From contig JALVDV010000006.1 in assembly GCA_027008775.1 (NCBI GenBank), positions 13,551 through 77,550 on the forward strand: DNA of 64,000 bases, given 5' to 3'. The notes beneath the pieces are model-generated. The model was not told the DNA's origin, did not search any database, and worked only from the letters and a program-made list of their open reading frames with translations. Positions 1 to 64,000 of the stretch are shown here, in pieces (position 1 is the first letter of the stretch; each line of letters opens with the position of its first letter). The DNA comes from Candidatus Moraniibacteriota bacterium. GTDB taxonomy: Bacteria > Patescibacteriota > Minisyncoccia > Moranbacterales > DUUL01. Position numbers and translations under genes: made by a program.

Positions 1-368
1 TTTACCTGGATAAAGATGATTTGTTGGAAGCGGTAAAAATAGCTTCTTTGGTAACAAATAGTCAAAATGGTGAGATAAAACTCAGTAAAAATAAAAATGA
101 CAAATTTATAACTGTCACAGCTCAGTCGGTTGATTTAGGGGAAAATGTTTCCACTGTTAACATTTTAAAAAACTCGGAAGCGGAATTTGAAATATTTTTT
201 AATCACCGCTATTTAATTGAGGGTTTAAGTTGTCCTTTATTTGTGTCTGATAAAATAAAAATGGAATTTAAAGAAGGGAAATCACCGGTTTTGTTTAAAG
301 GGGTTGATGATAATTTTAAAGAATTTTCCGAATTCTTGTATATGGTGATGCCTATTATAAAGGAGTAG
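1..368 (+). CDS. dnaN: DNA polymerase III beta sliding clamp, C-terminal part (5' end lies outside the window)
   Basis: Frame is open from position 3 (YLDKDDLLEAV...). The C-terminal motifs FNHRYLIEGL and KSPVLFKG match the DnaN domain III pattern. A DUF721 gene follows immediately. Confidence 0.7.
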   Translation, partial: YLDKDDLLEAVKIASLVTNSQNGEIKLSKNKNDKFITVTAQSVDLGENVSTVNILKNSEAEFEIFFNHRYLIEGLSCPLFVSDKIKMEFKEGKSPVLFKGVDDNFKEFSEFLYMVMPIIKE

Positions 369-406
369 ATTTTACTTATCAGACTATTAAACTGTTAAGT
401 TATTAA

Positions 407-700
407 ATGAAGTCTTTTGCAGATGCTCTTAAAAAAAGGGTTAGAACAGAAAATAAGGGAAATCTTTCCCTTGATTTTTATACGGTAAAGAAGGCTACCG
501 AGGATGTTTTATTGGATATTTTTGGAAAAATCGGGTTGCAAAATATTAAAGTGACTTTTTATAAGGATGGTTTTGTTTACTTAAATATTTTTAAATCAGT
601 TTGGAAGTCGGAGATTAATTTAAACAGAGGCTTGGTTATAAGTAAAATTCAGGAAAAATTAAAAACGGATAAAATTAAGGGCTTAAAGGTGAGAAATTAA
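407..700 (+). CDS. DUF721/DciA-like small protein
   Basis: 97 aa. The pattern FADALKK...L..Y.V.K....VLLDIFG...IKV.F..DG.VYLNI.SSVW..EIN matches the DUF721 family, which often sits next to dnaN/recF. Confidence 0.55.
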   Translation: MKSFADALKKRVRTENKGNLSLDFYTVKKATEDVLLDIFGKIGLQNIKVTFYKDGFVYLNIFKSVWKSEINLNRGLVISKIQEKLKTDKIKGLKVRN

Positions 701-753
701 AAATTGTATATTACTAAGCAAGGATTTTAAATAAAGAAGTGTAAATTATAACA

Positions 754-3018
754 GTGAATAAAATAAATAAAGTATCTATTCCTTTTAAAATATATTCGGT
801 TTTAGAAAAAATTAATAAAGCCGGTTTTGAGGCTTTTTTGGTTGGCGGTTGTGTGAGAGATTTAATGCGAGGAAAAAAGCCGAATGATTGGGATATAACC
901 ACCAGTGCTAAACCGGAAGAGATTTTAAAAATTTTCCCCGATGGTAAATATGAAAATACTTTTGGAACAGTTATTTTACCGGATAAATATATTTCCGAGG
1001 AGAGTATATTAAATCTTGATATTTTATCCAATAAGATAAAAATAGATCAAAATTTAGAAAATAAAATAAAAAGAGTAGCTAAAAAGTATTTAAAGAAAAT
1101 TGAGTGTCCGGCTCACAATGTTGATCACATAAAAAGAATGATAGAAACAGCTCGGCAGATACAGAACAGCTGTGGGAGAAAGATTGATTTTGTTTTAGTG
1201 GAGATTTTAATTTGGCTACATGATATTGGGCGAGCTGTTGATGATAAGTTACATATAAAAAAAGGACAGGAAATTGTCAAAAAGGAGTTTGGTGTTTTGC
1301 TGGGTGATAAAGAATTGAAATCATTAGTTAAGGCAATTAATTATAAACATAGTGAAAAAAGTGTTTTCTTGGAGCAACAAATATTAAAAGAAGCTGATTT
1401 AATTGATGCTTTGAATGTGGAAAGGACTTTTAGTTTTAAAACCGAAGAAGAAAAAGACCACCACTTGGATTGGTTGAAGAAAAACTTTACCAATGAAAAA
1501 TTATATTCGGTTTTTAAAACAATTGGCGGCAGAAAAATTTTAAAAGAAGCAATTAAGCAATTTAATGAGGAGAGCTTTCCTTTTGATTTAAAAATGCCAA
1601 ATTGGAGGGAATCTAATTTGGAGATAACAACTTATCGTTTAGAAGCAAAATATTCTGATAACAGACATCCGGATCAAGTTAAGTTCACTGATAAATTGGC
1701 GGATGATTTAAAAAGGCGGGATTTTACAGTTAACGCAATGGCTCTAGGTGTTAATTTTAACAACAACTTTGATAAAAGCGACGGTGAGTTGGTTTTAGAA
1801 AAATCTAAGGATGATTACGAAATAATAGATTTATTTAATGGACAACAAGATTTGGTTAATAGGGTAATTAGAGCGGTTGGTAATCCGGATGAAAGATTTC
1901 AGGAGGATGCTCTACGAATGATGCGAGCGGTGCGTTTTGCCGCTCAATTTAGTGAGGGTGATGATTTACAATTTTTAAAAGAAAGGAAGGTGAATGGTAA
2001 TCAAAATCAAAAAACTGGTTATAGGCTAACAGTTACTAATTCGCAATTTCATATCGTGAACCGTGAACTGATGACCGATGACAAAAAGTGGTGGATTGGA
2101 GAAAAAACTTTTCAGAGTATTAAAAAAAACAGTCGGCTTTTGAAAAATATTTCCAAAGAGAGAATTAGGGATGAGTTAATAAAAATAATTTTATCAGACC
2201 GACCAGCCTGGGGAGTTGAATTATTGGTGGAGACCGGTTTAATGAAATATATTATTCCGGAGATTTATGAAACTATCGGAGTAAAACAAAACCGACATCA
2301 TTATTATGGACCTTTTAATACAGTTTATAAACACATGTTAGCTTCCTTAAAAAAATGTCCTTCACAAAAATTGGAAGTGAGGCTGGCTTCCTTTTTTCAT
2401 GACATAGGAAAACCACGAGCGAAAAGAGGTTCCGGTTATTTAGCCACTTTTCACGGGCATGAATATATTGGAGCGAGAATGACTCAGAAGATTTTGGAAA
2501 GATTAAAATTTCCACGGAAAATTGTGGACAAGACGGTTCTTTTGGTAAAAAATCACATGTTTTATTATAATGTTGATGAAGTAGGAGAAAAGGGAGTGCG
2601 AAAAGTTATTCGTAAGGTTGGTTTGGAAAACATTAATGATTTAATTGATGTTAGAATAGCCGACCGTTTGGGAAGCGGAGTGCCGAAAGCGGTGCCGTAT
2701 CGTTTGCGACATTTTAAATATATGGTGGAAAAAGTTTCCAAAGATCCAATTTCAGTTAAAGATTTAAAAATAAACGGTGATATTTTAATTGAAAAATATG
2801 GTTTCAAACCGGGGCCGGAAATGGGGGCAATTTTGGAAATTCTTTTAGCGGAAGTTTTAGATAATCCGAAATTAAACACTTTAGAATATTTGTCAAAACG
2901 AGCTATTGAATTACAAAAAGAAAATTTACAACAGCTTCGGCAAATAGCTAAAAATAAAATAGAAGAAGAAAAAGAAAAAGAGAAGAAAGAAATAAAGGAT
3001 AAGTATTGGGTGAAGTGA
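754..3018 (+). CDS. cca: CCA tRNA nucleotidyltransferase (class II) with an inserted HD domain and a C-terminal HD domain
   Basis: Head domain motif [20 protein letters not shown] is present. Downstream lie [11 protein letters not shown] and [15 protein letters not shown]. The C-terminal HD motif reads FFHDIGKP...HGHEYIGA...VKNHM. About 260 extra residues carrying H..H...LHDIGR...EADLID sit between FGTV and LEITTYRLE. Confidence 0.8.
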
Positions 3019-3149
3019 TTTAAATCTTTTAATCTGATAAAAATTTTTTACCTATAAAAATAAAGTTTTGCAAAAATTGGTTGTCTTTGAAATTTCTGTT
3101 TGGTTTTTTGTGGAAATTTTCTTTTATAAAATTGCCAACTTTTATTTAC

Positions 3150-3184
3150 AAAAAAACACCCTGTCCGGTTAAGGGACAGGGTGG
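3150..3184 (-). terminator. rho-independent terminator for the minus-strand gene 3191..3715
   Basis: A perfect 10-bp stem caccctgtcc/ggacagggtg with a 7-nt loop is followed on the minus strand by a T-run (the plus-strand A-run at 3151-3156). Confidence 0.6.
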
Positions 3185-3190
3185 TGTTAA

Positions 3191-3715
3191 CTAAAATGGA
3201 TAACAAGCGTGTTTTTTTAGGATGTAGGCTGAAAATAAACCTAATCCTAAAAGTATTATGCCGATTATCAAACATAAAGCAATTAAAGGAGTTGTTGAAA
3301 ATATGGAGTGGATTGTGTATTTTAATTCCAGTTTATCACCCCCAATTCTTTTTACTTCTGGTTGTCCATAGAAGTATGCCAGGCTGTCTATTTTTGGGGT
3401 TTTGAATTTTTTAATATACCCCTCCAGCCAGCCTCCATCCGGGTTTCGCCAAAAGAATAAAATTCCTTCTGGCTTGATGTGATAATTAAAAAATATTTTT
3501 TTAATACTCTTAATACTTTTTTTATTATTCACCCAGACAATTCTATCTAATAATTGTTTGGCAGCTCTATCATCCACCTCCTCTAATAATTCTGCTTTTA
3601 TTGGCAGGTCTTGAATAATGGTGACAATTTCTGGCCCTTCTTTTTTTTGTAAGAAATAAAAACCGGAAATTAAAAAAATAACCCCTAACACAATCATTGA
3701 AAATGATTTCTTCAT
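3191..3715 (-). CDS. hypothetical membrane-anchored protein (N- and C-terminal TM helices)
   Basis: 174-aa ORF with an AGGAGG RBS 6-11 nt upstream of ATG. Both termini are hydrophobic. Confidence 0.45.
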   Translation of the reverse strand: MKKSFSMIVLGVIFLISGFYFLQKKEGPEIVTIIQDLPIKAELLEEVDDRAAKQLLDRIVWVNNKKSIKSIKKIFFNYHIKPEGILFFWRNPDGGWLEGYIKKFKTPKIDSLAYFYGQPEVKRIGGDKLELKYTIHSIFSTTPLIALCLIIGIILLGLGLFSAYILKKHACYPF

Positions 3716-4154
3716 TTTATTCCTCCTTCTGAATTTTATTTTTAATGTGCTTCTTGTTTAAGTATTAAACCACAACAGAAATAAGTCAAGTAATTGTGTA
3801 AATCAATTTTTTAGTAAAGATAAAGTTGTTAGATTGAGGAATTAAAAATTTGTACTTTATTTCTTGAAATAAAAAATATTCATTGACTGATAGGTAACAA
3901 ATAACAAAAATAAAAATTCAACTGATATATAGATGTAATTATTGATATACAGATACGATTATAGTCGCACTATCATACAACCTTATATGATAGTGTAAAA
4001 TTTCTGTTTATTGAGAGAGTTTAATGTATAACTTGATTGGTTGGTGTTGGAGATTAAGATTATCTGTCGGATAAAATATACACCAAATAAATTGTTGTTA
4101 GTAATAAAGTAGGTTGTTGTGAGTAATGATTATAAAACAGTAAGGAGGTAAAAT

Positions 4155-5384
4155 TTATTTTTGTTGGTCAAGAATTTCATTGATGACATCCAGGTCTTTG
4201 CAGTCGTATTTCATACTGGGGGAGTAGAAATTTTTTTTCTGGCCGTGGCAACCGTGGTTGTCCTTGGGAAGTGGTGCTAAGATTGGCAAGAGAAAGCCAA
4301 TATTTTGAGAAGTAAATTCTCGGTGTAATTTTTTGAGTGTTTGGTGGCGTAAATTGTCATCCATTAGAGCAAAGGTGCTCATATCATCTCCTTTAACACC
4401 GCTCCAATCCAGGTGGACAAAAACATTGTTAGCTAAACTTTTATAGGGTTCATTCCAAAGCAAGGCCCAACACCAACCGGTTTTGGTTTTATTGTTATAC
4501 CAGCGGGAAAAACAGGGGTTGTTCTCCACCTCCCCGTCTGGGTACAAACCAACACCGCCTTCAATGAAGTCAAATAATTTTAGGTAAGATGGATCGGTAA
4601 TGTTGTTTGTTTGAGCGCCAATAATTATTTTCATATTTTTTTTCTTGGCATAACGACGCATTTCTTTGATGATTTTGGGTGCTAGGGGATGGTTTAAATC
4701 TTCCTCTTGATAGTAGATTTGTCCAAATAAAAAAACCTGAATCCCGATATCCATGGCGGTTTGAGTAATTTGGCGAAGATATTTTTGGTATTCTTCTTTA
4801 GCAAAAGAAGGTTTACAAGTGTGTTCACCCCAAAAATTTTTACTGCCTCGCTTGCACATTTTAGAAAAATCAAATGGTCGACCTTCGTCGTAGAACATAT
4901 AGCGCTCTTTTTTGTTGATAGCCTCAGCGATAAACATTCCGTAGAGAACATTGTTTTTATTTATTTTTTCCATTGTTTCCACCGCTTGGCGAAAATCGGG
5001 AGCTTCCAGCCAAGTTTCAATGGCTCGGGAGAAAAAATAACAATGACTTTTTTGAGCAACTTTTATATCTTTACTGGGGCGGTTGTAACCACTTAATAAT
5101 CCATCGGCTACACAGCCTTTGGTTTTCATTTTTTTTATATCCGGTACAGGGTATTTTTTAAGTGGCGGCATAAGTGGTTTTTCTTGGGAAAGAGCAAGGT
5201 TTTTTGGGGGAGGGATGGGGAGTTGTTTCTGAAAAGGGTTGGTGTTGTTCGTTTGATTTTGCGGGGAAATATTTTTTGGCTGAAATTTTTTAGAGAAAAT
5301 ATAAGCAGTGACCACACTAATGAGGCTTAATAAAATAAGGCCGGAAAGTGTAATGATTTTGGTTTTTTTGTCAGTTTCTTTCAT
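4155..5384 (-). CDS. hypothetical secreted/membrane-anchored protein (409 aa), Cys/Trp-rich
   Basis: Long ORF with an N-terminal TM anchor followed by a Pro/Gln-rich linker. No family was recognised confidently. Confidence 0.45.
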   Translation of the reverse strand: MKETDKKTKIITLSGLILLSLISVVTAYIFSKKFQPKNISPQNQTNNTNPFQKQLPIPPPKNLALSQEKPLMPPLKKYPVPDIKKMKTKGCVADGLLSGYNRPSKDIKVAQKSHCYFFSRAIETWLEAPDFRQAVETMEKINKNNVLYGMFIAEAINKKERYMFYDEGRPFDFSKMCKRGSKNFWGEHTCKPSFAKEEYQKYLRQITQTAMDIGIQVFLFGQIYYQEEDLNHPLAPKIIKEMRRYAKKKNMKIIIGAQTNNITDPSYLKLFDFIEGGVGLYPDGEVENNPCFSRWYNNKTKTGWCWALLWNEPYKSLANNVFVHLDWSGVKGDDMSTFALMDDNLRHQTLKKLHREFTSQNIGFLLPILAPLPKDNHGCHGQKKNFYSPSMKYDCKDLDVINEILDQQK

Positions 5385-5524
5385 ATCTCTAACATGGTAA
5401 CTGAAAATCGGAGAAAAATAAAGAGTTCTTTTTTAGGTTGTTAATTCTAAATAGAAATGTCACGCTTCATTGCCAAATTAAAATGTCATATCCGAGAAAA
5501 AAAGAAACGAAATCAGTTATTTGG

Positions 5525-5553
5525 TTGACTAAGAGAATAAATTTTACTATAGT
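5525..5553 (+). promoter_or_regulatory. sigma70-type promoter for the tRNA cluster
   Basis: TTGACT (5525-5530), a 17-nt spacer, then TATAGT (5548-5553). It lies about 30 nt upstream of the first tRNA. Confidence 0.45.
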
Positions 5554-5586
5554 GGGGAAGTGATTTGAGTGTAGTGGTAATTTGTC

Positions 5587-5659
<73 letters not shown>

Positions 5660-5742
5660 CCGCTAGAACAGTGGGTGGGTCCCCGGTCAATTTGGTGATT
5701 TGCTTACAATGGCTCAGTAAATAAAAACTTTTGTATTTAGTG

Positions 5743-5814
5743 GCCGAGGTAGCTCAGTGGTAGAGCAAAGGACTGAAAATCCTTGTGTCGGGAGTTCAAT
5801 TCTCCCCCTCGGCA
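5743..5814 (+). tRNA. tRNA-Phe (GAA); 3' CCA not encoded
   Basis: Acceptor GCCGAGG/CCTCGGC, anticodon stem-loop AAGGA-CTGAAAA-TCCTT, T-loop GTTCAATTC, discriminator A. Confidence 0.85.
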
Positions 5815-5929
5815 CAGCGTGGGGCAAAGTAGGCCTGCCCAATTTTCCCGGAAACAATGAAGGTTGTTTTTTAAGCGGAGTTGAGTTAGGAAATGTTTGG
5901 AAAGGAAAGTTTGTGGGAAAACTGGGCAG

Positions 5930-6001
5930 GCGAGAGTGGCTCAGTGGTAGAGCGTCTCCTTGCCAAGGAGAAGGTCGCGGGTTCGATTCCCGTCTCTCGC
6001 T
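5930..6001 (+). tRNA. tRNA-Gly (GCC); 3' CCA not encoded
   Basis: Acceptor GCGAGAG/CTCTCGC, anticodon stem-loop CTCC-TTGCCAA-GGAG, T-loop GGTTCGATTCC. Confidence 0.85.
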
Positions 6002-6006
6002 CAAAA

Positions 6007-6039
6007 AAAGGCGATTTTAAAGTCGCCTTTTATTTTTTG
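6007..6039 (+). terminator. rho-independent terminator after the tRNA cluster
   Basis: aaaggcga-ttttaaag-tcgccttt hairpin followed by tattttttg. Confidence 0.6.
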
Positions 6040-6062
6040 ACTGAGGTCATAAAAGGTTTATA

Positions 6063-7205
6063 ATGAAATTGAAATTACTATTAATTTTTTTGGCAATGAA
6101 TACTTTAAGGGAAATTTTGATTCTATTGGAAGGAAAAATTTTTTGGAACAACAATGGAAAACAATGGTTATTGTCTTTACTTGTTTTTTTATTGTCGGTT
6201 TTGTTTTTTAAATTTATTTTTTGGCTCATTTTGAGAAAATTGCAAAAAATGGCCAAAAAAACGGTAAATGATGTTGATGATTTCGCGGTGGCTTTGATTG
6301 GCAGTATAAAACCGCCTTTCTATTATATTTTTTCTTTATATTTGGCCAGTCGTTTTTTAGTGATAGAGAGTATTTGGGAAAAAATTATTTTTGCCGTTTT
6401 TATTATAATTGCCGTTTTACAAGTGGTTTTTATCTTACTGAGAATTGTTGATTTTGTAATTGATCGGGAAACAAAAAAATCAGAAGGTCAGGACTTAAAT
6501 ACCAGGAAAACGATTTTGCAGTTTTTGGGACAAATTGTAAAGGGAGTTATTTGGTTGTTGGGGTTTTTAATGGTTTTAGCCAATTTAGGGGTTAATGTAA
6601 ATTCTTTAATTGCCGGTTTGGGAATTGGCGGTTTGGCGGTGGCGATGGCCCTGAAAAATATTTTGGCGGATATTTTTTCCAGTTTTTCCATTTTAATTGA
6701 CAAGCCATTTGTGGTTGGTGATTACATTGGTTTAAATGACAAGCAACAGGGAACGGTAAAAAGAATAGGAATTAAAACAACTCGTTTACAAACCAGAGAC
6801 GGACAAGAGTTGATTGTGGCCAATAAAAAATTGACGGATCAGGTGGTGCAGAATTTTCGTTCCAGTTCTTCTGGTAAAAAAGAAAGAAGTAGCAGTTTTG
6901 TTTTGGGAGTGGTTTATGAAACACCTTGGGAAAAATTGAAAAATATTCCGGAAATTTTAAGAGAAGTGATTGAACAAGAAGAGCAGGCGACTTTAAAGAG
7001 GGTGGTTTTTGACAGCTTCGGCGATTTTTCTTTGAATTTTAAAGTGACAATGTCTATCAGGGAAACAGAGGAACTTTCGGTAGCGGAAGTGAAAAGCAAT
7101 ATAAACTACTCTATTTTTCAGAGATTTATGAAAGAGGGAATAGAATTTGCTTACCCAACGCAAAACATTATTCTTAAGCAAAATAACGAAGAAACAGATG
7201 CCTGA
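6063..7205 (+). CDS. mscS: small-conductance mechanosensitive channel (MscS family)
   Basis: N-terminal TM helices, then the MscS signature GIGGLAVAMALKNILADIFSSFSILIDKPFVVGDYI...GTVKRIGIKTTRLQTRDGQELIVANKKL. Confidence 0.85.
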   Translation: MKLKLLLIFLAMNTLREILILLEGKIFWNNNGKQWLLSLLVFLLSVLFFKFIFWLILRKLQKMAKKTVNDVDDFAVALIGSIKPPFYYIFSLYLASRFLVIESIWEKIIFAVFIIIAVLQVVFILLRIVDFVIDRETKKSEGQDLNTRKTILQFLGQIVKGVIWLLGFLMVLANLGVNVNSLIAGLGIGGLAVAMALKNILADIFSSFSILIDKPFVVGDYIGLNDKQQGTVKRIGIKTTRLQTRDGQELIVANKKLTDQVVQNFRSSSSGKKERSSSFVLGVVYETPWEKLKNIPEILREVIEQEEQATLKRVVFDSFGDFSLNFKVTMSIRETEELSVAEVKSNINYSIFQRFMKEGIEFAYPTQNIILKQNNEETDA

Positions 7206-8133
7206 GTTGCCGGAGGTAGAAACTGTGAGGCGAGGTTTGAAAAAATTGGTTTTAAATAAAAAAATCAAGACGGTTATTGTTAAAAAGAAAAATCTTGTTA
7301 AACAATCGGTTTATTCTTTTAAAAAAGAGTTGGTGGGAAGGAGATTTAACGAATTAAAACGAGTGGGAAAACTGTTGATTTTTGTTTTAGGTAGTGATGG
7401 GAGGCGAGAAAAGCAAAAGTATTTATTGATTCATTTGAAGATGACCGGGCAGTTGGTTTATTGCGATGAAAAGGATTTTTTAGCCGGAGGACATGCAAAC
7501 AGTAAAAAAGAAAGAAAAGCTTTTTTGCGCGGAAATAGAAATGAGTTTTGTCAGCCGGGAAAATATACACATATTATTTTTGAATTTACAGATAAATCCA
7601 AGTTGTTTTTTAATGATCTGAGACAATTTGGTTTTTTGAAAATTGTTTCAAGTGAGGAGCTGGAGAAGGTTAAAGAAAATTACGGTATAGAGCCGGGACA
7701 GCTGAATTTTACTTGGGCTAATTTCAAAAAAGCTTTACAAGGGAGAAAAACAAATATAAAAGCTTTATTGTTAAACCAAAAAGTGATAGCTGGTTTGGGG
7801 AATATTTATGTTGATGAGAGTTTGTTTTTGGCTAAAATTCATCCTGAACGATCGGTTTCAGATTTGACTTTGGCCGAACAAAAAAGGCTTTTTCAGGCGA
7901 TTAAGACGATTATCAAGAAAGCTTTGCAATACAAGGGAACCACTTTCAGTAATTTTGTTGACAGTCAGGGGAGAAGGGGTGGTTTTAAGAAGTTGCTGAA
8001 AGTTTATGGGCGTTCCGGTAAAAGTTGTCGGCGAAAAAGTTGCGATGGTATAATAAAGAAAATCAGAGTAGCCGGCAGGGGTACTCATTTCTGTGATCAG
8101 TGTCAAAAGAAAAATCAAGTTAGCTTCTTTTAA
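7198..8133 (+). CDS. mutM: formamidopyrimidine-DNA glycosylase (Fpg/Nei family)
   Basis: The N-terminus reads MPELPEVETVRRGL with catalytic Pro2-Glu3. The H2TH region and a C-terminal zinc finger (CRRKSC...HFCDQCQ) are present. ATG at 7198 overlaps the mscS stop by 8 nt, so the track's upstream start at 7147 is rejected. Confidence 0.85.
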   Translation: MPELPEVETVRRGLKKLVLNKKIKTVIVKKKNLVKQSVYSFKKELVGRRFNELKRVGKLLIFVLGSDGRREKQKYLLIHLKMTGQLVYCDEKDFLAGGHANSKKERKAFLRGNRNEFCQPGKYTHIIFEFTDKSKLFFNDLRQFGFLKIVSSEELEKVKENYGIEPGQLNFTWANFKKALQGRKTNIKALLLNQKVIAGLGNIYVDESLFLAKIHPERSVSDLTLAEQKRLFQAIKTIIKKALQYKGTTFSNFVDSQGRRGGFKKLLKVYGRSGKSCRRKSCDGIIKKIRVAGRGTHFCDQCQKKNQVSFF

Positions 8134-8324
8134 CCCTTTGTTGTATAATGTAATCGGGATAGCTTTTTGGGGTTATGTTTTTTAAAAAAGTGGTGGTAAT
8201 TTTATTTTAAGGTTTTGAAAAAGAAGATTTTTATTTAAACTGAGGATGTGTCGGATTGTTTTGCAAGGGAAAACTTCTGAGAATTTGAAGTTTTATCTCA
8301 TACTCAACTTAAACGAAAATAGAA

Positions 8325-9356
8325 ATGATCTTGGAGCATAACATAAAAGAAAATATTGTTCTGGCCGCTTACACAACTTTTAAAATCGGAGGGCCGGCGC
8401 GATACTTTGTGGAGGTTGATGATTTACAGAGAATGGAAGGTATTTTACGATGGGCGCGTGATCATCAGCAAAAGATTTTTATTTTGGGCGGGGGTAGTAA
8501 TTTGTTGTTTATGGATAGCGGTTTTGATGGACTGGTGATTAGGGTTACCGGAAAGGAATTAAATATCAATATTAACAACGATGGAGGGGTAATAAAAGCT
8601 CAGGCCGGTTTGAGTTTGGCTAAGTTGGTGGCGGAGTCGTTTAAGTATAATTTAACAGGCTTGGAGTGGGCAGTGGGAATTCCCGGAACGGTGGGTGGCG
8701 CTGTGCGAGGGAATGCCGGAGCTTTTGGCGGAGAAATAAAGGATGTGACCAGCGCTGTTGATGTTTTAAATCTTAAAAGAGAGGGTTTAGAGAAAAAGGA
8801 GTACGTGGAACCGGTGATTTACCCCAATGAATTGCCGAAGAATTTGGAATATTGTTGTCAGAATCTGAGAGAGAGGTTGAGTAATAAGGATTGTCAATTT
8901 AAATACAGAGAGAGCCTGTTTAAGCACAATCCTTATTTGTTGATTTGGCAAGCGGAATTAAAATTAAAACCGGGTAATGGTGAAGAGAGCAGAAAGATTG
9001 CCGAGGAATATTTAAAGAAGAGAAAAGAAAAGCAACCCAATGTGACCAAGTTTCCTTCGGCGGGATCTGTTTTTAAAAACCCTCAAGTTTCCAAGAAATT
9101 ACAGGAAGAGTTTAAAAAAGATTCCGGTTCAGCCTCCAGGAATGGCAAAGTTCCGGCGGGCTGGTTGATTGCTCGTTGCGGTTTGTTGGGAAAAAGAATC
9201 GGAGATGCCATGGTTAGTGAGGAACATGGCAATTTTATTGTAAATATGGGGAGGGCTAAGGCCGATGAGGTTTTGATGTTGATTGGTTTTATAAAAACCA
9301 GGGTAAGGAATATGATGGGAGTTCAACTGCAGGAAGAAATTTGCATAGTTTATTAA
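8325..9356 (+). CDS. murB: UDP-N-acetylenolpyruvoylglucosamine reductase
   Basis: FAD-binding N-terminus AAYTTFKIGGPARYFVEV...ILGGGSNLLF is present, and a MurB C-terminal domain follows. Confidence 0.85.
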   Translation: MILEHNIKENIVLAAYTTFKIGGPARYFVEVDDLQRMEGILRWARDHQQKIFILGGGSNLLFMDSGFDGLVIRVTGKELNININNDGGVIKAQAGLSLAKLVAESFKYNLTGLEWAVGIPGTVGGAVRGNAGAFGGEIKDVTSAVDVLNLKREGLEKKEYVEPVIYPNELPKNLEYCCQNLRERLSNKDCQFKYRESLFKHNPYLLIWQAELKLKPGNGEESRKIAEEYLKKRKEKQPNVTKFPSAGSVFKNPQVSKKLQEEFKKDSGSASRNGKVPAGWLIARCGLLGKRIGDAMVSEEHGNFIVNMGRAKADEVLMLIGFIKTRVRNMMGVQLQEEICIVY

Positions 9357-9429
9357 AACGGGTATAATTTTGGAGAAAGGCGGAAATTAAAAGCACTTGA
9401 TTTAAATAATTAGTATAATTTAATTTTTT

Positions 9430-9747
9430 ATGAATGTAACTTATTTGCTAAACGGTTTAAAATTAAACGACAAAGAGAAGGAGTATTTAGAAAAAAAATT
9501 GACTAAAGTGAACAGGTTTTTTCGGGATTATCATAATCCGGATGAGTTGAGGGTAAAAATAGACATCAATCAGGATAAAAAATCTTTCTGGATTGTGGAG
9601 ATTATGCTGGAGACGCCGACAAAAATTTTTAGAGTGGTAAAGAGTGATAAGGATTTTATGACGGCGGTTGATTTAAGTCACGATGCTTTATTGAAGCAAT
9701 TGAGGCGTTTTAAAGATAAATTGATTACTTTGAGGAGGAGACGGTAG
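9430..9747 (+). CDS. hpf: ribosome hibernation promoting factor / RaiA family
   Basis: 105-aa basic protein. The pattern ...EIMLETP...FMTAVDLSHDALLKQLRRFKDKL matches the HPF/YfiA fold. Confidence 0.65.
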   Translation: MNVTYLLNGLKLNDKEKEYLEKKLTKVNRFFRDYHNPDELRVKIDINQDKKSFWIVEIMLETPTKIFRVVKSDKDFMTAVDLSHDALLKQLRRFKDKLITLRRRR

Positions 9748-9773
9748 TGGTTTTTTAAAGTGATTTTGTTGTT

Positions 9774-9802
9774 GGGCTGGCAAGTTTTCTTGCCAGTTTT
9801 TG
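9774..9802 (+). terminator. rho-independent terminator after hpf (in the pnp leader region)
   Basis: ctggcaag-tttt-cttgccag stem-loop followed by ttttt. Confidence 0.55.
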
Positions 9803-10000
9803 TAATTTGTGTTAGTATTAACGGGCCATCTTGAGGGATGGTGATGTTTTTTGTAATAATTAACCGGTTTGTTGAGAATTAGTAGGAAGTGGAAAAATGA
9901 GTTTGTTTTTATGTATTGCCGGTCGCTTGACTGATTTTCCGGTAAACGGGAAAGCGAACTTATTTTTCTGTTTTCTACTTCTCAACAAATCAAGAAAAAA

Positions 10001-12100
10001 ATGAATAACGTACAGGAATTTTCTGCGGAAATTGCCGGTCGGAAATTGACGGCAAAAATCGGTTTATTGGCCGGGCAGGCTGATGGAGCGGTCACTTTAC
10101 AGTACGGGGATACGGTAGTTTTGGCCACGGCTACAATGAGTGAAGAGAGGAAAGAAGGCCAGGACTGGTTTCCTCTTTTTGTGGAGTATGAGGAAAGATT
10201 TTATGCCGGAGGGAAAATTAAGGGTTCGCGTTTTATTAAAAGAGAAGGTCGTCCGTCGGATAGAGCCATTTTAGCCGGACGAGTGGTGGATAGAACAATC
10301 AGACCGCTTTTTGATGCGCGAATGAGAAATGAGGTGCAAGTGGTGGTGACAGTTTTATCTATTGATAATGAAAATAATCCGGCGGTTTTGGCGGTGACGG
10401 CCGCTTCATTGGCTTTGGGTCTCTCTGATATTCCTTGGAATGGTCCAGTGGCGGCGGTACAGGTGGGAAAGTTTGGTGATAATTTTGTTCTTAATCCCAA
10501 AGTTGATGATTTGGAAAAATCAGAGCTTGATCTAGTGGTTTCCAGTAATGGAGAAAAGGTGAATATGATTGAAGCCGGCGCTAAAGAAATTGGAAATCGG
10601 GAAATGACTGAAGCTATTAAACTTGGATTTCAGGAAGCCAATAAAATAGTTGATTTTCAAAAATCAATTATAGAAAAAATCGGCAAACCTAAAAAAGAAG
10701 TGGAATTAACCGAGCCGACTGATGAATTTCTGGCAGAGATAACCGCTTATTTAAAGGAAAAGGGTTTAGCGGAAGCTCTTTATACAAAAGATAAAAAAGA
10801 GCAGAAGGAGAAAATGGATGAAATCAAACGCTCTTTGTTTGAAAAGTTGGAAAGCGATTATAAAGACGAAGAAGAGTTGAAAAAAAGAAAGGAAGAGGCT
10901 TTGTTGATTTACGAAGAATATTTAAATACGGTTTTACATAAAAGAATCTTAGAGGAGAATTTAAGACCGGATGGTCGTCGGCCGGAAGAGATAAGGGAAA
11001 TTAAGTCAGCGGTGGCCGTTTTACCGCGCACGCATGGTTCCGGTCTTTTTCAACGAGGGCAAACCCAGGTTTTGACGACGGCTACTCTGGGAGCGCCGGG
11101 AGATGAGCAAATTATTGATACAATGGAGTTGGATGAGAAAAAAAGGTATATTCATTATTATAATTTTCCTCCTTACAGTGTGGGGGAAGTGCGACCAATG
11201 AGAGGGCCAAGTCGTCGAGAGATAGGACATGGAGCTTTAGCGGAAAAAGCTTTGGAACCGGTTTTGCCGACTAAGGAAAAATTTCCTTACACGATGTTAT
11301 TGGTTTCCGAGGTGATGTCTTCCAATGGTTCTTCTTCAATGGCTTCCACTTGCGGTTCAACTTTAGCTTTAATGGATGCCGGAGTGCCGATTAAAGAGCC
11401 GGTTTCCGGAATAGCAATGGGAATTGTGACAGATAAAGATGGTTGCTACAAAATCCTTTCTGATATACAGGGACCGGAGGATCATTGGGGAGATATGGAT
11501 TTCAAGGTGGCCGGTACTAAAAATGGAATAACCGCTCTACAGTTGGATGTGAAAATTGAAGGAATAAATCCTGAATTGTCTCTGGAGGTTTTGGAGAGAG
11601 CTTTTGAGGCCAGGATGCAGATTATGCGGGTGATGTTGGAAGCTATTCCGGCGCCAAGGAAGGAGTTGTCGCCTTATGCGCCCAGAATTATCAGTATGAA
11701 AATTGATCCAGAAAAAATCGGAGATGTTATTGGTACCGGTGGTAAAATTATAAATGAAATTATTGATGAAACCGGGGTTAATATTGATATAGAGGATGAT
11801 GGAAATATTTTTATTACTGCCGATGATCCCAAGCAAGCGCAAAAAGCCAAAGAATGGATAGAAAAATTAACAAAGGATATAGAAGTGGGTGATGTTTATG
11901 ACGGAAAGGTGGTGAAAGTGATGGACTTCGGAGCTTTTATTGAGTTGACTCCCGGAAAAGACGGATTGATTCATATTTCCAATTTATCCAATAAGAGAGT
12001 TGATAAGGTGACGGATGTTGTTAAGGAAGGGGAAGTAGTAAAAGTGAAGGTTTTGGATGTTCAGGATGATGGTAAAATAAGCTTGAAATTGATCAAATAA
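10001..12100 (+). CDS. pnp: polyribonucleotide nucleotidyltransferase (PNPase)
   Basis: Two RNase PH domains are present (FSNGEK...; SNGSSSMASTCGSTLALMDAGVP). A KH domain (IGDVIGTGGKIINEI) and an S1 domain (GDVYDGKVVKVMDFGAFIEL) follow. Confidence 0.95.
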   Translation: MNNVQEFSAEIAGRKLTAKIGLLAGQADGAVTLQYGDTVVLATATMSEERKEGQDWFPLFVEYEERFYAGGKIKGSRFIKREGRPSDRAILAGRVVDRTIRPLFDARMRNEVQVVVTVLSIDNENNPAVLAVTAASLALGLSDIPWNGPVAAVQVGKFGDNFVLNPKVDDLEKSELDLVVSSNGEKVNMIEAGAKEIGNREMTEAIKLGFQEANKIVDFQKSIIEKIGKPKKEVELTEPTDEFLAEITAYLKEKGLAEALYTKDKKEQKEKMDEIKRSLFEKLESDYKDEEELKKRKEEALLIYEEYLNTVLHKRILEENLRPDGRRPEEIREIKSAVAVLPRTHGSGLFQRGQTQVLTTATLGAPGDEQIIDTMELDEKKRYIHYYNFPPYSVGEVRPMRGPSRREIGHGALAEKALEPVLPTKEKFPYTMLLVSEVMSSNGSSSMASTCGSTLALMDAGVPIKEPVSGIAMGIVTDKDGCYKILSDIQGPEDHWGDMDFKVAGTKNGITALQLDVKIEGINPELSLEVLERAFEARMQIMRVMLEAIPAPRKELSPYAPRIISMKIDPEKIGDVIGTGGKIINEIIDETGVNIDIEDDGNIFITADDPKQAQKAKEWIEKLTKDIEVGDVYDGKVVKVMDFGAFIELTPGKDGLIHISNLSNKRVDKVTDVVKEGEVVKVKVLDVQDDGKISLKLIK

Positions 12101-12125
12101 CAACAATTTCTTTTTAAAAGGAGGC

Positions 12126-12160
12126 GGGAGCTAGCTGTTTTGCTTAGCTCCCGTTTTGTG
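12126..12160 (+). terminator. rho-independent terminator after pnp
   Basis: gggagcta...tagctccc hairpin followed by gttttgtgtt. A TATAAT -10 box lies immediately downstream at 12162-12167. Confidence 0.5.
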
Positions 12161-12195
12161 TTATAATCTAGCGGAGAAGGAAGCTTCTTTTTAGC

Positions 12196-13287
12196 TTGGT
12201 TATGGAAAAAAATAAACTAAAAAACAAAAAAATATTGGTGTTCTCGGGCTTGCTGATGGTAAGTTTATTTTCTTTTGTTTTGGTGCGCGCCAAGGATAAT
12301 TCTTTTGATTATTTTCAGGACCGAGATCAAGATGGCCTAACCGACCAGGAAGAAAAAGCTTTGGGAACAGATTGGAAAAAAGCTGATACCGATGGTGATG
12401 GTTATAGTGATGGTGTGGAGGTTAAGAACGGTTTCAATCCGTTGGTACCGGCGCCGGGAGACAGGCTTACTCCAGAAGAGAACCAAAAGGTTAGAGAGGT
12501 TGTTTTTAAAAAACAACATCTACAAAAAAATTTAACACAGGAATTTATAGAGAAATTAAAGGCGAAGAAAGAAGGAACTCTGGAGGCTTTTAAGGAAGCC
12601 AGTGGAGAGTCAGGTGTGGTGGTTGATTTAGATTCTATGAAGAGAGTAAAAAGTTTATCATTGACCAATAAAGACATAGAAGAAATTGTTCGGGAAACGA
12701 TGCAGGATTCCAGTTTAGGCTCGGAAATGAAGTTGTTACCGGAAAGTGATTTTAAAATTTTGCCGAAAGTTACAGCTAAAAGTGAAAGAAAGAAAAAGGA
12801 AAAAATCAAAAAAGAATTGGAAGATTATGTCGCGCAGGTTGGTTATATAATGGTAAAAAATTTACCTTTTCAGTTGGATGAAGGAGATGAATTTGCTAAA
12901 AAGTTGGATAAATTTATGGTGGGTGTTGGGGATGATATTGTTATGGGTGATGATTTGAGGGTTAAAGAAAGTAGGGCAAGGTTAAGCAAGACTTTTCAAG
13001 AATTGAAAGAAATAGAAATTCCCTATGTTGTTAAGGATGTGCATATAAGAATTTTGTCTTTGATGAATTATTTGTTGGAGCAGGATGAGGATATTGTTTT
13101 TCAGAAGGATGATCCGGTGGCGATGGCTTTGTTAGTGGGGCGTTTGCAAGGTATTTTGTCTGATATCCAAGCGCAGCAAATTATTCTGGAGGATATTTTG
13201 GAAAAGTATGGAGTGGTTGACTCTCAATTTAAAAGTGTTAAAGAAATGGAAGATGTGGATTACAAGAATGATCAAAAGAATAAATAA
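12196..13287 (+). CDS. hypothetical membrane-anchored secreted protein with a thrombospondin type-3 (Ca-binding) repeat
   Basis: N-terminal TM helix, then DQDGLTDQEEKALGTDWKKADTDGDGYSDGVEVKNGFNP. It is the first gene of the T4SS-like cluster. Confidence 0.5.
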   Translation: MVMEKNKLKNKKILVFSGLLMVSLFSFVLVRAKDNSFDYFQDRDQDGLTDQEEKALGTDWKKADTDGDGYSDGVEVKNGFNPLVPAPGDRLTPEENQKVREVVFKKQHLQKNLTQEFIEKLKAKKEGTLEAFKEASGESGVVVDLDSMKRVKSLSLTNKDIEEIVRETMQDSSLGSEMKLLPESDFKILPKVTAKSERKKKEKIKKELEDYVAQVGYIMVKNLPFQLDEGDEFAKKLDKFMVGVGDDIVMGDDLRVKESRARLSKTFQELKEIEIPYVVKDVHIRILSLMNYLLEQDEDIVFQKDDPVAMALLVGRLQGILSDIQAQQIILEDILEKYGVVDSQFKSVKEMEDVDYKNDQKNK

Positions 13288-13297
13288 GATATGATGC

Positions 13298-14254
13298 GTG
13301 AAAAAAAAGAATTTACTTATTAAAAACCAGGTTTTGATGAAGGAAAATTTGTTGACAAGAAAAAAAGTATTTTTTGTTGGTTGGGCGCTGATTTTGTTTT
13401 TTGTTTTTTGCAATGGAGCCGAAGCTTCTTGGCCGACAGAAAATATCACCGGTTTGACCGGTGTAAATTTGAGTGCCGCTTTAAATTCGGCAGAGCAAAA
13501 AATCAGAAGTATTATTTTAGCCAGAATGCAACAGGAGGCTATTAAACAAATTCAGGATACAATGGCTGATTTGGTGGTGGGTGATGGTTATAATTCTTAC
13601 ATAATTTCCGATTACGAAGATTTTATTTATGGGACGGCGCAACGAGCGGCAAAACAAAAAATGGTTGATTTTTTTAAGCAACAAGGGGAAAGAGTGACGA
13701 TGGAGGAGAGGCAAGTTTTACATGAAGTGGAGGCTAAAGTTAGGGAAGATTTGTTTGGAGAGACGCCGAAACAAGATTTGGGTCAGTATGTGGAGGATGC
13801 TTATGGCCGAAAAACCAGCGCTCCTTATGGAGATATGTTTAAAGGAAATTCCTTGGCCGCTTGGGTTAGGTATGAGACCGGACCTTTTAATAAACCGTGG
13901 CAGATGGTTGATTACACCGAAAAGATGTTGCGGGATTATATGGAGCGGGTGGAAGATGTGCAAAGAACTAAGGCTATAGCCAACCAAGGATTTGATCCCA
14001 AAAATGGTGTACCCGGCAGTGTGATTGCGCAGCTGGTGGCTCAGTCAGAAGGGGCGCCCATTGAAATGATTTCCAATGCCACTACGGCGGAGCAGGTGGT
14101 CACCAGTTTGGCTACATCCACTTTAACTTCATTTATGCGAAACGGTTACAGTCGGGTGGCCAAGCCGGCTGCGAATCAGATTGATAAAATAAATGAAAAG
14201 TATGAAGGAGGCGTAAAGACGATTCAGGATTTGATTTATGAGGGGCAAAATTAA
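13298..14254 (+). CDS. hypothetical bitopic secreted protein (possible VirB8-like scaffold; weak)
   Basis: 318 aa with one N-terminal TM helix and a soluble domain. Placement between the TSP3 protein and the VirB6-like gene is the only basis for the VirB8-like suggestion. Confidence 0.4.
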   Translation: MKKKNLLIKNQVLMKENLLTRKKVFFVGWALILFFVFCNGAEASWPTENITGLTGVNLSAALNSAEQKIRSIILARMQQEAIKQIQDTMADLVVGDGYNSYIISDYEDFIYGTAQRAAKQKMVDFFKQQGERVTMEERQVLHEVEAKVREDLFGETPKQDLGQYVEDAYGRKTSAPYGDMFKGNSLAAWVRYETGPFNKPWQMVDYTEKMLRDYMERVEDVQRTKAIANQGFDPKNGVPGSVIAQLVAQSEGAPIEMISNATTAEQVVTSLATSTLTSFMRNGYSRVAKPAANQIDKINEKYEGGVKTIQDLIYEGQN

Positions 14255-14278
14255 TTTTTTTAGTGAGTTTTTGTCTGG

Positions 14279-16189
14279 ATGAAAAACAAAATTAAAATTT
14301 TTTTCAGTGATAGTTTACGGAACCCAAGATCGCGGGCGGTTTTGTTGGTGGCTTTGTTGTTGTTTTTTGGCCCTTGGCATTTTGCCAGAGCTGAAAGTGA
14401 AAGTGGTGCGATAATCAAGGTTTTTGCTCAACTTTTGGAGCTCGCTAATGATTTTTTGAGGTGGACTATTTCTCCAGGGCTTTACGAGAATGTTTTTTTC
14501 TCGGATGTAGCCAAAGAGGCGGTGCTGGGCGCCTGGAAAGTAGTGCAGGGTTTCGTGAATATGTTTTATCTATTAATTTTGATTTTTTTGGCATTGGCTA
14601 CTATTTTGCAAATCAACGGTTTTAATGATAAAAAATTATTTGTCAAGGTAATCCTGAGCGCTATTCTGGTTAATTTTTCTTTGCCAATCACCGTTTTTGT
14701 GATAGACCTTTCCAATATTTTTATGAATTATTTTGCTTCAGCCATTCATTCCACCAGTGTGGCCAACGTTTTTTTTGATAGCACTCAGTACGAACAACTT
14801 ACGAAAAATCTCGGTTTTTTTAGTTCAATCGGAATGGATATTTTTTCGGCCATAATTTATTCTATTGTGATAGTGATGCTCTTATGGACAGCGGCGGCTT
14901 TATTGATAAGGCTGGTGGCTTATTGGGTTTTGATAATTTTGTCACCCTTGGCGTTTTTTTCTTTGGCTTTGCCCGGGTCAAGCGGTTTTAAGGAGTGGAA
15001 AGATAAATTGGTTCACTATTCATTTTTCGGGCCGATAATGTTGTTTTTTATTTGGTTGTCTCTTTATTTGTTAAATTCCTTGAAAGCGGCTTTTTTAAAG
15101 CATCCCGAGCCAACTTCTTATAGCAAATTGGTCGTTTTTATTGTTGGTTATATTACCGGGATCTATTTGCTTTATTATGGTCATGATAAGTCACGGACGA
15201 TGGCCAGCAAGGCGGGTGATTTGGCGGGAAATTTTATGGGAAAAGCGTGGGCGCATGGAGCTAAAACGGGTAAGTTTATGGCCACTGCCGGTCCGCTTGG
15301 AATGATGGCCAAGTCTTATGGCAAGGCCGGGTACGAGGGTGGAAGGGCTTTTTTGAAAAAACACAAGGCAACCTCTTGGTTAACTAAGGAGGGGCGGGAG
15401 GAGAAACAGAAAGAGAGAGATGAAATGGCAAAGTCATTGGCGACCGGTAAAGGCAGTTTAAAAGAGCGATACCAGAGAACAAAAGATAGACAGGAAATGA
15501 AGAAGATCAGTGATAAAGAAAAAGAGATGTTAGAAGCCGGATATGATTTGGATAATATTGATGAGTTGAAGAGATTGAGAGACGGGGGTGGTTTGGAAGG
15601 AAAAGTGGCAGCTAAAAGATTAGCCGAAAAAGGTAAATTGGGTGGAGAAGGTGAGCTGGAAAAAGCGATTAATGTTGCCGGGGATAATGAGTTGTTAAGG
15701 AAGCATATTTTAACAAAGACCAGTGATAAAAATAAGGTCGCTTATATGAATTACAATTTAAAGCATTACAGTGACAATGAGGATAGTAAAAAGTTTGTCA
15801 ATGATATGTATAAAAAAGCGATAGAGGAATATAATAAAAACAATCCTGATGCGGAAGTGGTCTATGATCCTGATTCAGAAAGAGATATTGATAGATTTTT
15901 AGTGGCAATGAGCCAGGAAAAAGGTTTAAAGCCCAGTGAGGTGCGTAAACAAATGGCTTACAATGGAATGTTTGCCGGGGCCAAATCTGTTAATCAGATA
16001 GCCGATATTTTAAATGAAGATGCCGGTAAACAAGGGGAAGAGGCGGCGCGAGCTTTTGCTAACTATGCTCAAGATCCCAATTTTGGGGCGGAGAGATATA
16101 ATAGGGAAAATTGGAAAGCGAAGGAAATTCTCAACAATAATCTTAACAGTAAGGCCAGTGCTGAATTAAGAAATAGAGGGTTTTTTTAA
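14279..16189 (+). CDS. VirB6/TrbL-like polytopic membrane protein
   Basis: Signal peptide, at least six hydrophobic helices, then a ~270-aa K/E-rich hydrophilic C-terminal domain. This architecture and the position upstream of PrgI/VirB4 are typical of VirB6/TrbL. Confidence 0.45.
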   Translation: MKNKIKIFFSDSLRNPRSRAVLLVALLLFFGPWHFARAESESGAIIKVFAQLLELANDFLRWTISPGLYENVFFSDVAKEAVLGAWKVVQGFVNMFYLLILIFLALATILQINGFNDKKLFVKVILSAILVNFSLPITVFVIDLSNIFMNYFASAIHSTSVANVFFDSTQYEQLTKNLGFFSSIGMDIFSAIIYSIVIVMLLWTAAALLIRLVAYWVLIILSPLAFFSLALPGSSGFKEWKDKLVHYSFFGPIMLFFIWLSLYLLNSLKAAFLKHPEPTSYSKLVVFIVGYITGIYLLYYGHDKSRTMASKAGDLAGNFMGKAWAHGAKTGKFMATAGPLGMMAKSYGKAGYEGGRAFLKKHKATSWLTKEGREEKQKERDEMAKSLATGKGSLKERYQRTKDRQEMKKISDKEKEMLEAGYDLDNIDELKRLRDGGGLEGKVAAKRLAEKGKLGGEGELEKAINVAGDNELLRKHILTKTSDKNKVAYMNYNLKHYSDNEDSKKFVNDMYKKAIEEYNKNNPDAEVVYDPDSERDIDRFLVAMSQEKGLKPSEVRKQMAYNGMFAGAKSVNQIADILNEDAGKQGEEAARAFANYAQDPNFGAERYNRENWKAKEILNNNLNSKASAELRNRGFF

Positions 16190-16293
16190 AAAGATTTTTC
16201 CAAGAGCGTCTAGGTGATGATGGAAAAAATTTTAAAGTTACTTAATAGGTGGTTTGTGGTTATGAAGTGTTTTTTACTTAAAATAGCAATAAA

Positions 16294-17847
16294 ATGACAG
16301 AAGATAATAAACAGAAAAACAGTTTGGCGCAAAAGTCTGTTACGGGTTCTCCTGTTGGCAGTGGTGTCGGAGGAAATCAGAGTCAGTCTCAAGGGAGTGG
16401 CAATGATTTGGTTAGGGCAGGTGTGGGAGTAGCAGGTAGAGGAGGTGGTGGTGATGACAATTTGGAAAGCGCTGGGCGGGTAAATAATTTTTCTCAAAAA
16501 AGGAATATTGAGATCGGTGACAGAGTTGTTTCTCTAAAGAATGTGATGACTGACAGAGAATTGGCAAGAATGAAACAGTTAGAAGAGGAAAAACAAAAGG
16601 CTGTGAAGTTAAGAAAAATGAGCACTGAAGGGAAAAACATGAAAGACTCGTCAGTTGTTGGAGAAAGGTCGCATTTAGAGATTACCCCTGAGGGAAAAAT
16701 AATAAAAGAACCGTTAAAACCAAGAAGGTCAAATGACCAGTCTGGTTTTGTTGATAGTGAAGTGAGTGATAAAAATGTTCTTTCTTTAAAAAACTTGAAA
16801 AATAAAGTTGAAGGAAAAACGAGTGGTGAGCCGGAGAAAAAAATAAGTGGACAAAATGTGGTGAACTTAAAAAATCAAAAAAGTGAAACCGTTAGTGTTG
16901 GGTCAAGAGGAAAAACAGAGCATTCTCTCTCAGATAATTTTGAAAATAATAAGGGTCTTGTTTGGGAAAAACAAAGAGTTGATTTAAGCAATTTAACGCC
17001 GGAAAGGCGGTTGGAAATACAGGCTAAGCCCTATTCAGCCAGTGTGCATTGGAAAATGGATGATGATTTAAACGGGGATATTAAAAATTTATTTGAACAA
17101 TATGACAAGTTGCCCTTGGAAATCAGACTGGGATTGGAAAGTGAGCGAGTGAAGCAGGAGATTGAGAAAATAGCGCGTGATTTTAAATTGTTTAGGGAAG
17201 AATATCTGGGAGAAATTTCTCGGATGGTTAGAGATTATTTTTTGGTGGGTTGGAGGCGAGAGGAATTGTTTAAAAGAATCAGGAAGGTTTTTGGTTTAGA
17301 TGCGAATGGGGCGGAAAATTTAGTTGGTCATATTTTGCGAATAATCAAATTGGTGGAAGAGGAGGGAAAAAAGATGGCTCGTCAGTTTTATGTATCTTTA
17401 ACACTGGAAGAAGCTGAAGCCAAGTATCCAAATTTAGGAGAACAGAAAATTAGTAAAGAAGATATTTTTAATGAGAAAACAGGTGTTTTTATTGAGCCAA
17501 CGGTTGACAATTGGATTACGAATTACATCAATTACGCCGGTTCGGGTAGACACAGCGCTCTGGAGCGTAGCAGGTATTTGTCAAATTCGGCTAATGTGGC
17601 GAAATTGTCGCCGGAGGAAAAAGAGTGTTTAAAAAAAATTCTTAGATCTTTTGACGAAAAAACCAAGTTGGTGTTTACTAAAGATGATGGAATTTTGATG
17701 TGTGGATTGGATGATGTAAATGGTGTCTTGGCTGAAGAGGGGGCAGAAGGGCTGTCTGAGAAAAAAACAGGAAAAAGAGTTTTGAATAATTTTAGAATAG
17801 ACGAAGCGCAAACTGTTGATGTTGATAATGAAATTGGTGGTGTGTAG
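16294..17847 (+). CDS. hypothetical soluble protein with a Gly/Ser-rich N-terminus and internal V[VL][SN]LKN repeats
   Basis: 517-aa ORF inside the cluster with no TM segment. Repeated VVSLKNVM / VLSLKNLKNK / VVNLKNQK segments are visible. Confidence 0.4.
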   Translation: MTEDNKQKNSLAQKSVTGSPVGSGVGGNQSQSQGSGNDLVRAGVGVAGRGGGGDDNLESAGRVNNFSQKRNIEIGDRVVSLKNVMTDRELARMKQLEEEKQKAVKLRKMSTEGKNMKDSSVVGERSHLEITPEGKIIKEPLKPRRSNDQSGFVDSEVSDKNVLSLKNLKNKVEGKTSGEPEKKISGQNVVNLKNQKSETVSVGSRGKTEHSLSDNFENNKGLVWEKQRVDLSNLTPERRLEIQAKPYSASVHWKMDDDLNGDIKNLFEQYDKLPLEIRLGLESERVKQEIEKIARDFKLFREEYLGEISRMVRDYFLVGWRREELFKRIRKVFGLDANGAENLVGHILRIIKLVEEEGKKMARQFYVSLTLEEAEAKYPNLGEQKISKEDIFNEKTGVFIEPTVDNWITNYINYAGSGRHSALERSRYLSNSANVAKLSPEEKECLKKILRSFDEKTKLVFTKDDGILMCGLDDVNGVLAEEGAEGLSEKKTGKRVLNNFRIDEAQTVDVDNEIGGV

Positions 17848-17909
17848 AAATTGTTTGTTGATTGAGGTATGCTTACCATAAATTTAAAATAAAGAACAAA
17901 AAATAAAAA

Positions 17910-18341
17910 ATGTTGAGAAGATTTCAGGTACCACAATATGTTGATGTGGAAGATAAGGTTGCTTTTCGCCTGACATTTAAACAGTTGGGTTGGTTTGCTT
18001 TGGGCGGGGTCGTTTTGTTTTTGCTTTGGGTGGTTTTTGAAAAGTGGGTTTTTTGGACATTTTTTCCTTTTATTTTGGCTTTGGCGGCAGCATTTGCTTT
18101 TTGGCGACCGGCCGGCTTGTCGCTTTTTGCCTTTTTGACGTATGGATTAAGGCATTTTGTGAAGCCTAAATATTTGGTCTGGGATAAGGGTTTTGAAGGT
18201 GATGATGAAATGAATAGAGCAGTGAAAATACCAGAAGACTCCGAAAAACAAAGTCAGTTGGTTCAGGAAAAACGGAAAAGAGCGCAACTAAGTAGGTCAG
18301 CCGATTTGGCGGAGCTTTTAGATGAAAAGGGTAAGTTGTAA
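17910..18341 (+). CDS. PrgI/VirB3-like small membrane protein
   Basis: 143 aa. A short N-terminal segment is followed by two adjacent TM helices (GWFALGGVVLFLLWVVF...FFPFILALAAAFAFW). It lies immediately upstream of VirB4, the canonical PrgI-PrgJ arrangement. Confidence 0.5.
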   Translation: MLRRFQVPQYVDVEDKVAFRLTFKQLGWFALGGVVLFLLWVVFEKWVFWTFFPFILALAAAFAFWRPAGLSLFAFLTYGLRHFVKPKYLVWDKGFEGDDEMNRAVKIPEDSEKQSQLVQEKRKRAQLSRSADLAELLDEKGKL

Positions 18342-18357
18342 TTTTTAAACCAAATAG

Positions 18358-19062
18358 ATGTTTGGAAAATCAAGCAATACTACACCAAAAGGTAACAATA
18401 GGCATCAGGCGATACAGGAGTATGTTGATATTGCTGAAATTAAGGAATCAACGGTAATTTTAAGAGATGGTTCGTTAAGAGCCGTTTTGGCGGTTTCGTC
18501 GGTAAATTTTGATTTGAAGTCAGCGGAAGAACAAGAAGCGATTATTTTTGCTTTTCAACGATTTCTTAACTCGGTTGATTTTCCGATTCAAATCGTGGTC
18601 AGCTCTCGGAAATATAATATTGATACATATCTAAAAAAATTAAAGGAAAGAAGTTATGTGGAACGTAACCCTCTTTTAAAAATGCAAATTCTTGATTATA
18701 TAGAATTTGTTTCCGGGTTGGTTGAAGAGGCCAGCATAACAAGTAAATATTTCTATGTAGTGGTTCCTTTCTATGCAATACAGAATAAAAAGGCCGGTTT
18801 GTGGCAAAAAATCGGTTTTATTTTAAATCCCAGAAAATCTATTTTTGAACAGAGGGAACTTTTTGAGACAAGTAAGGACCAATTGTTACAGCGGGTTGAG
18901 GAAGTAAAACATTTGTTGGCCGGTGTAGGTTTGAATGTGGCGATGCTATCAACTCAGGAGTTGATAGAATTGTATTATAATTATTACAATCCTTCGGAGT
19001 TTAGTTATGTTTCTTTAACACCAATGGAAGAATTGCAATTAGAAGAAAATAAAAATTTATAA
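18358..19062 (+). CDS. VirB4/TrbE-family N-terminal domain fragment (probably the 5' part of the following VirB4 gene)
   Basis: 234 aa with no Walker motifs. It ends 8 nt before the VirB4 ATPase ORF and is +1 out of frame relative to it. Removing one A from the A5 run at 19051-19055 fuses the two ORFs. Confidence 0.45.
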   Translation: MFGKSSNTTPKGNNRHQAIQEYVDIAEIKESTVILRDGSLRAVLAVSSVNFDLKSAEEQEAIIFAFQRFLNSVDFPIQIVVSSRKYNIDTYLKKLKERSYVERNPLLKMQILDYIEFVSGLVEEASITSKYFYVVVPFYAIQNKKAGLWQKIGFILNPRKSIFEQRELFETSKDQLLQRVEEVKHLLAGVGLNVAMLSTQELIELYYNYYNPSEFSYVSLTPMEELQLEENKNL

Positions 19063-19069
19063 ACCCAAA

Positions 19070-20965
19070 ATGTTTAATATATTTGACAGAGTTAATTTTA
19101 GAAAAGTAAAGAAAGATAATTTAAGTGAGTTGGAGTTAGGGCGAGAAAATGAAAAGCGGGGAAGAAGTTTTTTTCCAAAACATTCGTCGGGATCCGATGA
19201 TATTTTAGAGGAGGAAAAAATTTATCGGCAAGGATTGGCCAAAGTGCTTGATTTAATTGCTCCGTCGGCAATGGGGATTTCCAGTTCTTTTTTGCAAATT
19301 GGCAGTGTTTATGCTCGCACGATTTTTATTATGGCCTATCGGGAAACCCTGGCAATTGGTTGGATGAATGAAATAATAGCCATGGATATTCCAATGGACA
19401 TCGGAATATTTATTAATCCGGTGGATACCAGCTATATTTTGAAAAAATTACGCAAAAAAACCGTGCAAGTGCAATCGGAAATGCATATTGAAGCGGAGAA
19501 AGGGTTGCCCAGGGATCCGGTTCTGGAAATGGCTTATGCCAATATTGAAAATTTACGAGACAGATTACAAGATGGAAGTGAAAGGTTTTTTGATTTGGGT
19601 ATTTATTTTACGGTTTTTGGAAAAACGGAAGAAGAAATGGAAAAAAGAACGGACATTCTGGAAACACTGCTGAGCGCTCGGTCAATTTATACCAAGAAAG
19701 CTATTTTCAGAATGAAGGAAGGTTTTACATCCACCATTCCTTTAGGCCTGGATAAATTGCAGGCTCTAACGCCGATGAACACTTCTCCGCTTTCAACGGT
19801 TTTCCCTTTTGTTTCGGCGGACATTACCTCCAATGAGGGGATTTTGTATGGTATCAACCAACACAACAATTCTTTGATTTTGTTTGATCGTTTTACAATG
19901 GAAAATGCCAATATGGTGGTTTTTGCCAAGTCGGGGGCCGGTAAAAGTTTTACGGTTAAATTAGAAATTTTGAGATCAATGATGTTGGGAACGAATGTTG
20001 TGGTGGTTGATCCGGAGAATGAGTATGAATATTTGGCGGAAGTGACCGGAGGAGCGTTTATCAATATTTCTTTGAATTCCAAGCAACATATTAATCCTTT
20101 TGATTTGGCAATAGAAGATGGAAAAACCACTAAAGAATTATTGCGATCTAATATCGCCAACTTGTTGGGTCTTCTAAAAATCATGCTGGGAGCTTTGACA
20201 CCGGAAGAAGAAGCTGTTTTGGAAGAGGCTATCAGGGAAACTTATGAGGTGATGGATATAAATGAAAACACTTCATTGTCGGAGCTGGAAAAGAGAACTA
20301 TGCCGGTGATGTCTGATCTTTATCAGGTTTTAAGAAATATGCAAGGGGCGGAGGATATGACAATTCGTTTAAAGAAATACACGGAAGGCGTTTTTGAGGG
20401 CTTTGTAAATAAAAGAACAAATATTTCTTTGGATAATCAATTGGTGGTTTTTAATATTAGGAATTTGGAAGAAGAATTGAGACCGGTGGCTATGTATATG
20501 GTGTTGCATTTCATTTGGAATAGAGTTAGGAGTGAAATAAAAAAGAGATTGATTGTAGCTGATGAGGCCTGGGTAATGATGCAACATGAGGAAGCGGCGA
20601 ATTTTATGTACTCCATGGCCAAGAGAATTAGAAAATATTATGGTGGTCTGACGACAATTACTCAAGACATAAACGATTTTATGAGTACAAAAAAGGGTCA
20701 GGCGATTGTTTCCAATTCATCTATTCAGCTCTTAATGAAACAAGCTCCTTCAAGTATAGATATTGTTTCAGACACTTTTTATTTGACCGAGAATGAAAAA
20801 CATTTTTTGTTGGAGTGTAACGTGGGAGAGGGAATTTTCTTTGCCGGTAATAAAAGAGCGGCTATTTTGGTAGTGGCCTCCCATAATGAGGAAAAAATAG
20901 TAACCACCAAGCCGGAGGAAGTTTTGGAAAGAGAAAGAGAAAGGAATGAATTGCGAGGAGAGTAA
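19070..20965 (+). CDS. VirB4/TraE/PrgJ-family type IV secretion ATPase (ATPase domain)
   Basis: Walker A is VVFAKSGAGKSFT. Walker B is RLIVADEAWVMM. Length and motif spacing are typical of the VirB4 family. Confidence 0.8.
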   Translation: MFNIFDRVNFRKVKKDNLSELELGRENEKRGRSFFPKHSSGSDDILEEEKIYRQGLAKVLDLIAPSAMGISSSFLQIGSVYARTIFIMAYRETLAIGWMNEIIAMDIPMDIGIFINPVDTSYILKKLRKKTVQVQSEMHIEAEKGLPRDPVLEMAYANIENLRDRLQDGSERFFDLGIYFTVFGKTEEEMEKRTDILETLLSARSIYTKKAIFRMKEGFTSTIPLGLDKLQALTPMNTSPLSTVFPFVSADITSNEGILYGINQHNNSLILFDRFTMENANMVVFAKSGAGKSFTVKLEILRSMMLGTNVVVVDPENEYEYLAEVTGGAFINISLNSKQHINPFDLAIEDGKTTKELLRSNIANLLGLLKIMLGALTPEEEAVLEEAIRETYEVMDINENTSLSELEKRTMPVMSDLYQVLRNMQGAEDMTIRLKKYTEGVFEGFVNKRTNISLDNQLVVFNIRNLEEELRPVAMYMVLHFIWNRVRSEIKKRLIVADEAWVMMQHEEAANFMYSMAKRIRKYYGGLTTITQDINDFMSTKKGQAIVSNSSIQLLMKQAPSSIDIVSDTFYLTENEKHFLLECNVGEGIFFAGNKRAAILVVASHNEEKIVTTKPEEVLERERERNELRGE

Positions 20966-20991
20966 AAAGTGTTAAAAATTTACTTATTTTT

Positions 20992-21678
20992 ATGAGAGAG
21001 AGTGATTTGGAGGTGGAAAGACAAAATAAATTGAATAGAGAAAGAATAACGGAATTATCTAAAAAAGCAAAAGAAAAAAGATTGAAGGAGGCGCGAGAAT
21101 TTTCTCGGGTGAATCGGGTGGTAAGTTTGAAAAAAACGGAACATTTTTCTCGGGGACCAGTGAATTTATTTGTTGTTAATCTTTTGAAATATGTTGATTT
21201 ACAGAAAGACGGAGTTTATTTTGTAATTTTTTTTCTGAGCATTCTGGCTGATCTAATAACTCTGGCGGAAGCAATAGTGAGCGCTAGCTTAGCGGCCATT
21301 CCTTTTGGCGGTTGGGTTTTGGACGCTCTTTTTTCAGCCCCGTTTGAACTTTTGGTAATAGCTTTTTCAGTGGTGATTGCCATTCTTTATCTTCTAGCCG
21401 GACATTACAAAACCAGGAAGAAAGCGTTGAGGATTTTTTCTGTTTTAGGGTTTGATTTATTGGAAATGGTGCCGTTGCTTTCTGTTTTGCCGGGTTTTAC
21501 AATTTCTTTCATAATTAATTATTTGTCGGTTCTGGCGGTTAGAGCAAAAGAGAATGCTGAGGGACGGTATAATTTAGATAGGGAAATTTTGCGTAAGAGG
21601 TTGGAGGTTCAGGAAAAAAGGAAAAGATTGTTGCGACAACAAAGTTATCAAAATTGGCAGATGGAAACTAAAAGATAA
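20992..21678 (+). CDS. hypothetical membrane protein (coiled-coil N- and C-termini, 4 TM)
   Basis: 228-aa ORF with a K/E/R-rich N-terminus, four hydrophobic helices and a basic C-terminus. Confidence 0.4.
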   Translation: MRESDLEVERQNKLNRERITELSKKAKEKRLKEAREFSRVNRVVSLKKTEHFSRGPVNLFVVNLLKYVDLQKDGVYFVIFFLSILADLITLAEAIVSASLAAIPFGGWVLDALFSAPFELLVIAFSVVIAILYLLAGHYKTRKKALRIFSVLGFDLLEMVPLLSVLPGFTISFIINYLSVLAVRAKENAEGRYNLDREILRKRLEVQEKRKRLLRQQSYQNWQMETKR

Positions 21679-21688
21679 TATTTGGTTT

Positions 21689-22396
21689 ATGAAATTATCA
21701 CTTTTGCGGCGGATGCCGAACATGCGGAAAAAATTGGTGGTAGCCTTGGTTTATTACATTGTTCTTGTGTTGGTGGTAAGTTTTTTTTACGATGGTTTGT
21801 TGAAAATAAACTTGGCGGAGAAGACTTTTTTAATTGTTTTATTTCTTTTTTTAGTGCCCGTTTGGTTAATTAAGAAGATTTTTGTTGATGATTTAATTGA
21901 TTATAATTTTCCCGGTTTTAAAGTTTGGAGAAGGTTTTTTTTACTGGTGGTAATACTGGCAGTTGCCAGTTTATTGGTTTTGCTTTTTATGGTACAATGG
22001 CGGTGGAAACTGGAGGATGGAGGTTATGTCTGGAAAATTGGGGACCTGTTTGCTTTTTGGGTGGAAACGATTTTTATTTTGCCGATTAGTCTCTTGGCGC
22101 AAGAGTTTTTTTTCCGAGGATTTTTACTGAGAAGTTTTGCAAGGAATTTTAATTGTTCTTTTTCGGTTCTCTCGGTTGGTTTATTAACGGTTTTCTTTCT
22201 TGCTTTAGCAAAGATTGTGTCATTACAAGCAGGAATTTTATTAGGTGTTTTTTTGCTTAATTTATTTTTATCGGCGTTGGTTTGTTGGAAGAAGTCAATA
22301 ATTTGGTCACTGGCTGCTTATTGGACTGGGCTCCTGCTGTTAAGATTTATTTTGCTTTATCAAGTTGGGGAGCGGATTATTGAAAGACTAAAATAA
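21689..22396 (+). CDS. CPBP (CAAX protease/Abi) family intramembrane metalloprotease
   Basis: Polytopic protein carrying the LLAQEFFFRGFLLRS motif (EExxxR). The later His motifs are degenerate. Confidence 0.55.
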   Translation: MKLSLLRRMPNMRKKLVVALVYYIVLVLVVSFFYDGLLKINLAEKTFLIVLFLFLVPVWLIKKIFVDDLIDYNFPGFKVWRRFFLLVVILAVASLLVLLFMVQWRWKLEDGGYVWKIGDLFAFWVETIFILPISLLAQEFFFRGFLLRSFARNFNCSFSVLSVGLLTVFFLALAKIVSLQAGILLGVFLLNLFLSALVCWKKSIIWSLAAYWTGLLLLRFILLYQVGERIIERLK

Positions 22397-22416
22397 AAAT
22401 AAAAAAGATTGATTTT

Positions 22417-25400
22417 TTGGAAATGAAAAAGAAAAGGAAATATTTGAATAATCTTGTTTTAAAACCGATAACATTTTTACTGGTTGGTTTTTTGCTGGCA
22501 AATCTTTTTCTTGATGTAGTTTTGGCGCAGACTCTGGTAAGAGAGGTCGGTGATAATTTGGCTGAAAACTGGACTACAGCTGAAGAAAGAATTCCGCAAA
22601 ACAATTCTTCGGTAGTTAGCGGGACGAACAGTATTGTGCAACTTTTAGGAGAAATAATGGCGCCTGTCTATCAGTTGGCTACTCCCGGTTCCAATTTAAC
22701 TTATGATATTTATCGCTATTTAATGAAACACACGGAAACAGAACTGGGAATTGATAAAGATTTTTTTCGCAGATTAAAAAGAAAGGTTGATGCGCCGACG
22801 GTGGATATCGTTTTTGCGCCAACCAATCCCAAAGAAGGACAACCGGTGACGGCTTTTGCGGTGCCAAGTGGTTTCAGAAACAGCAAAGATAGATTGTATT
22901 TTACCTGGTACTTGGTTCATAAGGGACAAAACGATGTTCAGGCCGGTCGGGATGAAGCAATGGGGATGGTGGCGCGAGGCGGATATGACAGAGATTTGTT
23001 TGGGAAGCCAAATGGTGATGATGGCAACAGGGATGCTTACAACGCTTCTTTTGGTGGCAATGATGGCGTGGGCGCTAAAAGCGGAAAAGCTATCGATCAA
23101 CATTGTGAGGGATGTGATTGTTTGCATAATATGACGATGTTTGCCGGTGAAGTGGAGAGAGGTTGTTTTGATGATAAAGGGCAATTGTTGTATTCCAATT
23201 TAGAGGAGTATAGGGAAGCTGTTAAGGATGTTGGTCAGGAAAAGGCTGATTGGGGGAAGGGGGCCGTTAACTCTGATTGGATAACGCGTTGTTACCGACA
23301 TAATTTTGGCAGAAAAAGCGGAGATGGAGAGGAGTATTCCGGTCGGGATTTAATAATTAAATGTCAACATGCCTTTGATTCTTCTTTGGGTGGCAGTGAT
23401 AATAGTTTTGGTCGGGCGGATGAAGATAAGTGGGTGACCAATCCGGCTAATCCGGATACCGATGGAGACGGAGTGGTGGATGAAGCGGATTTGGTTGGTC
23501 TGGGCCAGGATGAATTCACTTGGATTTACCACAAAGGTGACAGGGTGACGGTGGCGGTGGAGGGGACTTCCAATATTATGATTAATGAGGGTGCTACAAA
23601 TAGGCTGAGGTATAAAAATAAGCATCATACCAGCGGTGATTTTGATTTATCACCGACGGCTTCACCGGAGGAATGGTATAAAGAAGCCAGAAATTATTGT
23701 GAAACACGAAAGAATGATTGTTTGGCCAGCACTGGTGATTCAATGAATTATGTTCCGGTTAGTAGCAGGTTGCCGGACGATAGTGAGTGTGTCAGACAGT
23801 ATGCTGATTGTATGAAGGACGTTTGGCAACATCAATGGTCCGGTAATGATGAAGATTCTTTTGGTGATTTGACCGGTTATTATAAAATTATGTGGGCGGC
23901 GCCGGGGATTTGCAGTCAAGAAAATAAGGATGAAGCGGAAAATGATTGGTGCGACAGTCGTGATGACTTTGGTTTTCAATATTTGAAACTCTATGATCCG
24001 GTGGAGAGAGGAAAACAGTTGATGAAAGTTTCAGTCAATATTTCGCCAAAAAACCCGCAATTTTTTGAACCGACGGAAGATGATTGTAATATGTTGGGAG
24101 GGGTTTGTTATATGTTCGGCGATGGTACGGATATGATTTTGGCCAGCGCGGATATAGTTGGCGATGACAATGTTGATCCTGATTATTTATACTATAAATG
24201 GAGTGTTTGGCGTTGTGATAAAAACGATTTTACCAATTGTGAAGATGTAACCAGTTTTGTTTATCCGGTTAGTCAAAAAGAGGGAATAGGAGTAAGGGAT
24301 TTTGGCTTTTATCCGATGAATCCGGTAAGGAGTCTTTTTAAAGAGGGGGAAAATGAAGCTTTATTGAAGGTGGGGGTGGTGGTAAAAAAACATAAAAATG
24401 CAACGATGAGTTCTCCGGGGGTGAGTGGAGTTTATGAACAACAAATTGGAAGCAATCAGACGGGTGTTTCAGCCGATCAGTATGTGGAAAAATACGCTTA
24501 CACGGCCAGTCAGTTAATAAAAGTTCATAAAAATGATTTAGCTATCAAACTGTACACTGCGGTTCCGGATGGTAGTGGCGGTTGGAAGAAGGGTCGGGAA
24601 ATTTGTAACAGAACCGGCTCTCTTTACAAGAAGGTTTGTCCGGTTTTCCCTTACCAAGTTTTAATGGCGGAGTTGGACACGAGAAATGCAAATGTTGACG
24701 GTGGTATTGTTTGGAAAATTAATGGCAAGAAGATTAAACCTAATTATTTGGGTGATATAAACACGGAAAATAATTCGCCCAGAGTTTTCTTTCCGGTAAC
24801 GGGAGCGGAAAATGAACTGGGTTTAATTACAGCCATAGCGAAACGAGGTAATGATTCTGAAAATGACAATCTTTCGGTGACAGAACGTATTTTTAGTATT
24901 CGTAATCCATTGGCGGTTATTACCGACAAAGGACAATTAACCAGGCGTTCTTTGACAAAAGCTTTTGTCGGTTCCGAGAAAGCCAGAACTTTTCAGGGGT
25001 ATCAGCTTTGGTGGATTCTGGGATATCCGTCTAAAGAGTGGGCCACCACTCAAGATAGTTCTGCGGACGGTTTTCAAACGACAGTAGATATCCCAATAAG
25101 AGTGATTCCTGATTACTTAAGAACAAAGGAAGATGGTACAACCTTAAAAACCAGTGTTTATCTGAATGGATACTATGTGGGGATGGTTTCCAATGATATG
25201 GATAACGAAAATGCTAACGGAGAGGGTGGTGCGAGTGGTAATGGTGCTGAAGGGAACAACACAGACACCACCAATGGCGAGAGTAGTTCCGGTAACCGGG
25301 AAAATGGAACCGCCTGGTTACTGAAAAATGTTATGTTTACCCGCGTGAGGGAAGGTGATGTAAATACTCTAAAGTTAAAGACTTTATTAAGCTTTGATGA

Positions 25401-25716
25401 GAATTATAAAAAATCAATGATAAAAAGTTTTAATATAAAACCGGTAAATGAACTTTACAATGAACAGACAATTGAAGTTAAGCCGATTACAGCGGAACAC
25501 TATAAGAACATTACTGGCAAGGAAGTTAGTGACAGGATTACTTTCGGAGAGAGAATGAGGTTGTTACTGGCTTCAGTTATAAATAAAATCCCCGATTATT
25601 TGTTATCTGTCTTTAAGTTGGCGACAGTTTTAGTTTTGGTGACGATGATCACTTTTGCGGTGGCCTACGGTTTGGATGTAAATCAGAATCAGCACGGTTT
25701 CAGGAACAAGTTTTAG
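22417..25716 (+). CDS. large secreted Cys-rich surface protein (1099 aa) with a TSP3 repeat and a C-terminal TM anchor
   Basis: Signal peptide, more than 30 Cys residues, NPANPDTDGDGVVDEADL (a TSP3 Ca-binding loop), a Gly/Asn/Glu-rich linker and a C-terminal hydrophobic helix (LATVLVLVTMITFAVAYGL). Confidence 0.5.
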   Translation: MEMKKKRKYLNNLVLKPITFLLVGFLLANLFLDVVLAQTLVREVGDNLAENWTTAEERIPQNNSSVVSGTNSIVQLLGEIMAPVYQLATPGSNLTYDIYRYLMKHTETELGIDKDFFRRLKRKVDAPTVDIVFAPTNPKEGQPVTAFAVPSGFRNSKDRLYFTWYLVHKGQNDVQAGRDEAMGMVARGGYDRDLFGKPNGDDGNRDAYNASFGGNDGVGAKSGKAIDQHCEGCDCLHNMTMFAGEVERGCFDDKGQLLYSNLEEYREAVKDVGQEKADWGKGAVNSDWITRCYRHNFGRKSGDGEEYSGRDLIIKCQHAFDSSLGGSDNSFGRADEDKWVTNPANPDTDGDGVVDEADLVGLGQDEFTWIYHKGDRVTVAVEGTSNIMINEGATNRLRYKNKHHTSGDFDLSPTASPEEWYKEARNYCETRKNDCLASTGDSMNYVPVSSRLPDDSECVRQYADCMKDVWQHQWSGNDEDSFGDLTGYYKIMWAAPGICSQENKDEAENDWCDSRDDFGFQYLKLYDPVERGKQLMKVSVNISPKNPQFFEPTEDDCNMLGGVCYMFGDGTDMILASADIVGDDNVDPDYLYYKWSVWRCDKNDFTNCEDVTSFVYPVSQKEGIGVRDFGFYPMNPVRSLFKEGENEALLKVGVVVKKHKNATMSSPGVSGVYEQQIGSNQTGVSADQYVEKYAYTASQLIKVHKNDLAIKLYTAVPDGSGGWKKGREICNRTGSLYKKVCPVFPYQVLMAELDTRNANVDGGIVWKINGKKIKPNYLGDINTENNSPRVFFPVTGAENELGLITAIAKRGNDSENDNLSVTERIFSIRNPLAVITDKGQLTRRSLTKAFVGSEKARTFQGYQLWWILGYPSKEWATTQDSSADGFQTTVDIPIRVIPDYLRTKEDGTTLKTSVYLNGYYVGMVSNDMDNENANGEGGASGNGAEGNNTDTTNGESSSGNRENGTAWLLKNVMFTRVREGDVNTLKLKTLLSFDENYKKSMIKSFNIKPVNELYNEQTIEVKPITAEHYKNITGKEVSDRITFGERMRLLLASVINKIPDYLLSVFKLATVLVLVTMITFAVAYGLDVNQNQHGFRNKF

Positions 25717-25889
25717 TTTGCCGCTTTTGTTAGTTGAGTATAAATAGTAGTGACTATTTTGGTGTCGCTTTAAAACTGGTTGGTGATTTTTGTTTTAATA
25801 AGTTCTGGTTAATTCTGAGAAAATATTTGAAATTTAGCTGGTTTTTAAGATGTCCAATATTTTAAAATTGTTTTTAAAATTATTATTCT

Positions 25890-26867
25890 ATGAAAATTTC
25901 CAGACTTAGAAAAATTGTTTATCTGCTAATCTTAGTTTTGGTTTTCAGTTCACCTTTTTTTGTTTTGGCTCAGAGTGGTGGAGGAGTGTCAGGTTCAACG
26001 CAGTCTTCAGGAAATAATTCCGGAGGCGTAACCGGTGGGAATTCTTCCTCTCAACCCAATCAAAGTCAAGCTGGAAATCAGGGGGCGCAAAATTCGTCTC
26101 AGTCCGGTCAAAATCAAAATCAAAATGGCGGTCAAGGCCCAAGTCGTGAAGATACTCGTTTTAAATACAGATTGCACGAGAAAATTCCGGGGCAGGAAAA
26201 CGTTGACGACTTGCAGTCTTATTTGGAAGCTTTATATAGATTTGGTATAGCCATAGTGGCCATCCTGGCGGTAGTGATGATTGGAATCGGAGCTTTTATG
26301 TACATAGTAACGGCGGCGGGAAATTTGTCTAAAATGGCCAATGCTAAAGAAATAATCGGTAACGCTATCTTTGGTTTGGTTATGGCCCTGTTGGCTTGGC
26401 TGATTTTATATATTATAAATCCGGATTTGGTGGGAACAACTTTAAATACGCCCAGAAAAAGCATTAACCTGGAAGCTTATGTGGGCGACGAGCAACCGGA
26501 TCCGGAAGTTTGTCGTAATCCATATAGAAAGCTTTACCAGATGGGTTTGTGTAGTGGAGATAAAGCTTGTGTGAAAGATCAGTGTGAGTATTTGGTTGCT
26601 ATTTGTTTACATAATAATGCTGAGTCCGGCAGTAATATTTCAGAGGAAGATCAGGAAATAGCAAAAAGTGACCTCTGTCAATCTTTTTTTGCCAAACCGG
26701 GTGGCGGTTTTTGTGGTTCAATAGCAAATGATGGTTCAATGTTGGGCAGATGTACCGAGACCGGAGTAGTCAATTGTCCTTCAGGAAAGGCCAGGGTCAC
26801 CGATGGTGTACAATGTGCCGGTGATTCGGTCTGTTGTACACCAAAGGAGATCCTGGAATTCTACTAA
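25890..26867 (+). CDS. VirB2/TrbC-like pilin candidate with a low-complexity N-linker and a Cys-rich C-terminal domain
   Basis: Signal peptide and a Gly/Ser/Asn/Gln-rich linker come first. Two hydrophobic helices follow, separated by a short polar loop (FGIAIVAILAVVMIGIGAFMYIV-TAAGNLSKMANAKEII-GNAIFGLVMALLAWLILYII), which is the T4SS pilin topology. A C-terminal domain with 12 Cys closes the protein. Confidence 0.4.
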   Translation: MKISRLRKIVYLLILVLVFSSPFFVLAQSGGGVSGSTQSSGNNSGGVTGGNSSSQPNQSQAGNQGAQNSSQSGQNQNQNGGQGPSREDTRFKYRLHEKIPGQENVDDLQSYLEALYRFGIAIVAILAVVMIGIGAFMYIVTAAGNLSKMANAKEIIGNAIFGLVMALLAWLILYIINPDLVGTTLNTPRKSINLEAYVGDEQPDPEVCRNPYRKLYQMGLCSGDKACVKDQCEYLVAICLHNNAESGSNISEEDQEIAKSDLCQSFFAKPGGGFCGSIANDGSMLGRCTETGVVNCPSGKARVTDGVQCAGDSVCCTPKEILEFY

Positions 26868-26872
26868 TGTAA

Positions 26873-28051
26873 TTGTTGGGAAAAATGAATTTTGGTAAAC
26901 AAAAAGTTTTTATTGTTGTTTTTGGAACAGCCTTGGCGCTTGGTCTTGTTGTTTTAGGATATATTTTTTGGCAGAAAGGGGGTTTTAAGTTGGTGGAGAA
27001 AAGGTTGAGTAAGAAAGTGGAGATAAAAAGTGATTTTAAAGAGGTCAAGTCAAAACCCGCTAAAAAGGAATTAAGCAGGTTTCTGAAGTTGGCCGAAACT
27101 CCTGTTTTGGGTTTGAGATTATTTCCCGGGACCAATAAGGTTTTGTTCTATCAGGCGCAGAAATTTTTTACGGTTGATCCTTATTCGGGAGAGAGAAAAT
27201 CAGTGGGAGCCTATCCTTTTACCGAGGTGCAAAAGTTTGTTTGGGATTTATCCGGAAATAAAGCGATAGTGAAAGATTTGGGTGAGTATTATATTTTTGA
27301 CTTTCGATCAAATTTGACTAAGAAATTTCCTGATAAAATTGACATAGCCATTTGGAACAGACAGGGTGATAAGGTGATTTATAAAAACTACAATACTCAA
27401 ACTCATCAAAGGCAAATAAAAGTTGCTGATACTGATGGCAATAATAAAATGGTAGCAGTTGATAACTTGCCTTACCGTAGAATAGAGATGACTTTACAAC
27501 CGAGGACTGATCGCTTTTGTTATTTTCCTTCTCCGGATGCCAGAGTGAAGGGCAGATTGTTTTGTCAAAATTTGGATGGCAGTAATTTGCAGGAGTGGGG
27601 TGGCAATTACGGACAGGATTATTTGTGGTCGCCCGCTGGGGAGAAAATTTTGACCTCTTTTGCCAAGGATGAAACCGGAAGTCAGTTGGTCTTGGGGGTA
27701 ATGAATAAAAATGGAGGAGAATTTCATGGCTTGGCTTTTCCCACCACGGTAAGGAAATGTGTCTGGTCTAAAGACGGTGTTAATGTATATTGCGCTTTAT
27801 TAGGTAATATTCCTACGGTGGTAATGTTGCCAAACTTTTGGCAAGAAAAATCTTTTGACTCCGTGGATACATTTTGGAAAATAAATACCGAAACCGGTAA
27901 AAAAAGCAGATTGGTGGAAGTGGAAAAAATGAAACAAGGAGATAAAGAGCTGTTGTTTGATACAACCAATTTGCTATTGGATCCGGAAGAGGAATTTTTG
28001 TTTTTTATTGATCGTCGGCAAGGAGATTTGTGGAGGATAAAAATAAAATAA
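26873..28051 (+). CDS. hypothetical membrane-anchored protein, beta-propeller/TolB-like repeats (weak)
   Basis: N-terminal TM helix. Repeated hydrophobic-Asp/Gly stretches resemble PD40/WD-like blades. This is the last gene of the cluster. Confidence 0.4.
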   Translation: MLGKMNFGKQKVFIVVFGTALALGLVVLGYIFWQKGGFKLVEKRLSKKVEIKSDFKEVKSKPAKKELSRFLKLAETPVLGLRLFPGTNKVLFYQAQKFFTVDPYSGERKSVGAYPFTEVQKFVWDLSGNKAIVKDLGEYYIFDFRSNLTKKFPDKIDIAIWNRQGDKVIYKNYNTQTHQRQIKVADTDGNNKMVAVDNLPYRRIEMTLQPRTDRFCYFPSPDARVKGRLFCQNLDGSNLQEWGGNYGQDYLWSPAGEKILTSFAKDETGSQLVLGVMNKNGGEFHGLAFPTTVRKCVWSKDGVNVYCALLGNIPTVVMLPNFWQEKSFDSVDTFWKINTETGKKSRLVEVEKMKQGDKELLFDTTNLLLDPEEEFLFFIDRRQGDLWRIKIK

Positions 28052-29264
28052 GGGCGCTCCAGAACAAAATGGCGTTAGCTTCAGTCCAAACAGGCGTATC
28101 AACCAGGCCGTGCCAGAGAAAGTAAAAAATAGTAGCTAAAGTTGACAGCCGGAAAAGGCTGTCTTTTATTTTTCGCAGGTTATTTTTTAGGGAAGTGGAT
28201 GTTTGGTAAAACAGTGTTAATAGACCTAAAAAAGAAAGTATTCCTCCGCTTAGCCAGAAATGCAGAAGCAAATTATGGGCGTGGGGAACGGCCCACTGGG
28301 GAAAAGGAGGAAAGTTTTTTTGTTGGGAAAGATAGAGATCTTGAAAGTTGGCCGGTCCGATGCCAAAAAAGGGGTGTTGAAAGATTAGTTTTGAATCCAC
28401 TCGGTAAATTACCAGGCGAGAGTCGTAAGAAGTGGGATGTTGCCAATTTACTTTGCTTAGGAATGGCAGTCGGTGGGCAAAGATTAAAAATAAAGAAAGA
28501 AGGATAATTGTTAGCAGGCTAAAACGAAAAAAAGTAAGTGTCGTTTTGGAAGAGGTCTTTTTTAGCAAGTAAAAAAATAAAAGGGTAATTAAGATTGATA
28601 GCCAGGCGCCTAGCGACTTGCTATAATAAAGGTTGACTAGCAAGATAAACCAGACAAAATAAAAGAGGCGTCCGGGGTTGTGATTGAAAAACGGTTCCCG
28701 CGGTAAATTTTTTGTTTTTGAAAAAAGGAAAAGACTGATTATCAGAAAAGCCGGGGTCAGGAAAATGGCCAATTGGTTGGGCGAGGGGAAGAAAATTTGT
28801 AAGCGGTGATCAAAGCTTGTTTGTTGAAAAATTAGAAAAACAATTCCCAATAAAGAAATAGTAACGGCGGAAATGAGATAGGCGGAGAAGAAAGAGAGCG
28901 GTTTTCGGGGTTGATTGATAGAAGTAATCGCCAGAGAAAGTCCGTAAAAGATGGGAATAACAATTAAATCCAGCAATTTTCCCAAATTATCCGACCAGGC
29001 GAAGGAGGGGTTTTTAAGAATTGAAAACAAAAAAGAAAAAAAGAAACCGAAAATTATAAGCAAGAAAGGGGTTAAGAAAAGAAAAATCTTTTGAAGGGAA
29101 AATTTTTTTAAAAGAAGCGAAGTAACATTTTTGGAGCGGTAAAAATTTAGGCAAATAGCCGGGATAATTAAGAGGTCAAGAATGTTGAGGCTAATCTGCG
29201 GAATTAATTTTATTTTGACCAAGTAGAGAGGGAGAAGAAGAAAAATCAGATAGTTAAGAATCAT
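28005..29264 (-). CDS. O-antigen ligase/polymerase (Wzy_C) family membrane protein
   Basis: About 10 TM helices and a large loop containing R..W....HPFFGIGPANF...HAHNLLLHF. Confidence 0.55.
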   Translation of the reverse strand: MILNYLIFLLLPLYLVKIKLIPQISLNILDLLIIPAICLNFYRSKNVTSLLLKKFSLQKIFLFLTPFLLIIFGFFFSFLFSILKNPSFAWSDNLGKLLDLIVIPIFYGLSLAITSINQPRKPLSFFSAYLISAVTISLLGIVFLIFQQTSFDHRLQIFFPSPNQLAIFLTPAFLIISLFLFSKTKNLPREPFFNHNPGRLFYFVWFILLVNLYYSKSLGAWLSILITLLFFYLLKKTSSKTTLTFFRFSLLTIILLSLFLIFAHRLPFLSKVNWQHPTSYDSRLVIYRVDSKLIFQHPFFGIGPANFQDLYLSQQKNFPPFPQWAVPHAHNLLLHFWLSGGILSFLGLLTLFYQTSTSLKNNLRKIKDSLFRLSTLATIFYFLWHGLVDTPVWTEANAILFWSALILFLSSTNLLADDQ

Positions 29265-29265
29265 A

Positions 29266-30567
29266 CTATTTTTTTTGTTTTTTAAGGGTTTCCAAGCTGA
29301 GTAGAATTAGAAATAGTGGAAACACTCTGACGGAATAGAAAGGAGTTTCAAAAAGAGAGTGGACAGAGAAAATCAGAAAAGAGGCGGCCAGATATTTTGC
29401 TAAATAGTAATCACTGAATCTGTGGCGAGATTGTAGTCTTCGGAATATAAAGTGGAATATTGGAGAAAAAATCAATAAGGCGACAACCAGTCCATTTATC
29501 AATCCCGTTTCGGCGCTGAAGTCCAGAAACAAGTTGTGAGCATAGGCGGGATTGCGCAGACCGAGAGAGTCGTTAATCTGACTGGCAAATCCTCCCAACC
29601 CCAGTCCCGAGTAAGGATGCTTTTTTATTTCGGTGAGGGCCTTTTGCCACATTGCCATTCTACCACTGTTGGAACCTTCTTGAAAATCAAAGGATGATTT
29701 TAGCCTGGCGGTGAGAGGATTGGGAATTAAAGTTGTTAAAAACAGTAAAATAATGATGACGAGAGAAATGGTAAAATATTTTTTAACTATTTTTAGTGGT
29801 TGAGAAAAAAGGAAAAGAAAAAACAATCCGCTGAAAAGAGCTAAGTAGGCTCCGCGGGAAAAGGAGGCTAAAATGCCTGTCATGATGATTAAATTTCCCC
29901 AAAAATAAGGCGAAGAAATTGGATTGACAAAAGAGTTTTTCTTTTGTAAATAGAGACCGAGGGGAAGAATCATAGCTAGGTATAGAGAAAAAAGATGGGG
30001 GTCGGGAAAAGTGCCAAAGGAGCGCAAAACGGTGTATCCGGAAATGTTGACCAACCAACTGGAATATTGACTGACCAGACTAGCTAACGAATGTCCAAGA
30101 AAAATGGGCGCCCATTTTTCTTGTAAAAAGATTAACAAAGAATTGAGAGGGAGAAAGAATTGGGTGATGAATATTAACAAAGCGATGATTGATTCCAGAA
30201 CAGCGCCAAAAAACAGAAAAGAGAGAAGGCGGGAAACAAACAGTTTGTTTTTTTGAGCTTGGTAGAGGGGAAAATAGAGAGGTAAAAGGGAGAGAAAAAA
30301 CAGGAGGCGACGAAGGGCAATTGTTTTTTCTTCGCTTTTTAGAAAGGCTGTAAGAATAAGGAGTAAGAAGGTGGAGAGAAAAAAGAAACGTGGTCGCTGA
30401 TCTAAGGTAATCTTTTTATTGGCCAAACACTCCAAGAGCCAAATTATAAACAACAGGGGAATTGCAATTTTTAGGATGTTTAAATCAATGGTTGGTTTGG
30501 GACTGAGAGCGAAAGAGAAAGGTGTAAAAAAAGCCAAGAAGAGGATTATTTTTTGATAAAGGCGCAT
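29266..30567 (-). CDS. O-antigen ligase/polymerase (Wzy_C) family membrane protein
   Basis: Polytopic protein whose loop carries the conserved GRMAMWQKAL...HPYSGLGLGGF...AHNLFLDF motif. Confidence 0.6.
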   Translation of the reverse strand: MRLYQKIILFLAFFTPFSFALSPKPTIDLNILKIAIPLLFIIWLLECLANKKITLDQRPRFFFLSTFLLLILTAFLKSEEKTIALRRLLFFLSLLPLYFPLYQAQKNKLFVSRLLSFLFFGAVLESIIALLIFITQFFLPLNSLLIFLQEKWAPIFLGHSLASLVSQYSSWLVNISGYTVLRSFGTFPDPHLFSLYLAMILPLGLYLQKKNSFVNPISSPYFWGNLIIMTGILASFSRGAYLALFSGLFFLFLFSQPLKIVKKYFTISLVIIILLFLTTLIPNPLTARLKSSFDFQEGSNSGRMAMWQKALTEIKKHPYSGLGLGGFASQINDSLGLRNPAYAHNLFLDFSAETGLINGLVVALLIFSPIFHFIFRRLQSRHRFSDYYLAKYLAASFLIFSVHSLFETPFYSVRVFPLFLILLSLETLKKQKK

Positions 30568-30568
30568 T

Positions 30569-31378
30569 CTATTTTCTGTTTTTATTTAAGAAAGACAAAA
30601 GGAAGTAAATTGATTTTAAAAGAAGGTGGCCGAGACGCGAGTTGTGTTTTTTGAAAAAATAGATTTGAGATTCTCTGTAAGCCCGTTTTTGTTTCTCTTT
30701 TTGGTTGCGCCAACTGCGTCCGTTAAAATGAATGATTTGGCTATAGGGAAAGAAAACAATTTTGTAGCCTTTTTGTCGGACGCGCAGGCAGAGGTCCTGG
30801 TCCTCAAAGTACATAAAAAAGTTTTTATCAAAACGACCGATTTGATTGAATATTTTTCGCCTAATTAAGAGAGCGGTGCCGGAAACCCACTGAACCGTTT
30901 GTGGGCTTTTTTTATTCCAAGGCTTATTAATGGTGTTGCGAAAAAGGATAGTGCCCCAAGTTGTTTTGTGTCCGCAGGTCCAATTTTGGGGAGTTTTTCT
31001 GTGGTGGTCAATGATTTTTAAGCCCAGGATGCCCACCTCTTTATTTTTATCCAGATAATCCAAGGCCTTCTTCAGGGAGTTGTCAGTGAAGACGGTGTCG
31101 GGGTTGAGAAAGAGGAGATAGTCGCCTTTAGCCATAATGCTACCAAGGTTATTGGCCAATCCGAAGCCGATATTTTGTTTGGTGTTTATAATTTTTTGGC
31201 TGACAAAAGGGTATTGGGAGAAGGGAACAGTGATTTCTTTTTTGTCATTGTTAACAATGATGACTTCAAAATTGTTTTTTAGAGATTTGTCAGAATACAA
31301 AAATCGTTTGATGCTGGTCAGGCAGATCAAGAGATGCTGATAGCTTTGATAGTTAGTAATGATTATGGACAGTTTCAT
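30569..31378 (-). CDS. glycosyltransferase family 2
   Basis: LSIIITNYQ... NNDKK ... GLANNLG ... LFLNPDTV ... FFMYFEDQDL: GT2 DxD/ED motifs. Confidence 0.75.
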   Translation of the reverse strand: MKLSIIITNYQSYQHLLICLTSIKRFLYSDKSLKNNFEVIIVNNDKKEITVPFSQYPFVSQKIINTKQNIGFGLANNLGSIMAKGDYLLFLNPDTVFTDNSLKKALDYLDKNKEVGILGLKIIDHHRKTPQNWTCGHKTTWGTILFRNTINKPWNKKSPQTVQWVSGTALLIRRKIFNQIGRFDKNFFMYFEDQDLCLRVRQKGYKIVFFPYSQIIHFNGRSWRNQKEKQKRAYRESQIYFFKKHNSRLGHLLLKSIYFLLSFLNKNRK

Positions 31379-31535
31379 TTAGTCTGTTGTTTTTGGATTG
31401 GTAGTTTATTATATATTAGTTTAATATTTAGTAAAGTGCGCTTGTATCTCAAGGGGTAATAGTGGGGATGGATAATAGATAAAGAGCGGGGAATTAAGAG
31501 TTAAGTTTAAAGAGTAAAAAGATGGTTGGGAGAGA

Positions 31536-32348
31536 TTGGATTTATCAGGAAAAAATGTTATTATGGGAGAAAAGATTAAAGAACCGACTTATCTTATGTC
31601 AAAAAGAAAAAGAAAAAACATTTTGCAGGGAAGAGTGCAAAAGGGGTTTAAAGATCACTTGTTTAGTGATATTTCCAATGAGGACAGGAAGAGAGCGGTG
31701 GAGGAAATAATAGAGTCCTCCAGTCCGCGAAAAAGTTTTTTTGTGATGATTGCGGTGGCGGCGGCTTTGTCAACGATGGGTATTATTGATGATAATGCAG
31801 CGGTTATAATCGGCGGAATGTTGGTGGCGCCGATGCTTTCTCCGATTTTGGCTATCGCTCTGGGGTTGGAAATGGCCGATTTTCGTCTGTTGAAAAGATC
31901 ATTTATAGTGGTGGTTTGGGCGACGATTTACGCTCTGGGGTCGTCTTTGATTTTTGCCTTGTTATTGGACAGTAGTCGTTTGGATTGGGAGCATTTAAAC
32001 CATGAGATGTCTCTGCGGGTACAGACTGACTTGTCTACGATTTTAATTGCTTTGGTGGCCGGTTTTGGCGGTTCGTTGGCTTTGGTAAGAAGAGAATTGG
32101 CCAAGTTTATGTCGGGGGTGGCGATAGCGGTAGCTTTAATTCCACCTCTTTCTATGAGCGCTATTGGAATTTCCATGTTGAGTTTCAATATTTTTTATCA
32201 CGCTTTTTCTTTGTTTGTTATCAACTTGGTTGGAATAATTTTATCTTCTTTGGTGGTCTTTTCTTTAATGAAATTGACGACGGCTAAGAGGCAATTGGAT
32301 GAGGAGCTAAAGGAAGAAGAAGAGCTGTTGGGGAAAAAGTATGAGTAA
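31536..32348 (+). CDS. DUF389 family membrane protein
   Basis: AAVIIGGMLVAPMLSPILAIALG motif and repeated TM pairs are typical of DUF389/TIGR00341 proteins. Confidence 0.55.
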   Translation: MDLSGKNVIMGEKIKEPTYLMSKRKRKNILQGRVQKGFKDHLFSDISNEDRKRAVEEIIESSSPRKSFFVMIAVAAALSTMGIIDDNAAVIIGGMLVAPMLSPILAIALGLEMADFRLLKRSFIVVVWATIYALGSSLIFALLLDSSRLDWEHLNHEMSLRVQTDLSTILIALVAGFGGSLALVRRELAKFMSGVAIAVALIPPLSMSAIGISMLSFNIFYHAFSLFVINLVGIILSSLVVFSLMKLTTAKRQLDEELKEEEELLGKKYE

Positions 32349-32516
32349 GCGGAAGCTTCTGCAGGTGTCTGTTTTAGAATTTGCCTGGTTGTTTTCGGTT
32401 GAAAAAATGCTTTTAAAAAGTTGACTAACAGGCAACTGAATTTTCACTTGTGGTTGTCAAACCAATTGATTTGGGTTAGGATGGAGAACTCTTAATTTTT
32501 CATAAAAAGATAATAG

Positions 32517-33962
32517 ATGAAAAGTCAAAAAGTTTTTTCTTTAACTACCCCGATTTATTATGCCAACGCAAAACCGCATATCGGACATGCTTACACTACA
32601 GTGGTGGCTGACGTGATGGCGCGCTGGCAAAAACAAAAGGGACGGGAAACTTTTTTGTTGACGGGAACTGATGAACATGGCGCTAAAATCGCCCAAAAGG
32701 CTGAAGAACTGGGGAAGACGCCACAGGAATTGGTGAATGAAATTTCGGGACAGTTTAAACAGTTGTGGAATGAATTGGATATTGATTACCAGTCTTTTAT
32801 TAGGACAACGGACAAAAAGCATATTGTTGTGGTGCAAAAAGTTTTGGAAAAGCTGTATGAACAAGGCTTGATTTATAAGGGAGAATATAAGGGTCTTTAT
32901 TGTTTTGGCTGTGAGCAGTTTAAAAAAGAAACGGAATTGGTAGATGGAAAATGTCCCGATCACGGGGTGGCGCCGGAGTTTGTAAGAGAGGAAAGTTATA
33001 TGCTCAGATTGTCTGACAAGCAAGATGAATTGTTGCAAAAAATTGAGAGCGATGAATTAAGAATTAGGCCGAAGCGTTTTCGCAGGGAGATATTATCTTT
33101 TTTAGAGAAGGAGAAACTGGAGGATTTGTCAATTTCCAGGAAAAATGTTGAGTGGGGGATTCCTTTACCTTTTGATAAGAGCCAAACGGTTTATGTTTGG
33201 TTTGACGCTTTTTTAAGTTATCTGACCGGCTTAGGTTGGCAGGGGGGAAATCTGGAGGGAGAGGTTAGCAATCTTTGGCCGTTGGATCTGAATTTAATTG
33301 GCAAAGATATTTTGCGAGTGCATGCCACCATTTGGCCGATAATGTTGATGCATTTGGGCTTGGAATTACCTAAACAAATTTTTGTGCATGGCCATATTTT
33401 GTCCGAAGGAAAAAAGATGAGTAAAAGTGTGGGCAATGTGATTGCCATTGATGAAATGTTGAAAGAATTTGGCGCAGAAGGGACATGTTATCTTTTGCTT
33501 TCCGCTGGAACCATCGGCGAGGATATTGATTTAACGATGGAAAGAATGATGGAAAAATATAATGCCGACTTGGCTAATGGTTTGGGAAATTTATTGTCTC
33601 GGGTGGTAACTTTGGCGAGAAATTTTCAATTTCCGATTTCTGAAGTTGAATTGGAAAAAGGGGAGATAATTTTTACGGAAGATTTTGAGGGTTTAATGGA
33701 TAGTTTGCAATTTGATCGGGCTTTGAAAAAAATTTGGCGGATTGTGCAAGACAGTAATAAATTGATAGAAGAAACTAAGCCGTGGGAACTGGCTAAAAAT
33801 GACAGAGGCAAGTTTGAAAAAGTGATGCGGGAGTTGGCTTTACACCTTCACAAAACAGCCGAACTCTTAAAAACCTTTTTACCAGAAACGGCAAGAAGAA
33901 TCAAAAAACAGTTAAAAACAGGCGAAAGGGGAATTTTGTTTGAGAAAATAAAAACAAACTAA
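32517..33962 (+). CDS. metG: methionyl-tRNA synthetase (short form)
   Basis: HIGH motif PHIGHAYT and KMSKS motif KMSKSVGNV are present. The Zn knuckle reads CFGCEQF...CPDHG. Confidence 0.9.
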   Translation: MKSQKVFSLTTPIYYANAKPHIGHAYTTVVADVMARWQKQKGRETFLLTGTDEHGAKIAQKAEELGKTPQELVNEISGQFKQLWNELDIDYQSFIRTTDKKHIVVVQKVLEKLYEQGLIYKGEYKGLYCFGCEQFKKETELVDGKCPDHGVAPEFVREESYMLRLSDKQDELLQKIESDELRIRPKRFRREILSFLEKEKLEDLSISRKNVEWGIPLPFDKSQTVYVWFDAFLSYLTGLGWQGGNLEGEVSNLWPLDLNLIGKDILRVHATIWPIMLMHLGLELPKQIFVHGHILSEGKKMSKSVGNVIAIDEMLKEFGAEGTCYLLLSAGTIGEDIDLTMERMMEKYNADLANGLGNLLSRVVTLARNFQFPISEVELEKGEIIFTEDFEGLMDSLQFDRALKKIWRIVQDSNKLIEETKPWELAKNDRGKFEKVMRELALHLHKTAELLKTFLPETARRIKKQLKTGERGILFEKIKTN

Positions 33963-34000
33963 GTCGTTTTTAAGGAAGTTTTTAGGTTTTGTTAGAAATA

Positions 34001-34037
34001 AAAATCTCGACGTTTGGTGTGCCGAGATTTTTATTAT
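34001..34037. terminator. bidirectional terminator between the convergent metG and the TehA-like gene
   Basis: aaatctcg...cgagattt hairpin flanked by T/A runs. Confidence 0.45.
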
Positions 34038-35004
34038 TTATTTGTTTTCTTCAATGCAAATTTCTCGGTGAAAAATTGCTTTGATGGTTCGGAGAAATAA
34101 TAAGAAGATTATAATGTTAAGTATGATGAAAGCGAATTTTACAAAGGAATACATAAATGACCAATGAGTTTTGTGTAAGAGTAAAAATGAGGCAATAACG
34201 AAAGCGTCCAGAGGGAAAGAGTAAGCCCAGGATGATAAATAAAATTTAATTTTACGGAAATATTTAAATTGAAATAGAAAAAGAAAAAAGATAAACATTG
34301 AGAAATAATAAAGAATACGTGCGCCGATATCAATGTTGTTTGTCAGTTTGACATAAGCAATGAAGCCGACGGCTGAGGGGGCCATTAGGATAAAGAAGGT
34401 GGGAATGAGTTTTTCTTTTAAGGGATGATGAAAAATGATGCGATTTAAGACAATGGCCATTAAAACTATCCAAAAGATTATACCGACGCTAAAAAAGAAC
34501 CAAGAAACTTCCGGAGAAGCGTGTTTTACTCCCGCAATTGGAATAAGAACATTACCAACCACCGGCATAAAAATTGCCGGGCTGATATGTTTTAGCTCAA
34601 AATGATCTTTGTGCATCCAAAAGGTTAAAATAATCATACCAAATCCCAATTGAGCAATAACCCCCAGAATCCAAAAAATTTTGGAGTATTGCATAAGATG
34701 AATATTCATAAAAAGAATACTGAGCAGAAGTAATATTTTAGCGATAATGGGAAAGAAATTAATTTTAACAGGATCGCTGAATTCTTTTTTGACTTCTTGG
34801 GGAAACACAACCCACTTGCTGAGATAAATTAAAGCAGTGATGGCAAATAAGAGTATAACAATAGCAAAGATGACTGGGCTTAAACCAAAGTTCCAGCCCA
34901 AAAGGTGTTCGGCTTTTTGCCAGGCAACTGTGAAGCCGGCTAAACCGAGAGTGATAGAAAAGAAAGATATGGGGAAATTTTTTTAATCTTGATTTTATAG
35001 GCAT
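34038..35004 (-). CDS. TehA/TDT-family (tellurite-resistance/dicarboxylate transporter, SLAC1-like) membrane protein; frameshifted in a homopolymer
   Basis: After the shift the N-terminus reads MPIKSRLK(N)FPISFFSITLGLAGFTVAWQKAEHLLGWNFGLS... The reading frame changes at the A7 run on the minus strand (T7 at 34978-34984 on the plus strand). The track splits the gene into 34765..35004 and 34038..34901. Confidence 0.6.
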
Positions 35005-35024
35005 TTTTTTAATTTAGTTATTAA

Positions 35025-35390
35025 TTATTCTTTTTCGCTAATTTTTAATGCATAATTTTTACTGAGGGCCAGAGCAATTTTTTTGTTTGCTTCTTGGAGG
35101 ATGCGCGCCAAGGTGCTTTGGGAAACCGACATTTTTTGGGCAATTTCCGTTTGTTGAAGATTTTCCAAATTTTTAAGACGTATGGCCTCCAGTTCGGAAG
35201 GGGTGAGGGTAATAATTTTATTGTTTTTAAGGGGAATTCCCTGGGGTTTAAATATGCTGGCGTGAAACTTGTTTTCTCGTTGCAGGTGACGTCTCTTTTT
35301 TCTTCGTCCCCGGTGACATTGGTGTTGATTGGCGGAGATTGTTGCTTTATCTAAAATCCTGTAACAGGAGGGGCATTGTGTGTAATCCAT
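35025..35390 (-). CDS. DUF134/UPF0251 family DNA-binding protein (Zn-ribbon plus HTH)
   Basis: N-terminal CPSC...C..H. The core FKPQGIPLKNNKIITLTPSELEAIRLKNLENLQQTEIAQKMSVSQSTLARILQEANKKIA matches the UPF0251 pattern. Confidence 0.6.
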   Translation of the reverse strand: MDYTQCPSCYRILDKATISANQHQCHRGRRKKRRHLQRENKFHASIFKPQGIPLKNNKIITLTPSELEAIRLKNLENLQQTEIAQKMSVSQSTLARILQEANKKIALALSKNYALKISEKE

Positions 35391-35609
35391 AAAATCTTTT
35401 CCAGTTTTATCTTATTATGAATATATATTCATAATAACAAATAACTGAAAAAAGTCAAGAAAAAACACCTTGGGATTGCTGAATGACTGTTAGTCAAACA
35501 ACAATTCCAAGGTGGTGTGGGCGTCTGTTTTTTGTTAGTCAGGAATTTTTCTGGTAACACACATTTTTTTGTGAATCGCCAGAAAGAAATCCCAAATAGA
35601 TTTTATGGC

Positions 35610-36209
35610 TCAAAGTTCCACCAGGAGCCAAATGAATCCGGCAATGGTGCCAATGACAGACAAAACTGCCAAGACACTATAAAAAAATACCATGTTGGCT
35701 GACAACCATCTTGCCAATAATATGAGGCCATAAATGATTGCCGTATTGAGCATTATCACCCAGGGTTTAATTTGTTTACCCCTGAATGATAATTTGTTTA
35801 TTAGCGGGAGTTCTTCTTCTTGTAGGCGGAAGTTGAGATACTTTCCGCTGATAATTGGTAGGGAAACATTTCCTGCCAGGAAGAAAATGAACCAGACGAT
35901 TCCTAGGAATACACTGGTTATTATCATTCCCGGGATTTCGCAGAGATTGATTTCTCTGCGATACCTCACTTGGAAATCATACCAGGTCAGGATTTTCCAA
36001 AGAATAGATCTCCGACTAATCCATCCTCTCTCAATGGGGATGAAAAATATGAGAAAAATGATTACCAGTCCCAGTTCAACTAACGCAAATCCGGTTAAGA
36101 AATTTTTTAAACCGGAATGTCCAAATCTGAAGGGAATTACTCCTCCAATAAAACCGATAATGAGCGCTATTACATAGGCCACAATGCTATCTCTTGCTCC
36201 TTTTTTCAT
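35610..36209 (-). CDS. hypothetical membrane protein (4-5 TM)
   Basis: 199-aa ORF with hydrophobic helices. No motif was recognised. Confidence 0.4.
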   Translation of the reverse strand: MKKGARDSIVAYVIALIIGFIGGVIPFRFGHSGLKNFLTGFALVELGLVIIFLIFFIPIERGWISRRSILWKILTWYDFQVRYRREINLCEIPGMIITSVFLGIVWFIFFLAGNVSLPIISGKYLNFRLQEEELPLINKLSFRGKQIKPWVIMLNTAIIYGLILLARWLSANMVFFYSVLAVLSVIGTIAGFIWLLVEL

Positions 36210-36364
36210 TTTTTATTCCTCCTTTAATTTGTTTGTAGTTTTTTACAGAACTCTGATTTAGATATCAGGTGTCTTGTTATAACAGAATAAGAATTGGGAG
36301 TCAACATTTATTGGCAAGGGTGGTTGTTTGAATTATAATGAGTCTGACTTTAATGGTTTAACAA

Positions 36365-37384
36365 ATGGTGGATATGAAATTGGTTGATACTCATTGTCAC
36401 TTGAATTTTGAAGATTTTAAAAATGACCTTGAAGAAGTGGTGGAGCGAGCACGCGCGGAGGCGGTGAAAATGGTGGTAGTGAGTTCCGATTATGAAAATA
36501 GCCGGCGGGCGATAGAATTGGCTGGGAAATATGATAATGATATTTGGGCGGCGGTTGGTTTGCACCCGATACATTTGGGCAGTGAACAGAAAGCAGAGAA
36601 CAGTGAACAGCATGGGGAAGAGTTTGATTACGGGAAATATTTGGCGTTGGCGAAAAATAAGAAGGTAGTGGCGATCGGGGAGGTTGGCTTGGATTATCAC
36701 CATTTTGACACTACAAATCTACGAATAAACTACGAATCTACAAATGGTGTTGGTGGAGAAATTAATGAAAATAGTGAGGATAGCATTGGACGGGGGGCAA
36801 GTGATTTTGAAGTGGCTAAAAAGGAGGTGGCGAGAATTATTGAATTGCAAAAAAGTGTTTTCAGGGAATTTGTGAGAATGGCTGATGAAGTTGCCAAGCC
36901 ATTGATAATACATTGTTGGAATGCGGATAAAAGTGACAGGGAATTGGTCGGGGACGCGGTGGCTTATGAGGATGTTTTAGAGATAGTTCACGGTTCACAG
37001 TTCACGGTTTCCCACTTCGCTGAAGCTACGAGGGACAAGCACGGTTTGCGGAATAATAAGAGGGGGGTGGTGCATAGTTTTGTTGGAAACTACAAAACAG
37101 CTTTTAAATTTATTGAAGAAGGATTTTTGATCGGTTTGAACGGGATTATCACTTATTCGGAAAGTTATGACCGCTTGATCAGAGAAATTGGTTTGGAAAA
37201 TATTGTTTTGGAAACGGACGCGCCTTATTTAACGCCGGCGCCGTTGGAAAGGTACAGTCGCAATGAACCGGTTAATGTGAAGCTGGTGGCGCAAAAAGTG
37301 GCCAGTGTTTTAGAAGTGGATGTACAAGTGGTGGCGGATGTTACCAGTCGGAACGCGCGGGAATTGTTTGGAATTTCTTTTTAG
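36365..37384 (+). CDS. tatD: TatD-family metal-dependent hydrolase (with an approximately 50-aa internal insertion)
   Basis: LVDTHCHLNF ... IGEVGLDYHH ... KPLIIHC ... LETDAPYLTP: the TatD His/Asp metal ligands are all present. Confidence 0.8.
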   Translation: MVDMKLVDTHCHLNFEDFKNDLEEVVERARAEAVKMVVVSSDYENSRRAIELAGKYDNDIWAAVGLHPIHLGSEQKAENSEQHGEEFDYGKYLALAKNKKVVAIGEVGLDYHHFDTTNLRINYESTNGVGGEINENSEDSIGRGASDFEVAKKEVARIIELQKSVFREFVRMADEVAKPLIIHCWNADKSDRELVGDAVAYEDVLEIVHGSQFTVSHFAEATRDKHGLRNNKRGVVHSFVGNYKTAFKFIEEGFLIGLNGIITYSESYDRLIREIGLENIVLETDAPYLTPAPLERYSRNEPVNVKLVAQKVASVLEVDVQVVADVTSRNARELFGISF

Positions 37385-37529
37385 AGTATTTTTGTTTTTT
37401 GTGATATTTTTTAGCTAGGTTTTTCACTTGGTTGAAGGAAGGGGAGCGGTGGTGATTTTTAATTGGATGGGAGTGTGTTATAATGCAAGTGTTGAAATAG
37501 ATTTTTTATAATCTTTTAATCACGGGGAG

Positions 37530-40094
37530 TTGGTAAAAATAAAAATAGATAGAAATGTAAAACGCTATCGGCGTTTGGTGACAAAAATAAATAAATTAGA
37601 GCCGGAAATACAGAAATTGAGTGATAGACAATTGCAAGTTAAGACAGCGGAATTTAAAAGGAGGTTGCAGAATGGGGAAACTTTGCAAGATATTCTGTTG
37701 GAAGTTTACGCAGTGGTGAGAGAAGCGGGAAAAAGAGTTTTAGGTTTGAGAGCTTATAATGTTCAACTTCAAGGGGCATTGGCGGTTTTTGAGGAGAAAA
37801 TCGTGGAAATGAAGACCGGAGAAGGAAAAACTCTAACCATTACTTTTCCGGCTTATTTAAAAGCTTTGTTGGGCCAAGGGGTTCACGTGGTAACGGCTAA
37901 TGATTATTTGGCTGAAAGGGATGCTTCGGAGATGGGAAAACTTTATAAATTTTTGGGTTTAACAGTTGATTATATTACCAGCAAAACCAGTCACTATGAC
38001 CGTCAAGTGGCCTATCGGGCGGACATTACCTATTTAACACCGAACGAGGTTGGTTTTGATTATCTGCGTGACAATATGCTATATGAAGCGAAAAATAGAA
38101 GGCAGAGAGGCTTGTTTTTCGCTATAGTTGACGAGGTGGACAGTGTTCTGATAGATGAGGCTCAAGTACCGTTGGTCATTTCCAATAACAAGGACCAGAA
38201 TAAGAATGCTAAGGAAATTTATTTAAAGCTGAAGCCGATTGTGGAGAGTTTGCAGAGGGATATTGATTACAAAGTGAATGAGAAAGAGCAGGTGGTGTCT
38301 TTAACGCCAATGGGGATTTCTAAAATAGAAAAGGCCCTGGGTGTGTCTAATTTATATGAAGGGGACATTGATTATATTTACTATATTACCAGACTTCTTA
38401 AGGCCTATGCTTTGTTTAAAAAAGACAGAGATTATATAGTTGATGAAGGTCAGGTTATCATTGTGGACGAATTTACCGGCAGGTTGATGTATAATCATCG
38501 CTACTACCAGGGGATTCATCAGGCAATTGAGGCAAAAGAGGGGTTGATGATTAGAGATGAAAACACCACTCTAGCCTCCATTACTTTTCAGTTGTTGTTT
38601 AAAAAATACAAAGGGTTGGCCGGTTTAACCGGAACGGCTCTGTCGGCTAAGAAAGAATTCAGAATGTTGTTTGGGAAGCAAGTGGTGGCTATTCCAACTA
38701 ACAAGCCGATTAGGCGAATTGACAAGGACGATAAATTTTTTGTGGCTTGGGAAGATAAAATGAATTATTTGGCTTGGACTACTCAGGAATATTATTTGAA
38801 AAACGGCGCTACTTTGATTGGGACAAGATCAGTTTTAAAATCAGAGGATGTTTATAAACATTTAATGAATGTCAATGTGCCGGCGCAAGTTTTGAATGCT
38901 AAGCATGCCAGGAGAGAGGCGGAAATAATCGCTCGGGCGGGACAACCACAAAGAGTGACTGTGGCTACTAATATGGCCGGTCGGGGGACGGATATAAAAT
39001 TGGCTGATGAGGTAAGAAAAGCCGGGGGATTAATGGTTTTGGGAACGGAAAGGTATAATGCTCGTCGGATTGATAACCAGCTGATAGGTCGGGCGGGAAG
39101 ACAGGGTGATCCGGGAATGAGCCAGTTTTTAATTTCAGCTGATGATGTTTTGATAAAAACTTATTTTCGGGAACAGTATTTGAAGGCAATAAGTAAACAT
39201 TCGGACACAGAAAAAGGGGTGGAAGACAAGAAGTTGACGAAAATTATCAATAAGGCACAGAAGAGGATGGAAGATAGCTTGTTTGAGCAAAGATTATTAA
39301 GTTATGAATTTGACAAAGTTTTAGATAAACAGAGAAACTCTTTTTACAAACAACGCAATAGGGTTTTGCAGGATGATAACTTGAAAGAGGAAACTTTACT
39401 TTTAATAGAAAAGGAGATTTATCATTTACTTTTGGCGAGATACACGGCGGCCAGTCAGGCTTTTGAAAAGACGCAAATCAGGAATGTAGTGGGGGAAATA
39501 AAGACATTGGTGGCCAATGAAAAGTTTAACGAAATTTTGGATGCTAAAGTGAATGCTTATTTGCAACGGGAGGGAATAACAGGATTGGGAATCAAGGAAG
39601 TAATAAAAGAGGCGGTCTTGGAATATTACAGTTTTTTGGAAGATGTTTTGACACCAGCTAAGATTCGTTTGACGGAAAAGACCGTAACTTTAAAAGTGCT
39701 TGATTTGTTGTGGGTAAGGCATTTACAACAAGTAACGGAAATGCAGGAGGCGGCTATGGTTTTGGCGATTACCAGAGGGGATTTTTTTACCGATTACGAA
39801 ATGAGGATGGACAAAGTTTATCGGCAGATGCTTTTATCGGTGCCGAGAATAGTAACTTTAACGTTTTTTAGAACTGTTAATAGATTGTTGGCTAATAAGT
39901 TTTCCGGCAAAACGGAGGTAAGAAATGATGCTCAGAGCGTTCAAGAAAGAGCGGAAAGTCCGTTTGTTGGACCAGGTGGTAAAGATTTTTCCGGGGGAGT
40001 GGATGTTAAGAATGTTAAGGAGTCGTTTGGGGAGACAAGTTTAGGAAGCCTGTTTGCCGGAAAGACTGGCGGTGGTTTAGGTGATTTTAAATAG
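37530..40094 (+). CDS. secA: preprotein translocase ATPase SecA
   Basis: DEAD-like motor domain (MKTGEGKTL, DEVDSVLIDEA), preprotein-binding domain, and TNMAGRGTDIKL. The 5' end is uncertain: the only in-frame start is TTG at 37530 with poor SD spacing. Confidence 0.9.
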   Translation: MVKIKIDRNVKRYRRLVTKINKLEPEIQKLSDRQLQVKTAEFKRRLQNGETLQDILLEVYAVVREAGKRVLGLRAYNVQLQGALAVFEEKIVEMKTGEGKTLTITFPAYLKALLGQGVHVVTANDYLAERDASEMGKLYKFLGLTVDYITSKTSHYDRQVAYRADITYLTPNEVGFDYLRDNMLYEAKNRRQRGLFFAIVDEVDSVLIDEAQVPLVISNNKDQNKNAKEIYLKLKPIVESLQRDIDYKVNEKEQVVSLTPMGISKIEKALGVSNLYEGDIDYIYYITRLLKAYALFKKDRDYIVDEGQVIIVDEFTGRLMYNHRYYQGIHQAIEAKEGLMIRDENTTLASITFQLLFKKYKGLAGLTGTALSAKKEFRMLFGKQVVAIPTNKPIRRIDKDDKFFVAWEDKMNYLAWTTQEYYLKNGATLIGTRSVLKSEDVYKHLMNVNVPAQVLNAKHARREAEIIARAGQPQRVTVATNMAGRGTDIKLADEVRKAGGLMVLGTERYNARRIDNQLIGRAGRQGDPGMSQFLISADDVLIKTYFREQYLKAISKHSDTEKGVEDKKLTKIINKAQKRMEDSLFEQRLLSYEFDKVLDKQRNSFYKQRNRVLQDDNLKEETLLLIEKEIYHLLLARYTAASQAFEKTQIRNVVGEIKTLVANEKFNEILDAKVNAYLQREGITGLGIKEVIKEAVLEYYSFLEDVLTPAKIRLTEKTVTLKVLDLLWVRHLQQVTEMQEAAMVLAITRGDFFTDYEMRMDKVYRQMLLSVPRIVTLTFFRTVNRLLANKFSGKTEVRNDAQSVQERAESPFVGPGGKDFSGGVDVKNVKESFGETSLGSLFAGKTGGGLGDFK

Positions 40095-40118
40095 AAGTAA
40101 ATTTTAAATAAGGAAAAA

Positions 40119-41384
40119 ATGAAAGCGAAAACCAGAAAAATTCTTGCCAGAATAGGGGCTGGTTTGTTGCTCGGTTTGAGTTTTTTGAATTTTGGTTCCG
40201 GCTGGATGCGACAAAATTTCAGAGTGATAGCCAGACGAGCGAAGAATATCAGAAAAGCCGTGAAGGAAAAACTTAGTCCGGAGGTGCAGGAAATAGCTGA
40301 CATTGCTGAGGAAGAAGCGTTGAAAGTGATTCAAAAAGAAGCTCAACAGCAACAAAAACAAGTGCAAGTACAGCAGACTGTCAGTCAAAGCCAAGTTATT
40401 CTGCGCTATGCTACGATTGCCGGTTGGGGGGTGGCAATGACAATATTTTTTACTTCTATGATTTTTAATCAGCCTTTCAGTTTGGGGAAAATGGCTTTGT
40501 CGTTGTTGCCGGGGAATCCGCACTTGGCTACCCTGTCTTTGCAAGCGGAAAAGACTGTTGTTACGGTGGGTGAACCGATTAAGGTTGACTTACGTTTGTC
40601 CAGTGGCGGAGATCCGGTGGATGCTTGGAAGGCGGTGGTAAACTTTAATCAAGCGGATTTAGATTTAATAAAAGTGACAGTTAATAAAGATAAATTTAAT
40701 CGTCAAGAAAAGATAGATGTCAGTGAAAAAGGAATAGTAACAGTAGTAGCCGGTAAAACGGGGGAACCGATTGTTTTGAAAAATGAGGTGGTGGCCAGCT
40801 TGTATTTTCTACCTAAAAAAATTACCAAAGCGACAGGACTGTCTTTGTTTCGGGAAAAATCTTTGGTTATCAAGGCCGGGGCGAAAAAGTCGGAGCGGTA
40901 TAATATTTTAGGCAAGGTGAGGGGGGTTAAATTGAAAATTGTTGCTAAGGCGGGAGATGCTTTGGAGTGTAAAAAATTTGAGCTGGTGCGTTCGCGGATG
41001 AATAGAGCTTATTGGGAGACCGTTCTTAATGAAAGTTCTCTGTTGCAGGGAGAAAAGAATAATTTTTGGAGAGATTTGGGCAATGATGTTTTTCTGCTTT
41101 GCGGATATTCCGATGATAACACGATTTATTTATTGCTGATGGCTCCCAGGGAGATAAATGATTTTTATTTAGTAAACAAACTATCCGGCAAAAAAATTGA
41201 TGCGCTAGTGACTGATACTTGGCAGAAAGATAATTTGTATTTTTATTCCTTATTGATTGATGCGGAAAAATTGGTGAAAGAAAAGGGAGAAAGATTTAAT
41301 AATTTGGTTGTTTACGGAGAATTGGAAGGGAAAACGGTGCGTTGGCCGGAACGTGGAAGTGGAGCTTTGCTATTGAAAAAATAA
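40119..41384 (+). CDS. hypothetical membrane-anchored secreted protein (421 aa)
   Basis: N-terminal TM helix, a Gln-rich linker and a second hydrophobic segment. It lies immediately upstream of the sortase. Confidence 0.4.
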   Translation: MKAKTRKILARIGAGLLLGLSFLNFGSGWMRQNFRVIARRAKNIRKAVKEKLSPEVQEIADIAEEEALKVIQKEAQQQQKQVQVQQTVSQSQVILRYATIAGWGVAMTIFFTSMIFNQPFSLGKMALSLLPGNPHLATLSLQAEKTVVTVGEPIKVDLRLSSGGDPVDAWKAVVNFNQADLDLIKVTVNKDKFNRQEKIDVSEKGIVTVVAGKTGEPIVLKNEVVASLYFLPKKITKATGLSLFREKSLVIKAGAKKSERYNILGKVRGVKLKIVAKAGDALECKKFELVRSRMNRAYWETVLNESSLLQGEKNNFWRDLGNDVFLLCGYSDDNTIYLLLMAPREINDFYLVNKLSGKKIDALVTDTWQKDNLYFYSLLIDAEKLVKEKGERFNNLVVYGELEGKTVRWPERGSGALLLKK

Positions 41385-41397
41385 TTTAAAAATTGGA

Positions 41398-42678
41398 ATG
41401 GGTGGAGCGGTAAATTATTATCAAGATTTTTATCATATTGAAGCGGAGAAATTTACATCGCCGGTTAAGGAGTCGCCGCTTTGGTTGTCTCTATTAAAAG
41501 CGACCGGTATATTTTTTCTGGTTACTTTCATTGTTTTCGGGATAACCAATTATCAATTTATTCAAGCGCAGATTGCCGATTGGCGTAACGGTCGGGGTTA
41601 TGTTGATTTAGTTAGAGATAGTGACGGTGACAGTTTGCCGGATTGGTGGGAGAAAAAATATGGCTTGAATGTTGCTGATAATAAAGATGCTTTAAATGAT
41701 AATGACCATGATGGCGCCAATAATTTATTGGAATTTCAGTTTAATGTTGATCCAAATAATCCGGATACCGACGGTGACGGATTTTCCGATGGGGAGGAAA
41801 TATCTCGCGGTTACAATCCGAATGGTGAAGGACGCTTGGATAGTGATGGCGATGGAATGTTTGATTGGTGGGAGATGCAAAATGGTTTGGATCGAAATGA
41901 TTTGAATGATGCTAAATTAGACAGTGATAATGATGGGCTAACTAATCTGGAGGAATTTAAATACAAAGCCGATCCTAACAATCCGGATACGGATGGAGAC
42001 GGTGTTAGTGATGGCCAAGAAGTAAAAGAAGGTTCTAATCCTCATGGTAAGGGGCCATTGCAGGTTTTTGATGTGACTAAAAATGATGCTGACGGCGACG
42101 GTTTGGATTTGGCTCACGAAAAATTGTTTGGCACCGATCCCAATAATCCGGACACTGATGGTGATGGTTTTTCTGACTACCGGGAAATTTCGCGAGGTTA
42201 TGATCCTACCGGGGGAAAGTTTTTACAAGCCACAATCAACATTCCGGCTATTGGGGTAAGCGCGCCGATTATTTGGTCGCATAATGTCAAAGAGAAAGAT
42301 ATTATGAATGATTTAGAGAAGGGTCTTGTGCACTTTGCCGGAACGCCGGTGCCGGGTTTCAGAGGAAATTGTTATATAACCGGTCATAGCAGTTACTACA
42401 CTTGGAGTAAAAGTTCTTTTAAGGATATTTTGAAAAATATAGATAAGTTAAAAGTTGGGGATGATATTATTTTCAAATACCATTTTAATAATGGTAAAAA
42501 TGTGGATATCGTTTACTCTGTTATTCAAGAAGGGAGGGTGGTTTTACCTAACGACTTGTCGCTGTTTGCCGACAGTGAAAATTATGACTTAACCTTGGCA
42601 ACTTGTTGGCCGGTGGGGACTAATTTGAAAAGGATGATGGTGAAGGCGCGCTTGAAAAGTCCTGTTTTTAAAGATTGA
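41398..42678 (+). CDS. sortase-domain protein fused to thrombospondin type-3 Ca-binding repeats
   Basis: The C-terminal sortase fold has the catalytic triad context ITGHS ... LTLATCWP ... KRMMVKARL. The N-terminus has a TM helix plus three tandem DPNNPDTDGDG[FV]SD repeats. Confidence 0.7.
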   Translation: MGGAVNYYQDFYHIEAEKFTSPVKESPLWLSLLKATGIFFLVTFIVFGITNYQFIQAQIADWRNGRGYVDLVRDSDGDSLPDWWEKKYGLNVADNKDALNDNDHDGANNLLEFQFNVDPNNPDTDGDGFSDGEEISRGYNPNGEGRLDSDGDGMFDWWEMQNGLDRNDLNDAKLDSDNDGLTNLEEFKYKADPNNPDTDGDGVSDGQEVKEGSNPHGKGPLQVFDVTKNDADGDGLDLAHEKLFGTDPNNPDTDGDGFSDYREISRGYDPTGGKFLQATINIPAIGVSAPIIWSHNVKEKDIMNDLEKGLVHFAGTPVPGFRGNCYITGHSSYYTWSKSSFKDILKNIDKLKVGDDIIFKYHFNNGKNVDIVYSVIQEGRVVLPNDLSLFADSENYDLTLATCWPVGTNLKRMMVKARLKSPVFKD

Positions 42679-42935
42679 TTTACGGTAGAGACTGTTGATT
42701 ATTAAAATGGCGACCGGAGAAAGCGGTCTGATACGGTTTGTTTGGGGCATTTTTGGAGTGATGAAGGGATGCGCTTTTAAAATACTGTTTGTTGTGCTAA
42801 ACTTTTTAGAGAGCAAACTTGCCTGAGGATTTTGTTTCTAACATTCAGAAAATTTGAGAAACAAAGGATTTAGGAGGACAACCCTGAATGAGTTGGAATT
42901 TTATTTAGTCTTTATTTAAAAAATAAAAACAGAAG

Positions 42936-43721
42936 ATGTCAGAATCAGATAAAATTATGTTTTCGGTGGTGATTCCCACCTACAACGAAGCCAGAAAGGA
43001 AAAAGATATGCGAGAACATCTGGCTAGCATTGAAAAATATTTTGAAAAACTTGGTCAGCCTTATGAAATTATAATTGTTCTGGATGGACCGACTGATGGA
43101 AAAACGCCGGAAATAGTGAAGGATATTGCTGAGACGAATCCGGCGATTAGGGTTATTGACAGAAAAAAGAATAGGGGAAAAGGGTACTCAATCAGGGAAG
43201 GTTTTATGAAAGCGCGAGGTGAGATTGTTTTGTTCACGGATATGGACGGAGCAACACCGATTAACACTTTGGATCGTTTTATTCCGGAATTTCAGAAGGG
43301 AGCCGATGTGGTAATTGGGGACAGAGATTTAAAGAATTCAAAAATAGCCGTTCATCAACCTAAGTGGAAGGAACTATTGGGTGATTTGGGAAATTTTTTG
43401 ATTCAATTAATTGGCGGTTTGTGGGGAATTAAAGACACCCAATGCGGTTTCAAAGCTTTTACCAGGCAAGCTGTCCAGGATATTATTCCGAGAACAACAG
43501 TGGATCGTTGGGGCTTGGATTTTGAGTTGTTGATTATAGCTAAGAAATTGGGATATAAAATCAAACAAGTGCCGGTGGAGTGGTATGATAAGGGAGAAAG
43601 TCTGGTTGGTATTAGTGGTTATTTTTCTACCTTGCTTGATTTATTGAAGGTGCGTTGGAATTTGTTGAGAGGTGTCTATAAAATAGGTAAGGGGCGTAAA
43701 GAGAAAAAAGACGAAAAGTAA
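42936..43721 (+). CDS. glycosyltransferase family 2 (dolichyl-phosphate mannose synthase-like)
   Basis: FSVVIPTYNEA ... IIIVLDGPTDG ... FTDMDG: GT2 DPM1-like motifs. Confidence 0.75.
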   Translation: MSESDKIMFSVVIPTYNEARKEKDMREHLASIEKYFEKLGQPYEIIIVLDGPTDGKTPEIVKDIAETNPAIRVIDRKKNRGKGYSIREGFMKARGEIVLFTDMDGATPINTLDRFIPEFQKGADVVIGDRDLKNSKIAVHQPKWKELLGDLGNFLIQLIGGLWGIKDTQCGFKAFTRQAVQDIIPRTTVDRWGLDFELLIIAKKLGYKIKQVPVEWYDKGESLVGISGYFSTLLDLLKVRWNLLRGVYKIGKGRKEKKDEK

Positions 43722-43777
43722 AATTGTCTGACAATAATTCGGGCTGATTGGTCGATTAAAAGTAAAAACAAAAATAA

Positions 43778-44800
43778 ATGGTAAAAATTAATAACAATAG
43801 CGAATTAAGGCATGATGTAGTAACCGGTGATTGGGTGGTGATAGCTAAAAAAAGAAGAGAGAGACCGAAAAGTCATCAAATGAATAAGCCGGCTTGGCCA
43901 AAAGAAGAGATCCCCGGTCCGGAGAGTTGTCCTTTCTGTCACCCGGAGAAAAGTGGGCAAGAAAAGGACGTTTTGATTTATGAGGATCAACAGGGCGAGT
44001 GGACAACCAGGGTTTTTCCCAATAAATATCCAGCTTTTAAACCTCTGAAGAACAATGAAAGAGTTAGACATCAACAAATTGGTCCTTATTTTTTGATGGA
44101 TGGGGTGGGTTACCACGAACTGATTGTAACTAGAGATCATTATAAACAAATGGCTGATCTGGATGAAATACAAATAGCAGAAGTTTTGGATGCTTATCAA
44201 TCAAGGTATTTGGATTTGATGAACAGAAAATTTGTTCGCTATATAGAAATTTTTCACAACTACGGGCGAGAGGCCGGCGGTTCTGTTTTTCATCCCCACT
44301 CCCAATTGATGGCTATTCCGGTTGTTTCTCCATATATTAATTTGGAATTAGAAGGAGCAGAAGGTTATGAAAGACAAACGGGAGATTGTATTTATTGCAC
44401 GGTCTTGGATTTTGAGTTGAAGGATAGGAGTAGGATTGTTTACGAAAATGAAAAGTTTGTGGCTTTCTGTCCTTTTGCTTCCAGGCGAGCTTATGAAGTC
44501 TGGGTAATGCCAAAGGAGCACAACCCTTATTTTGAACGGATGACCGATGAAGATAAAATGGCGGCAGCGGAAGTTTTGAAGCAGGCTTTGCGAAGAATAA
44601 AATTGTTGTTAAACGATGTGGCATATAATTTTTATTTACACACTTCACCCTGTGACGGTCGGGATTACCATTTCTTTCACTGGCATTTTGAAATTTTACC
44701 AAAAACTTCCACTTGGGCCGGGTTTGAATTATCTACCGGCATTGAGATTAATGCTGTTTCTCCGGAACAGGCGGCAGAGGAGTTGAGGGGGATTGCTTAG
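43778..44800 (+). CDS. galT: galactose-1-phosphate uridylyltransferase (HIT superfamily)
   Basis: Zn site CPFCHPE is present. The active site reads FHPHSQLMAIP (HxHxQ). A second half-domain follows. Confidence 0.8.
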   Translation: MVKINNNSELRHDVVTGDWVVIAKKRRERPKSHQMNKPAWPKEEIPGPESCPFCHPEKSGQEKDVLIYEDQQGEWTTRVFPNKYPAFKPLKNNERVRHQQIGPYFLMDGVGYHELIVTRDHYKQMADLDEIQIAEVLDAYQSRYLDLMNRKFVRYIEIFHNYGREAGGSVFHPHSQLMAIPVVSPYINLELEGAEGYERQTGDCIYCTVLDFELKDRSRIVYENEKFVAFCPFASRRAYEVWVMPKEHNPYFERMTDEDKMAAAEVLKQALRRIKLLLNDVAYNFYLHTSPCDGRDYHFFHWHFEILPKTSTWAGFELSTGIEINAVSPEQAAEELRGIA

Positions 44801-44927
44801 TTGTCACTTTGTTAAATCACTTTGTTGGAAAATTTGCTTAGAATTTTTTGTGGTAAAGAGTTGTGTTTACTTGACAAGGCGTTGGTTTTGCGTCAATATT
44901 TATGACAAAAGTAGAGAGGAGGAGAAA

Positions 44928-45026
44928 ATGAAAAAAACAACGTTTTTCTTCATTTTTTTATTTCCGTTTTTGTATTTTTTTTGGAAATTTTTCAGCTTTT
45001 GTTCTTCGCATCTCTGTTTACATTAA
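44928..45026 (+). CDS. Phe-rich 32-aa hydrophobic peptide
   Basis: The peptide is MKKTTFFFIFLFPFLYFFWKFFSFCSSHLCLH, preceded by a strong GAGGAGGAG SD 6 nt upstream. The track's long upstream start (44793) overlaps galT and lacks an SD. Confidence 0.4.
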   Translation: MKKTTFFFIFLFPFLYFFWKFFSFCSSHLCLH

Positions 45027-45051
45027 AGATTAAAGTTAGACGGACAGAGAG

Positions 45052-45080
45052 AGGCGGTTTTATTGAAGCCGCCTTTTTTA
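45052..45080 (+). terminator. rho-independent terminator after the Phe-rich small ORF
   Basis: aggcgg...ccgcct stem with an 11-nt loop, followed by tttttt. Confidence 0.4.
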
Positions 45081-45211
45081 ATAGGCAATTTTTGCTTGAC
45101 TCTTTTGTCTTATTGTGACAGACTGTATTATCAATAATTTTAATTTGTTTTGGTGGATTAATTAGGGTTATTGAAGTTGTTTGAAAAAATAATTTTGAAG
45201 GAGGTTTTACT

Positions 45212-45550
45212 ATGTTTTGTACTGTAACTCTTTTTTTGGTGAAGATGGCTGTTGTTTTGATTGTGGCTTTCTTTTATTTGAGTGCGGGGGAGATAATCAG
45301 GGACTTTTTATTAAGAGGTGGTTTTGTCACTATCCCTCGTAATGGTAGGGCTAGAGAAATTGCTACCTTAGCTCTTGAACTGACTTGGCCGGCTCATCTT
45401 GTTGTCGGTTGCTTGATTGTCCTCTTGTTGTTGGCTATTGCAGTTATTGCAATCGCCATGCTCTTTCTTGTTATTGTGGCGATTGCAGTTTGGAGAACAA
45501 TGATTTTGGTTCTCCAGACGTTTGAAATTTTAATAGGAAAATTTGTCTAA
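45212..45550 (+). CDS. hypothetical small polytopic membrane protein (112 aa)
   Basis: GAAGGAGG SD 7 nt upstream. Three hydrophobic helices. A strong terminator follows. Confidence 0.45.
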   Translation: MFCTVTLFLVKMAVVLIVAFFYLSAGEIIRDFLLRGGFVTIPRNGRAREIATLALELTWPAHLVVGCLIVLLLLAIAVIAIAMLFLVIVAIAVWRTMILVLQTFEILIGKFV

Positions 45551-45565
45551 ACATAGGCAAGTTTG

Positions 45566-45591
45566 AAGGGCCTTGCGGGGCCCTTTTTTTG
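45566..45591. terminator. rho-independent terminator (bidirectional)
   Basis: agggcc-ttgcgg-ggccc followed by ttttttt, with an A-rich stretch on the other side. Confidence 0.6.
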
Positions 45592-45611
45592 TAAAGGTGG
45601 TCAAGAGTTGG

Positions 45612-45881
45612 TTATTTTTTAAACAAAGTTTTAATCTCCCCGAGGAATATTTTGTAATTTAACAATAAGTGAAATATTACCAACACAGACATAATAAAAC
45701 CGAAGATGGTGTGAATGTTTTCCAACTGCCATTTGCTGAGGCCCAAAAAAGTCCAAGATGTTTCTCTGGCTATTCTTCCGGAAGGAGCGTGATGTAGTCC
45801 GATTCCGGTAAGAGTAACGATGATAAACATAATTAGCAGCAAAGAGGACAAAATGGCTCTGATTTTAATTATGCTTTTCAT
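45612..45881 (-). CDS. hypothetical 2-TM small membrane protein (89 aa, His-rich loop)
   Basis: ORF with two hydrophobic helices. It is the last gene of the minus-strand run. Confidence 0.35.
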   Translation of the reverse strand: MKSIIKIRAILSSLLLIMFIIVTLTGIGLHHAPSGRIARETSWTFLGLSKWQLENIHTIFGFIMSVLVIFHLLLNYKIFLGEIKTLFKK

Positions 45882-45970
45882 AGTTCTTTGTTAAATTTTT
45901 TGGAGTGAATTTATTAAAGCGTATTCCATTTATTAAATAATAGTTCCAGTGGTTCAACAATGTCTTCAAT

Positions 45971-46010
45971 TTTATTATATTCTATTATAGTTTATTATAT
46001 TCTATTATAG
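45971..46010. repeat. perfect tandem duplication (2 x 20 bp, tttattatattctattatag)
   Basis: Exact direct repeat. One copy overlaps the stop and the last 5 codons of ORF 45985..46341. Confidence 0.9.
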
Positions 46011-46341
46011 CATCAGAAATTCCTTTGGTAGTATCTTTAATTTTTGTTCCTTTTTTCATAATGGTAATTATTTTTTTATTTTGAGCAAAGGCAATACCTG
46101 CTTCAATAGCTCTGCCGGTTGGTTTGTGTGTCATATCTATCAAAAGGACATCAGATTTTGCAATTTCTGACTTGGCTTTTTCCATTAATTCTTTAGGATT
46201 ATCAAATATTTTTTGATAATTTTCAATATCTCTGATAAAACAAAAATCTTTAAAACCGCTTTTATTTACTAGAGAGCAAAGATGTTCTATTTCATTTTTG
46301 TTTTTACCTTCTTTATAAGAAGCAGTGATAAAAATTTTCAT
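45985..46341 (-). CDS. nucleoside 2-deoxyribosyltransferase-like / DNPH1-Rcl-like protein
   Basis: 118 aa. The MKIFITASY...VLLIDMT...GRAIEAGIAFAQNKKII pattern matches the PF05014-type Rossmann-like fold. Confidence 0.45.
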   Translation of the reverse strand: MKIFITASYKEGKNKNEIEHLCSLVNKSGFKDFCFIRDIENYQKIFDNPKELMEKAKSEIAKSDVLLIDMTHKPTGRAIEAGIAFAQNKKIITIMKKGTKIKDTTKGISDAIIEYNKL

Positions 46342-46353
46342 AATAAGAGGGGT

Positions 46354-46954
46354 TTAATGGTTAACAAAGGGGTTCTTCATATTAAATTTGATCAGAGGGG
46401 TGTGATTGTTAATTTTTTCTGTTGGAATTTTATATTTTTGGCTATGGATGAAGTCAATAGAATTAAATACCGCATTTTGCCAGTTTAGTCCCAATTTTTT
46501 GGCTACCTTTTTTACCTCATTTTCATTTTTTCCTTCTATTTCCAAAATTGGTTCTAAAAACGGCCAAATATCAATCATCAATTTTACTCCTTCTATTTCC
46601 CAGATCTCTCTTTTTGTTTCTTGAAATGATTTTTTGCGAGCACCGATTGTTTTCAAAAAAGTTGGGGCGTTTTCGTAACTGTTTACGATGAGTTCAACTT
46701 CCTTTTGGCTGTCAATTGATTTGTTGTTGCCGGTGATTTTTAAACTCATGGTTATCTTATCATTTTCGTCACGAACCCTTAACCAGGCCCCCTTTAACTT
46801 CTTGTCCTTCGGGCAGATAGAAGTTGGTTCTTTTCTGTTTGAACATTGGTTTTAACAACCTTCCTCCCAATTTTTTGATTTGTTTTCTGGTTTTATTAAT
46901 ATCAATATTACAAAAAGTTGCTTCGTATTCAGTATTTAAGTTGTTCAATTTCAT
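46354..46954 (-). CDS. CYTH-domain protein (CyaB/thiamine-triphosphatase-like), frameshifted in a homopolymer
   Basis: The upstream ORF reads TEYEATF...KQKRTNFYLPEGQEVKG. It continues in the +1 frame as AWLRVRDENDKITMSLKITG...EIWEIEGVKLMIDIWPFLEPILEIEG, a CYTH beta-barrel pattern. The frame switches in the C5 run at 46788-46792. Confidence 0.55.
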
Positions 46955-47034
46955 AAAAATAAATTGGGTTTGATTATCAAATAATGAGATTTAGATTATT
47001 TTTAAAAGGGGGAAACTTTTGTTTCCCCGAATTT

Positions 47035-47316
47035 TTATTTTTTTCTTGCTCGTTGGTGAGCCTTCTCTCGTCGGCGGAGAAGGTTGTTGATATATTTTCC
47101 TTGCTCTTTTTTACTCATGACGGAGAGGGCTTCTCCGTCAAAGTTTAAAGAGCGGTGAAGTGGATCCTTTCTGGTCCACAAGCGATACCACCAAAGTAAA
47201 ACTCCCCCATTCCAAGCTCTTTGTTTGACTTGAATGAGGCGAGAGTGGGTCAGATAGAGCTGTAATTTTAGCCAATGCGTAACTATGATCACGATTAACT
47301 TAATTATTTTTGCCAT
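47035..47316 (-). CDS. hypothetical basic protein (93 aa)
   Basis: ORF with an AAGGAGG SD. A 35-bp repeat lies upstream (see findings). Confidence 0.3.
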   Translation of the reverse strand: MAKIIKLIVIIVTHWLKLQLYLTHSRLIQVKQRAWNGGVLLWWYRLWTRKDPLHRSLNFDGEALSVMSKKEQGKYINNLLRRREKAHQRARKK

Positions 47317-47481
47317 TGTACTACCTCCTTTTTATTTTTTCTTTCAAGGAACTTCTTTGTTTTTTGTAGTGGATAGGCTTCATCTTGTTGGCCTTCTTAT
47401 TGTATCAGTTGGTTATTAGATGAACAAGTTTGTAATTTAATAAAAATTTAACATTTGCAGAGACAGGAACATTTAGTTGTT

Positions 47482-48018
47482 TTAAAGTAAACCTAAATAA
47501 TCCAATCCCAGATAACCAACTTCAATATCCGTATTTTGTCCACTGCGAAGCAAATTTTTAAATTCATCCATATTTAACAAGACAACTTCTATGAATTCAT
47601 TCTCGTCAAGATTTTGTTTGGACACCAATTCGCAGTCTGTAATGACGACGCAACTGCGTTGCATGGTGGAATAAGCGCAATCAAAAGCGGTGGTAACCAG
47701 TTTTGCTTTTCCTTGATAGCCGGTTTCTTCCAACAATTCTCTGTTGCCCGCCTTCTCAGGGGTTTCGTTTTTGTCAATGTAACCACCGGGAAGTTCCAGT
47801 AAAATTTTATTTGGACCGGGTCTGAATTGTTTGGTAAGAATCACTTGTTTGTTTTTAGTCAAAGCGAGTATTCCAACAGCCGGACCTTCTTTTTTAAGAT
47901 AAAAGTCACTTTTTTCTCCATTTGGCATCTCATAAATCACTTTTTCAATCTTACGACTATATTTTTGCCACTCTATTTCGCGAGAAATTTCTTTCCATGA
48001 TTTAATGTTTTTTGTCAT
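47482..48018 (-). CDS. NUDIX hydrolase (ADP-ribose pyrophosphatase-like)
   Basis: The Nudix box reads GGYIDKNETPEKAGNRELLEETGY (GX5EX7REUXEEXGU). The likely start is ATG at 48018; the track's longer ORF extends to 48087. Confidence 0.75.
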   Translation of the reverse strand: MTKNIKSWKEISREIEWQKYSRKIEKVIYEMPNGEKSDFYLKKEGPAVGILALTKNKQVILTKQFRPGPNKILLELPGGYIDKNETPEKAGNRELLEETGYQGKAKLVTTAFDCAYSTMQRSCVVITDCELVSKQNLDENEFIEVVLLNMDEFKNLLRSGQNTDIEVGYLGLDYLGLL

Positions 48019-48151
48019 AAAAATGATTAGGGATGAAAATTTGAACGGAGAAAAATTGGTACCCCTTAAGGATCTAAATGATACCAATTTTTTGTAGTCA
48101 GTAGTGAGGTAACCAAAAATCTTTCTGCTATACTATTTTTTGGCAATTGAG

Positions 48152-48514
48152 TTATATTATCTCAACCGTATGTCCCGATTGTTCAAGTTTCTTTTTTATC
48201 AACGATATTAGTTCTCCCTTTTTTTGTTCTATTGCCTCAATTTTTTTAATTCGTTCTTGATCATTATTATCTTTTTTTGCCATCTGTTTGGCTTCTGTTA
48301 TTTCTTTGTCAAATTCACTACCATTAATTTTTAAAACTCCATTATCCTCAGTTACCATATTGCTTGGCCAAATAAACTCACCAGAGAGTTCACCATCTTC
48401 ATTAATAAACTTACCTAATAGTCGATTTATATCTTCATCGTAATCAAGTTTATTATAAATTGCTTGAATATCTACTCTTTGTTGTGGTGTTTTGCTTTCA
48501 AATTTTTCCGGCAT
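48152..48514 (-). CDS. hypothetical acidic protein (120 aa)
   Basis: ORF only. Confidence 0.35.
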   Translation of the reverse strand: MPEKFESKTPQQRVDIQAIYNKLDYDEDINRLLGKFINEDGELSGEFIWPSNMVTEDNGVLKINGSEFDKEITEAKQMAKKDNNDQERIKKIEAIEQKKGELISLIKKKLEQSGHTVEII

Positions 48515-48696
48515 AGTTTTTTATTGGTTAATTATTAAACATTTAAATTATATCACAATGTTTCATGATGTGTGATGTTTGGCAGATCTATGAAACCGCG
48601 AAACAGTAGCTTTATCAAATATAGGTGAAAAGGGAAAGGGGTGTAACGATGAATGAGATTACATATTCTGTGTTAGGTGGCAGTTGTGCTGATTTT

Positions 48697-49353
48697 TTAT
48701 TTTTTTCTCAAAACTATTACATCCTGAAAACAAGCAGGTGCTCCCATTCCAAGTGGACTCTCGCTGAGCACGATTAGTTCAATCTGATTGTTAACGGTTG
48801 AATCTAGGATGCTTTGCTTTTCTGATTGGCTGATTAATCCTAGCCCAAGATTGATTACAGGTTGGTTGAGTTCATTTTTGCTATGAACTGTGTTGCCAAT
48901 ATCAACCAGATTAACCATTGCACGAATTAACTCTTTGGAGCCACCCGTTATAGTAAAACTATCGCATTTTTTAGTTTCGCCCCAAGCGCTTCTCTCAACA
49001 GGCGAATAATAACCTTTAATAATTGCGATGCCCAGTGGATAATTACTATTATCTCTGTTAAATAAACATTCATTTATGGTGCAGAGATTGTTGGTAAGAT
49101 TGTATGTTGTATTATTGACTGGTGTTTTAGTTTTGGAGATATTGTTTTCGTTTTGGATCTGAGTCAGTTTATTTTGGAGCAAGACAATTCGTTTTTGCAA
49201 TTTTTGTTCCGAAGTTTTTAGCTTAGAGTTTTGCCAAAAGTAAATACCTCCACCTACTGTTAAAGCGGTTACAATGGCACAAACAACAATTGCCCAGGCA
49301 GTTTTAAGACTTTGAGCTTGTTTTATTGATTGTGAGGTGGTTTGTTTTTCCAT
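48697..49353 (-). CDS. hypothetical membrane-anchored protein with a coiled coil (218 aa)
   Basis: N-terminal TM helix, then a heptad-like region (LKTSEQKLQKRIVLLQNKLTQIQNENN). Confidence 0.35.
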   Translation of the reverse strand: MEKQTTSQSIKQAQSLKTAWAIVVCAIVTALTVGGGIYFWQNSKLKTSEQKLQKRIVLLQNKLTQIQNENNISKTKTPVNNTTYNLTNNLCTINECLFNRDNSNYPLGIAIIKGYYSPVERSAWGETKKCDSFTITGGSKELIRAMVNLVDIGNTVHSKNELNQPVINLGLGLISQSEKQSILDSTVNNQIELIVLSESPLGMGAPACFQDVIVLRKK

Positions 49354-49402
49354 AATTTTGTGAGTTAGCCAGTTTGATTATGTTTTAAATTAAGAAAAAG
49401 TC

Positions 49403-49665
49403 AGCACAATTTTGCACAACGGGTGCGAGTATGAGAAGTTTCGCCGATCTTCTTTTTATTTTTTCTTTCAAGGAACTTTTTGTTATTTACTTTCTGTCAA
49501 CGTATCCGAGTATGCGAAGTTCGCTTTTCGGATTTATTTGATATTATTTGGTTTAACTGATGACTATTTTAACTCACTTTCGCTTAAATTACCACTAAAT
49601 GGAGAAAAGCGAATTTGGGAAAAAGGCGAGCCGAGCCTTTTTCCGCATACTCGATGTTAGGCGAG
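49403..49665. repeat. GC-rich structured repeat unit (family copy 1) ending in GTTAGGC
   Basis: Shares aattttgcRcaacgNNtgcgWgtatgagaagtNNcgcc and ccgcatactSSRtgttaggcga with the copy at 50367..50468. It also contains an internal copy of gagtatgMgaagttcgc. Confidence 0.6.
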
Positions 49666-49742
49666 GGTGAGCGGAACGGAGTGGAGCGAAAGCGCAGCGT
49701 CCCCGTAGCGTTTTCTTTCAAATTTTTTTTGCGGTCGTGGGC

Positions 49743-49771
49743 TTGACAGATAAGTTATTATCTGCTATACT
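49743..49771 (+). promoter_or_regulatory. sigma70-type promoter for the SemiSWEET gene
   Basis: TTGACA (49743-49748), a 17-nt spacer, then TATACT (49766-49771). It lies about 100 nt upstream of the ATG. Confidence 0.5.
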
Positions 49772-49873
49772 AAAATGTCAATAGTTGGGAAATCGTCTTT
49801 TTTAATAACCAAAAGAGAGGTTTCTCACTATTGTGAGGATCTGCTCTTTTAAAACTGAAAAGGAGAAAATCAG

Positions 49874-50140
49874 ATGGAAAATCTATTTGGTTCTCTTACT
49901 CTAGTCCTGGCAGTTACTATGGTAGTAATTGCCTTGCCGAGTCAAATCCGCAAAAACTACCGAGAGAGAAAATGTGGTCTCAGTTTCCTGATGGTACTGC
50001 TGCCACTCGGCGTGTACATATCACGAACTTGCTATGCAATACTGATTAAGTCGTGGTATATAGTAGTGCCGGACTTTCTCGGCGTGATTTTCTCTGCCGT
50101 TCTATTGGCTCAATTCCTTTATTATCGGAACAAGCCATGA
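49874..50140 (+). CDS. SemiSWEET / PQ-loop family sugar transporter (88 aa, 3 TM)
   Basis: The PQ motif LPSQIRKNYRERKCGLSF is present. The gene has three helices, an AAGGAGAAAA SD, and its own promoter and terminator. Confidence 0.55.
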   Translation: MENLFGSLTLVLAVTMVVIALPSQIRKNYRERKCGLSFLMVLLPLGVYISRTCYAILIKSWYIVVPDFLGVIFSAVLLAQFLYYRNKP

Positions 50141-50157
50141 AGATCCGGGTTTAACTC

Positions 50158-50190
50158 AGAGCGTTGACTTAACAGTTGACGCTCTTTTTC
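50158..50190 (+). terminator. rho-independent terminator after the SemiSWEET gene
   Basis: 11-bp stem agagcgttgac/gttgacgctct with two G-U pairs and a 6-nt loop, then ttttt. Confidence 0.55.
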
Positions 50191-50216
50191 ATACGAGCAA
50201 AAAATAATTTGAAAGA

Positions 50217-50468
50217 AAATGTCGCCTAATGGGCGGCGTTTATGCGATCGTGGCGGGATGATGACAAGTCATCAGACCGACATGTCGCACAATCGTCAGT
50301 TGTGCGAAGCTTCGCTGAGCATAGCTGGCGTGTAACGCCGCCCATTGTGCAAAATGAGCGAAGTGAAATTTTGCGCAACGTTTGCGTGTATGAGAAGTCC
50401 CGCCGTGGCGGGATTTGGGCGGAGGCTTTTGTAAAAAGCCGTAGCCGCATACTGCGTGTTAGGCGATG
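50217..50468. repeat. GC-rich structured repeat unit (family copy 2), bounded by GCCTAAT and GTTAGGC
   Basis: GCCTAAT sits at 50224-50230 and GTTAGGC at 50458-50464. A perfect 13-bp inverted repeat aatgggcggcgtt/aacgccgcccatt lies at 50228-50240 and 50334-50346. The palindrome GCGAAGCTTCGC lies at 50303-50314. The subsegment 50367..50468 aligns to copy 1. Confidence 0.6.
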
Positions 50469-50482
50469 TAATTTTCAAAATA

Positions 50483-51013
50483 TTATCTTTGAAATTGCCA
50501 CGTTTCTTTACCATCTTTTATAATCAATTTGCGTTTGACAAAATTCGGTTGTTTGTTATTTCTCTCATCAGGCCCAATCAAAATTTCAAAAATTCCGTTT
50601 TTTGTATCTAGGGTCAAAACTGTACGTGTGTTGTTTGATGATTGGTGCTCGTGAATTCGTGCTGTGTCTTTAAATTTCTGAATTATTTTTCGTGCATGCT
50701 CTAGATTTTCTTCTATTGCTTTATCAAGCTTTTCATCATAATCATTTGCATGAGCACCACCTGTAACTATAATATCAGAAATTTTTCCGCCAGTTTTTCT
50801 TAGGAATTCTTGAAATTTTTCTTCGAGAGACTCATCCCGTATCATGTTGTGTATCATTGCGCCAATCTTAGAATTTTGGTCATAAAGAGCTATGCAGACA
50901 CACATATATAATTCTGTACTGATCAAACGCTCTCCGTTTTCGGCAATTTCGAACCTAAAAGAATCTACTTCAATATCTTCTGGTTGTGGTGTTAACTCAA
51001 ATCTGTTGTTCAT
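50483..51013 (-). CDS. hypothetical protein, CheD-like (chemoreceptor glutamine deamidase fold) - weak
   Basis: CVCIALYDQNSKIGAMIHNM resembles the CheD Cys/His core (GSCVAVCLYDP..KVGGMAH). It is an orphan with no che genes nearby. The gene is flanked by GTTAGGC-type heptamers. Confidence 0.35.
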   Translation of the reverse strand: MNNRFELTPQPEDIEVDSFRFEIAENGERLISTELYMCVCIALYDQNSKIGAMIHNMIRDESLEEKFQEFLRKTGGKISDIIVTGGAHANDYDEKLDKAIEENLEHARKIIQKFKDTARIHEHQSSNNTRTVLTLDTKNGIFEILIGPDERNNKQPNFVKRKLIIKDGKETWQFQR

Positions 51014-51024
51014 AGAATTTTGAA

Positions 51025-51056
51025 AATTATGTCGCCTAACTCGTTTTTATGCGAAT
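51025..51056. repeat. partial copy of the repeat family (tatgtcGCCTAACtcgtttttatgcga)
   Basis: Near-identical to 50217-50247 apart from an 8-nt indel. GCCTAAC lies at 51034-51040, which is 20 nt from the CheD-like start on the opposite strand. Confidence 0.55.
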
Positions 51057-51627
51057 AATGTTTCGTGATAAAAACTAAATATTGACAAAAAGCGAATAAT
51101 TGACGGGATGTAAGTGGGTTTAACCTACTCTTTTTTGTCTAACTTTATTGTACATGAAAAGTCTTATTTTAAAAAGTTTTATTTTACAAGCGAAAAATTT
51201 GTTGAAGGTGCAATTATTCTGCAAAGATGATATTCTCTGAAAACAGCAGAAATTTATTTGTTGTATGTTGAGCAACACTAAAAAGTATTAAAAGTCCGTT
51301 TTAACCCTGCCAAAATGGAACTTGACTTCCATTTTAACCCTGCTATTTTGGCAGTGGAGCGGGAATAAAAATAATTTTTTTCAGATTCCATTGTTGGCAA
51401 AAGAGATTTTTTGTAGGTAGAATTGTGAGTGGAAGTAGTTTTGTTGTTTTTTTTGCTAAGTTAATAAAATTTTCAAAGAGTTTTGTTTTAGTACTTCATT
51501 TTTAATAGATAATATTTGCTAATTGATGAATTTAAACTATTATGATACCCTACTGCTGTAGGGTTGTACTGTTATTTTGCAAAATGTTGGTGTTTGAGGT
51601 GTGTAAAATATAATTTAATTGTAAATA

Positions 51628-51921
51628 ATGTCAAATATGAAAAAGTATAAACGAAGTCAGTTTTATCAAATGGAAAGAACCGTGAAAGGGTTTTCAAATC
51701 ACAGAAGAATTGAGATAATGTTTCTATTAGATAAGAGACCGGAATTATCCGTGAATGAAATTTGCAGGGAATTAAAAATAAATTTTAATACGGGATCTGA
51801 TCACATTAGAAAACTTGCTCAGTCCGGAATAGTTATGAAAAGGGCTGACAATAAAACGGTCAGACACGCCTTAACCGAAAAAGGCAAGGCAATACTGTCA
51901 TTTTGCAAAACATTGGTATAA
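51628..51921 (+). CDS. ArsR/SmtB-family HTH transcriptional regulator
   Basis: RRIEIMFLLDKRPELSVNEICRELKINFNTGSDHIRKLAQSGIV is a wHTH of the ArsR type. Confidence 0.7.
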   Translation: MSNMKKYKRSQFYQMERTVKGFSNHRRIEIMFLLDKRPELSVNEICRELKINFNTGSDHIRKLAQSGIVMKRADNKTVRHALTEKGKAILSFCKTLV

Positions 51922-51987
51922 CACTCGGTAAATATTGTAGGGTGTGAATTGGAAAAAGTGAATAATTTGTTATTTTAAAGATAAACA

Positions 51988-53898
51988 ATGGGAAACAATA
52001 ATAGTTTAAATAACATTCGTAATTTTTGTATTATTGCGCATATTGATCATGGGAAGTCCACTTTGTCGGACCGGCTTTTGGAAGTGACGGGAACGGTGGA
52101 GAAGCGAAAAATGAAGGAACAACTTTTGGATACGATGGATTTGGAGAGAGAGCGGGGAATTACCATCAAGTTACAACCGGTGCAAATGATATATGGTTAT
52201 CAGTCAGCAGTTAACAGTTCACAGAAAAAAGGTGACTTAAAAACTCCTTTAATTCCTCTTCAAAAAAAGGGAGAGTTAAAGGGCTATGTCCTTAATTTGA
52301 TTGACACTCCAGGGCATGTGGATTTTGCCTATGAAGTTTCACGGTCATTGGCGGCGGTGGAAGGGGCTATTTTGCTGGTGGATGCCACTCAAGGGGTACA
52401 AGCGCAAACTTTAACCAATCTTTACGCCGCTTTGGAACAGGATTTGGAAATTATTCCGGTGATTAACAAGATTGATTTGCCCAATGCTGATGTGGAGAAA
52501 GTGAAAAAGGAAATCGTGCATATTTTGGGGTGCGAGCCGGAAGAAATTTTAGCGGTGAGCGGAAAAACCGGGGAAGGAGTGGAAGAGTTGCTACAAGCGA
52601 TTGTGGAAAGAATACCGGCGCCAAAAAAACAGTTGATTGATTATGAAACAGGAAAGCCGGAGCCTTTGCGGGCTTTGATTTTTGACAGTGTTTATGATGA
52701 GTACAAAGGGGTGTTGGCTTATGTGCGAGTGGTTGATGGAGAAATCAAAAAGGGAGATGAAATAAAAATGATGATGACAAAAGGGGAGAGCTCGGTGGTT
52801 GAGCTGGGGCATTTTAAGCCGGAATATGTGGCGACCGACAAACTGTCGGCCGGAGATATCGGTTACATTGCCACCGGTTTTAAGAGTGTGAAGGATTGCA
52901 AGGTGGGAGACACGGTCACTTTACAATCGCAGGCCGGCGCAGATGAAAAAATTGAACCATTGCCCGGTTATGAGGAGGTACAACCGATGGTTTACGCCAG
53001 TTTTTATCCGGCGGATGGTTCCGATTATAATGTAATGCGAGAGGCGCTGGATAAATTAACTTTAAATGATGGCGCTTTTAGCTTTGAACCGGAAAGTAAT
53101 CAAGCCTTGGGCAGGGGTTTTCGTTGCGGATTTTTGGGGTTATTGCACTTGGAAATTGTGCAAGCGAGATTGGATAGAGAGTTTGGAATTAAGCCGGTGA
53201 TAACCACTCCCAGTGTGGTTTATCGTTTGCACAAAAAAAATACCGATGAGATTATTGACATTTATTCGCCCAGTGAACTGCCTGATGGTTCGCAGATTGC
53301 TTTCATTGAGGAGCCTTATGTGAAACTGGAAATTGTAACACCGACTGAATATTTGGGAAAAGTGATGGAATTGGTCGGAACTATCAGGGCTGATTATAAA
53401 AATACTGACTATATTGATAATGAAAGGGTGCAGTTGGTTTTTGAAGCGCCTTTGATGGAGGTGATTGTTGATTTTCATGATCAATTAAAAAGTGTCTCTT
53501 CCGGCTACGCTTCAATGAGTTATGAACTGATTGATTATCGGAGTAGTGATTTGGTGAAGGTTGATATTTTGGTAGCCGGAGAAAAAGTGGAAGCCTTTTC
53601 TCGGATTGTGCCGAAAGAAGAGGCTTACAAGCAAGGTAAAGCAATAGTGGAAAAGTTGAAAGAAATTTTACCCCGGCAAAATTTTGCGGTGGCTATCCAA
53701 GCGGTAATTGGCGCCAAAGTGATTGCGCGGGCGACTTTAAGCGCTTTTCGCAAGGATGTTACCGCCAAACTTTATGGGGGCGATGTGACACGCAAGAGGA
53801 AGTTGCTGGAGAAGCAAAAGAAGGGCAAGAAGAGAATGATGAAAACAGGCAAAGTGGAAATTCCCAGTGAGGCCTTTTTACAGGTGTTGAGAAAGTAG
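51988..53898 (+). CDS. lepA: elongation factor 4 (LepA), with an approximately 30-aa insertion in the G domain
   Basis: IIAHIDHGKSTLSDRLL (G1), DTPGH, and NKID are present. The LepA-specific C-terminal domain follows. Confidence 0.9.
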   Translation: MGNNNSLNNIRNFCIIAHIDHGKSTLSDRLLEVTGTVEKRKMKEQLLDTMDLERERGITIKLQPVQMIYGYQSAVNSSQKKGDLKTPLIPLQKKGELKGYVLNLIDTPGHVDFAYEVSRSLAAVEGAILLVDATQGVQAQTLTNLYAALEQDLEIIPVINKIDLPNADVEKVKKEIVHILGCEPEEILAVSGKTGEGVEELLQAIVERIPAPKKQLIDYETGKPEPLRALIFDSVYDEYKGVLAYVRVVDGEIKKGDEIKMMMTKGESSVVELGHFKPEYVATDKLSAGDIGYIATGFKSVKDCKVGDTVTLQSQAGADEKIEPLPGYEEVQPMVYASFYPADGSDYNVMREALDKLTLNDGAFSFEPESNQALGRGFRCGFLGLLHLEIVQARLDREFGIKPVITTPSVVYRLHKKNTDEIIDIYSPSELPDGSQIAFIEEPYVKLEIVTPTEYLGKVMELVGTIRADYKNTDYIDNERVQLVFEAPLMEVIVDFHDQLKSVSSGYASMSYELIDYRSSDLVKVDILVAGEKVEAFSRIVPKEEAYKQGKAIVEKLKEILPRQNFAVAIQAVIGAKVIARATLSAFRKDVTAKLYGGDVTRKRKLLEKQKKGKKRMMKTGKVEIPSEAFLQVLRK

Positions 53899-53912
53899 GC
53901 GTGGAAAATTGG

Positions 53913-53956
53913 AAAGCCCCGCCTTTTCTTTTGAAAAGGCGGGGCTTTGGTTTTTA
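53913..53956. terminator. bidirectional rho-independent terminator after lepA
   Basis: 15-bp stem aaagccccgcctttt/aaaaggcggggcttt followed by ggttttt. Confidence 0.65.
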
Positions 53957-54382
53957 TGGCGAGCTTTTTCTATTTGCGCCAATATGATTGGCGAGGAGAT
54001 TTTTTGTTTTTAGGGAAAGCAGGGTGTATTGCAAGACACCCATTCTAATTTTGAAGTCTTGCAAATCCCCTTTTTTGATTGCTTCCATAATATTTATAGA
54101 GTTGATTACGCTCTTAACCAATGCTTTATTGGCAGGCGTGGCCTTGATTGTTCCTTTTAGAGTTGACCAGTCTTGGTCCCGGGCCATTTGTATGACATAG
54201 GGAACATCCTCCTCTTTTTTGACTATCTGGAAGAATTCTTTAAGAATTTCTTCCAAAATTGGCTGCGTGGCCGCTATTTTTACATTTTTTAGTTCTGAAG
54301 TTAATTTTTTTATCTTCAGCTTCAGATAAAAAATATAACCGGATAAAACAAATACTATAAAAAATATGGTTTCTCTGTTCAT
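53954..54382 (-). CDS. hypothetical membrane-anchored protein (142 aa)
   Basis: ORF with an N-terminal TM helix and an AGGAGG SD. Confidence 0.35.
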   Translation of the reverse strand: MNRETIFFIVFVLSGYIFYLKLKIKKLTSELKNVKIAATQPILEEILKEFFQIVKKEEDVPYVIQMARDQDWSTLKGTIKATPANKALVKSVINSINIMEAIKKGDLQDFKIRMGVLQYTLLSLKTKNLLANHIGANRKSSP

Positions 54383-54462
54383 TTTTTATTCCTCCTTTTT
54401 TATACTTGTGATTTGTAAATGTACAATATTTTAATATTGAGTATAATTTACAGTGTTAGGAC

Positions 54463-55092
54463 TTGTCAATCGTTTTATTTTTATTTATGGACAAAGAGGA
54501 ACAGTTGAAAAGATTAACTAAACAGATGTTGCACTGTAATTTGTGCGCCTTGAGAGAGGGTTGTCGGCAAGTGGTGCCGGGCGAGGGCTCGGCGGAGGCG
54601 GAAGTGATGTTTATTGGTGAGGGTCCGGGAGCCAAAGAGGATGAGTTGGGTCGCCCGTTTGTGGGAGCGGCGGGGAAGTTTTTGGATGAAATGTTGGCGG
54701 AGGTTGGTTTAAAAAGGGAGGATGTTTATATTGCCAATATGGTGAAATGTCGTCCGCCGGCTAATCGTGATCCTTTACCGGAAGAGAAAAAAACTTGTTG
54801 GCCGTGGTTGGAAAAACAAATTTCTATTATCAGGCCGAAATTGATTGTTACTCTGGGGCGTCATTCTATGGAAAAATTCTTTCCGCAGGCCAAAATTTCG
54901 CGGGACCACGGGCGGGCTTTGCGCAGAGAAATAGAAATTTTTGACGATAGCCTACAAGGAAGAATCAAGATAAAGCAGGCTTTTTTTATTCTTTATCACC
55001 CGGCGGCGGCTTTGTATAATGGAGGGATGAGAGAAGTTTTGTTGGCTGATTTCAAAAATATTCCGAAAGTTTTGCGGGCAATTGGCAATTAG
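54463..55092 (+). CDS. uracil-DNA glycosylase, family 4
   Basis: Fe-S Cys residues occur in LHCNLC...C. Motif A reads FIGEGPGAKEDELGRPFVGAAGKFL. Motif B is HPAAALY. Confidence 0.8.
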   Translation: MSIVLFLFMDKEEQLKRLTKQMLHCNLCALREGCRQVVPGEGSAEAEVMFIGEGPGAKEDELGRPFVGAAGKFLDEMLAEVGLKREDVYIANMVKCRPPANRDPLPEEKKTCWPWLEKQISIIRPKLIVTLGRHSMEKFFPQAKISRDHGRALRREIEIFDDSLQGRIKIKQAFFILYHPAAALYNGGMREVLLADFKNIPKVLRAIGN

Positions 55093-56743
55093 ATTTATCG
55101 GGTTTTTTTGGACTTTATTTTTAGAAAATAAAACGTTAGAAAAAATATTGATGGGTAAATTAAGCAGGGGTTTTATACAAGAATATAAAATTAAAAAATC
55201 TGTTTTAGAAAATCAAACTCCCGAGCAAAAGCGTGGGAGCGGAGATTTTGAGTTGCCGGGAGATGATTGGCGAGAAAAAATCAATAGTTTAAAGGAGGCC
55301 GTTAAAAATGGGCGGGAAAAATTGCGGGGATTAAAAGATGGATTAAATGCTAAAATAGGGAAACAGATTTCTGTTAGAAGAATAGACAATGGGGCTGATT
55401 ATGATAAAACAGAAATTGACTGGAGTGACAATAAAGAGAAAGTTGATGAAAGTCGGCGAAAATTTTTAAAATGGGCCGGCGGAGCGGCGTTGGCCGGTTT
55501 ATCTTCCGGAATGGCGGCTGAAATATTGTTTGATTTGGCTAAGGAACAGGAATTAAGAGAGAAACGATTGAGGAAGGGGAAAAAAACGGTAGGGCAGAAA
55601 AATAAAACCGCTCTACCGAAGGAAGGGGAGAGTGAGTTGAAAATTGAAAAAGGAGAAAAAGCCGATTTTGAGGTGGTTGAGGATATTTTAATAGAACAAT
55701 TTGAGAAGACGGGAGAAATTGTTCTTAACCGTGAAACGAAGGCGGAAATCAGAAGATATTGGCGAAAACAATACGAGAAAGGCGGACGACAACATCGCGG
55801 TTTATTGCAGGCGCTAGAAAGAATGAAGTATTGGTTTTTTGATATCAAACAAGAGTTCAAAAAAGTGGCCAGGGAAACCGGTGTAAATATTCCGGAAAAA
55901 TTAATTTATTTGGCTATTCCCGAGTCTCATTGCAAGATAGAAGCCAAATCATCAGCTTGCGCCGGCGGTTTTTATCAGTTAACCAAGCTGGCGGCTTGTG
56001 ACAGAAGTCTTGGAAAATGCTTGCTTGTGGATAAAAACATTGATGAGCGTTTTGATCCGGTACAAAACGGGCGAAGGGCGGCGGAGCTTTTAGCCAATTG
56101 GTACAAGCAGATTAAGACACCTTATATAAGTGAAGAGGGAGCTTGGATATTGGTTTTAACGCGTTATAATGGTGGCTATTTTAATAAGTTTTTGAAATAT
56201 GTTGGCGCAGATAAAGAGTTGATTAACTACGACAATTATTTAAGATTTAGGGAAGGTCGTCTAAATGATTTTTTACAAAAGACTTTTGATAGAGGTTATT
56301 TTGAAACAAGGGTTCGTAAAGGTGATACTTTGTGGAAGTTGGCTCGGAGATTTAGAAAGTCGGTGGCGGACATTAAGCGAATCAATGGGTTGAAGACGGA
56401 CGTTGTTAAAAAGGGTGACTTAATAAAGATACCGGTAAAAAAGGAGAAGAGAGATTTGCGATTTTTGTTTAAGACTTATTTAAAGTCGTCTATGGAAAAC
56501 TTAAATTATCCGGAGAAGTTTTTGGCGATTTTGGAAGTGATGGAGAAGGAGGGATTGTTTTTAAGTGAACGGAAAATTGGCAGGAGAATTAGGCGAATTT
56601 CCGGAGGAGGTTTGAGTTTGAGGAAACATAGTCAAAGATTAAGAATTCCTCTGTCTCAATTGCGGGAATTAAATAAACATATTTTAGATCCAAAGAAGCC
56701 AATACCAAAAAATGTGGAAATAAATATTCCCTTAAAATCTTAA
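55082..56743 (+). CDS. lytic transglycosylase (SLT domain) with a C-terminal LysM domain
   Basis: SLT catalytic motif IPESHCKIEAKSSACAGGFYQLT is present. LysM reads VRKGDTLWKLARRFRKSVADIKRINGL...GDLIKIP. An internal RRKFLKWAGGAALAGL Tat-like segment sits near residue 125. Confidence 0.6.
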   Translation: MAIRFIGFFWTLFLENKTLEKILMGKLSRGFIQEYKIKKSVLENQTPEQKRGSGDFELPGDDWREKINSLKEAVKNGREKLRGLKDGLNAKIGKQISVRRIDNGADYDKTEIDWSDNKEKVDESRRKFLKWAGGAALAGLSSGMAAEILFDLAKEQELREKRLRKGKKTVGQKNKTALPKEGESELKIEKGEKADFEVVEDILIEQFEKTGEIVLNRETKAEIRRYWRKQYEKGGRQHRGLLQALERMKYWFFDIKQEFKKVARETGVNIPEKLIYLAIPESHCKIEAKSSACAGGFYQLTKLAACDRSLGKCLLVDKNIDERFDPVQNGRRAAELLANWYKQIKTPYISEEGAWILVLTRYNGGYFNKFLKYVGADKELINYDNYLRFREGRLNDFLQKTFDRGYFETRVRKGDTLWKLARRFRKSVADIKRINGLKTDVVKKGDLIKIPVKKEKRDLRFLFKTYLKSSMENLNYPEKFLAILEVMEKEGLFLSERKIGRRIRRISGGGLSLRKHSQRLRIPLSQLRELNKHILDPKKPIPKNVEINIPLKS

Positions 56744-56751
56744 AATAAAAG

Positions 56752-57849
56752 ATGGAACTGGCGGTAATCATTGTTAACTGGAACGGCAGGGAGTTGCTGG
56801 AGGCTTGTCTGTCTTCCCTACAAGAACAAGTTTATTCTGATTTTGGGGTTGTTTTGGTTGACAATGGTTCCGTTGACGGTTCGCTGGAATTTTTGAAGAA
56901 TAATTTTCCGGAAGTTGAAGTTATTGCTTTGTCGGAAAATACCGGTTTTGCTAAAGCAAATAATATTGGTATTAGTTTTGCTTTTGATGTCTGGGGGGTT
57001 GATGGTGTTGTCCTGCTGAATAATGATACAACGGTGGAAAAAGATTTTCTGAGAGAGCTGGTTGATTTTTGGAAGGAGGCTTTAGGAAAAAACAGAAAAC
57101 GAGTTGGGGCTTTGGCGCCAAAAATTTTACTTCAACAAAAAGAGGGTAATCGGCGGGTTGTTGACGCAGTGGGGACGACGGTTTCTTTAGAAGGGTTGGG
57201 GTACAATATTGGTAATGGTGAAATTGATAATGGTCAATATGATAAAAGTCGGGAAGTTTTTGGTTTTTGCGGAGCGGCAGCTTTGTTGACAAAAAAGATG
57301 ATGGAAGATGTTTTGTTGTTTGACGATTATCGGGAGGTTTTTCTGAAAGATGGAGGCAAGTTGCGCTACAAAAATTATTTTGCCGATAATTTTTTTGCTT
57401 ATTACGAGGACACGGATTTGAATTGTCGTTTGCGCTTGCGGGGGTGGCAGGTTTGGGCTGTACCACGGGCGGTTGTTTATCACATTCATTCGGCGACGGC
57501 CAGTCCTTTTTCTTTGTTTAAGGCTTATTATTTGAATAAGAATCGTTTTTTAATGATATTTAGAAATTGTCCAAAGGGGCTTTTAAAAAAGACCCTGGAG
57601 ATGGTCCCTCAGAGTTATCTTTCTCTTTTAAAAACAAAGAAGGGAAAAAATTATTTGGAAGGTGGCGCCGAGAAGAGTTTCTGGCAAAAATCGGGGCGAC
57701 GTCTAGCTATGGTTGTGGTTTTATTTCGGGTTTTTTTGGCTTTATTGGTGAGGATGCCGATTATTTGGCGAGAAAGGCAAATTATCCAAAAAAGGGCTAC
57801 CGTAACAAGTGAGAAATTTGGGCTGATGTTATCGGGCAGGTTTGATTGA
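56752..57849 (+). CDS. glycosyltransferase family 2 (rhamnosyltransferase-like)
   Basis: AVIIVNWNGRELL ... VVLVDNGSVDGS ... DxD-type motif. Confidence 0.7.
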   Translation: MELAVIIVNWNGRELLEACLSSLQEQVYSDFGVVLVDNGSVDGSLEFLKNNFPEVEVIALSENTGFAKANNIGISFAFDVWGVDGVVLLNNDTTVEKDFLRELVDFWKEALGKNRKRVGALAPKILLQQKEGNRRVVDAVGTTVSLEGLGYNIGNGEIDNGQYDKSREVFGFCGAAALLTKKMMEDVLLFDDYREVFLKDGGKLRYKNYFADNFFAYYEDTDLNCRLRLRGWQVWAVPRAVVYHIHSATASPFSLFKAYYLNKNRFLMIFRNCPKGLLKKTLEMVPQSYLSLLKTKKGKNYLEGGAEKSFWQKSGRRLAMVVVLFRVFLALLVRMPIIWRERQIIQKRATVTSEKFGLMLSGRFD

Positions 57850-57900
57850 AAGGTTTGGGAAGCGATGCTATATTGAAGTTGTATTTAATCTGTTTTTTTC

Positions 57901-59103
57901 TTGTTGAAAATGAAAAGTTTATTGATAAAAATGGGTAAAGTGAAGGCAGTAATGGAACAAGAAGGGTGGCGGAGAGGTTTGGGAAATGTTTCGGGCAAAT
58001 TGTTTAAGTTACTCAAGAGTTTTTGTCGTTGGCAGGGAGGAGACATAGTTTTTATAGCCGCCGGTTTGGGAGATGCCGCTTTGTACAGAACCGATCATAT
58101 AGCAGAGGAGTTAAATTTTTATGGGTTTAGGGCGGTTGTTCTTTACAAGGACGATCCTTTTTTGATGCAAAAAATCAAGAGGTTCAAAATAGTGATTTTT
58201 CATCGGGTGACCGAAGACGGAAAGGTGAAAAAAATATTATCCCAACTTAAAAGGAGGAGGCAAGTTTTTATTTATGATACGGATGATTTGGTTTTTGATT
58301 TGGAGCTTTTTAAACAAACGGATGCTTACAAGAATTTTAATGATTGGCAAAAGAAACAGTATGAAAAAAGCGTCGGTCTGGGTATTTTGAAAAATAAGGA
58401 GTTGGCGGGTATAACTACGCCGACTTCTTTTTTGGCAGGTAAATTAAAGCGTTTTGGAAAGCCGGTTTTTGTGGTGAAAAACAAGCTTTCGCAACAAGAT
58501 TTGGAATGGAGTTGGCAGGCGCGAAAAATTTACTTGAAGAGAGCGGAGGGCGCAAATAAAGAGGTACGGTTGGGTTATTTTAGCGGAAGCATCACTCACA
58601 ATCGTGATTTTGCCACAATTATTCCGGCTTTAACGAGTATTCTTTCCAAGCGAAAGAATGTTTTTTTGTATCTGGTCGGTTATTTGGATTTGGTTGATGA
58701 TGAATTTTACAATTGTTTTGTTGGACAAATTAGGCGGTTGCCATTTGTTAGTCGGAGAAAACATTTTCAAAATATCGCTCAGGTGGACATAAATCTGGCC
58801 CCCCTGGAGATGAATGATTATTGTCAGGCCAAATCGGAGTTGAAATTTGTGGAGGCGGGAGTGGTGGGCGTGCCCACGGTGGCCGTAAGAAATCAAACTT
58901 TTTCAGAGGCGATTGACGATGGAAAAACCGGTCTGTTGGCCGGTAACACCGAGGAGTGGAGGGAGCAGTTGGAAAAATTAATTTGTGATGGAGAATATAG
59001 GAGAACGGTGGGAGAAAATGCTAGACAATTGGTGTTGAAGAAATACTTGACTACCAGTGGTGATAATAGAGATTATTATCGTTTTCTGGAAAAACATTTG
59101 TGA
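57901..59103 (+). CDS. glycosyltransferase family 1 (GT-B, GT4-like)
   Basis: The C-terminal E..GVVGVPTVAVRN...DGKTGLL matches the GT1 donor-binding motif. Confidence 0.6.
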   Translation: MLKMKSLLIKMGKVKAVMEQEGWRRGLGNVSGKLFKLLKSFCRWQGGDIVFIAAGLGDAALYRTDHIAEELNFYGFRAVVLYKDDPFLMQKIKRFKIVIFHRVTEDGKVKKILSQLKRRRQVFIYDTDDLVFDLELFKQTDAYKNFNDWQKKQYEKSVGLGILKNKELAGITTPTSFLAGKLKRFGKPVFVVKNKLSQQDLEWSWQARKIYLKRAEGANKEVRLGYFSGSITHNRDFATIIPALTSILSKRKNVFLYLVGYLDLVDDEFYNCFVGQIRRLPFVSRRKHFQNIAQVDINLAPLEMNDYCQAKSELKFVEAGVVGVPTVAVRNQTFSEAIDDGKTGLLAGNTEEWREQLEKLICDGEYRRTVGENARQLVLKKYLTTSGDNRDYYRFLEKHL

Positions 59104-59113
59104 AGTTTTTGTT

Positions 59114-60637
59114 ATGTTTATGAAAATTGGAAAATATAGATTGGTCTTGGTGGTTATAATTTTGTCCTTTTTGACCAGGGGCTTTTTTTTGGCGACTGTC
59201 TTTCCAATTTTTAAGGGACAAGATGAATCTCGTCATTACAATACGGTGCAATATTTGGCTGGTGCTGATAAGTGTGAAAGAACTCTGAAAAACAAGGAGG
59301 AGTTTGATTTATATCTTAAAAATGAGCAAAAGAAAGATGATTTGAGCACTTACAGATATTCGGAAGAAATCAAGGCGACGGCTAAAAATAGCCAAAGCAC
59401 GGTGATTAGAGGAAAATATTATGAAAAGTTTTTGTTTACGGATGATTTGGATGGAATGGGGGAGCGCGAATTTAAAAAGAGGAGTTTTTCCAAAAGACAG
59501 GCTGTCTGTCCGCCGGATTTGGCGACTAATTTTTTAGCCAAGGATCATTTGGGAATATATCATCGGGCGATGGCTAAGGTAGAACAATTGTTAGGGCAAC
59601 AAAATATTTTTGTCAGGTATTATGCTTTGAGGTTTTTGTCAGTTGTTTTGGGGTGTTTTATTTTGTTGTTTTTTTATTTGATGTTTCGGGAGGTTGGTTT
59701 TTCTGAAAAAATCAGTTTGTTGTTAACAGCTATTGTATCTTTTCAGCCAGGATTTGATATTTACTTAACCAATATTAATTATGATGTTTTTTTGATATTT
59801 TTCTGGGCGATTTTTATTTGGGAAGGATTAAGGGTCGTGAAGTATGGCTGGAGTTTAAAACGTATTCTGTTTTTATTAATTGTCGGATTTTTGGGAATTT
59901 TAACCAAACCAACCGCTTTGGCATTAATTCCAGTTTTTGTTTACTTATTAATACAAACATGGTTTACAAGGGCGAGTGTGAAAAAATTGGGAAAAGGTTG
60001 GATATTGCCAGTTAGCGCGATTGTTTTGTTTGGTGTCGGTTTGACATTTTTTGTGAGCGGAAAAATCGGATTTGATATTAAAAAGAATTTTTCATCTTTG
60101 TTTTTGTATTTGAGCAAGAGCCTGCCGAAAATTGATGGTTCATCCCGCAGTTATTGGGGGCTAATTGGTTGGGGGCAAAGCAACATTTCCTTGTATTTTG
60201 TTTGGTTGATTTGGCTATTAGAATGGTTGGCTTGGGGTGGGTTGCTTGTTTTTGCCCGGTTAGTTTTGACAAAGCAAAAATTTTCCGGAAAATTGAATCT
60301 GGTCAAGGATTATGCGAAGGCTAAATGGAAAATCTTTCTTTTTCTGTTGGTAACTATTTTAAGTTTACAAGTAACTGTCAGGTGGGCGGATTGGCGTGTT
60401 TTTGTGTATGGGGGAAAATTGTTGCTAGGGACACCGGGAAGATATTGGTTGCCGAATATGGCGGTTCATTTTGCCTTATTGGCTTTGGGTTGGCAGACAG
60501 TTTTATTGTTGTTGAGTCAAAATAAAAGTGAGGCCAAAAAGTGGTTGGAGATCTTTTTGTTGGGTTTGTTTTTCTTGTTGGCGGTTTATTGGTCTTATGA
60601 AGTCTTTGCGGTTATTATTCCCCGATTTTATTTTTAA
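59114..60637 (+). CDS. polytopic membrane protein, GT-C/ArnT-like glycosyltransferase (weak)
   Basis: About 11 TM helices with a large extracytoplasmic loop after TM1. The gene is adjacent to GT2/GT1 genes. Start is taken at the ATG after the GT1 stop. Confidence 0.4.
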   Translation: MFMKIGKYRLVLVVIILSFLTRGFFLATVFPIFKGQDESRHYNTVQYLAGADKCERTLKNKEEFDLYLKNEQKKDDLSTYRYSEEIKATAKNSQSTVIRGKYYEKFLFTDDLDGMGEREFKKRSFSKRQAVCPPDLATNFLAKDHLGIYHRAMAKVEQLLGQQNIFVRYYALRFLSVVLGCFILLFFYLMFREVGFSEKISLLLTAIVSFQPGFDIYLTNINYDVFLIFFWAIFIWEGLRVVKYGWSLKRILFLLIVGFLGILTKPTALALIPVFVYLLIQTWFTRASVKKLGKGWILPVSAIVLFGVGLTFFVSGKIGFDIKKNFSSLFLYLSKSLPKIDGSSRSYWGLIGWGQSNISLYFVWLIWLLEWLAWGGLLVFARLVLTKQKFSGKLNLVKDYAKAKWKIFLFLLVTILSLQVTVRWADWRVFVYGGKLLLGTPGRYWLPNMAVHFALLALGWQTVLLLLSQNKSEAKKWLEIFLLGLFFLLAVYWSYEVFAVIIPRFYF

Positions 60638-60646
60638 AGGTTAAGA

Positions 60647-61405
60647 ATGAAAGTTTTTTCATCAAGAAATTTTAACAAAATAAAATTATTCTTGTTGTTT
60701 GTTTTTGTGTTGGCAACGCTGGCTGTCGGTCTGACTTTCTGGCGACAATTTAGTTTTCCGGATTCTGATTATAAATTGGAAAAAGGGAGAAGGGTAGAAT
60801 TAGGAGGCGGTGATAGAGTGGAGCAAGTGTTTTGGGTTAGCCAAGACGGCTTGGCGGCGCTGGAGATCTTATTGTCGGGAATGTTGGAAAATGAAAATAC
60901 TAAACTGGAATTTTTTTTGAAGGATAGAAACTGTCAGCAAGTTTTGGCTAAGAGGGAAATTAAAGGAAAAAGAAGTTTTAACTCCAAATATCCTTATTTG
61001 TTTAATTTTCCGCGAATAAAACATTCCAAAAATAGGTATTTTTGTTTGGAGATTGAATTTACGTCTGAAAAATCTTCTAAAAAAAACAAAATAAGGTTTT
61101 TTGTAAACAATTGGTTTAAGGGGGATAATCAAAGGGATGAGCAAAATGGTGTTGAGAGAAAAGTTAAGGAAAGATTGCTTAAGCCCTACATTTTAAATGG
61201 TTCGTCGGAAAAGAATAAAAAAAAGCACTCAATATTCTTGAGGCCTCGTTATCGGAAAGTTGGTATTTGGCGGAATATAGATGAATTAAATAAAAGAATG
61301 TCGCAGTACAAACCTTGGTTTTTGAAAGGAAAATTTTTGTATTTATTGACAGGAGTAATGTTTGTTCTTCTTGTAGTAGAAGTTGGTCTGTTGCTGTTTC
61401 TGTGA
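60647..61405 (+). CDS. hypothetical membrane-anchored protein (N- and C-terminal TM)
   Basis: ORF only. Confidence 0.35.
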   Translation: MKVFSSRNFNKIKLFLLFVFVLATLAVGLTFWRQFSFPDSDYKLEKGRRVELGGGDRVEQVFWVSQDGLAALEILLSGMLENENTKLEFFLKDRNCQQVLAKREIKGKRSFNSKYPYLFNFPRIKHSKNRYFCLEIEFTSEKSSKKNKIRFFVNNWFKGDNQRDEQNGVERKVKERLLKPYILNGSSEKNKKKHSIFLRPRYRKVGIWRNIDELNKRMSQYKPWFLKGKFLYLLTGVMFVLLVVEVGLLLFL

Positions 61406-61514
61406 TGAAAGATTGTTGATGAAGTTTCGGAAATTTGTTCAAAATATTAAAGAATAATCAACAGTGACGATGTAAATTTTCCGTTGAATTTACTTTTGAT
61501 ACCTTTGTTTTGGG

Positions 61515-62072
61515 TTAGGCTCTCTCAGTATATTCTTTGGTGTTGGTGTTGATAACAATCTTGTCTCCTTTTTTGATGAACAAAGGGGTATTTATTTTGG
61601 CGCCGGTTTCAATAGTCACTTGCTTGGAGCCACCGTCAGCGGTGTTACCTTTGACGGCCGGTGGAGCTTCCACTACTTCAAAAACCATTTTTATTGGCAG
61701 TTCAATGTTGATGGGGCTGTTTTGAAAATAAAGAATGTTAATCTCGGTGTTTTCTTTGAGAAACTCGGCTTGCTCGCCGATTATTTCTTTGTCCAGAGCG
61801 AATTGTTCATAGGATTCATTATCCATAAAATAAAAGCTGTTGTCGTCGCTGTAGAGATATTGGGCTTTTTTGCTTTCAATTTCTGCCTCCTCTACCTTGT
61901 CGGAACCCTGGAAGGTTTTGTTGAGGATGGCGCCGGTTTGCAAGTTTTTTAACTTTGTTCGCAAAACCGCCCCCATGCGACCGATTTTGGAGTGTTGAGC
62001 GGTCATCACTTGGTAGGGTTGATTATCAACGATTATTTTTTTGCCGGCTTTAATCTCTGAAAGTGATAACAT
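61515..62072 (-). CDS. efp: elongation factor P
   Basis: SLSEIKAGKKIIVDNQPYQVM ... KIGRMGAVLRTKLKNLQTG match the EF-P KOW/OB domains. Confidence 0.9.
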   Translation of the reverse strand: MLSLSEIKAGKKIIVDNQPYQVMTAQHSKIGRMGAVLRTKLKNLQTGAILNKTFQGSDKVEEAEIESKKAQYLYSDDNSFYFMDNESYEQFALDKEIIGEQAEFLKENTEINILYFQNSPINIELPIKMVFEVVEAPPAVKGNTADGGSKQVTIETGAKINTPLFIKKGDKIVINTNTKEYTERA

Positions 62073-62094
62073 TTTTTTCGTAATTAGGAACAGA

Positions 62095-62331
62095 TTATCG
62101 GGCTACGAAAGGGAGGAGGCCAATGATGCGAGATCTTTTGATAGCTTTGGCAAGTGTTCTTTGATGTTTGGAACAAGTGCCGGTTCTTTTGCGAGGAATT
62201 ATTTTGCCAACGGTATTGATGTATTGTCTGAGCAAGATAACATCTTTGTAGTCAACTAAATCAATGTTGTTGGTGCAAAAGTAGCAGGTGCTACCGACAT
62301 TTTTATTGCTTGATTTTTTTGGTTTATTCAT
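62095..62331 (-). CDS. rpsR: 30S ribosomal protein S18
   Basis: CYFCTNNIDLVDYKDVILLRQYINTVGKIIPRKRTGTCSKHQRTLAKAIKRSRIIGLLPF. Start is taken at the internal ATG (62331), which avoids overlap with ssb. Confidence 0.85.
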   Translation of the reverse strand: MNKPKKSSNKNVGSTCYFCTNNIDLVDYKDVILLRQYINTVGKIIPRKRTGTCSKHQRTLAKAIKRSRIIGLLPFVAR

Positions 62332-62356
62332 AGTACGATGTTTTAATTCTAAAAAA

Positions 62357-62854
62357 CTAAAAAGGAATATCTTCAACTTTGATTTCTTCCTGGTCGTCGT
62401 CAATGTCTATAGTGGGGATTTCTTCTTCAGCCGGAATTTCCGGTTCATTGTTGGTTTGATTGTCGGTTTGACCAGCGTTGTTGTTTGTTTGAGTTGTTTG
62501 ACTGTTGGTTGTGGTGACATCGCCGGGCGCTCCCAGAAGAATGATATTTTCCGCGACGACTTCAGTCCAATATTTTTTTTGACCATCTTGTCCATCGTAA
62601 CTGCGGTGAGTTAGGCGTCCCTCCAGGTAGATTTTTTTACCCTTGCCGGCATACTTGGTGATTACATCGCCGAGAGGTCCCCAGGCAACAATATTGTGAA
62701 ATTGGGCATCCTCTTTTAATTCGCCGGTTTGTTTATCTTTCCAACGGCGATTAGTGGCCATACGAAAACTGGTGACATTTTGTCCGCTGGGAGTTGATTT
62801 TGTTTCCGGGTCACTGACAATATTGCCAATGAACATTACTTTGTTAAGATCCAT
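62357..62854 (-). CDS. ssb: single-stranded DNA-binding protein
   Basis: The OB fold reads NKVMFIGNIVSDPETK...NIVAWGPLGDV. A Gly/Gln/Asn-rich linker follows, and the acidic tail is ...DIDDDQEEIKVEDIPF. Confidence 0.9.
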   Translation of the reverse strand: MDLNKVMFIGNIVSDPETKSTPSGQNVTSFRMATNRRWKDKQTGELKEDAQFHNIVAWGPLGDVITKYAGKGKKIYLEGRLTHRSYDGQDGQKKYWTEVVAENIILLGAPGDVTTTNSQTTQTNNNAGQTDNQTNNEPEIPAEEEIPTIDIDDDQEEIKVEDIPF

Positions 62855-62943
62855 AGTTTTGTTGGTTGCGGGTATTTGTTAAGCGCAACCAGAAGTTAAT
62901 TTATTATTGATTTTGTGTTGACCAGGCACAAAATGGCAGATTG

Positions 62944-63606
62944 TTAATTGTCCAAAATTTCGTCTAATTTTTTGTCCAGATCTTCAATAGAGATTTCTTC
63001 TTCTTTATTCTTTTCTTTTTTCTCTTTAGCGCTTGTTTCTTTTTTCTCTTTTTTGTCAGCGGAAATTTTCTTCTCTTCCTTCTTTTCTTTTTTGTGGGTA
63101 CTAGTTTCTTTATCTTTTTCCGCGGTTTTATCTTTGTCTTCTCCGGTTATTTTCTCTTTCAAATTTCTGATTTTGTCCAAAACACCGCTTTTTTTGGTTT
63201 CCTTTTCTAATTCATTTAGGACATCTTTTTTACTTTTTGTGGACTGAGCGTTTATTTCGGCAACTGAAGATTCTTTCTTTTCACCAATCTTTTTTTCTAG
63301 AGCCGGCAATTCGTCGCTTCTGACGATGATGAAGCGAGCTACTCCCGCTTCCAAGTTTAAGGCATTGGTTAAATCTTTGATGTTTTCTTTTTCTTCCAAA
63401 TCAAAGCGGTAGACGGTGTAGAAGCCGTAACGTTCGTGTTTGATTTCGTAAGCCAATTTTCTTTTTTGATAAAGAAGCTGGTCGGTAATTTTACCACCGA
63501 ATTTTTCAATAATTTTTTTTACCTTTTCACGCAAGTTATCCAGCTTTTCCGTTTGGGATTGAAGAATAAGAAAATTAATTTCGTAATTGGTAGCATTGTT
63601 GTTCAT
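62944..63606 (-). CDS. rpsF: 30S ribosomal protein S6 with a long K/E-rich C-terminal extension
   Basis: YEINFLIL...LAYEI...GFYTVYRF is the S6 core. It is followed by about 110 aa of a Lys/Glu-rich tail. Confidence 0.8.
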   Translation of the reverse strand: MNNNATNYEINFLILQSQTEKLDNLREKVKKIIEKFGGKITDQLLYQKRKLAYEIKHERYGFYTVYRFDLEEKENIKDLTNALNLEAGVARFIIVRSDELPALEKKIGEKKESSVAEINAQSTKSKKDVLNELEKETKKSGVLDKIRNLKEKITGEDKDKTAEKDKETSTHKKEKKEEKKISADKKEKKETSAKEKKEKNKEEEISIEDLDKKLDEILDN

Positions 63607-63844
63607 AAAATTTTGTTTACTTGTTTTACCATTTTAATAAATTAAAATCCATTTGCCAATGGCAAAAATGGAACGGTTGATTTCTTGGTTCCAATGGTTG
63701 GACGAGAAATCATTCGGACTTTTGGTTTGTCTGCGTTATCTTACTAAATAAACAGCCCCTTGTCAATAGTTGTTTGCGGGGGTAAGATGAAATAAGAGAG
63801 CGATTAAGGGGTTGGATAATAAATATTGAATTTAGACAGTTTTT

Positions 63845-64000
63845 ATGAAGAAAAAAGGGATGGTTAAAACCGAGAAGGAAATTGCTTTATTGCGAGAAGG
63901 CGGAAAGATTTTGCGAGAGACTTTGCAAGCTGTGAAAGATTTGGCTTTGGAGGGAATAAGGCGAGAGGTGCCCAGTGAGGAATTGAACAAATTGGCAATT
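63845..64000 (+). CDS. map: probable methionine aminopeptidase, N-terminal fragment (continues beyond the window)
   Basis: The open frame MKKKGMVKTEKEIALLREGGKILRETL... resembles the MetAP N-terminus (IKTPEEIEKMR.AG). Confidence 0.4.
   Translation, partial: MKKKGMVKTEKEIALLREGGKILRETLQAVKDLALEGIRREVPSEELNKLAI

Follow-up and report, generated by a model that had tools for sequence, protein, structure and literature searches.

In type IV secretion systems (T4SSs), the characteristic motor is the ATPase VirB4. One of the closest described relatives of the system studied here is found in Southlakia epibionticum (Saccharibacteria). In this organism, the cluster SEML1_0006-0019 is essential in co-culture, for epibiotic growth, and coupling and relaxase proteins are not recognisable in the system (PMC10633639). 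The part list established elsewhere comprises VirB4, TrsD, VirB3/PrgI, VirB6 and VirB2-like pilins; relaxase is absent and the coupling protein (T4CP) is rarely linked (PMC12102498). VirD4 homologues in 2,918 Patescibacteria genomes are mostly distant from virB4 and relaxases are few (PMC12102498). Both studies have been summarised in a review (PMC12857230).

The locus described here belongs to this already-published kind (Wang, 2023; Quinonero-Coronel, 2025) and is not a new system. Very probably, it is a chromosomal, origin-proximal T4SS of the type found in the ultrasmall Patescibacteria, carried by a Moranbacteria-like (class Paceibacteria) genome and most likely serving host interaction.

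Layout and chromosomal setting

The window, that is, the whole 64-kb stretch of DNA that was analysed, contains at 12196-28051 an operon of about 16 kb with twelve ORFs, all on the plus strand (g01 to g12). The cluster and the neighbours discussed below are:

12196..13287, plus strand: g01, secreted protein whose N-terminal part carries two bacterial TSP3 (Ca-binding) repeats (Pfam TSP3_bac)
13298..14254, plus strand: g02, exported or N-terminally anchored all-alpha protein, lineage-specific (hydropathy)
14279..16189, plus strand: g03, VirB6/TrbL-like polytopic membrane protein ('extended VirB6')
16294..17847, plus strand: g04, cytoplasmic protein of 517 aa (no TM segment by hydropathy)
17910..18341, plus strand: g05, PrgI/VirB3-like two-TM protein of 143 aa (Pfam PrgI)
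18358..19062, plus strand: g06, TrsD/TraC-like soluble protein (NCBIfam TrsD, PF26593)
19070..20965, plus strand: g07, VirB4-family ATPase of MPF-FATA-related type (Pfam, NCBIfam, PDB)
20992..21678, plus strand: g08, small polytopic membrane protein with about four TM segments (TM profile)
21689..22396, plus strand: g09, six- to seven-TM protein, distantly CPBP/Rce1-like, lineage-specific (Pfam)
22417..25716, plus strand: g10, surface protein of 1099 aa (hydropathy, Cys count)
25890..26867, plus strand: g11, VirB2-like T4SS pilin (Pfam PF18895)
26873..28051, plus strand: g12, N-terminally membrane-anchored TolB/PD40-type beta-propeller (family profile)
28005..31378, minus strand: two Wzy_C (O-antigen-ligase/O-oligosaccharyltransferase-like) membrane proteins and a GT2 glycosyltransferase (Pfam)
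55082-56743: VirB1-type SLT+LysM protein, 27 kb from the cluster

The preliminary description had reported twelve co-directional genes with near-zero gaps. The co-directionality is confirmed and most gaps are indeed short, but three of them reach 62-173 nt (in order, 10, 24, 104, 62, 16, 7, 26, 10, 20, 173 and 5 nt).

Housekeeping genes flank the cluster on both sides. The dnaA-dnaN pair lies about 15 kb upstream, just outside the upstream edge of the window, in agreement with the origin proximity of Paceibacteria T4SS loci (PMC12102498), and genes for S6, SSB and EF-P occupy the downstream end. These flanks support the earlier view that the cluster is chromosomal rather than part of a conjugative element. 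The closest relatives are all Patescibacteria MAGs, the best being Moraniibacteriota. The cluster matches the published "Patescibacteria-clade" T4SS and is, as first proposed, of the kind seen in episymbiotic bacteria of reduced genome. The synteny comparison suggested at that stage was carried out on 80 VirB4-anchored loci, each part being counted only where the flank was long enough; the order g01-g12 is kept in the Moranbacteria-type loci.

Searches of the 64 kb and of the adjacent sequence obtained beyond either end revealed no T4CP, relaxase, integrase or repeat boundary; VirB11 was not found in the window either. Thus, the reported absence of VirD4, relaxase and VirB11 holds, and the relaxase or T4CP that might have been located just beyond the window is not encoded in the adjoining sequence that was recovered. 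Within the window, the VirB4/VirD4 (HerA/FtsK-like) class of ATPases has VirB4 as its sole member, and the other Walker A matches correspond to LepA and SecA only. Neither a VirB8-like nor a VirB1-like component was identified within the cluster. For VirB1, the claimed absence is restricted to the cluster itself, because of the SLT+LysM protein encoded 27 kb away.

Motor, channel and pilin

The VirB4 assignment of g07 rests on Pfam P-loop_TraG (2.1e-30, with AAA_10 and DUF87 also matched), on NCBIfam conju_CD1110 (359.5 bits for a cut-off of 325) and on PDB matches to the VirB4 structure 4ag5 (3.1e-58) and to R388 TrwK (2e-4). As described earlier, both nucleotide-binding motifs are present, with the Walker A sequence AKSGAGKS at residue 286 and DEAW as Walker B. 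The top-scoring families, Gram-positive CD1110 and Mycoplasma ICE VirB4 (312 bits), agree with the MPF-FATA-like core initially proposed; archaeal CedB (4.5e-12, 45 bits) and CedD are matched weakly. Two adjacent TM segments are predicted by hydropathy in g05, which matches Pfam PrgI (5.1e-10, 40.2 bits, cut-off 27) and presumably anchors VirB4 to the membrane; PrgI is present in 65 of 69 related loci.

The TrsD-like gene g06 had been overlooked in the first reading. Its product matches NCBIfam TrsD (2.3e-8) and, in precomputed annotation, PF26593 (TraC-like). On the Mycoplasma ICE VirB4 model (894 positions), g06 aligns with positions 98-217 (3.2e-9) and g07 with positions 278-890. Judged from these alignments, g06 resembles the N-terminal domain of a full-length VirB4, and the two proteins together make up a 'split' VirB4. 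A TrsD gene directly precedes virB4 in all 69 related loci examined.

The polytopic protein g03 has about five TM helices within residues 20-310, followed by a helical hydrophilic C-terminal domain of about 270 aa. Its best structural matches, R388 TrwI (the top Foldseek match in the PDB) and DotA, sustain the VirB6/TrbL-like assignment, and VirB6 is found in 50/56 related loci. The candidate two-helix pilin g11, the sole pilin-like ORF of the window, matches T4SS_pilin (PF18895; 4e-8, 33.7 bits, cut-off 26.6). Hence, the HMM searches that had been advised gave matches above cut-off for VirB4, PrgI and the pilin. The two TM helices lie in the pilin domain itself (residues ~93-187). On the N-terminal side of this domain are a signal peptide and a stretch rich in G/S/Q/N; on its C-terminal side, a further domain of about 140 aa contains 12 Cys. 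Most orthologues have a C-terminal extension of 110-330 aa containing 6-24 Cys, and the pilin is present in 29 of 55 related loci.

The operon therefore encodes a complete cytoplasmic-membrane module (split VirB4, PrgI/VirB3 anchor, extended VirB6). It also encodes a VirB2-like pilin, two widely conserved orphans, four surface proteins and a degenerate CPBP-like protein. With the S. epibionticum T4SS it shares the chromosomal location, the order VirB6, PrgI, TrsD-like, VirB4, the presence of VirB2-like pilin(s) in the cluster, a protein of ~1100 aa downstream of VirB4 and the lack of linkage to relaxase or T4CP. Proximity to dnaA/dnaN is likewise reported for Paceibacteria loci. However, S. 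epibionticum has six short pilins in an array, two VirB6 genes and a lysozyme or peptidase gene after VirB4, whereas the present cluster has one pilin gene with a Cys-rich extension, one VirB6 gene and no such enzyme. PrgI has 143 aa here, preceded by the separate cytoplasmic g04, versus 300 aa in S. epibionticum. The TolB-like propeller, the TSP3 protein and the CPBP-like protein are extra and, unlike in S. epibionticum, no NTF2/VirB8-like protein was recognised.

The Gram-positive MPF-FATA systems (pCF10 Prg/Pcf, CTn2 of the CD1110 type) share the CD1110-family VirB4, PrgI, a VirB6-type subunit, the monoderm envelope and the absence of the VirB7/9/10 outer-membrane core. In contrast, the pCF10 T4CP PcfC, relaxase PcfG, PrgK hydrolase, VirB8-like PrgL and PrgD and LPXTG adhesins were not found here, and pCF10 lacks the VirB2 pilin that the present cluster has. 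Its VirB4 is full-length (796 aa), against a TrsD-like protein plus 631 aa here, and profile comparisons with single pCF10 proteins gave nothing significant. With MPF-T systems (R388 Trw, Agrobacterium VirB) the cluster has in common the VirB6 fold, the VirB4 motor, the VirB3 anchor and the VirB2-type pilin. It differs from them by its monoderm host, by the lack of VirB5, VirB7-VirB11 and VirD4, and by the long helical C-terminal domain of VirB6 and the large one of the pilin.

Surface proteins and orphan components

Hydropathy confirms four secreted or membrane-anchored proteins (starting at 12196, 13298, 22417 and 26873), the number previously reported. The first, g01, has an N-terminal hydrophobic segment, a TSP3_bac match (2.1e-12) with TSP3 motifs at residues 42 and 64, and a remaining domain of ~270 aa outside known families. 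Where the upstream flank was long enough (56 related loci), it was found in 15, in each case as the first gene of the cluster, and it is specific to the Moranbacteria-type lineage. The large g10 has a signal-like N-terminal segment, a C-terminal TM anchor and 18 Cys; it is found in 24/55 related loci, each time encoded downstream of virB4 and ahead of the pilin gene, and is a candidate adhesin or envelope-spanning part. The TSP3-like Ca-binding loop ascribed to it can be recognised as a motif (DTDGDGVVDEAD, residue 347, within a conserved block), but Pfam and PDB searches with g10 and 23 orthologues returned no significant match, the TSP3_bac match being that of the first gene.

The last gene, g12, had been left without a recognisable family and proposed for comparison with VirB8/VirB10-like folds. 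Such folds are rejected: its family profile matches the TolB structures 4r40, 4pwz and 7mx5 (1e-13) and 11 of 30 orthologues match Pfam PD40. The propeller is shared with TolB of Tol-Pal. However, a single N-terminal TM anchor replaces the TolB N-terminal domain, Tol-Pal partners and an outer membrane are lacking, and g12 is instead a conserved neighbour of the T4SS pilin gene. It is present in 32 of 55 related loci and lies behind a pilin gene in many of them, including loci assigned by their labels to other Patescibacteria lineages.

Having one N-terminal hydrophobic segment, g02 is found in 14/56 related loci and has 26 close homologues only, none with a Pfam domain. Its AF2 model is all-helical and poor, its pLDDT of 48.9 making it unusable for a fold search. 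Its gene lies where one might look for a VirB8- or VirB5-like subunit. The g04 protein, earlier proposed for a test of VirB8/VirB10-like folds, lacks TM segments and is cytoplasmic. Its N-terminal part is of low complexity, whereas a domain of ~250 aa (residues ~230-480) is conserved; neither the protein nor its family profiles nor ten long relatives matched Pfam or the PDB. Phmmer retrieved 800 cluster representatives at E<=1e-3 among 1.84 billion. In an iterative HMM search, the g04 family was present in 54 of 69 related loci, where its gene invariably lies between those of VirB6 and PrgI, in the same orientation as virB4. The g08 protein, with charged tails at both termini, belongs to a family with 46 iterative-HMM matches, nearly all starting 0-100 nt past the virB4 stop; the family occurs in 39/74 related loci and has no match in Pfam or the PDB. 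Finally, g09 (20/55 related loci) had been described as a CPBP intramembrane protease. It does match the Pfam Rce1-like family, exactly at the cut-off (22.4 bits, E 1.5e-4), but the catalytic His motifs are absent. Among 24 orthologues, only the first (E..R) motif is kept, as E139-x-F-F-R143-G, no histidine is conserved, and g09 and several orthologues contain no His at all. From these residues, g09 is probably a degenerate CPBP-like protein and not an active protease.

Proposed role in host contact and competing explanations

Given that the cluster is linked to neither a coupling protein nor a relaxase, host interaction is the most likely function and conjugative DNA transfer is unlikely; we infer a role in host contact or transport. 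Bordetella Ptl and Brucella VirB (PMC12102498), as well as Helicobacter ComB and archaeal Ced, also work without linked coupling protein and relaxase, and thus such systems can be functional translocators. The analogy has limits: the first three are diderm MPF-T systems with outer-membrane cores, Ced is archaeal, and sequence similarity is confined to VirB4. In the host-interaction model, VirB4, as a hexamer, would bind to VirB3 and VirB6 and drive the insertion and extraction of the pilin. The pilin, with its 140-aa C-terminal domain, may then form a short conduit or pilus across the monoderm wall. Outside the cell, the end that touches the host would be built or decorated by the Cys-rich extension of the pilin together with g10, the TSP3 protein and the propeller, and the machine would export protein or other cargo to the host cell or take it up from there.

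The most serious competitor, though an improbable one, is a device restricted to adhesion or pilus assembly, in which VirB4, VirB3 and VirB6 would build a decorated VirB2-type filament with adhesins and no substrate would be translocated. These four components are present and such a set is known to be sufficient for pilin extraction and polymerisation, a substrate receptor ATPase is absent from the operon, large surface proteins are many, the external domain of the pilin is Cys-rich, and in S. epibionticum the array of pilins is essential (PMC10633639, PMC12857230). However, adhesion of Saccharibacteria is already ascribed to type IV pili and separate adhesins (PMC10633639, PMC12857230). Moreover, an adhesion-only device would not need the cytoplasmic g04 family, whose wide conservation suggests a cytoplasmic partner, possibly for cargo recognition. 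The present data otherwise fit assembly alone and transport alike.

It is very unlikely that the cluster is a conjugative apparatus or a decayed integrated element moving DNA with a coupling protein and relaxase encoded elsewhere in the genome. The VirB4 protein does score best against conjugation families (CD1110, 359 bits; Mycoplasma ICE, 312 bits), and a distant T4CP may exist in this genome: in many Patescibacteria genomes VirD4 homologues occur, mostly far from virB4 (PMC12102498). Against this stand the lack of relaxase, T4CP, integrase and repeat boundary in and around the window, the core housekeeping flanks adjoining dnaA-dnaN, and the gene order, conserved together with the chromosomal Wzy_C pair across many MAGs, which points to vertical inheritance and not to a mobile element. 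Furthermore, the distant t4cp of S. epibionticum is non-essential, whereas its T4SS genes are essential (PMC12102498).

Slightly less probable still is a DNA-uptake (competence) machine like ComB or Ced, importing host DNA for nucleotides or genes. T4SSs without T4CP and relaxase can import DNA, as ComB and Ced do, and nucleotide synthesis is missing in Patescibacteria. Besides these points and the weak CedB and CedD matches, T4SS loci of class ABY1 adjoin comF, recG and radA (PMC12102498); but the CedB score is far under those of conjugative VirB4 families, no com, rec or DNA-binding gene lies within or beside the cluster, and competence in Saccharibacteria relies on type IV pili and ComEC, deletion of comEC ending transformation with viability intact while the T4SS is still essential, so that the essential role is not DNA uptake via ComEC (PMC12857230).

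Beside the cluster presumed to act in host interaction, the Wzy_C genes (Pfam Wzy_C 2e-18 and 2.3e-19) and the GT2 gene (1.8e-16) are convergent to the operon. Downstream of the propeller gene, these minus-strand genes recur in 12 related loci (L002, L003, L011, L014, L015, L021, L025, L026, L032, L038, L056, L062), and it may be imagined that they are functionally tied to the T4SS.

Core components and chromosomal setting

The cluster at 12196-28051 consists of 12 ORFs, all on the plus strand. Presence of each family in related loci was assessed with iterative profiles, only loci with enough flank being counted; all counted families occupy fixed positions, co-directional with virB4.

Genes of the cluster (coordinates, strand, description; presence in related loci where counted)
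12196-13287, plus: g01, secreted protein (Pfam TSP3_bac 2.1e-12, two repeats); 15/56
13298-14254, plus: g02, exported or N-terminally anchored protein; 14/56
14279-16189, plus: g03, VirB6-like protein; 50/56
16294-17847, plus: g04, protein with a domain of ~250 aa and no TM segment; 54/69
17910-18341, plus: g05, PrgI/VirB3, two TM segments (Pfam PrgI 5e-10, above threshold); 65/69
18358-19062, plus: g06, TrsD-like (TrsD 2.3e-8, precomputed PF26593 TraC-like); 69/69
19070-20965, plus: g07, VirB4 (Pfam P-loop_TraG 2e-30, AAA_10, DUF87)
20992-21678, plus: g08, four-TM protein of an unannotated family; 39/74
21689-22396, plus: g09, Rce1-like/CPBP-like, Pfam score exactly at threshold; 20/55
22417-25716, plus: g10, 1099-aa protein with a signal-like N-terminus, a C-terminal TM anchor and 18 Cys; 24/55
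25890-26867, plus: g11, VirB2-like pilin (T4SS_pilin PF18895, 33.7 bits, cut-off 26.6); 29/55
26873-28051, plus: g12, membrane-anchored TolB/PD40-type beta-propeller (family profile against TolB PDB chains, 1e-13); 32/55

The VirB4 homologue g07, with its Walker A motif at residue 286, passes the cut-off of the Gram-positive NCBIfam model conju_CD1110 (359.5 bits, cut-off 325). Further scores decrease from the Mycoplasma ICE VirB4 (312) to F-type TraC (197), VirB4_CagE (136) and CedB (45). In the PDB, a profile built from g07 and its relatives matches the VirB4 C-terminal domain 4ag5 (3e-58) and R388 TrwK (2e-4). Among the best 120 database matches (57-100% identity), all named ones are from Patescibacteria/Moranbacteria, and the best of 80 VirB4 loci, retrieved from genomes scanned at one per species, belongs to a Moraniibacteriota (68% identity). 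By these profile scores and nearest matches, g07 is predicted to be an MPF-FATA-related VirB4 with Patescibacteria as its nearest relatives.

The genes g05 and g06 are directly upstream of virB4. The second of these had been left unassigned in the preliminary description, and its TrsD and PF26593 matches now identify it as TrsD-like. On an 894-position VirB4 model, g06 aligns to positions 98-217 and g07 to positions 278-890. The spans are complementary, and therefore the N-domain and the motor are encoded as separate genes, a split already reported for Patescibacteria (Quinonero-Coronel et al., 2025, PMC12102498). Near virB4, g03 has the features of VirB6/TrbL, being polytopic with five or more TM helices and a VirB6 fold. 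The family profiles of g03 and g06 had no significant match among PDB sequences. The HMM searches bear out the proposed VirB4, PrgI and pilin, each scoring above threshold.

The cluster very probably corresponds to the T4SS already described for Patescibacteria. These bacteria have a monophyletic VirB4 clade related to MPF-FATA, with TrsD, VirB3/PrgI, VirB6 and VirB2-like pilins encoded near virB4; relaxases are almost absent, T4CP genes are rarely linked to virB4, and in Paceibacteria the T4SS loci are close to dnaA/dnaN (PMC12102498). Five features of this clade are all found here, namely the VirB4 type, TrsD with PrgI, VirB6, the pilin, and the lack of a linked relaxase or T4CP. In contrast, conjugative MPF-FATA systems (pCF10/CTn2) have a VirD4/TcpA coupling protein and a relaxase, both absent from the window and the recovered flanks, and their operons encode a PrgK/TrsG/CD419 hydrolase and the VirB8-like PrgL, none of which was detected among the 12 proteins. 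When family profiles were compared by hhalign with single pCF10 Prg/Pcf proteins, no significant match was obtained; the best-ranked pairings, of the pilin with PrgF, of g06 with the N-terminus of PrgJ and of g03 with PrgH, are in the expected direction, yet with a probability of 3% or less.

Synteny with other Patescibacteria, suggested as a check in the preliminary description, agrees with this assignment. Moranbacteria-type loci, including that of the complete genome CP064994, keep the entire g01-g12 order followed by convergent Wzy_C, Wzy_C and GT2 genes. The locus is nothing new in kind; it is a clean and complete Moranbacteria/Paceibacteria example, well backed by synteny. Patescibacteria-type VirB4 loci were also met in many MAG records titled "uncultured Bdellovibrionales", "Gammaproteobacteria", "Micavibrio" or "Candidatus Saccharibacteria" (VirB4-anchored loci L006, L010, L014, L015, L017, L019, L020, L024, L025, L031 and L033-L080), some being collinear with the entire operon of Moranbacteria type. 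Such titles look like automated-taxonomy mislabels and are unfit for inferring host range.

The cluster is chromosomal, with the following neighbours in the window.

Upstream: CCA-adding enzyme, three tRNAs, MscS, Fpg, MurB, HPF, PNPase
Downstream: two Wzy_C proteins, GT2, DUF389, MetRS, TatD, SecA, sortase, GalT
Also downstream: LepA, UDG, SLT+LysM protein, glycosyltransferases, S6

Immediately upstream of the window, dnaA and dnaN are carried by a short contig of the same sample that overlaps the window start (L083:2-2745), and therefore the cluster starts ~15 kb from dnaA. Beyond the window end, the 79,645-bp source contig (ENA ERZ27262687 k141_282564) continues with housekeeping genes. An ICE or plasmid context is rejected, given the flanking genes and the conserved chromosomal synteny.

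No T4CP, relaxase, VirB11 or integrase was found in the window by Pfam searches on all ORFs of at least 200 aa and most shorter ones, combined with a Walker A scan. VirB4 is the sole VirB4/VirD4-class ATPase of the window, the remaining Walker A matches being LepA and SecA. The absence of VirD4, relaxase and VirB11, as first described, thus holds in the window. Nor do a relaxase and a T4CP lie just outside it, as had been envisaged: neither was found in the flanking sequence recovered on both sides, which carries dnaA, dnaN and housekeeping genes. The claimed absence of VirB1 is correct for the cluster, no hydrolase or NTF2-like domain being detected in its 12 proteins, but a 553-aa protein with an SLT lytic transglycosylase domain and LysM (55082-56743), the only VirB1-type enzyme of the window, is encoded 27 kb away. 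This candidate could serve the T4SS in trans by acting on the wall. The minus-strand gene at 4155-5384, flanked by those of the CCA-adding enzyme and the tRNAs, encodes a protein of 409 aa that is exported or anchored, contains 8 Cys and has no Pfam family.

Accessory and surface proteins

VirB8/VirB10-like folds had been considered for four proteins. Three of them turn out to be of another kind: g04 is cytoplasmic, g08 has four TM segments and g12 is a propeller. For g02, the AF2 model is all-helical, with a confidence (pLDDT 48.9) too low for a fold assignment. The domain of g04 has no PDB match (family profile, two alignments) and no Pfam match (the protein, its orthologues and ten long relatives); a library of 1.84 billion proteins has 800 cluster representatives with this domain (E<=1e-3). 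Similarly, the orthologue set of g08 has no Pfam match, and its family profile no significant PDB match.

The CPBP / Rce1-like family is characterized by three catalytic motifs, EExxxR, FxxxH and HxxxN/D. In the g09 family (g09 and 24 orthologues), E-x-F-F-R-G alone is conserved, in 21-24 of the 25 sequences; histidine is absent from g09 and conserved at no position of the family. The two histidine-containing motifs are therefore absent. The earlier identification as a CPBP intramembrane protease is not retained, given also the borderline Pfam score, and on its motifs g09 would not be an active protease of this type.

As regards the 1099-aa protein g10, the preliminary description as a Cys-rich protein with a TSP3 loop is upheld by its cysteines and by the TSP3-like loop conserved at residue 347, but no Pfam family was detected, even with the orthologue set; its family profile has no significant PDB match. 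An LPXTG-type C-terminal signal is found in none of the 12 cluster proteins, and sortase anchoring of the surface proteins of the cluster is not retained. Elsewhere in the window, 41398-42678 encodes a sortase that has three TSP3 repeats and a Ca-binding domain of binary-toxin/PA type fused to it, with a 421-aa two-TM protein without family encoded upstream of it (region 40119-42678). TSP3 repeats are shared by several exported proteins of the same genome.

The pilin g11, in single copy in the window, is made of a signal peptide, a G/S/Q/N-rich stretch, a two-helix pilin domain and a C-terminal domain of ~140 aa with 12 Cys. Most orthologues have a C-terminal extension of 110-330 aa with 6-24 Cys. 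Besides the window, Cys-rich extended pilins were seen in eight related loci (L003, L021, L026, L036, L037, L068, L076 and L077), whereas the canonical VirB2 is short. The neighbouring g10 is likewise Cys-rich.

The g12 protein shares with TolB the PD40-type beta-propeller, and Pfam PD40 matches 11 of 30 orthologues. In contrast to TolB, its N-terminus is a TM anchor followed by a linker, with no TolA-binding alpha/beta domain, and the matches span the propeller only. No tol or pal genes occur in the 64-kb window. The domain is TolB-like; g12 is not TolB itself.

Converging on the T4SS operon, the minus strand at 28005-31378 encodes two Wzy_C proteins (O-antigen-ligase/O-oligosaccharyltransferase-like) and a GT2 glycosyltransferase, a position kept in 12 related loci. 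In other bacteria, Wzy_C enzymes glycosylate pilins. By analogy, the G/S/Q/N-rich pilin or other surface proteins might be substrates of the Wzy_C pair.

Possible function of the apparatus

The part list, the conserved operon and the lack of linked DNA-processing genes are directly observed. Patescibacteria, which seem to live off host cells, represent a large part of bacterial diversity, and theirs is the first T4SS without which, according to published work, its own carrier does not survive. Using Tn-seq, a homologous cluster of Southlakia epibionticum was found essential in co-culture; it includes essential pilins and has no recognisable coupling or relaxase proteins (Wang et al., 2023, PMC10633639). 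A 2025 review repeats this essentiality and speculates that exchange with the host may run through the system as a conduit (PMC12857230).

A role in host interaction with transport of material, and not in conjugation, is fairly probable. In such a mechanism, PrgI/VirB3 and VirB6 would be the membrane docking site of VirB4 hexamers and the TrsD-like N-domain protein, which would power extraction and assembly of the pilin, leading to a conduit through the wall. The TSP3 protein g01, the 1099-aa g10, the Cys-rich domain of the pilin and the propeller g12 would build or decorate the extracellular, host-facing end; in the cytoplasm, the g04 family may take the place of a substrate receptor. DNA uptake or a pilus serving adhesion only are given a lower probability; so is conjugation, which would have to use a T4CP and a relaxase encoded at a distance from the operon.

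Beyond host interaction with transport, a more specific proposal, rather unlikely in our view, would make g04 a cargo or energy adaptor replacing VirD4, and the pilin and propeller a new wall-spanning, host-contacting conduit for exchange with the host. In this proposal, the unannotated parts that Patescibacteria conserve in the operon, namely the cytoplasmic g04 family, the small g08 membrane protein following VirB4, and the Cys-rich extended pilin paired with the TolB-like propeller, may set how a T4SS operates in the absence of a coupling protein. The g04 and g08 families, the propeller and the Cys-rich pilins are sensible structural and genetic targets for a monoderm T4SS devoid of relaxase and T4CP.

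Operon layout, expression signals and base composition

From g01 to g12, the intergenic gaps are 10, 24, 104, 62, 16, 7, 26, 10, 20, 173 and 5 nt, and the g12 ORF overlaps the convergent gene by 47 nt. A promoter and terminator scan gave matches at consensus level only, near the shuffled expectation. One good terminator-like hairpin is found at 28144-28163, ~90 nt past g12. The 20 nt preceding most of the 12 starts (12176-26872) are A/T-rich, without a Shine-Dalgarno-like GGAGG; GAAGGAAG occurs upstream of g01 only among the cluster genes. The 12 longest ORFs begin with TTG in three cases and with GTG in one, so that some true starts may sit further downstream. Public gene calls give 305 aa for g02, 223 aa for g08, 224 aa for g09 and 1090 aa for g10.

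The window has a G+C content of ~38%. Since dnaA and dnaN are just upstream of its start, its top strand is the origin-proximal leading strand. GC skew on this strand is positive and unusually strong, +0.29 overall, with most 2-kb bins at 0.3-0.4. It reaches +0.34 for plus-strand genes versus +0.10 across minus-strand genes; the two minus-strand Wzy_C genes nonetheless show +0.30 to +0.37. At 45000-51100, G+C is lower (0.34-0.35), the GC skew is lost and the AT skew is negative. This region has seven short ORFs, mostly on the minus strand, among which a NUDIX hydrolase and a weak nucleoside 2-deoxyribosyltransferase match were recognised, the others being without family.

Follow-up and report, generated by a model that had tools for sequence, protein, structure and literature searches.

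Folding repeats, a dif-like site and a probable row of small mobile gene cassettes beside lepA in a Moraniibacteriota genome

Gene content and composition of the islet

The window analysed here, a 64-kb stretch of DNA from a Moraniibacteriota (candidate phyla radiation) genome, contains between galT and lepA an islet of small genes that is set apart from the rest of the window by gene strand as well as by GC skew (0.09-0.10 in the islet vs 0.21-0.38 in the window's other 4-kb bins). Every open reading frame that an earlier, sequence-only reading had listed for the islet is present. The minus strand encodes, in order of coordinate, an 89-aa protein with two transmembrane segments that matches DUF4405 (45612-45881, E=2e-15), a 118-aa protein resembling nucleoside deoxyribosyltransferases (NDT-like; 45985-46341), a CYTH pseudogene (46354-46954), a 93-aa basic protein (47035-47316, pI 11.3), a NUDIX hydrolase (47482-48018, PF00293, E=1e-15), an acidic protein of 120 aa (48152-48514, pI 4.9), a 218-aa protein with a single N-terminal transmembrane segment (48697-49353), and ORF176 (50483-51013). 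The last three we regard as cassette cargo, ORF176 being that of cassette 1. A SemiSWEET gene (49874-50140; PQ-loop, 25.5 bits, exceeding the cutoff) and an ArsR-family regulator (51628-51921, HTH_5) lie on the plus strand.

The earlier calls of NUDIX, SemiSWEET, ArsR and a two-transmembrane peptide, here identified as DUF4405, are all confirmed by profile matches, and the acidic and basic characters assigned to the 120-aa and 93-aa proteins are borne out. Three other calls need correction. The CYTH gene is split by a frameshift within a G-run into 46354-46749 and 46769-46954, and Pfam is passed by the repaired reading alone (33.9 bits). The NDT-like match is weak and falls below threshold (23.4 bits vs 28.8), and the CheD-like assignment of ORF176 comes down to a short N-terminal match (31.8 bits vs a cutoff of 251). 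The ORF176 family is tiny, with 7 clusters at >=73% identity, and its AlphaFold model is poor (pLDDT 51).

The earlier proposal that the islet is accessory rather than core is supported. A comparison with 80 other species shows no islet gene, galT or ArsR within 10 kb of lepA, with the exception of one locus, L064, which carries a SemiSWEET gene and a homologue of the 218-aa protein (53% identity); the SemiSWEET proteins are 80% identical, vs 66.6% for LepA. The GC-rich repeats described in the sequence-only reading are real: positions 50224-50471 and 49640-49742 reach 53.6% and 54.4% GC, vs 35.3% in the islet overall and 37.8% in the window. Those repeats had been handled as a side feature; we hold them to be the key to the locus.

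A family of folding elements in one orientation

The GC-rich repeats are part of a conserved element of 100-210 nt that folds as a three-way junction. A covariance model of this element (CM R1) detects 40 copies across 13 loci, every copy on the lepA strand, although these counts are not independent because the approximately ten genomes that carry the element are mutually related. In the window its matches lie exclusively inside the islet, with none in the other 58 kb, and the best reach E-values of 1e-18 to 1e-19, far from chance. The proposed fold is upheld by covariation: 87.2% of cells are paired, vs 64.1% after shuffling and 29-48% when the pairing is slid, and compensatory changes affect both sides of 28 of 32 pairs, a level reached by none of 500 shuffles. 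One G.U pair is kept in 35 of the 40 copies, and the motifs ATTTGGG and GAACC are conserved and unpaired. Of 17 elements, 14 fold better on the lepA-sense strand, and the advantage is 10-30 kcal/mol in most copies. At its base the fold rebuilds a dif-like core, composed of an ..AAC/GTT.. arm, a small asymmetric loop and a 12-bp stem with TATGAGA/TCTCATA; the cassette core runs to about 11 nt (TTAKGYGAAAT). The terminal 7-mers beyond AAC/GTT are neither consistently complementary nor of the form RYYYAAC/GTTRRRY, and the arms of some elements are mismatched (e.g. L030, 18415). No Rfam family matched the elements.

Each element comes directly after a small ORF encoded on the opposite strand. In most copies that ORF ends 1-40 nt past the 3' end of the element and the next ORF starts 15-140 nt ahead of its 5' end, and the distance from one element to another is about 250-1550 bp. 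In L030 the 33 nt between core and ATG place the start too close for a promoter. Cassette ORFs are usually promoterless and lie on the strand opposite lepA, and a few are reversed and carry a promoter of their own. The cargo is nearly all different from array to array; a HicAB toxin-antitoxin pair is among it, as are units with no ORF. An IS110-family transposase is also present in the L064 array.

Element E1, the site of the ORF176 cassette (50367-50471, plus strand; 94.4 bits, E 1.6e-19), ends 12 nt from the ORF176 stop codon. It adjoins an ORF-less, GC-rich hairpin cassette (50224-50366, plus strand) whose distal core on the cassette strand reads TCGCATAA-ACGCCGCCCA-TTAGGCGA; together the two fold at -131.8 kcal/mol on the plus strand (z = -8.8) and -96.4 on the minus strand. 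Next lies the reversed SemiSWEET cassette (49670-50223, plus strand), composed of a conserved GC-rich leader module, the promoter that the sequence-only reading had predicted (TTGACA-17-TATACT, 49743-49771), a 5' leader of about 100 nt, and a terminator (50158-50185). The same leader/promoter module (…GAGCGCAGCGT…GTGGGCTTGACA) drives a different plus-strand gene in L070, and GTTAGGCGAAAT stands ahead of the 218-aa homologue in the L064 array.

Element E2 (49489-49669, plus strand; 88.4 bits, E 4.6e-18) has compensatory arms, TCCGAG-TATGCG with CGCATA-CTCGAT. It is followed by a plus-strand remnant (49408-49478; nhmmer E 4e-8), in which an orphan 5' half-element (49408-49446) accompanies a 27-nt leader box (49452-49478). 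Element E3 (48547-48685, plus strand) is degenerate (29.5 bits, E 0.0013), with the stop of the 218-aa ORF 12 nt away and the next ORF start 33 nt away. Element E4 (47984-48099, plus strand) is weak and truncated at about 48028, matching model positions 28-129 only (20.9 bits, E 0.16); a core of 73 nt shares 74-82% identity with full elements of L070, L015 and L011.

The CM search found no element with the distal genes at 45612-48018 (NUDIX, 93-aa, CYTH, NDT-like and DUF4405), so that the element is undetectable for five of the nine minus-strand genes of the islet. These genes resemble the array in gene strand, low GC and low skew, and a box at 47328-47354, ahead of the 93-aa gene, is identical at 27 of 27 positions to the leader box of the remnant. 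We take them as probable old cassettes with decayed sites.

Strain junctions, head site and recombinase

Comparison with related genomes revealed presence/absence variation in this interval, including between strains that are 96-99% identical. The window and the strains L010 and L002, 96-99% identical on both sides of the islet, have ORF176 and its element in common and then diverge exactly at the distal xTTA, with the junctions CCA|TTAGGCG, CCA|TTATATT and TCC|TTAAACC, respectively. This point is the distal core of the ORF-less hairpin cassette. In L002 a single unrelated 121-aa gene replaces the SemiSWEET, 218-aa and 120-aa genes; homology with the window resumes at 48028, a second breakpoint that is a truncation inside E4 with no clean core junction. 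At least three unrelated genomic contexts contain the ORF176 cassette; ORF176 is followed by the element every time, and homology stops at GTTAGGC.

At the lepA-proximal end of the array, 14 nt upstream of the ORF176 ATG, lies a head site with a dif/attI-like core (51028-51056; cassette strand ATTCGCATAAA-AACGAG-TTAGGCGACAT). A metagenome contig, L136, ends within this core at 51037, at most 2 nt from the predicted crossover. Homologous sites in L069 (9050-9080), L070 (3816-3842) and L021 (145-175) lie between the first cassette and a recombinase gene, about 100 nt upstream of the latter. Against the E. coli dif sequence, the arms match at 8/10 and 7/11 positions in the window, where the right arm is degraded; the corresponding figures for L069 and L070 are 8/10 and 10/11.

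The gene beside these sites encodes a 270-aa XerA/IntI-like tyrosine recombinase and lies directly upstream of lepA, divergent from the cassettes. It is intact in L070, L069 and L021, and remnants persist in L015, L041 and L064. In the window the ArsR gene, co-oriented with lepA, occupies this position, and tblastn at E<=1 found neither gene nor remnant anywhere in the 64 kb. The recombinases score 202-222 bits against the TIGR02249 'integron integrase' model and 218-235 bits against the XerA model NF040815, whose cutoff is passed by those of L069 and L021. Among known structures they match XerA 4A8E (6.8e-46) and IntI4 2A3V (2e-45); the alignment with archaeal XerA runs from end to end, and IntI4 and TIGR02249 match in two stretches, the IntI-specific domain of about 35 residues being missing. 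This domain has been tied to attC handling in studies of integron integrases (PMC4889954, PMC4792948).

Interpretation and relation to known systems

We interpret the islet as a probable row of small, mobile gene cassettes that varies between strains. On sequence grounds, we favour, with some reservation, the reading that it is an integron-like, Xer-type cassette array from whose locus the recombinase gene is absent. A recombinase would bring a cassette site, folded from a single strand, together with either the head site or a second cassette site; one strand would be exchanged at x|TTA, and the product may then be resolved by replication. The window array would be serviced in trans, if at all.

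It is unlikely that the recombinase is instead the ordinary chromosome-dimer-resolving Xer of this lineage, the head site a true dif, and the cassettes small integrative elements that exploit Xer (IMEX, like CTX phage), piling up there with no dedicated capture platform. In single-recombinase Xer systems such as XerS and XerH, dif adjoins the gene; the head sites of L069 and L070 have the bacterial dif layout and agree with E. coli dif at 18 of 21 arm positions; and both the full-length alignment with archaeal XerA and the XerA cutoff passed in L069 and L021 agree with this reading. GC skew, however, is positive on both flanks in the window, L069, L041 and L015, and since the flanking genes are co-oriented and the sign of the skew does not change, the site is not at the replication terminus. 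Moreover, L015, L041, L064 and the window either carry the gene as a pseudogene or lack it, which is unexpected of an essential gene for dimer resolution unless a paralogue exists. We consider it quite improbable that the elements are structured RNAs made from the lepA-sense strand, acting as antisense regulators, insulators or processing sites for the small genes, so that the arrays would mirror regulation of one gene at a time, with strain differences arising by homologous recombination. The strongly covarying junction and the better folding of the sense strand in most copies fit this reading, and the conserved unpaired motifs and G.U pair are more typical of functional RNA, yet the Rfam search was negative, the elements are antisense to neighbouring ORFs and mostly have no detected promoter upstream, the ends of the fold form a dif-like core homologous to the recombinase-adjacent site, and the core triplet is the exact start of strain divergence.

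A further reading takes the elements for selfish palindromic repeats (MITE, REP or Correia type) gathered in a permissive intergenic hotspot and causing gene differences by homologous recombination between copies. It would account for the imperfect palindromes with common ends, the truncated or nested copies (49408-49446; 50224-50366) and the transposase in L064. This explanation is more doubtful still: all 40 copies have one orientation and form single arrays, the rest of the window has none, a loose half-site motif is not enriched over 1.3 Mb of related loci, no transposase accompanies the elements consistently, and the internal hairpins are not conserved copies but covary. Least credible is the proposal of the sequence-only reading that NUDIX, CYTH and the NDT-like gene form a module for nucleotide salvage, signalling or defence, a view that is largely refuted. 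The genes are adjacent and co-directional, and the NUDIX protein has a weak, generic match to the PADLOC candidate family PDC-S07 (E 9e-9), but PADLOC recognises no system, the CYTH gene is frameshifted in L002 as well and at a different place, the NDT-like call is sub-threshold, and the trio occurs together in no other genome or locus compared. Different, unrelated NUDIX genes form solitary cassettes in the L030 and L064 arrays. The three genes are unrelated cargo.

The cassette array that we favour belongs to a system seen so far in about ten genomes of Moraniibacteriota and related Patescibacteria, and we found no earlier description of it in the literature searched. It shares with integrons, sedentary chromosomal ones in particular, an Xer-related tyrosine recombinase that, in relatives, is divergent from the array and adjacent to a primary duplex site; cassettes in which a promoterless ORF is followed by an imperfect palindrome; uniformly oriented sites whose ORF-complementary strand folds better; AAC...GTT triplets at the base of the fold and x|TT junctions; and strain-variable content with toxin-antitoxin, ORF-less and reversed, own-promoter cassettes. 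A canonical integron it is not, since the recombinase of the relatives lacks the IntI-specific domain (I2 helix). Furthermore, its sites are longer, with a conserved three-way junction and unpaired motifs and no free variable loop, and it has a dif-like head site and the 11-nt cassette core. Clusters of attC sites that lack an integrase are known as CALINs (Cury et al. 2016, PMC4889954), and the window array, with its recombinase gene missing and the right arm of its head site degraded, resembles one of these.

The scheme proposed here is that of attC x attI recombination and of CTX-phage integration by XerCD. The CTX-phage IMEX at dif (Val et al. 2005, cited in PMC4792948) likewise uses an Xer-type recombinase with no I2 domain, a duplex dif-like partner site, and a folded single-stranded substrate, here putative, whose stem mimics duplex dif around an imperfect central region, and it permits tandem accumulation of integrated units. 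The islet differs in that its units are single-gene cassettes of 250-1550 bp rather than phage genomes, its site is away from the GC-skew terminus, the recombinase gene adjoins the array and decays along with it, and one site family is common to dozens of different cargos. The pdif modules of Acinetobacter plasmids are also small gene modules between Xer-type core sites, but those sites are duplex and alternate in orientation (PMC7399989, PMC12907356), whereas the half-sites of the islet elements covary as a hairpin and all point the same way. The arrangement as a whole is probably much like the hypothesised ancestor of integrons.

Gene content and accessory status of the islet

The gene run beside lepA differs from the rest of the window in composition and coding direction. 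Nearly all genes of the 64-kb window lie on the plus strand, and GC skew outside the islet ranges from +0.21 to +0.38, whereas the 44-52 kb interval is exceptional in its minus-strand genes, its skew of 0.09-0.10 and its GC content of 35%. The GC-rich patches seen in the sequence-only reading were confirmed by a GC profile (54% GC versus 35% for the islet), and all of the islet ORFs that it listed are present at their proposed positions. The NUDIX and ArsR calls are solid, as is that of the 2-TM peptide, which is a DUF4405 protein, and that of the SemiSWEET gene, whose own promoter and terminator were confirmed. The 120-aa acidic and 93-aa basic proteins were likewise verified, and the 218-aa protein described as coiled-coil and membrane-bound has a single TM segment. 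Other labels stood only in part. The deoxyribosyltransferase-like ORF exists, but its domain match is under threshold, and the CheD-like label of ORF176, the first cassette gene (50483-51013, minus strand), depends on a short N-terminal match; the structure prediction for this protein is poor (pLDDT 51). The CYTH gene is recognizable but frameshifted in a run of five G at 46780-46790 (AAAGGGGGCC), and passes the Pfam threshold only after repair. In the close strain L002 (GCA_026992875.1) the N-terminal part of this gene is intact and reads through the window's frameshift site, with a second break further downstream; breaks at differing places point to independent decay or homopolymer length variation.

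The claim that this interval is accessory was borne out. We searched lepA and its flanking 10 kb on either side from 80 species with 19 window proteins; the closest species representative is 78% identical in LepA, and by its LepA relatives the window belongs to Candidatus Moraniibacteriota (Parcubacteria, candidate phyla radiation). No islet gene, galT or ArsR was found near lepA in these loci, except in L064, which has a SemiSWEET 80% identical to that of the window (LepA only 66.6%) and a homologue of the 218-aa protein (53%). L002 is 99% identical to the window from lepA to 50227 and 96% identical from 48028 onward. Between these points, SemiSWEET and the 218-aa and 120-aa genes of the window are replaced in L002 by 677 bp encoding a single, unrelated 121-aa membrane protein. 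The islet is thus accessory, since its genes are missing beside lepA in other species and are substituted in L002.

Two further features of the window were recorded. A SemiSWEET 5' leader of roughly 100 nt (window 49772-49873; L064 2515-2612) is conserved across two species and includes a hairpin immediately ahead of the ribosome-binding site; it has no match in Rfam and may be a cis-regulatory RNA. Additionally, a sortase-associated surface protein and a second large protein contain thrombospondin type 3-like calcium-binding repeats, encoded by 49-nt repeated units at 41750-42185 and 23441-23489.

A covarying element and its cassette-like layout

Local repeat searches recovered two kinds of repeat: TCGCCTAA-N7-11-TATGCG units, which occur in both orientations, and a box of 39 nt present as three direct copies. 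The interval 50205-50490 folds at -131.8 kcal/mol on the plus strand (z = -8.8) versus -96.4 on the minus strand, and the window's repeat sequences were also found upstream of lepA in other species. An RNAalifold consensus of 12 copies comprises three helices, with compensatory changes in 25 of 32 pairs. A covariance model built from this alignment detected 40 copies of the element in 1.27 Mb, distributed over the window, its strains and ten further loci, with all 40 in the orientation of lepA; the carriers are about ten related genomes. The window copies, all on the plus strand, are E1 (50367-50471, 94 bits), E2 (49489-49669, 88 bits), E3 (48547-48685, 29.5 bits, E 0.0013) and the truncated E4 (47984-48099, 20.9 bits, E 0.16), and the model found no element outside the islet in the 64 kb. 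In the 40-copy alignment 87.2% of cells are paired, versus 64.1% when shuffled and 29-48% when slid, and 28 of 32 pairs are altered on both sides, a value matched by 0 of 500 shuffles; these figures lean high, given that the copies were aligned by fitting to the model and come from related genomes. The independent seed alignment of 12 copies agrees with this result, as do arm pairs checked by hand (GCGTG/CACGC, CGGTG/CACCG, AGGTG/CACCT, ACGCA/TGCGT and CCAAA/TTTGG). One G.U pair is conserved in 35 of the 40 copies. On the lepA strand the consensus reads ATTTCGCC-AYAAC-GTT-(5 variable nt + TATGAGA)-AGT-hairpin 1-ATTTGGG-hairpin 2-GAACC-(TCTCATA + 5 nt)-T-GTTAKRYGATGTAA. Within the window only three tRNAs reached an Rfam 15 gathering score, and 44800-52000 gave no match with an E-value below 1. 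A strict attC motif scan (RYYYAAC...GTTRRRY plus folding) returned no clean set, and a loose half-site pattern showed no enrichment over shuffles across 1.3 Mb.

At most element copies an opposite-strand ORF stops 1-40 nt past the 3' end, and the next ORF starts shortly before the 5' end; in the window, ORF stop codons lie 12 nt from E1 and E3. The three to four plus-strand elements of the window form a cluster in the sense of at least two co-oriented sites, each after an ORF. One locus (L030) has at least 11 ORF-element units in series, including a unit with just 33 nt from core to ATG and therefore no room for a promoter. Reverse-facing cassettes, such as the window SemiSWEET and a 192-aa gene in L070, have in common a GC-rich leader and a GTGGGCTTGACA promoter. 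The cargo is almost wholly different between arrays; it includes ORF-less units as well as genes for HicAB, a SET-domain protein, membrane proteins and several unrelated NUDIX hydrolases. No element was detectable at the five distal genes of the islet (NUDIX to DUF4405); their strand, composition, shared 27-nt leader box and absence in other species suggest that they too originated as cassettes. In L064 an IS110-family transposase gene (2880-4272) directly follows the SemiSWEET cassette, and its 5' non-coding end contains TCGCCTAAC; elements of the IS1111 group are known to target integron attC sites.

Recombinase, head site and proposed exchange at the core

No tyrosine recombinase was found in the window, and a tblastn search with an IntI1 query returned nothing there. 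In related loci, the gene for a 270-273 aa recombinase reaches the lepA start or stops just short of it (L070, L069 and L021), and recombinase fragments occupy the equivalent position in L015, L041 and L064. The protein has Phage_integrase and SAM-like domains, and scores 202-222 bits in two stretches on the TIGR02249 integron integrase model (cutoff 265) and 218-235 bits on NF040815 XerA (cutoff 220). Among PDB entries it is colinear with P. abyssi XerA (4A8E, 6.8e-46) and also matches V. cholerae IntI4 (2A3V, 2e-45), leaving IntI4 residues ~213-238 unmatched. This gap corresponds to the IntI-specific domain of integron integrases, which is some 35 residues long and located near patch III (PMC4889954).

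A head site lies ~100 nt upstream of the recombinase gene, facing the cassettes, in all three intact loci, placed like an attI between the divergent recombinase gene and the first cassette. On the cassette strand the L069 site reads GTTCGCATATA-AACGAG-TTATGTGAAAT, and the head-site arms of L069 and L070 match E. coli dif at 8/10 and 10/11 positions. The window homologue (51028-51056) lies directly ahead of ORF176, has a degraded right arm and has no recombinase gene beside it. Every element shares homology with the head site along its 3' strand, so that a folded element would rebuild a dif-like duplex, predicted to contain a small asymmetric loop with GTT opposite T.

The window and its close strains L010 and L002 have in common ORF176, E1 and a 143-nt ORF-less hairpin, past which the cassette strand reads ...CGCCGCCCA/TTAGGCGACA in the window, ...CGCCGACCA/TTATATTCAA in L010 and ...CGCCGCTCC/TTAAACCAAA in L002. 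The second breakpoint between the window and L002 (48028) falls within a truncated element and shows no clean core junction. ORF176 homologues form 7 clusters, in contexts that include lepA and ArsR (window), a tRNA between GST_N and obg (L006) and unrelated small ORFs (L011), and their similarity to the window starts upstream at GTTAGGC. ORF176-based scans gave no match in genome contigs and one locus in metagenome contigs. The metagenome contig L136 terminates within 2 nt of the head-site core, weak evidence that agrees with exchange at the core. The ORF176-family cassette of L006 (9487-10760; 173 aa) adjoins the tRNA gene and is flanked by ~90-nt direct repeats (9870-9960 and 10670-10760), with weak matches to the element model.

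On the far side of the head site, the window ArsR gene is bracketed by 25-nt direct repeats (51567-51591 and 51893-51917, 88% identical) containing a TTTTGCAAAA palindrome. A near-consensus leftward promoter, TTGACA-16-TATATT (51634-51607), overlaps the ArsR start and would read across one palindrome toward the cassettes; ArsR could control the array through this promoter. A tandem 31-nt repeat (TCCGTTTTAACCCTGCCAAAATGGAACTTGA, TCCATTTTAACCCTGCTATTTTGGCAGTGGA) occupies 51295-51358, in the 590 bp of non-coding DNA that separate head site from ArsR. In L010, ~99% identical to the window over lepA, ArsR and ORF176, lepA (5131-7554; ERZ23491057 scaffold_11346) encodes 807 aa, and its GTPase domain is interrupted by a PDDEXK_3 nuclease domain as an intein-like or mobile insertion.

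Alternative readings and relation to known systems

The array may represent a "proto-integron", a reading that we consider possible though somewhat short of probable, in which an Xer-type recombinase without an I2 domain, encoded beside its own dif-like site, captures single-gene cassettes via folded single-stranded dif mimics. In the simplest, integron-like account, folded single-stranded cassette sites would recombine with the duplex head site, with one strand exchange at x/TTA; such a folded-single-strand mechanism is common to integrons and to CTX-phage integration via XerCD (PMC4792948). The better-folding element strand is also the G-rich strand and, provided that skew identifies the leading strand, would serve as the template for lagging-strand synthesis.

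The dif-like sequence of the head site would suit a true dif exploited by cassettes as IMEX hitch-hikers. In the window, L069 and L041, however, GC skew and gene orientation show no switch across the locus, and several species have a decayed recombinase; we regard this reading as unlikely. The conserved G.U pair and unpaired motifs would fit a structured RNA, but the elements are antisense to adjacent ORFs, most copies have no upstream promoter, the element ends are homologous to the dif-like site beside the recombinase gene, and divergence between strains sets in at the core; we consider an RNA distinctly unlikely, although, if true, it would constitute a novel class of structured RNA, with 40 members that covary. 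Bridge-RNA and MITE readings prompted by the IS110 gene of L064 were rejected, as the enzyme associated with the element in relatives is a tyrosine recombinase and the window has no IS110 gene. More generally, MITE or REP-type repeats are very unlikely given the one orientation and single-locus distribution of the elements, dispersed two-orientation copies not being seen in the 64 kb. A first reading as pdif-style alternating duplex sites was dropped because covariation pairs the two half-sites inside each element and a single orientation is common to all elements. The suggestion that the NUDIX, CYTH and deoxyribosyltransferase-like genes form a nucleotide-salvage or defence module now appears extremely improbable: PADLOC 2.0 identified no system and gave matches only for NUDIX (candidate PDC-S07, 33 bits) and ORF176 (PDC-S26, 15 bits), the CYTH gene has decayed, and no other locus brings the genes together.

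An exact 15-mer scan of viral contigs gave mostly chance matches, with weakly related hairpin arrays in just seven loci from a few large phage contigs. These arrays (L097 6700-7660, from the same phage as L100, a 161-kb IMG/VR contig; L096/L112, L103, L094 and L127) lie between small same-strand genes; their hairpins are simpler, have ends as in the element (GCACATAAC-GTT...T-GTTATGTGC) and score 20-35 bits on the element model. A link to phages could account for them, as could convergence toward dif-like ends or chance; they hint at a possible delivery route.

Integron integrases are thought to derive from Xer recombinases through gain of the I2 helix, and CTX phage integration is the sole case known of Xer acting on folded single strands (PMC4792948). 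A natural system that united an Xer-like enzyme lacking I2 with a dif-like head site and hairpin-bounded promoterless cassette arrays would make the origin of integrons testable; the sequences of the recombinase (L069, L070 and L021), head site and element are now defined. It would also mean dedicated gene capture in candidate-phyla-radiation bacteria, whose small genomes are usually called streamlined and poor in such machinery, by a system that tools demanding an IntI-specific domain would overlook. The literature that we covered, which is incomplete, holds no prior description of integrons or Xer cassettes in these bacteria.

Compared with known systems, the array resembles integrons in that the better-folding strand is the complement of the cassette ORFs, as are attC bottom strands. 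Among attC features, the AAC and GTT triplets and the inner 12-bp stem are conserved and covary, and the full 7-mer consensus (RYYYAAC...GTTRRRY) is present in some copies only. The array differs from a complete integron in that the relatives' recombinase skips the IntI-specific domain and the window has no tyrosine recombinase. Its likeness to IMEX such as CTX lies in a covariation-supported hairpin that would mimic duplex dif, a 3' strand homologous to the head site, and putative single-strand use. We have filed the array as an integron-like Xer-type variant and not as an integron, because the recombinase does not score as the integrase that defines one; for this genome we class it as an orphan array resembling a CALIN. 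The proto-integron, which could have survived from an ancestral state or arisen independently in candidate-phyla-radiation bacteria, matches the intermediate between Xer/IMEX and integrons imagined by Escudero et al. (PMC4792948).

Follow-up and report, generated by a model that had tools for sequence, protein, structure and literature searches.

The repeats at 48.55-51.06 kb of the DNA analyzed here (a stretch of 64,000 nucleotides, referred to as the window) raise the question of whether heptamers resembling integron core sites at gene boundaries belong to a system of gene-cassette capture or to some other kind of repeat. The initial annotation described two long copies and one partial copy, and the shared segments behind this description are real: 49408-49446 versus 50367-50405 (39 nt, 85% identical), 49643-49664 versus 50445-50466 (22 nt, 86% identical) and 50206-50229 versus 51016-51039 (24 nt, 79% identical). 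The perfect 13-bp inverted repeat AATGGGCGGCGTT/AACGCCGCCCATT was likewise recovered at 50228-50240 and 50334-50346, GCGAAGCTTCGC is found at 50305-50316, and the heptamers GTTAGGC (49656 and 50458), GCCTAAC (51034) and GCCTAAT (50224) are placed as claimed. On the minus strand, 20 nt separate the end of GTTAGGC from the ATG (51013) of a 176-aa ORF, and GCCTAAC starts 18 nt past the stop of this ORF (50483), also in agreement with the annotation. The number of copies had to be revised, as copies A and B are each composite and a fourth, degenerate site exists at 48551-48680. In copy A, a complete site (49493-49664) comes after a 5' half-site that is truncated (49421-49446); copy B combines a degenerate unit without an ORF (50231-50379) with a complete site (50371-50466). 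A covariance model derived from the sites of other genomes scores 73, 49, and 27 bits in the window, with no further matches at E<=1 in the remaining ~62 kb.

An alignment of 68 sites from 25 sources to the model revealed how these sites are built. They combine an R box (TCnnnnAAC paired with GTTnnnnGA) with a three-way junction and an L stem whose pairs covary strongly, arranged as an attC-type imperfect palindrome R''-L''...L'-R', in which AAC and GTT are invariant or near-invariant across all 68 sites. The pairing holds in 94.3% of the cells of the alignment compared to 75% after shuffling and 28-47% with the partners slid, and double-sided changes number 367 versus 116 in the shuffles, a count reached in 0 of 500 shuffles. 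RNAalifold reports compensatory changes at 16 of 28 pairs, and in the L stem such changes are seen at 10 of 11 pairs. The L boxes (nnGAGTATGCG and CGCATACTCnn), which the initial annotation could not pair convincingly by hand, do exist and are heavily covarying. In the search for stems only those of >=10 bp were kept; lengths of 8-9 bp gave many false positives. The sites are 57-233 nt long and possess the three-way junction, a 3-nt bulge and G.T wobbles in place of obvious extrahelical bases; two of the wobbles are nearly invariant (65 and 57 of the 68 sites). When DNA energy parameters are applied, 46 of 53 sites fold better on the site strand than on the complementary one (p = 6e-9). The proposed folding check was also positive for unit B, which as RNA on the plus strand folds far better than expected by chance (z = -8.0), while the minus strand reaches z = -6.5 as RNA and z = -6.1 as DNA.

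The junction nucleotides GAAGU, AUUUGGGUGA and GAACC are conserved. This conservation, the length of the sites and the G.U/G.T pairs resemble structured RNA, a resemblance that was counted against the explanation favored below. If the repeats were structured non-coding or cis-regulatory RNAs (3'-UTR stabilizers, antisense or guide RNAs) merely accompanying accessory genes, the strong covariation, the invariant G.U pairs and the conserved junction nucleotides would be accounted for, as would the RNA fold of unit B on the plus strand (-127 kcal/mol versus -93 on the minus strand). We regard this as very unlikely. With Rfam 15, only three tRNAs were found at gathering score in the window and nothing credible, even at E<=10, in 49200-51400. 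No conserved promoter is present upstream of the sites, because the similarity starts abruptly at AAC^ (^ marks the putative recombination point), and the strand that folds well runs antisense to the majority of cassette ORFs. Moreover, a local RNA leaves unexplained the complementary 9-mers across cassettes of 0.4-1.5 kb, the indel junctions at AAC and the strict polarity toward a recombinase gene, all of which are described in the following.

Three comparisons place the presumed recombination point at the invariant AAC, namely a cassette difference between close relatives, units shared by unrelated genomes, and covarying complementary 9-mers at the cassette ends. The related assembly L018 shares 98% identity with the window across A and B but has exactly one cassette more. 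This extra cassette contains a 213-aa ORF and is flanked by GCGCAAC^ and CTTAAC^GTTCGCG; at this point the window reads GCGCAAC^GTTTGCG. In the sister strain L002 the window segment 48028-50233 is replaced, with the break at TAAT^GGG of B. A single RNA comprising the whole 256-nt unit B, which gives a good fold, was ruled out by the same two loci: L002 does not contain the 5' closing strand of the unit and L018 splits it by a cassette, so that unit B is a composite of two sites. Concerning unrelated genomes, the similarity of 14 loci to the site A region starts exactly at AAC^G, and L023 and L024 have one whole unit in common, with identity rising from 19% to 87% at its left AAC^ and dropping from 97% to 20% at its right AAC^. 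Finally, the two ends of each cassette are complementary 9-mers that covary between cassettes. In a comparison of own and adjacent partners, R' was perfectly complementary (9/9) to the far R'' of its own cassette in 20 of 51 cases (mean 7.61), compared to only 7 of 80 (mean 6.25) for the immediately adjoining R''. An unrestricted count of inverted 9-mers was uninformative, because AT-rich noise dominated and the opposite-strand control was symmetric by construction. The locus L033 carries four consecutive cassettes with four different complementary end pairs. The own-cassette pairs are imperfect in 31 of 51 cases, and this counts against the cassette explanation.

These comparisons suggest that the repeats are probably the recombination sites of an integron-like array of single-gene, co-oriented cassettes that is served in related genomes by an Xer-type recombinase. 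The mobile unit would run from one invariant AAC to the next and, on the window plus strand, would be composed of AAC^, the L stem with the three-way junction, GTTnnnnGA, one gene and TCnnnnAAC^, which on the minus strand corresponds to the classical cassette layout G^TTnnnn - ORF - R''-L''...L'-R'. The integron-cassette geometry that had been noticed on the minus strand is thereby borne out by the comparative evidence in so far as the heptamers would be the R boxes of attC-like sites; a canonical integron it is not, the recombinase being devoid of the IntI-specific domain and the sites being longer and built around a three-way junction.

The window contains four or five such units and a terminal half-site, without a recombinase gene. 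The terminal element, repeat C (51030-51056, plus strand), is an attI-like half-site TGTCGCCTAAC^TCGTTTTTATGCGAA that is not followed by a recombinase gene in this genome; the crossover in it probably lies at or after AAC (51038-51040). The neighboring cassette 1 (50380-51040, minus strand) comprises site B2 with R' GTTAGGCGA (50458-50466), the minus-strand ORF of 176 aa (50483-51013) and, as its own R'', TCGCCTAAC (51032-51040). Its ends form a 32-nt inverted repeat (I1), and the complement of R' and R'' is perfect (9/9). In L018, another cassette occupies this junction. The label "CheD-like" given to this ORF finds an echo in a faint match to PDB 2f9z_C (E 0.079) and none in Pfam. Site B2 (50371-50466, plus strand) is a complete attC-like site with R'' TTGCGCAAC, L stem, three-way junction and R' GTTAGGCGA, scoring 73.3 bits (E 4e-16) with the covariance model R1. 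The sequences of its 5' L strand GCGTGTATGAG and its 3' L strand CGCATACTGCG suggest a chimeric site with strands from different site lineages. A crossover at AAC alone does not account for such a chimeric L stem, which is a point against the favored explanation. Unit B1 (50231-50379, plus strand), of ~149 nt and without an ORF, lies between TCGCCTAAT^ (50222-50230) and GCGCAAC^ (50371-50379); sequence and fold mark it as a degenerate site that contains hairpins and, in its interior, GTTGTGCGA (50300-50308).

Cassette 2, termed "A-type" (49502-50230, plus strand), begins with site A and closes with a conserved 3' end containing R'' TCGCCTAAT (50222-50230). Between these it encodes, all on the plus strand, a GC-rich extension (49665-49710), a promoter TTGACA-17-TATACT (49743-49771, from a promoter scan), a structured 5' UTR (49772-49873), an 88-aa PQ-loop/SemiSWEET-like ORF (49874-50140; Pfam PQ-loop, 1e-5) and a terminator (50158-50185, from a terminator scan). 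Its 5' ~370 nt and 3' ~40 nt were found by blastn to be 83-93% conserved in at least 12 MAGs whose ORFs are unrelated. Some cassettes, including this one, bring their own promoter and face the recombinase, which was also counted against the favored explanation. Site A itself (49493-49664, plus strand; 49.3 bits with model R1) is a complete attC-like site whose second stem is long and AT-rich; its R' is GTTAGGCGA (49656-49664), and its R'' TCTGTCAAC (49493-49501) belongs to the neighboring unit. That unit is a truncated cassette remnant (49421-49501, plus strand), recognized by repeat D1 and regex matches, which starts after TTTTGCACAAC^ (49410-49420), possesses the 5' half-site GGGTGCGAGTATGAGAAGTTTCGCC only and ends with TCTGTCAAC^; its interior (49449-49488) is 88% identical to 47325-47364 (repeat D2). 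Cassette 3 (48683-49410, minus strand) consists of R' GTTGTGCTGA (48683-48692), a minus-strand ORF for a membrane-anchored product of 218 aa (48697-49353) and R'' TCAGCACAAT (49401-49410), and is bordered by the inverted repeat I7 (48684-48706/49387-49409). The degenerate fourth site TATCACAAT^...GTTAGGTGG (48551-48680, plus strand) reaches 27.3 bits with model R1 (E 6e-4 over all loci, 2e-5 locally).

As a fallback, the initial annotation had considered a MITE-like or regulatory repeat scattered genome-wide. Dispersed MITE-, REP- or BOX-like repeats with terminal inverted repeats, unrelated to cassette capture, would share with the array its modular composition, the ~30-nt inverted repeats bracketing each gene and the truncated copies. 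The clustering and polarity of the sites led to the rejection of this reading, which is highly improbable: the other 62 kb of the window contain zero copies, the copies of a locus are clustered and all on one strand, target-site duplications are not evident, and 48 of 48 copies lie upstream of a recombinase gene, to which the sites are tied. The A-type unit had no match in phage or plasmid collections, and the 22-mer had none in viral contigs. The worry that the repeats are spurious products of assembly, to which the frequent breaking of contigs at these arrays lends some weight, can practically be dismissed, since the arrangement was recovered at 100% identity in the independent assemblies ERZ27262687 (ENA) and SRR8439053 (Logan) and partly in the NCBI assembly GCA_026992875.1 and in L018.

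The statement that the window contains no intI holds: no integrase was found anywhere in it, and tblastn with related recombinases detected neither a gene nor a remnant. The arrays of related genomes terminate in a half-site, nnnnYAAC^TAGTTATATGCGAA, that precedes a divergent gene for a 280-aa tyrosine recombinase by ~70 nt. The architecture of repeat C, nnnnYAAC^WAnTTATATGCGAA, recurs in L015, L021, and L033-L038 as well as in 54 metagenome loci, where it is likewise placed ~70 nt ahead of the recombinase ATG. Five loci picked by protein similarity alone (L032-L036) each contain 2-5 sites at E<=0.001, all of them upstream of the recombinase gene and on the same strand. Most cassette ORFs are on the strand opposite to the sites and the recombinase, and in a test restricted to GTTnnnnGA/TCnnnnAAC, with shuffles, complementary end pairs number 10 upstream (0.42 expected) versus 1 downstream. 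In the 54 metagenome loci, which were picked by the half-site alone, 48 of 48 model matches are located upstream (90 kb) and 0 downstream (144 kb), all on one strand, and a recombinase gene begins within 400 nt in 29 of the 40 loci with room for one. The half-site is preceded by 26 different hexamers before AAC in 46 unique loci, and its right side is conserved (65% versus 38% pairwise identity); judged by these sequences, it behaves like an attI site.

The recombinase matches PF00589 and PF13495 with E down to 4.5e-44 (in L015, L021 and L030, not in the window), and the catalytic motif R..K..HxxR..H..Y is visible in the related-locus sequences. By sequence it is XerA/"Cand"-like: P. abyssi XerA is its top match in the PDB (4a8e, E 2e-47), and of the three intact recombinases tested, two (L015, L021) exceed the NF040815 cutoff. 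The alignment with VchIntIA (2a3v) splits in two, with 21 residues in place of the 64 residues of IntI (178-241), so that the IntI-specific domain around patch III is absent, and TIGR02249 scores of 207-228 stay below the cutoff of 265 and fall in two stretches. The IntI-specific insertion is thought to be necessary for attC recombination; its absence counts against the favored explanation, and the system of a recombinase without it is not a canonical integron. The family encompasses more than 5,277 proteins at E<=1e-30, is near-ubiquitous in CPR and was assumed to represent the CPR Xer (PMC8138268), which makes a housekeeping role possible.

A housekeeping role is at the heart of the alternative that the recombinase is a chromosome-dimer resolvase, the half-site its dif (cf. 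XerS/difSL and XerH/difH) and the cassettes IMEX-like hitch-hikers that pile up there as CTX-type elements do. The likeness to XerA, the missing IntI insertion and the near-ubiquity would suit this alternative. In its favor, too, dif adjoins the recombinase gene in single-recombinase Xer systems, and CTX integration with Xer uses folded single-stranded DNA. We nevertheless consider it unlikely. On either side of the array the GC skew keeps its sign, in the window (+0.25 to +0.38) as well as in L032-L035, so that these loci, as judged on contigs, are not at a skew switch as a dif terminus site would be. The flanking housekeeping genes are co-oriented and not convergent, one arm of the site differs between loci, and each unit comprises one small gene and an elaborate site and does not reach the size of phages or islands. 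In its mechanism, this alternative would differ little from the integron-like array.

For the integron-like array the following sequence of events is proposed. In the circularized cassette, its own TCnnnnAAC would pair with its own GTTnnnnGA and thereby complete a long imperfect hairpin of R box, 3-nt bulge, L box and branched tip; for cassette 1 the circular junction would read ...ATGTCGCCTAAC joined to GTTTGCGTGTATGAG. The ~280-aa Xer-type tyrosine recombinase ("Cand"/XerA-like) would bind the R and L arms and catalyze strand exchange at AAC, most likely on the folded plus strand, which equals the integron "bottom" strand. Cassettes would then be inserted at the fixed attI-like half-site AAC^TAGTTATATGCGAA beside the recombinase's own gene. 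The comparisons show how the sites are built, where the cassettes begin and end, that strains have gained or lost a cassette and that the arrays are linked to the recombinase. The evidence is comparative throughout, and it is from this evidence that we infer recombination itself, its catalysis by this recombinase, the single-stranded substrate and the exact position of cleavage. A peel-and-paste mechanism of the IS200/IS605 type, in which the target TAAC^ would match the right end, was not adopted, as the enzyme linked to the arrays is a tyrosine recombinase and no HUH transposase is among the 25 commonest of 130 Pfam families of flanking ORFs. The window locus, having a terminal half-site but no recombinase, would constitute an integrase-less, CALIN-like array; as the recombinase is missing, this particular locus may not be active, which also counts against the favored explanation.

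Among known systems, sedentary chromosomal integrons such as the Vibrio cholerae superintegron with its VCR attC sites are alike in the recombinase gene divergent from a co-oriented array, in the fixed attI-type site beside this gene (in the window the half-site only), in single-gene cassettes, imperfect-palindrome sites, invariant AAC/GTT R boxes and a second L stem, as well as in the homogeneity of sites within a lineage. They also share the type of cargo, which here is accessory and includes toxin-antitoxin genes, Fic, KilA-N, glyoxalase, NUDIX, methyltransferases and a GIY-YIG-domain protein (weak match). As in sedentary integrons, a crossover at AAC would leave the first bases of a cassette complementary to its own R''. 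In contrast, the recombinase here has ~280 aa, is XerA/"Cand"-like and is devoid of the IntI-specific domain; the sites have 57-233 nt with three-way junction, G.T wobbles and a 3-nt bulge, whereas canonical attC sites have ~55-141 nt with extrahelical bases; the R box has 9 bp with complementarity reaching ~30 nt; a promoter and a 5' UTR are part of some cassettes; and the hosts are Patescibacteria. CALINs are clusters of attC sites without an integron integrase, and the window locus with three or four clustered sites and no nearby recombinase is similar to them, but its sites are not canonical attC and the attI-like half-site is kept.

IMEX and CTX elements, which integrate at dif by XerCD, use a folded single-stranded site and one strand exchange that is resolved by replication, and form tandem arrays at the site. 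The Xer-type enzyme is shared, and the similarity may extend to the folded substrate, the replication-resolved single exchange and the tandem arrays if these hold here; the loci described here differ in lying away from a GC-skew switch, in their single-gene units and in one site arm being supplied by the incoming cassette. In Acinetobacter plasmids, pdif modules are gene modules bracketed by inverted Xer-type sites and reshuffled between replicons; the pdif sites are simple, double-stranded and 28 bp long. Discrete gene modules between inverted Xer-type sites are common to both systems, but here the sites are large and structured and the arrays are chromosomal, polar and beside the recombinase gene. 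In archaeal integrons the IntIs carry the IntI-specific domain, and the attC sites are canonical and can be detected by IntegronFinder (Ghaly et al., 2022, PMC9668308); these integrons likewise were found in MAGs and widen the integron architecture beyond the classical bacterial phyla, but differ from the system described here, whose recombinases do not contain that domain.

In the literature searched on integrons, attC sites, structured RNA and tyrosine recombinases in CPR/Patescibacteria, no description of such a cassette system was found. On balance we lean, by a narrow degree, toward the view that the CPR carry a phylum-wide platform for cassette capture consisting of an Xer-type recombinase without the IntI domain and large three-way-junction sites, which may have arisen independently as an analogue of integrons or may be a living relative of the Xer-like enzyme system from which integrons descend. 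This view includes "expression-ready" cassettes, in which the promoter and 5' UTR would be ~90% conserved across CPR classes with differing genes. Integrons are defined by IntI with its special domain, and surveys use tools that require this domain and the canonical attC model; such surveys would be blind to this system. If the view is correct, a plain Xer-like enzyme can run structure-specific cassette capture, which bears on the origin of integrons from Xer recombinases, and the conserved promoter/5' UTR chassis would touch the question of cassette origin. The frequent contig breaks beside the recombinase gene would be explained, and MAGs would under-represent the arrays on account of these breaks. 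Testing, and possibly engineering, could draw on a compact recombinase together with a new family of folded recombination sites, and for the very small CPR genomes a mechanism for their variability in gene content would be at hand.

The repeats of this AT-rich, Patescibacteria-type host genome proved to be as the initial annotation had described them. The three shared segments, the palindrome GCGAAGCTTCGC and the perfect 13-bp inverted repeat (50228-50240 / 50334-50346) were all recovered in place, as were the heptamers GTTAGGC (49656 and 50458), GCCTAAC (51034) and GCCTAAT (50224) and the spacings of 20 nt and 18 nt around the minus-strand ORF of 176 aa (50483-51013). Since the identical sequence was recovered independently in the assemblies ENA ERZ27262687 and Logan SRR8439053, an assembly artefact is excluded. 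The family is limited to 48.55-51.06 kb within the 64-kb window and no Rfam family was matched by the repeats.

A scan of species-representative genomes with the 19-base core CCGCATACTNNNTGTTAGGCGA yielded 24 loci, 22 of which are related intergenic elements, mostly from CPR MAGs. The unit structure derived from these and later loci, written on the plus strand of the window, starts with TCnnnnAAC, followed after the inferred crossover (|) by G, a 3-nt bulge, the 5' strand of the L stem (e.g., CCGAGTATGCG), AAGT, stem 2 (10 to >100 nt), ATTTG, stem 3, the 3' strand of the L stem CGCATACTCGG, T and GTTnnnnGA. The R and L boxes that had been sought by hand are present as the R and L elements of this unit, and, when read on the minus strand, the units exactly match the layout of an integron cassette, G|TTnnnn - ORF - R''-L''...L'-R'. 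RNAalifold predicted 28 pairs for 21 diverse sites, and compensatory changes occur in 16 of these pairs. In an alignment of 68 sites, which was fitted to the covariance model so that pairing counts are biased towards structure, 94.3% of the cells were paired compared to 75% in shuffles and 28-47% with partners slid, and double-sided changes were found in 367 cells compared to 116 in shuffles (reached by 0 of 500). AAC and GTT are invariant or nearly so in this alignment and two G.T(U) wobbles are nearly invariant. Covariation and G.U pairs would also fit repeats that act as structured RNA elements. Folding with DNA energy parameters favours the site strand over its complement at 46 of 53 sites (p = 6e-9). 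A loop motif, GAGCG-N-AGCGGAG, is shared by many sites, occurs in the window at 50349-50358 and may be bound by a protein. An extra GC-rich hairpin module, GTATAGCCGCTGTTGTACGATGTGCCGGAGCGTAGCGGAGGC...GTACAAC, occurs in locus L029 in three copies (205-260, 1005-1060, 2065-2120) nested in or beside sites.

Four independent lines of sequence comparison place the unit boundary at the invariant AAC. The alignment of the highly conserved A-type element among 14 unrelated loci begins exactly at AAC|G. The loci L023 and L024 have one whole unit in common: identity is 19% outside versus 87% inside the unit at its left AAC|, and 97% inside versus 20% outside at its right AAC|. The related assembly L018, 98% identical to the window across repeat copies A and B, carries one extra cassette with a 213-aa ORF between GCGCAAC| and CTTAAC|GTTCGCG, where the window shows the junction GCGCAAC|GTTTGCG, and in the sister strain L002 window positions 48028-50233 are replaced, with the break at TAAT|GGG, the 5' end of B. 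Finally, GTTnnnnGA of a site complements the TCnnnnAAC that lies beyond the following gene and not the neighbouring TCnnnnAAC: of 51 own-cassette end pairs, 20 match perfectly (9/9; mean 7.61), compared to 7 of 80 adjacent pairs (mean 6.25, about baseline). Four consecutive cassettes of L033 have the end pairs TCAGATAAC/GTTATCTGA, TCGCACAAC/GTTGTGCGA, TCGCCTAAC/GTTAGGCGA and TCGTTTAAC/GTTAAACGA. A structured RNA would leave unexplained these abrupt boundaries, the complementarity across whole cassettes and the indel junctions, as well as the antisense orientation of the folding strand relative to most cassette genes.

Among MAGs labelled as different CPR classes, the A-type cassette chassis shows 83-93% conservation (blastn), the enclosed ORF being unrelated each time. 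In the window it is located at 49665-49873 and 50192-50230, and it is also found in L009, L011, L012, L013, L018, L021, L023, L024, L027 and L028. In its 5' part the site is followed by a 46-nt GC-rich extension, the promoter TTGACA-17-TATACT and a ~100-nt 5' UTR with RBS; at the 3' end ~40 nt are conserved. The promoter spacer contains an operator-like palindrome, CAGATAA-N5-TTATCTG (49747-49765), and compensatory changes are seen in the UTR hairpin CUCGC-UAUU-GCGAG, which has CUCAC/GUGAG in the window.

In four seeded loci the ORFs include a homologous tyrosine recombinase (PF00589 and PF13495, Pfam scan), and tblastn revealed remnants of it in three further ones. The gene or remnant always comes shortly after the last TCGCCTAAC and shares the strand of the sites. 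Further homologues were picked by protein similarity alone. In the loci with upstream sequence (L032-L036), the strand opposite to the recombinase holds a cluster of small accessory genes, including toxin-antitoxin, Fic, KilA-N, glyoxalase, NUDIX and methyltransferase genes and a GIY-YIG-domain protein (weak match). These genes are interspersed with 2-5 model matches (E<=0.001) that all share the strand of the recombinase and lie upstream of it; no such matches were found downstream of the recombinase, and complementary end pairs numbered 10 upstream (expected 0.42) versus 1 downstream. About 70 nt before the recombinase ATG lies a half-site, nnnnYAAC|TAGTTATATGCGAAnTTGTTG. Using only its fixed right part as query, a metagenome scan gave 54 loci, in which 48 of 48 model matches lie upstream of the half-site (90 kb), all on the same strand, and zero downstream (144 kb). 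The recombinase is located <=400 nt from the half-site in 29 of the 40 loci having room, and a site is present in 22 of the 27 with >=1 kb upstream. This polarity towards the recombinase is likewise left unexplained by a structured RNA and, together with site clustering, excludes a MITE- or REP-like element.

The hexamers preceding the half-site AAC are of 26 different kinds and the right side is conserved, which is the look of an attI-type site that has received many different insertions. Repeat C of the window (TGTCGCCTAAC|TCGTTTTTATGCGAA) is a copy of this half-site. No recombinase or remnant follows repeat C (tblastn), a situation shared by roughly one in four metagenome loci. Recombinase loss beside otherwise intact arrays seems common, since the gene is split in L010 (2103-2408, 3403-3963) by a ~1-kb insertion with a 298-aa ORF and short remnants occur in L023 (2377-2749), L024 (7536-7673) and L012 (4865-5005). 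The 190-kb contig UOWO01000029.1 (L062 and L088) has two attI-like half-sites at different places, neither with an adjoining recombinase.

Listed leftwards from the C half-site (51030-51056), the window locus contains cassette 1 with the 176-aa ORF and site B2 (50380-51040), unit B1 lacking an ORF (50231-50379), cassette 2 (49502-50230), an A-type unit whose PQ-loop gene has its own promoter, structured 5' UTR and terminator, a truncated cassette remnant (49421-49501), cassette 3 with a 218-aa ORF (48683-49410) and a degenerate site (48551-48680). At ~44-52 kb the GC content is low and the GC skew deviant, and positions 47325-47364 left of the NUDIX gene are 88% identical to 49449-49488 (40 nt inside the truncated remnant); together these features suggest older, decayed cassettes further left and an array that once reached at least 47.3 kb. 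The 176-aa ORF, initially called CheD-like, has 2f9z_C as best PDB match (E 0.079). The cassette ORF at the equivalent position of L018 (39-737, plus strand, 233 aa) shows no detectable BLASTP similarity to it; by eye, both have an N-terminal Cys-containing motif recalling CheD. Where the recombinase gene would sit, the window has a 570-nt non-coding stretch (51057-51627) with two adjacent 31-nt hairpin-forming repeat copies (51295-51325, 51328-51358; core CCGTTTTAACCCTGCCAAAATGG). The following ArsR-family HTH gene (51628-51921) is flanked by 25-nt direct repeats (51567-51591 / 51893-51917, 88% identical) that hold the palindrome ATTTTGCAAAAT and may be operators.

The array recombinase has ~280 aa and its closest solved structure is P. 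abyssi XerA (E 2e-47). Of three intact enzymes tested, two (L015, L021) passed NCBIfam NF040815 (XerA_Arch, named 'site-specific tyrosine recombinase/integron integrase') and all failed the integron-integrase model TIGR02249. The alignment to VchIntIA breaks at the IntI-specific domain, with 21 residues in the recombinase versus 64, and under the field's definition (PMC9668308) the enzyme is not an IntI. It belongs to a very large CPR family (>5,277 proteins at E<=1e-30) that corresponds to the 'Cand' Xer-related subgroup, for which a Xer role was assumed (Smyshlyaev et al., PMC8138268). Because the enzyme is Xer-like, sites of the dif/IMEX type are the serious rival to a cassette array; however, GC skew does not change sign from one flank to the other, either in the window or in four anchored loci, the genes flanking the arrays are not convergent and one site arm is variable.

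CPR-type arrays were also found in MAGs labelled 'uncultured Gammaproteobacteria' (TPA_asm; L014, L015, L017, L021, L027, L030, L031), 'Cryomorphaceae' (L020) and 'Thermodesulfovibrionales' (L016). For the one recombinase that was searched (L021), the nearest homologues belong to Patescibacteria. These bins are probably contaminated or mislabelled, a true spread beyond CPR being a possible alternative. Contigs very frequently end 0-270 nt from a half-site or within a site (L037, L038 and many of the metagenome loci, e.g., L045, L050, L054, L058, L071, L077, L090); it seems that the arrays interrupt assembly, and MAGs probably under-represent them.

In the full-text literature, with incomplete coverage that makes a prior account possible, neither integrons nor attC-type arrays were found described for CPR/Patescibacteria. 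The window-type arrays share the logic and geometry of integrons, but differ by recombinase class and site architecture. By analogy and from the strand asymmetry, the substrate would be the folded plus strand, with cleavage at AAC and resolution by replication.
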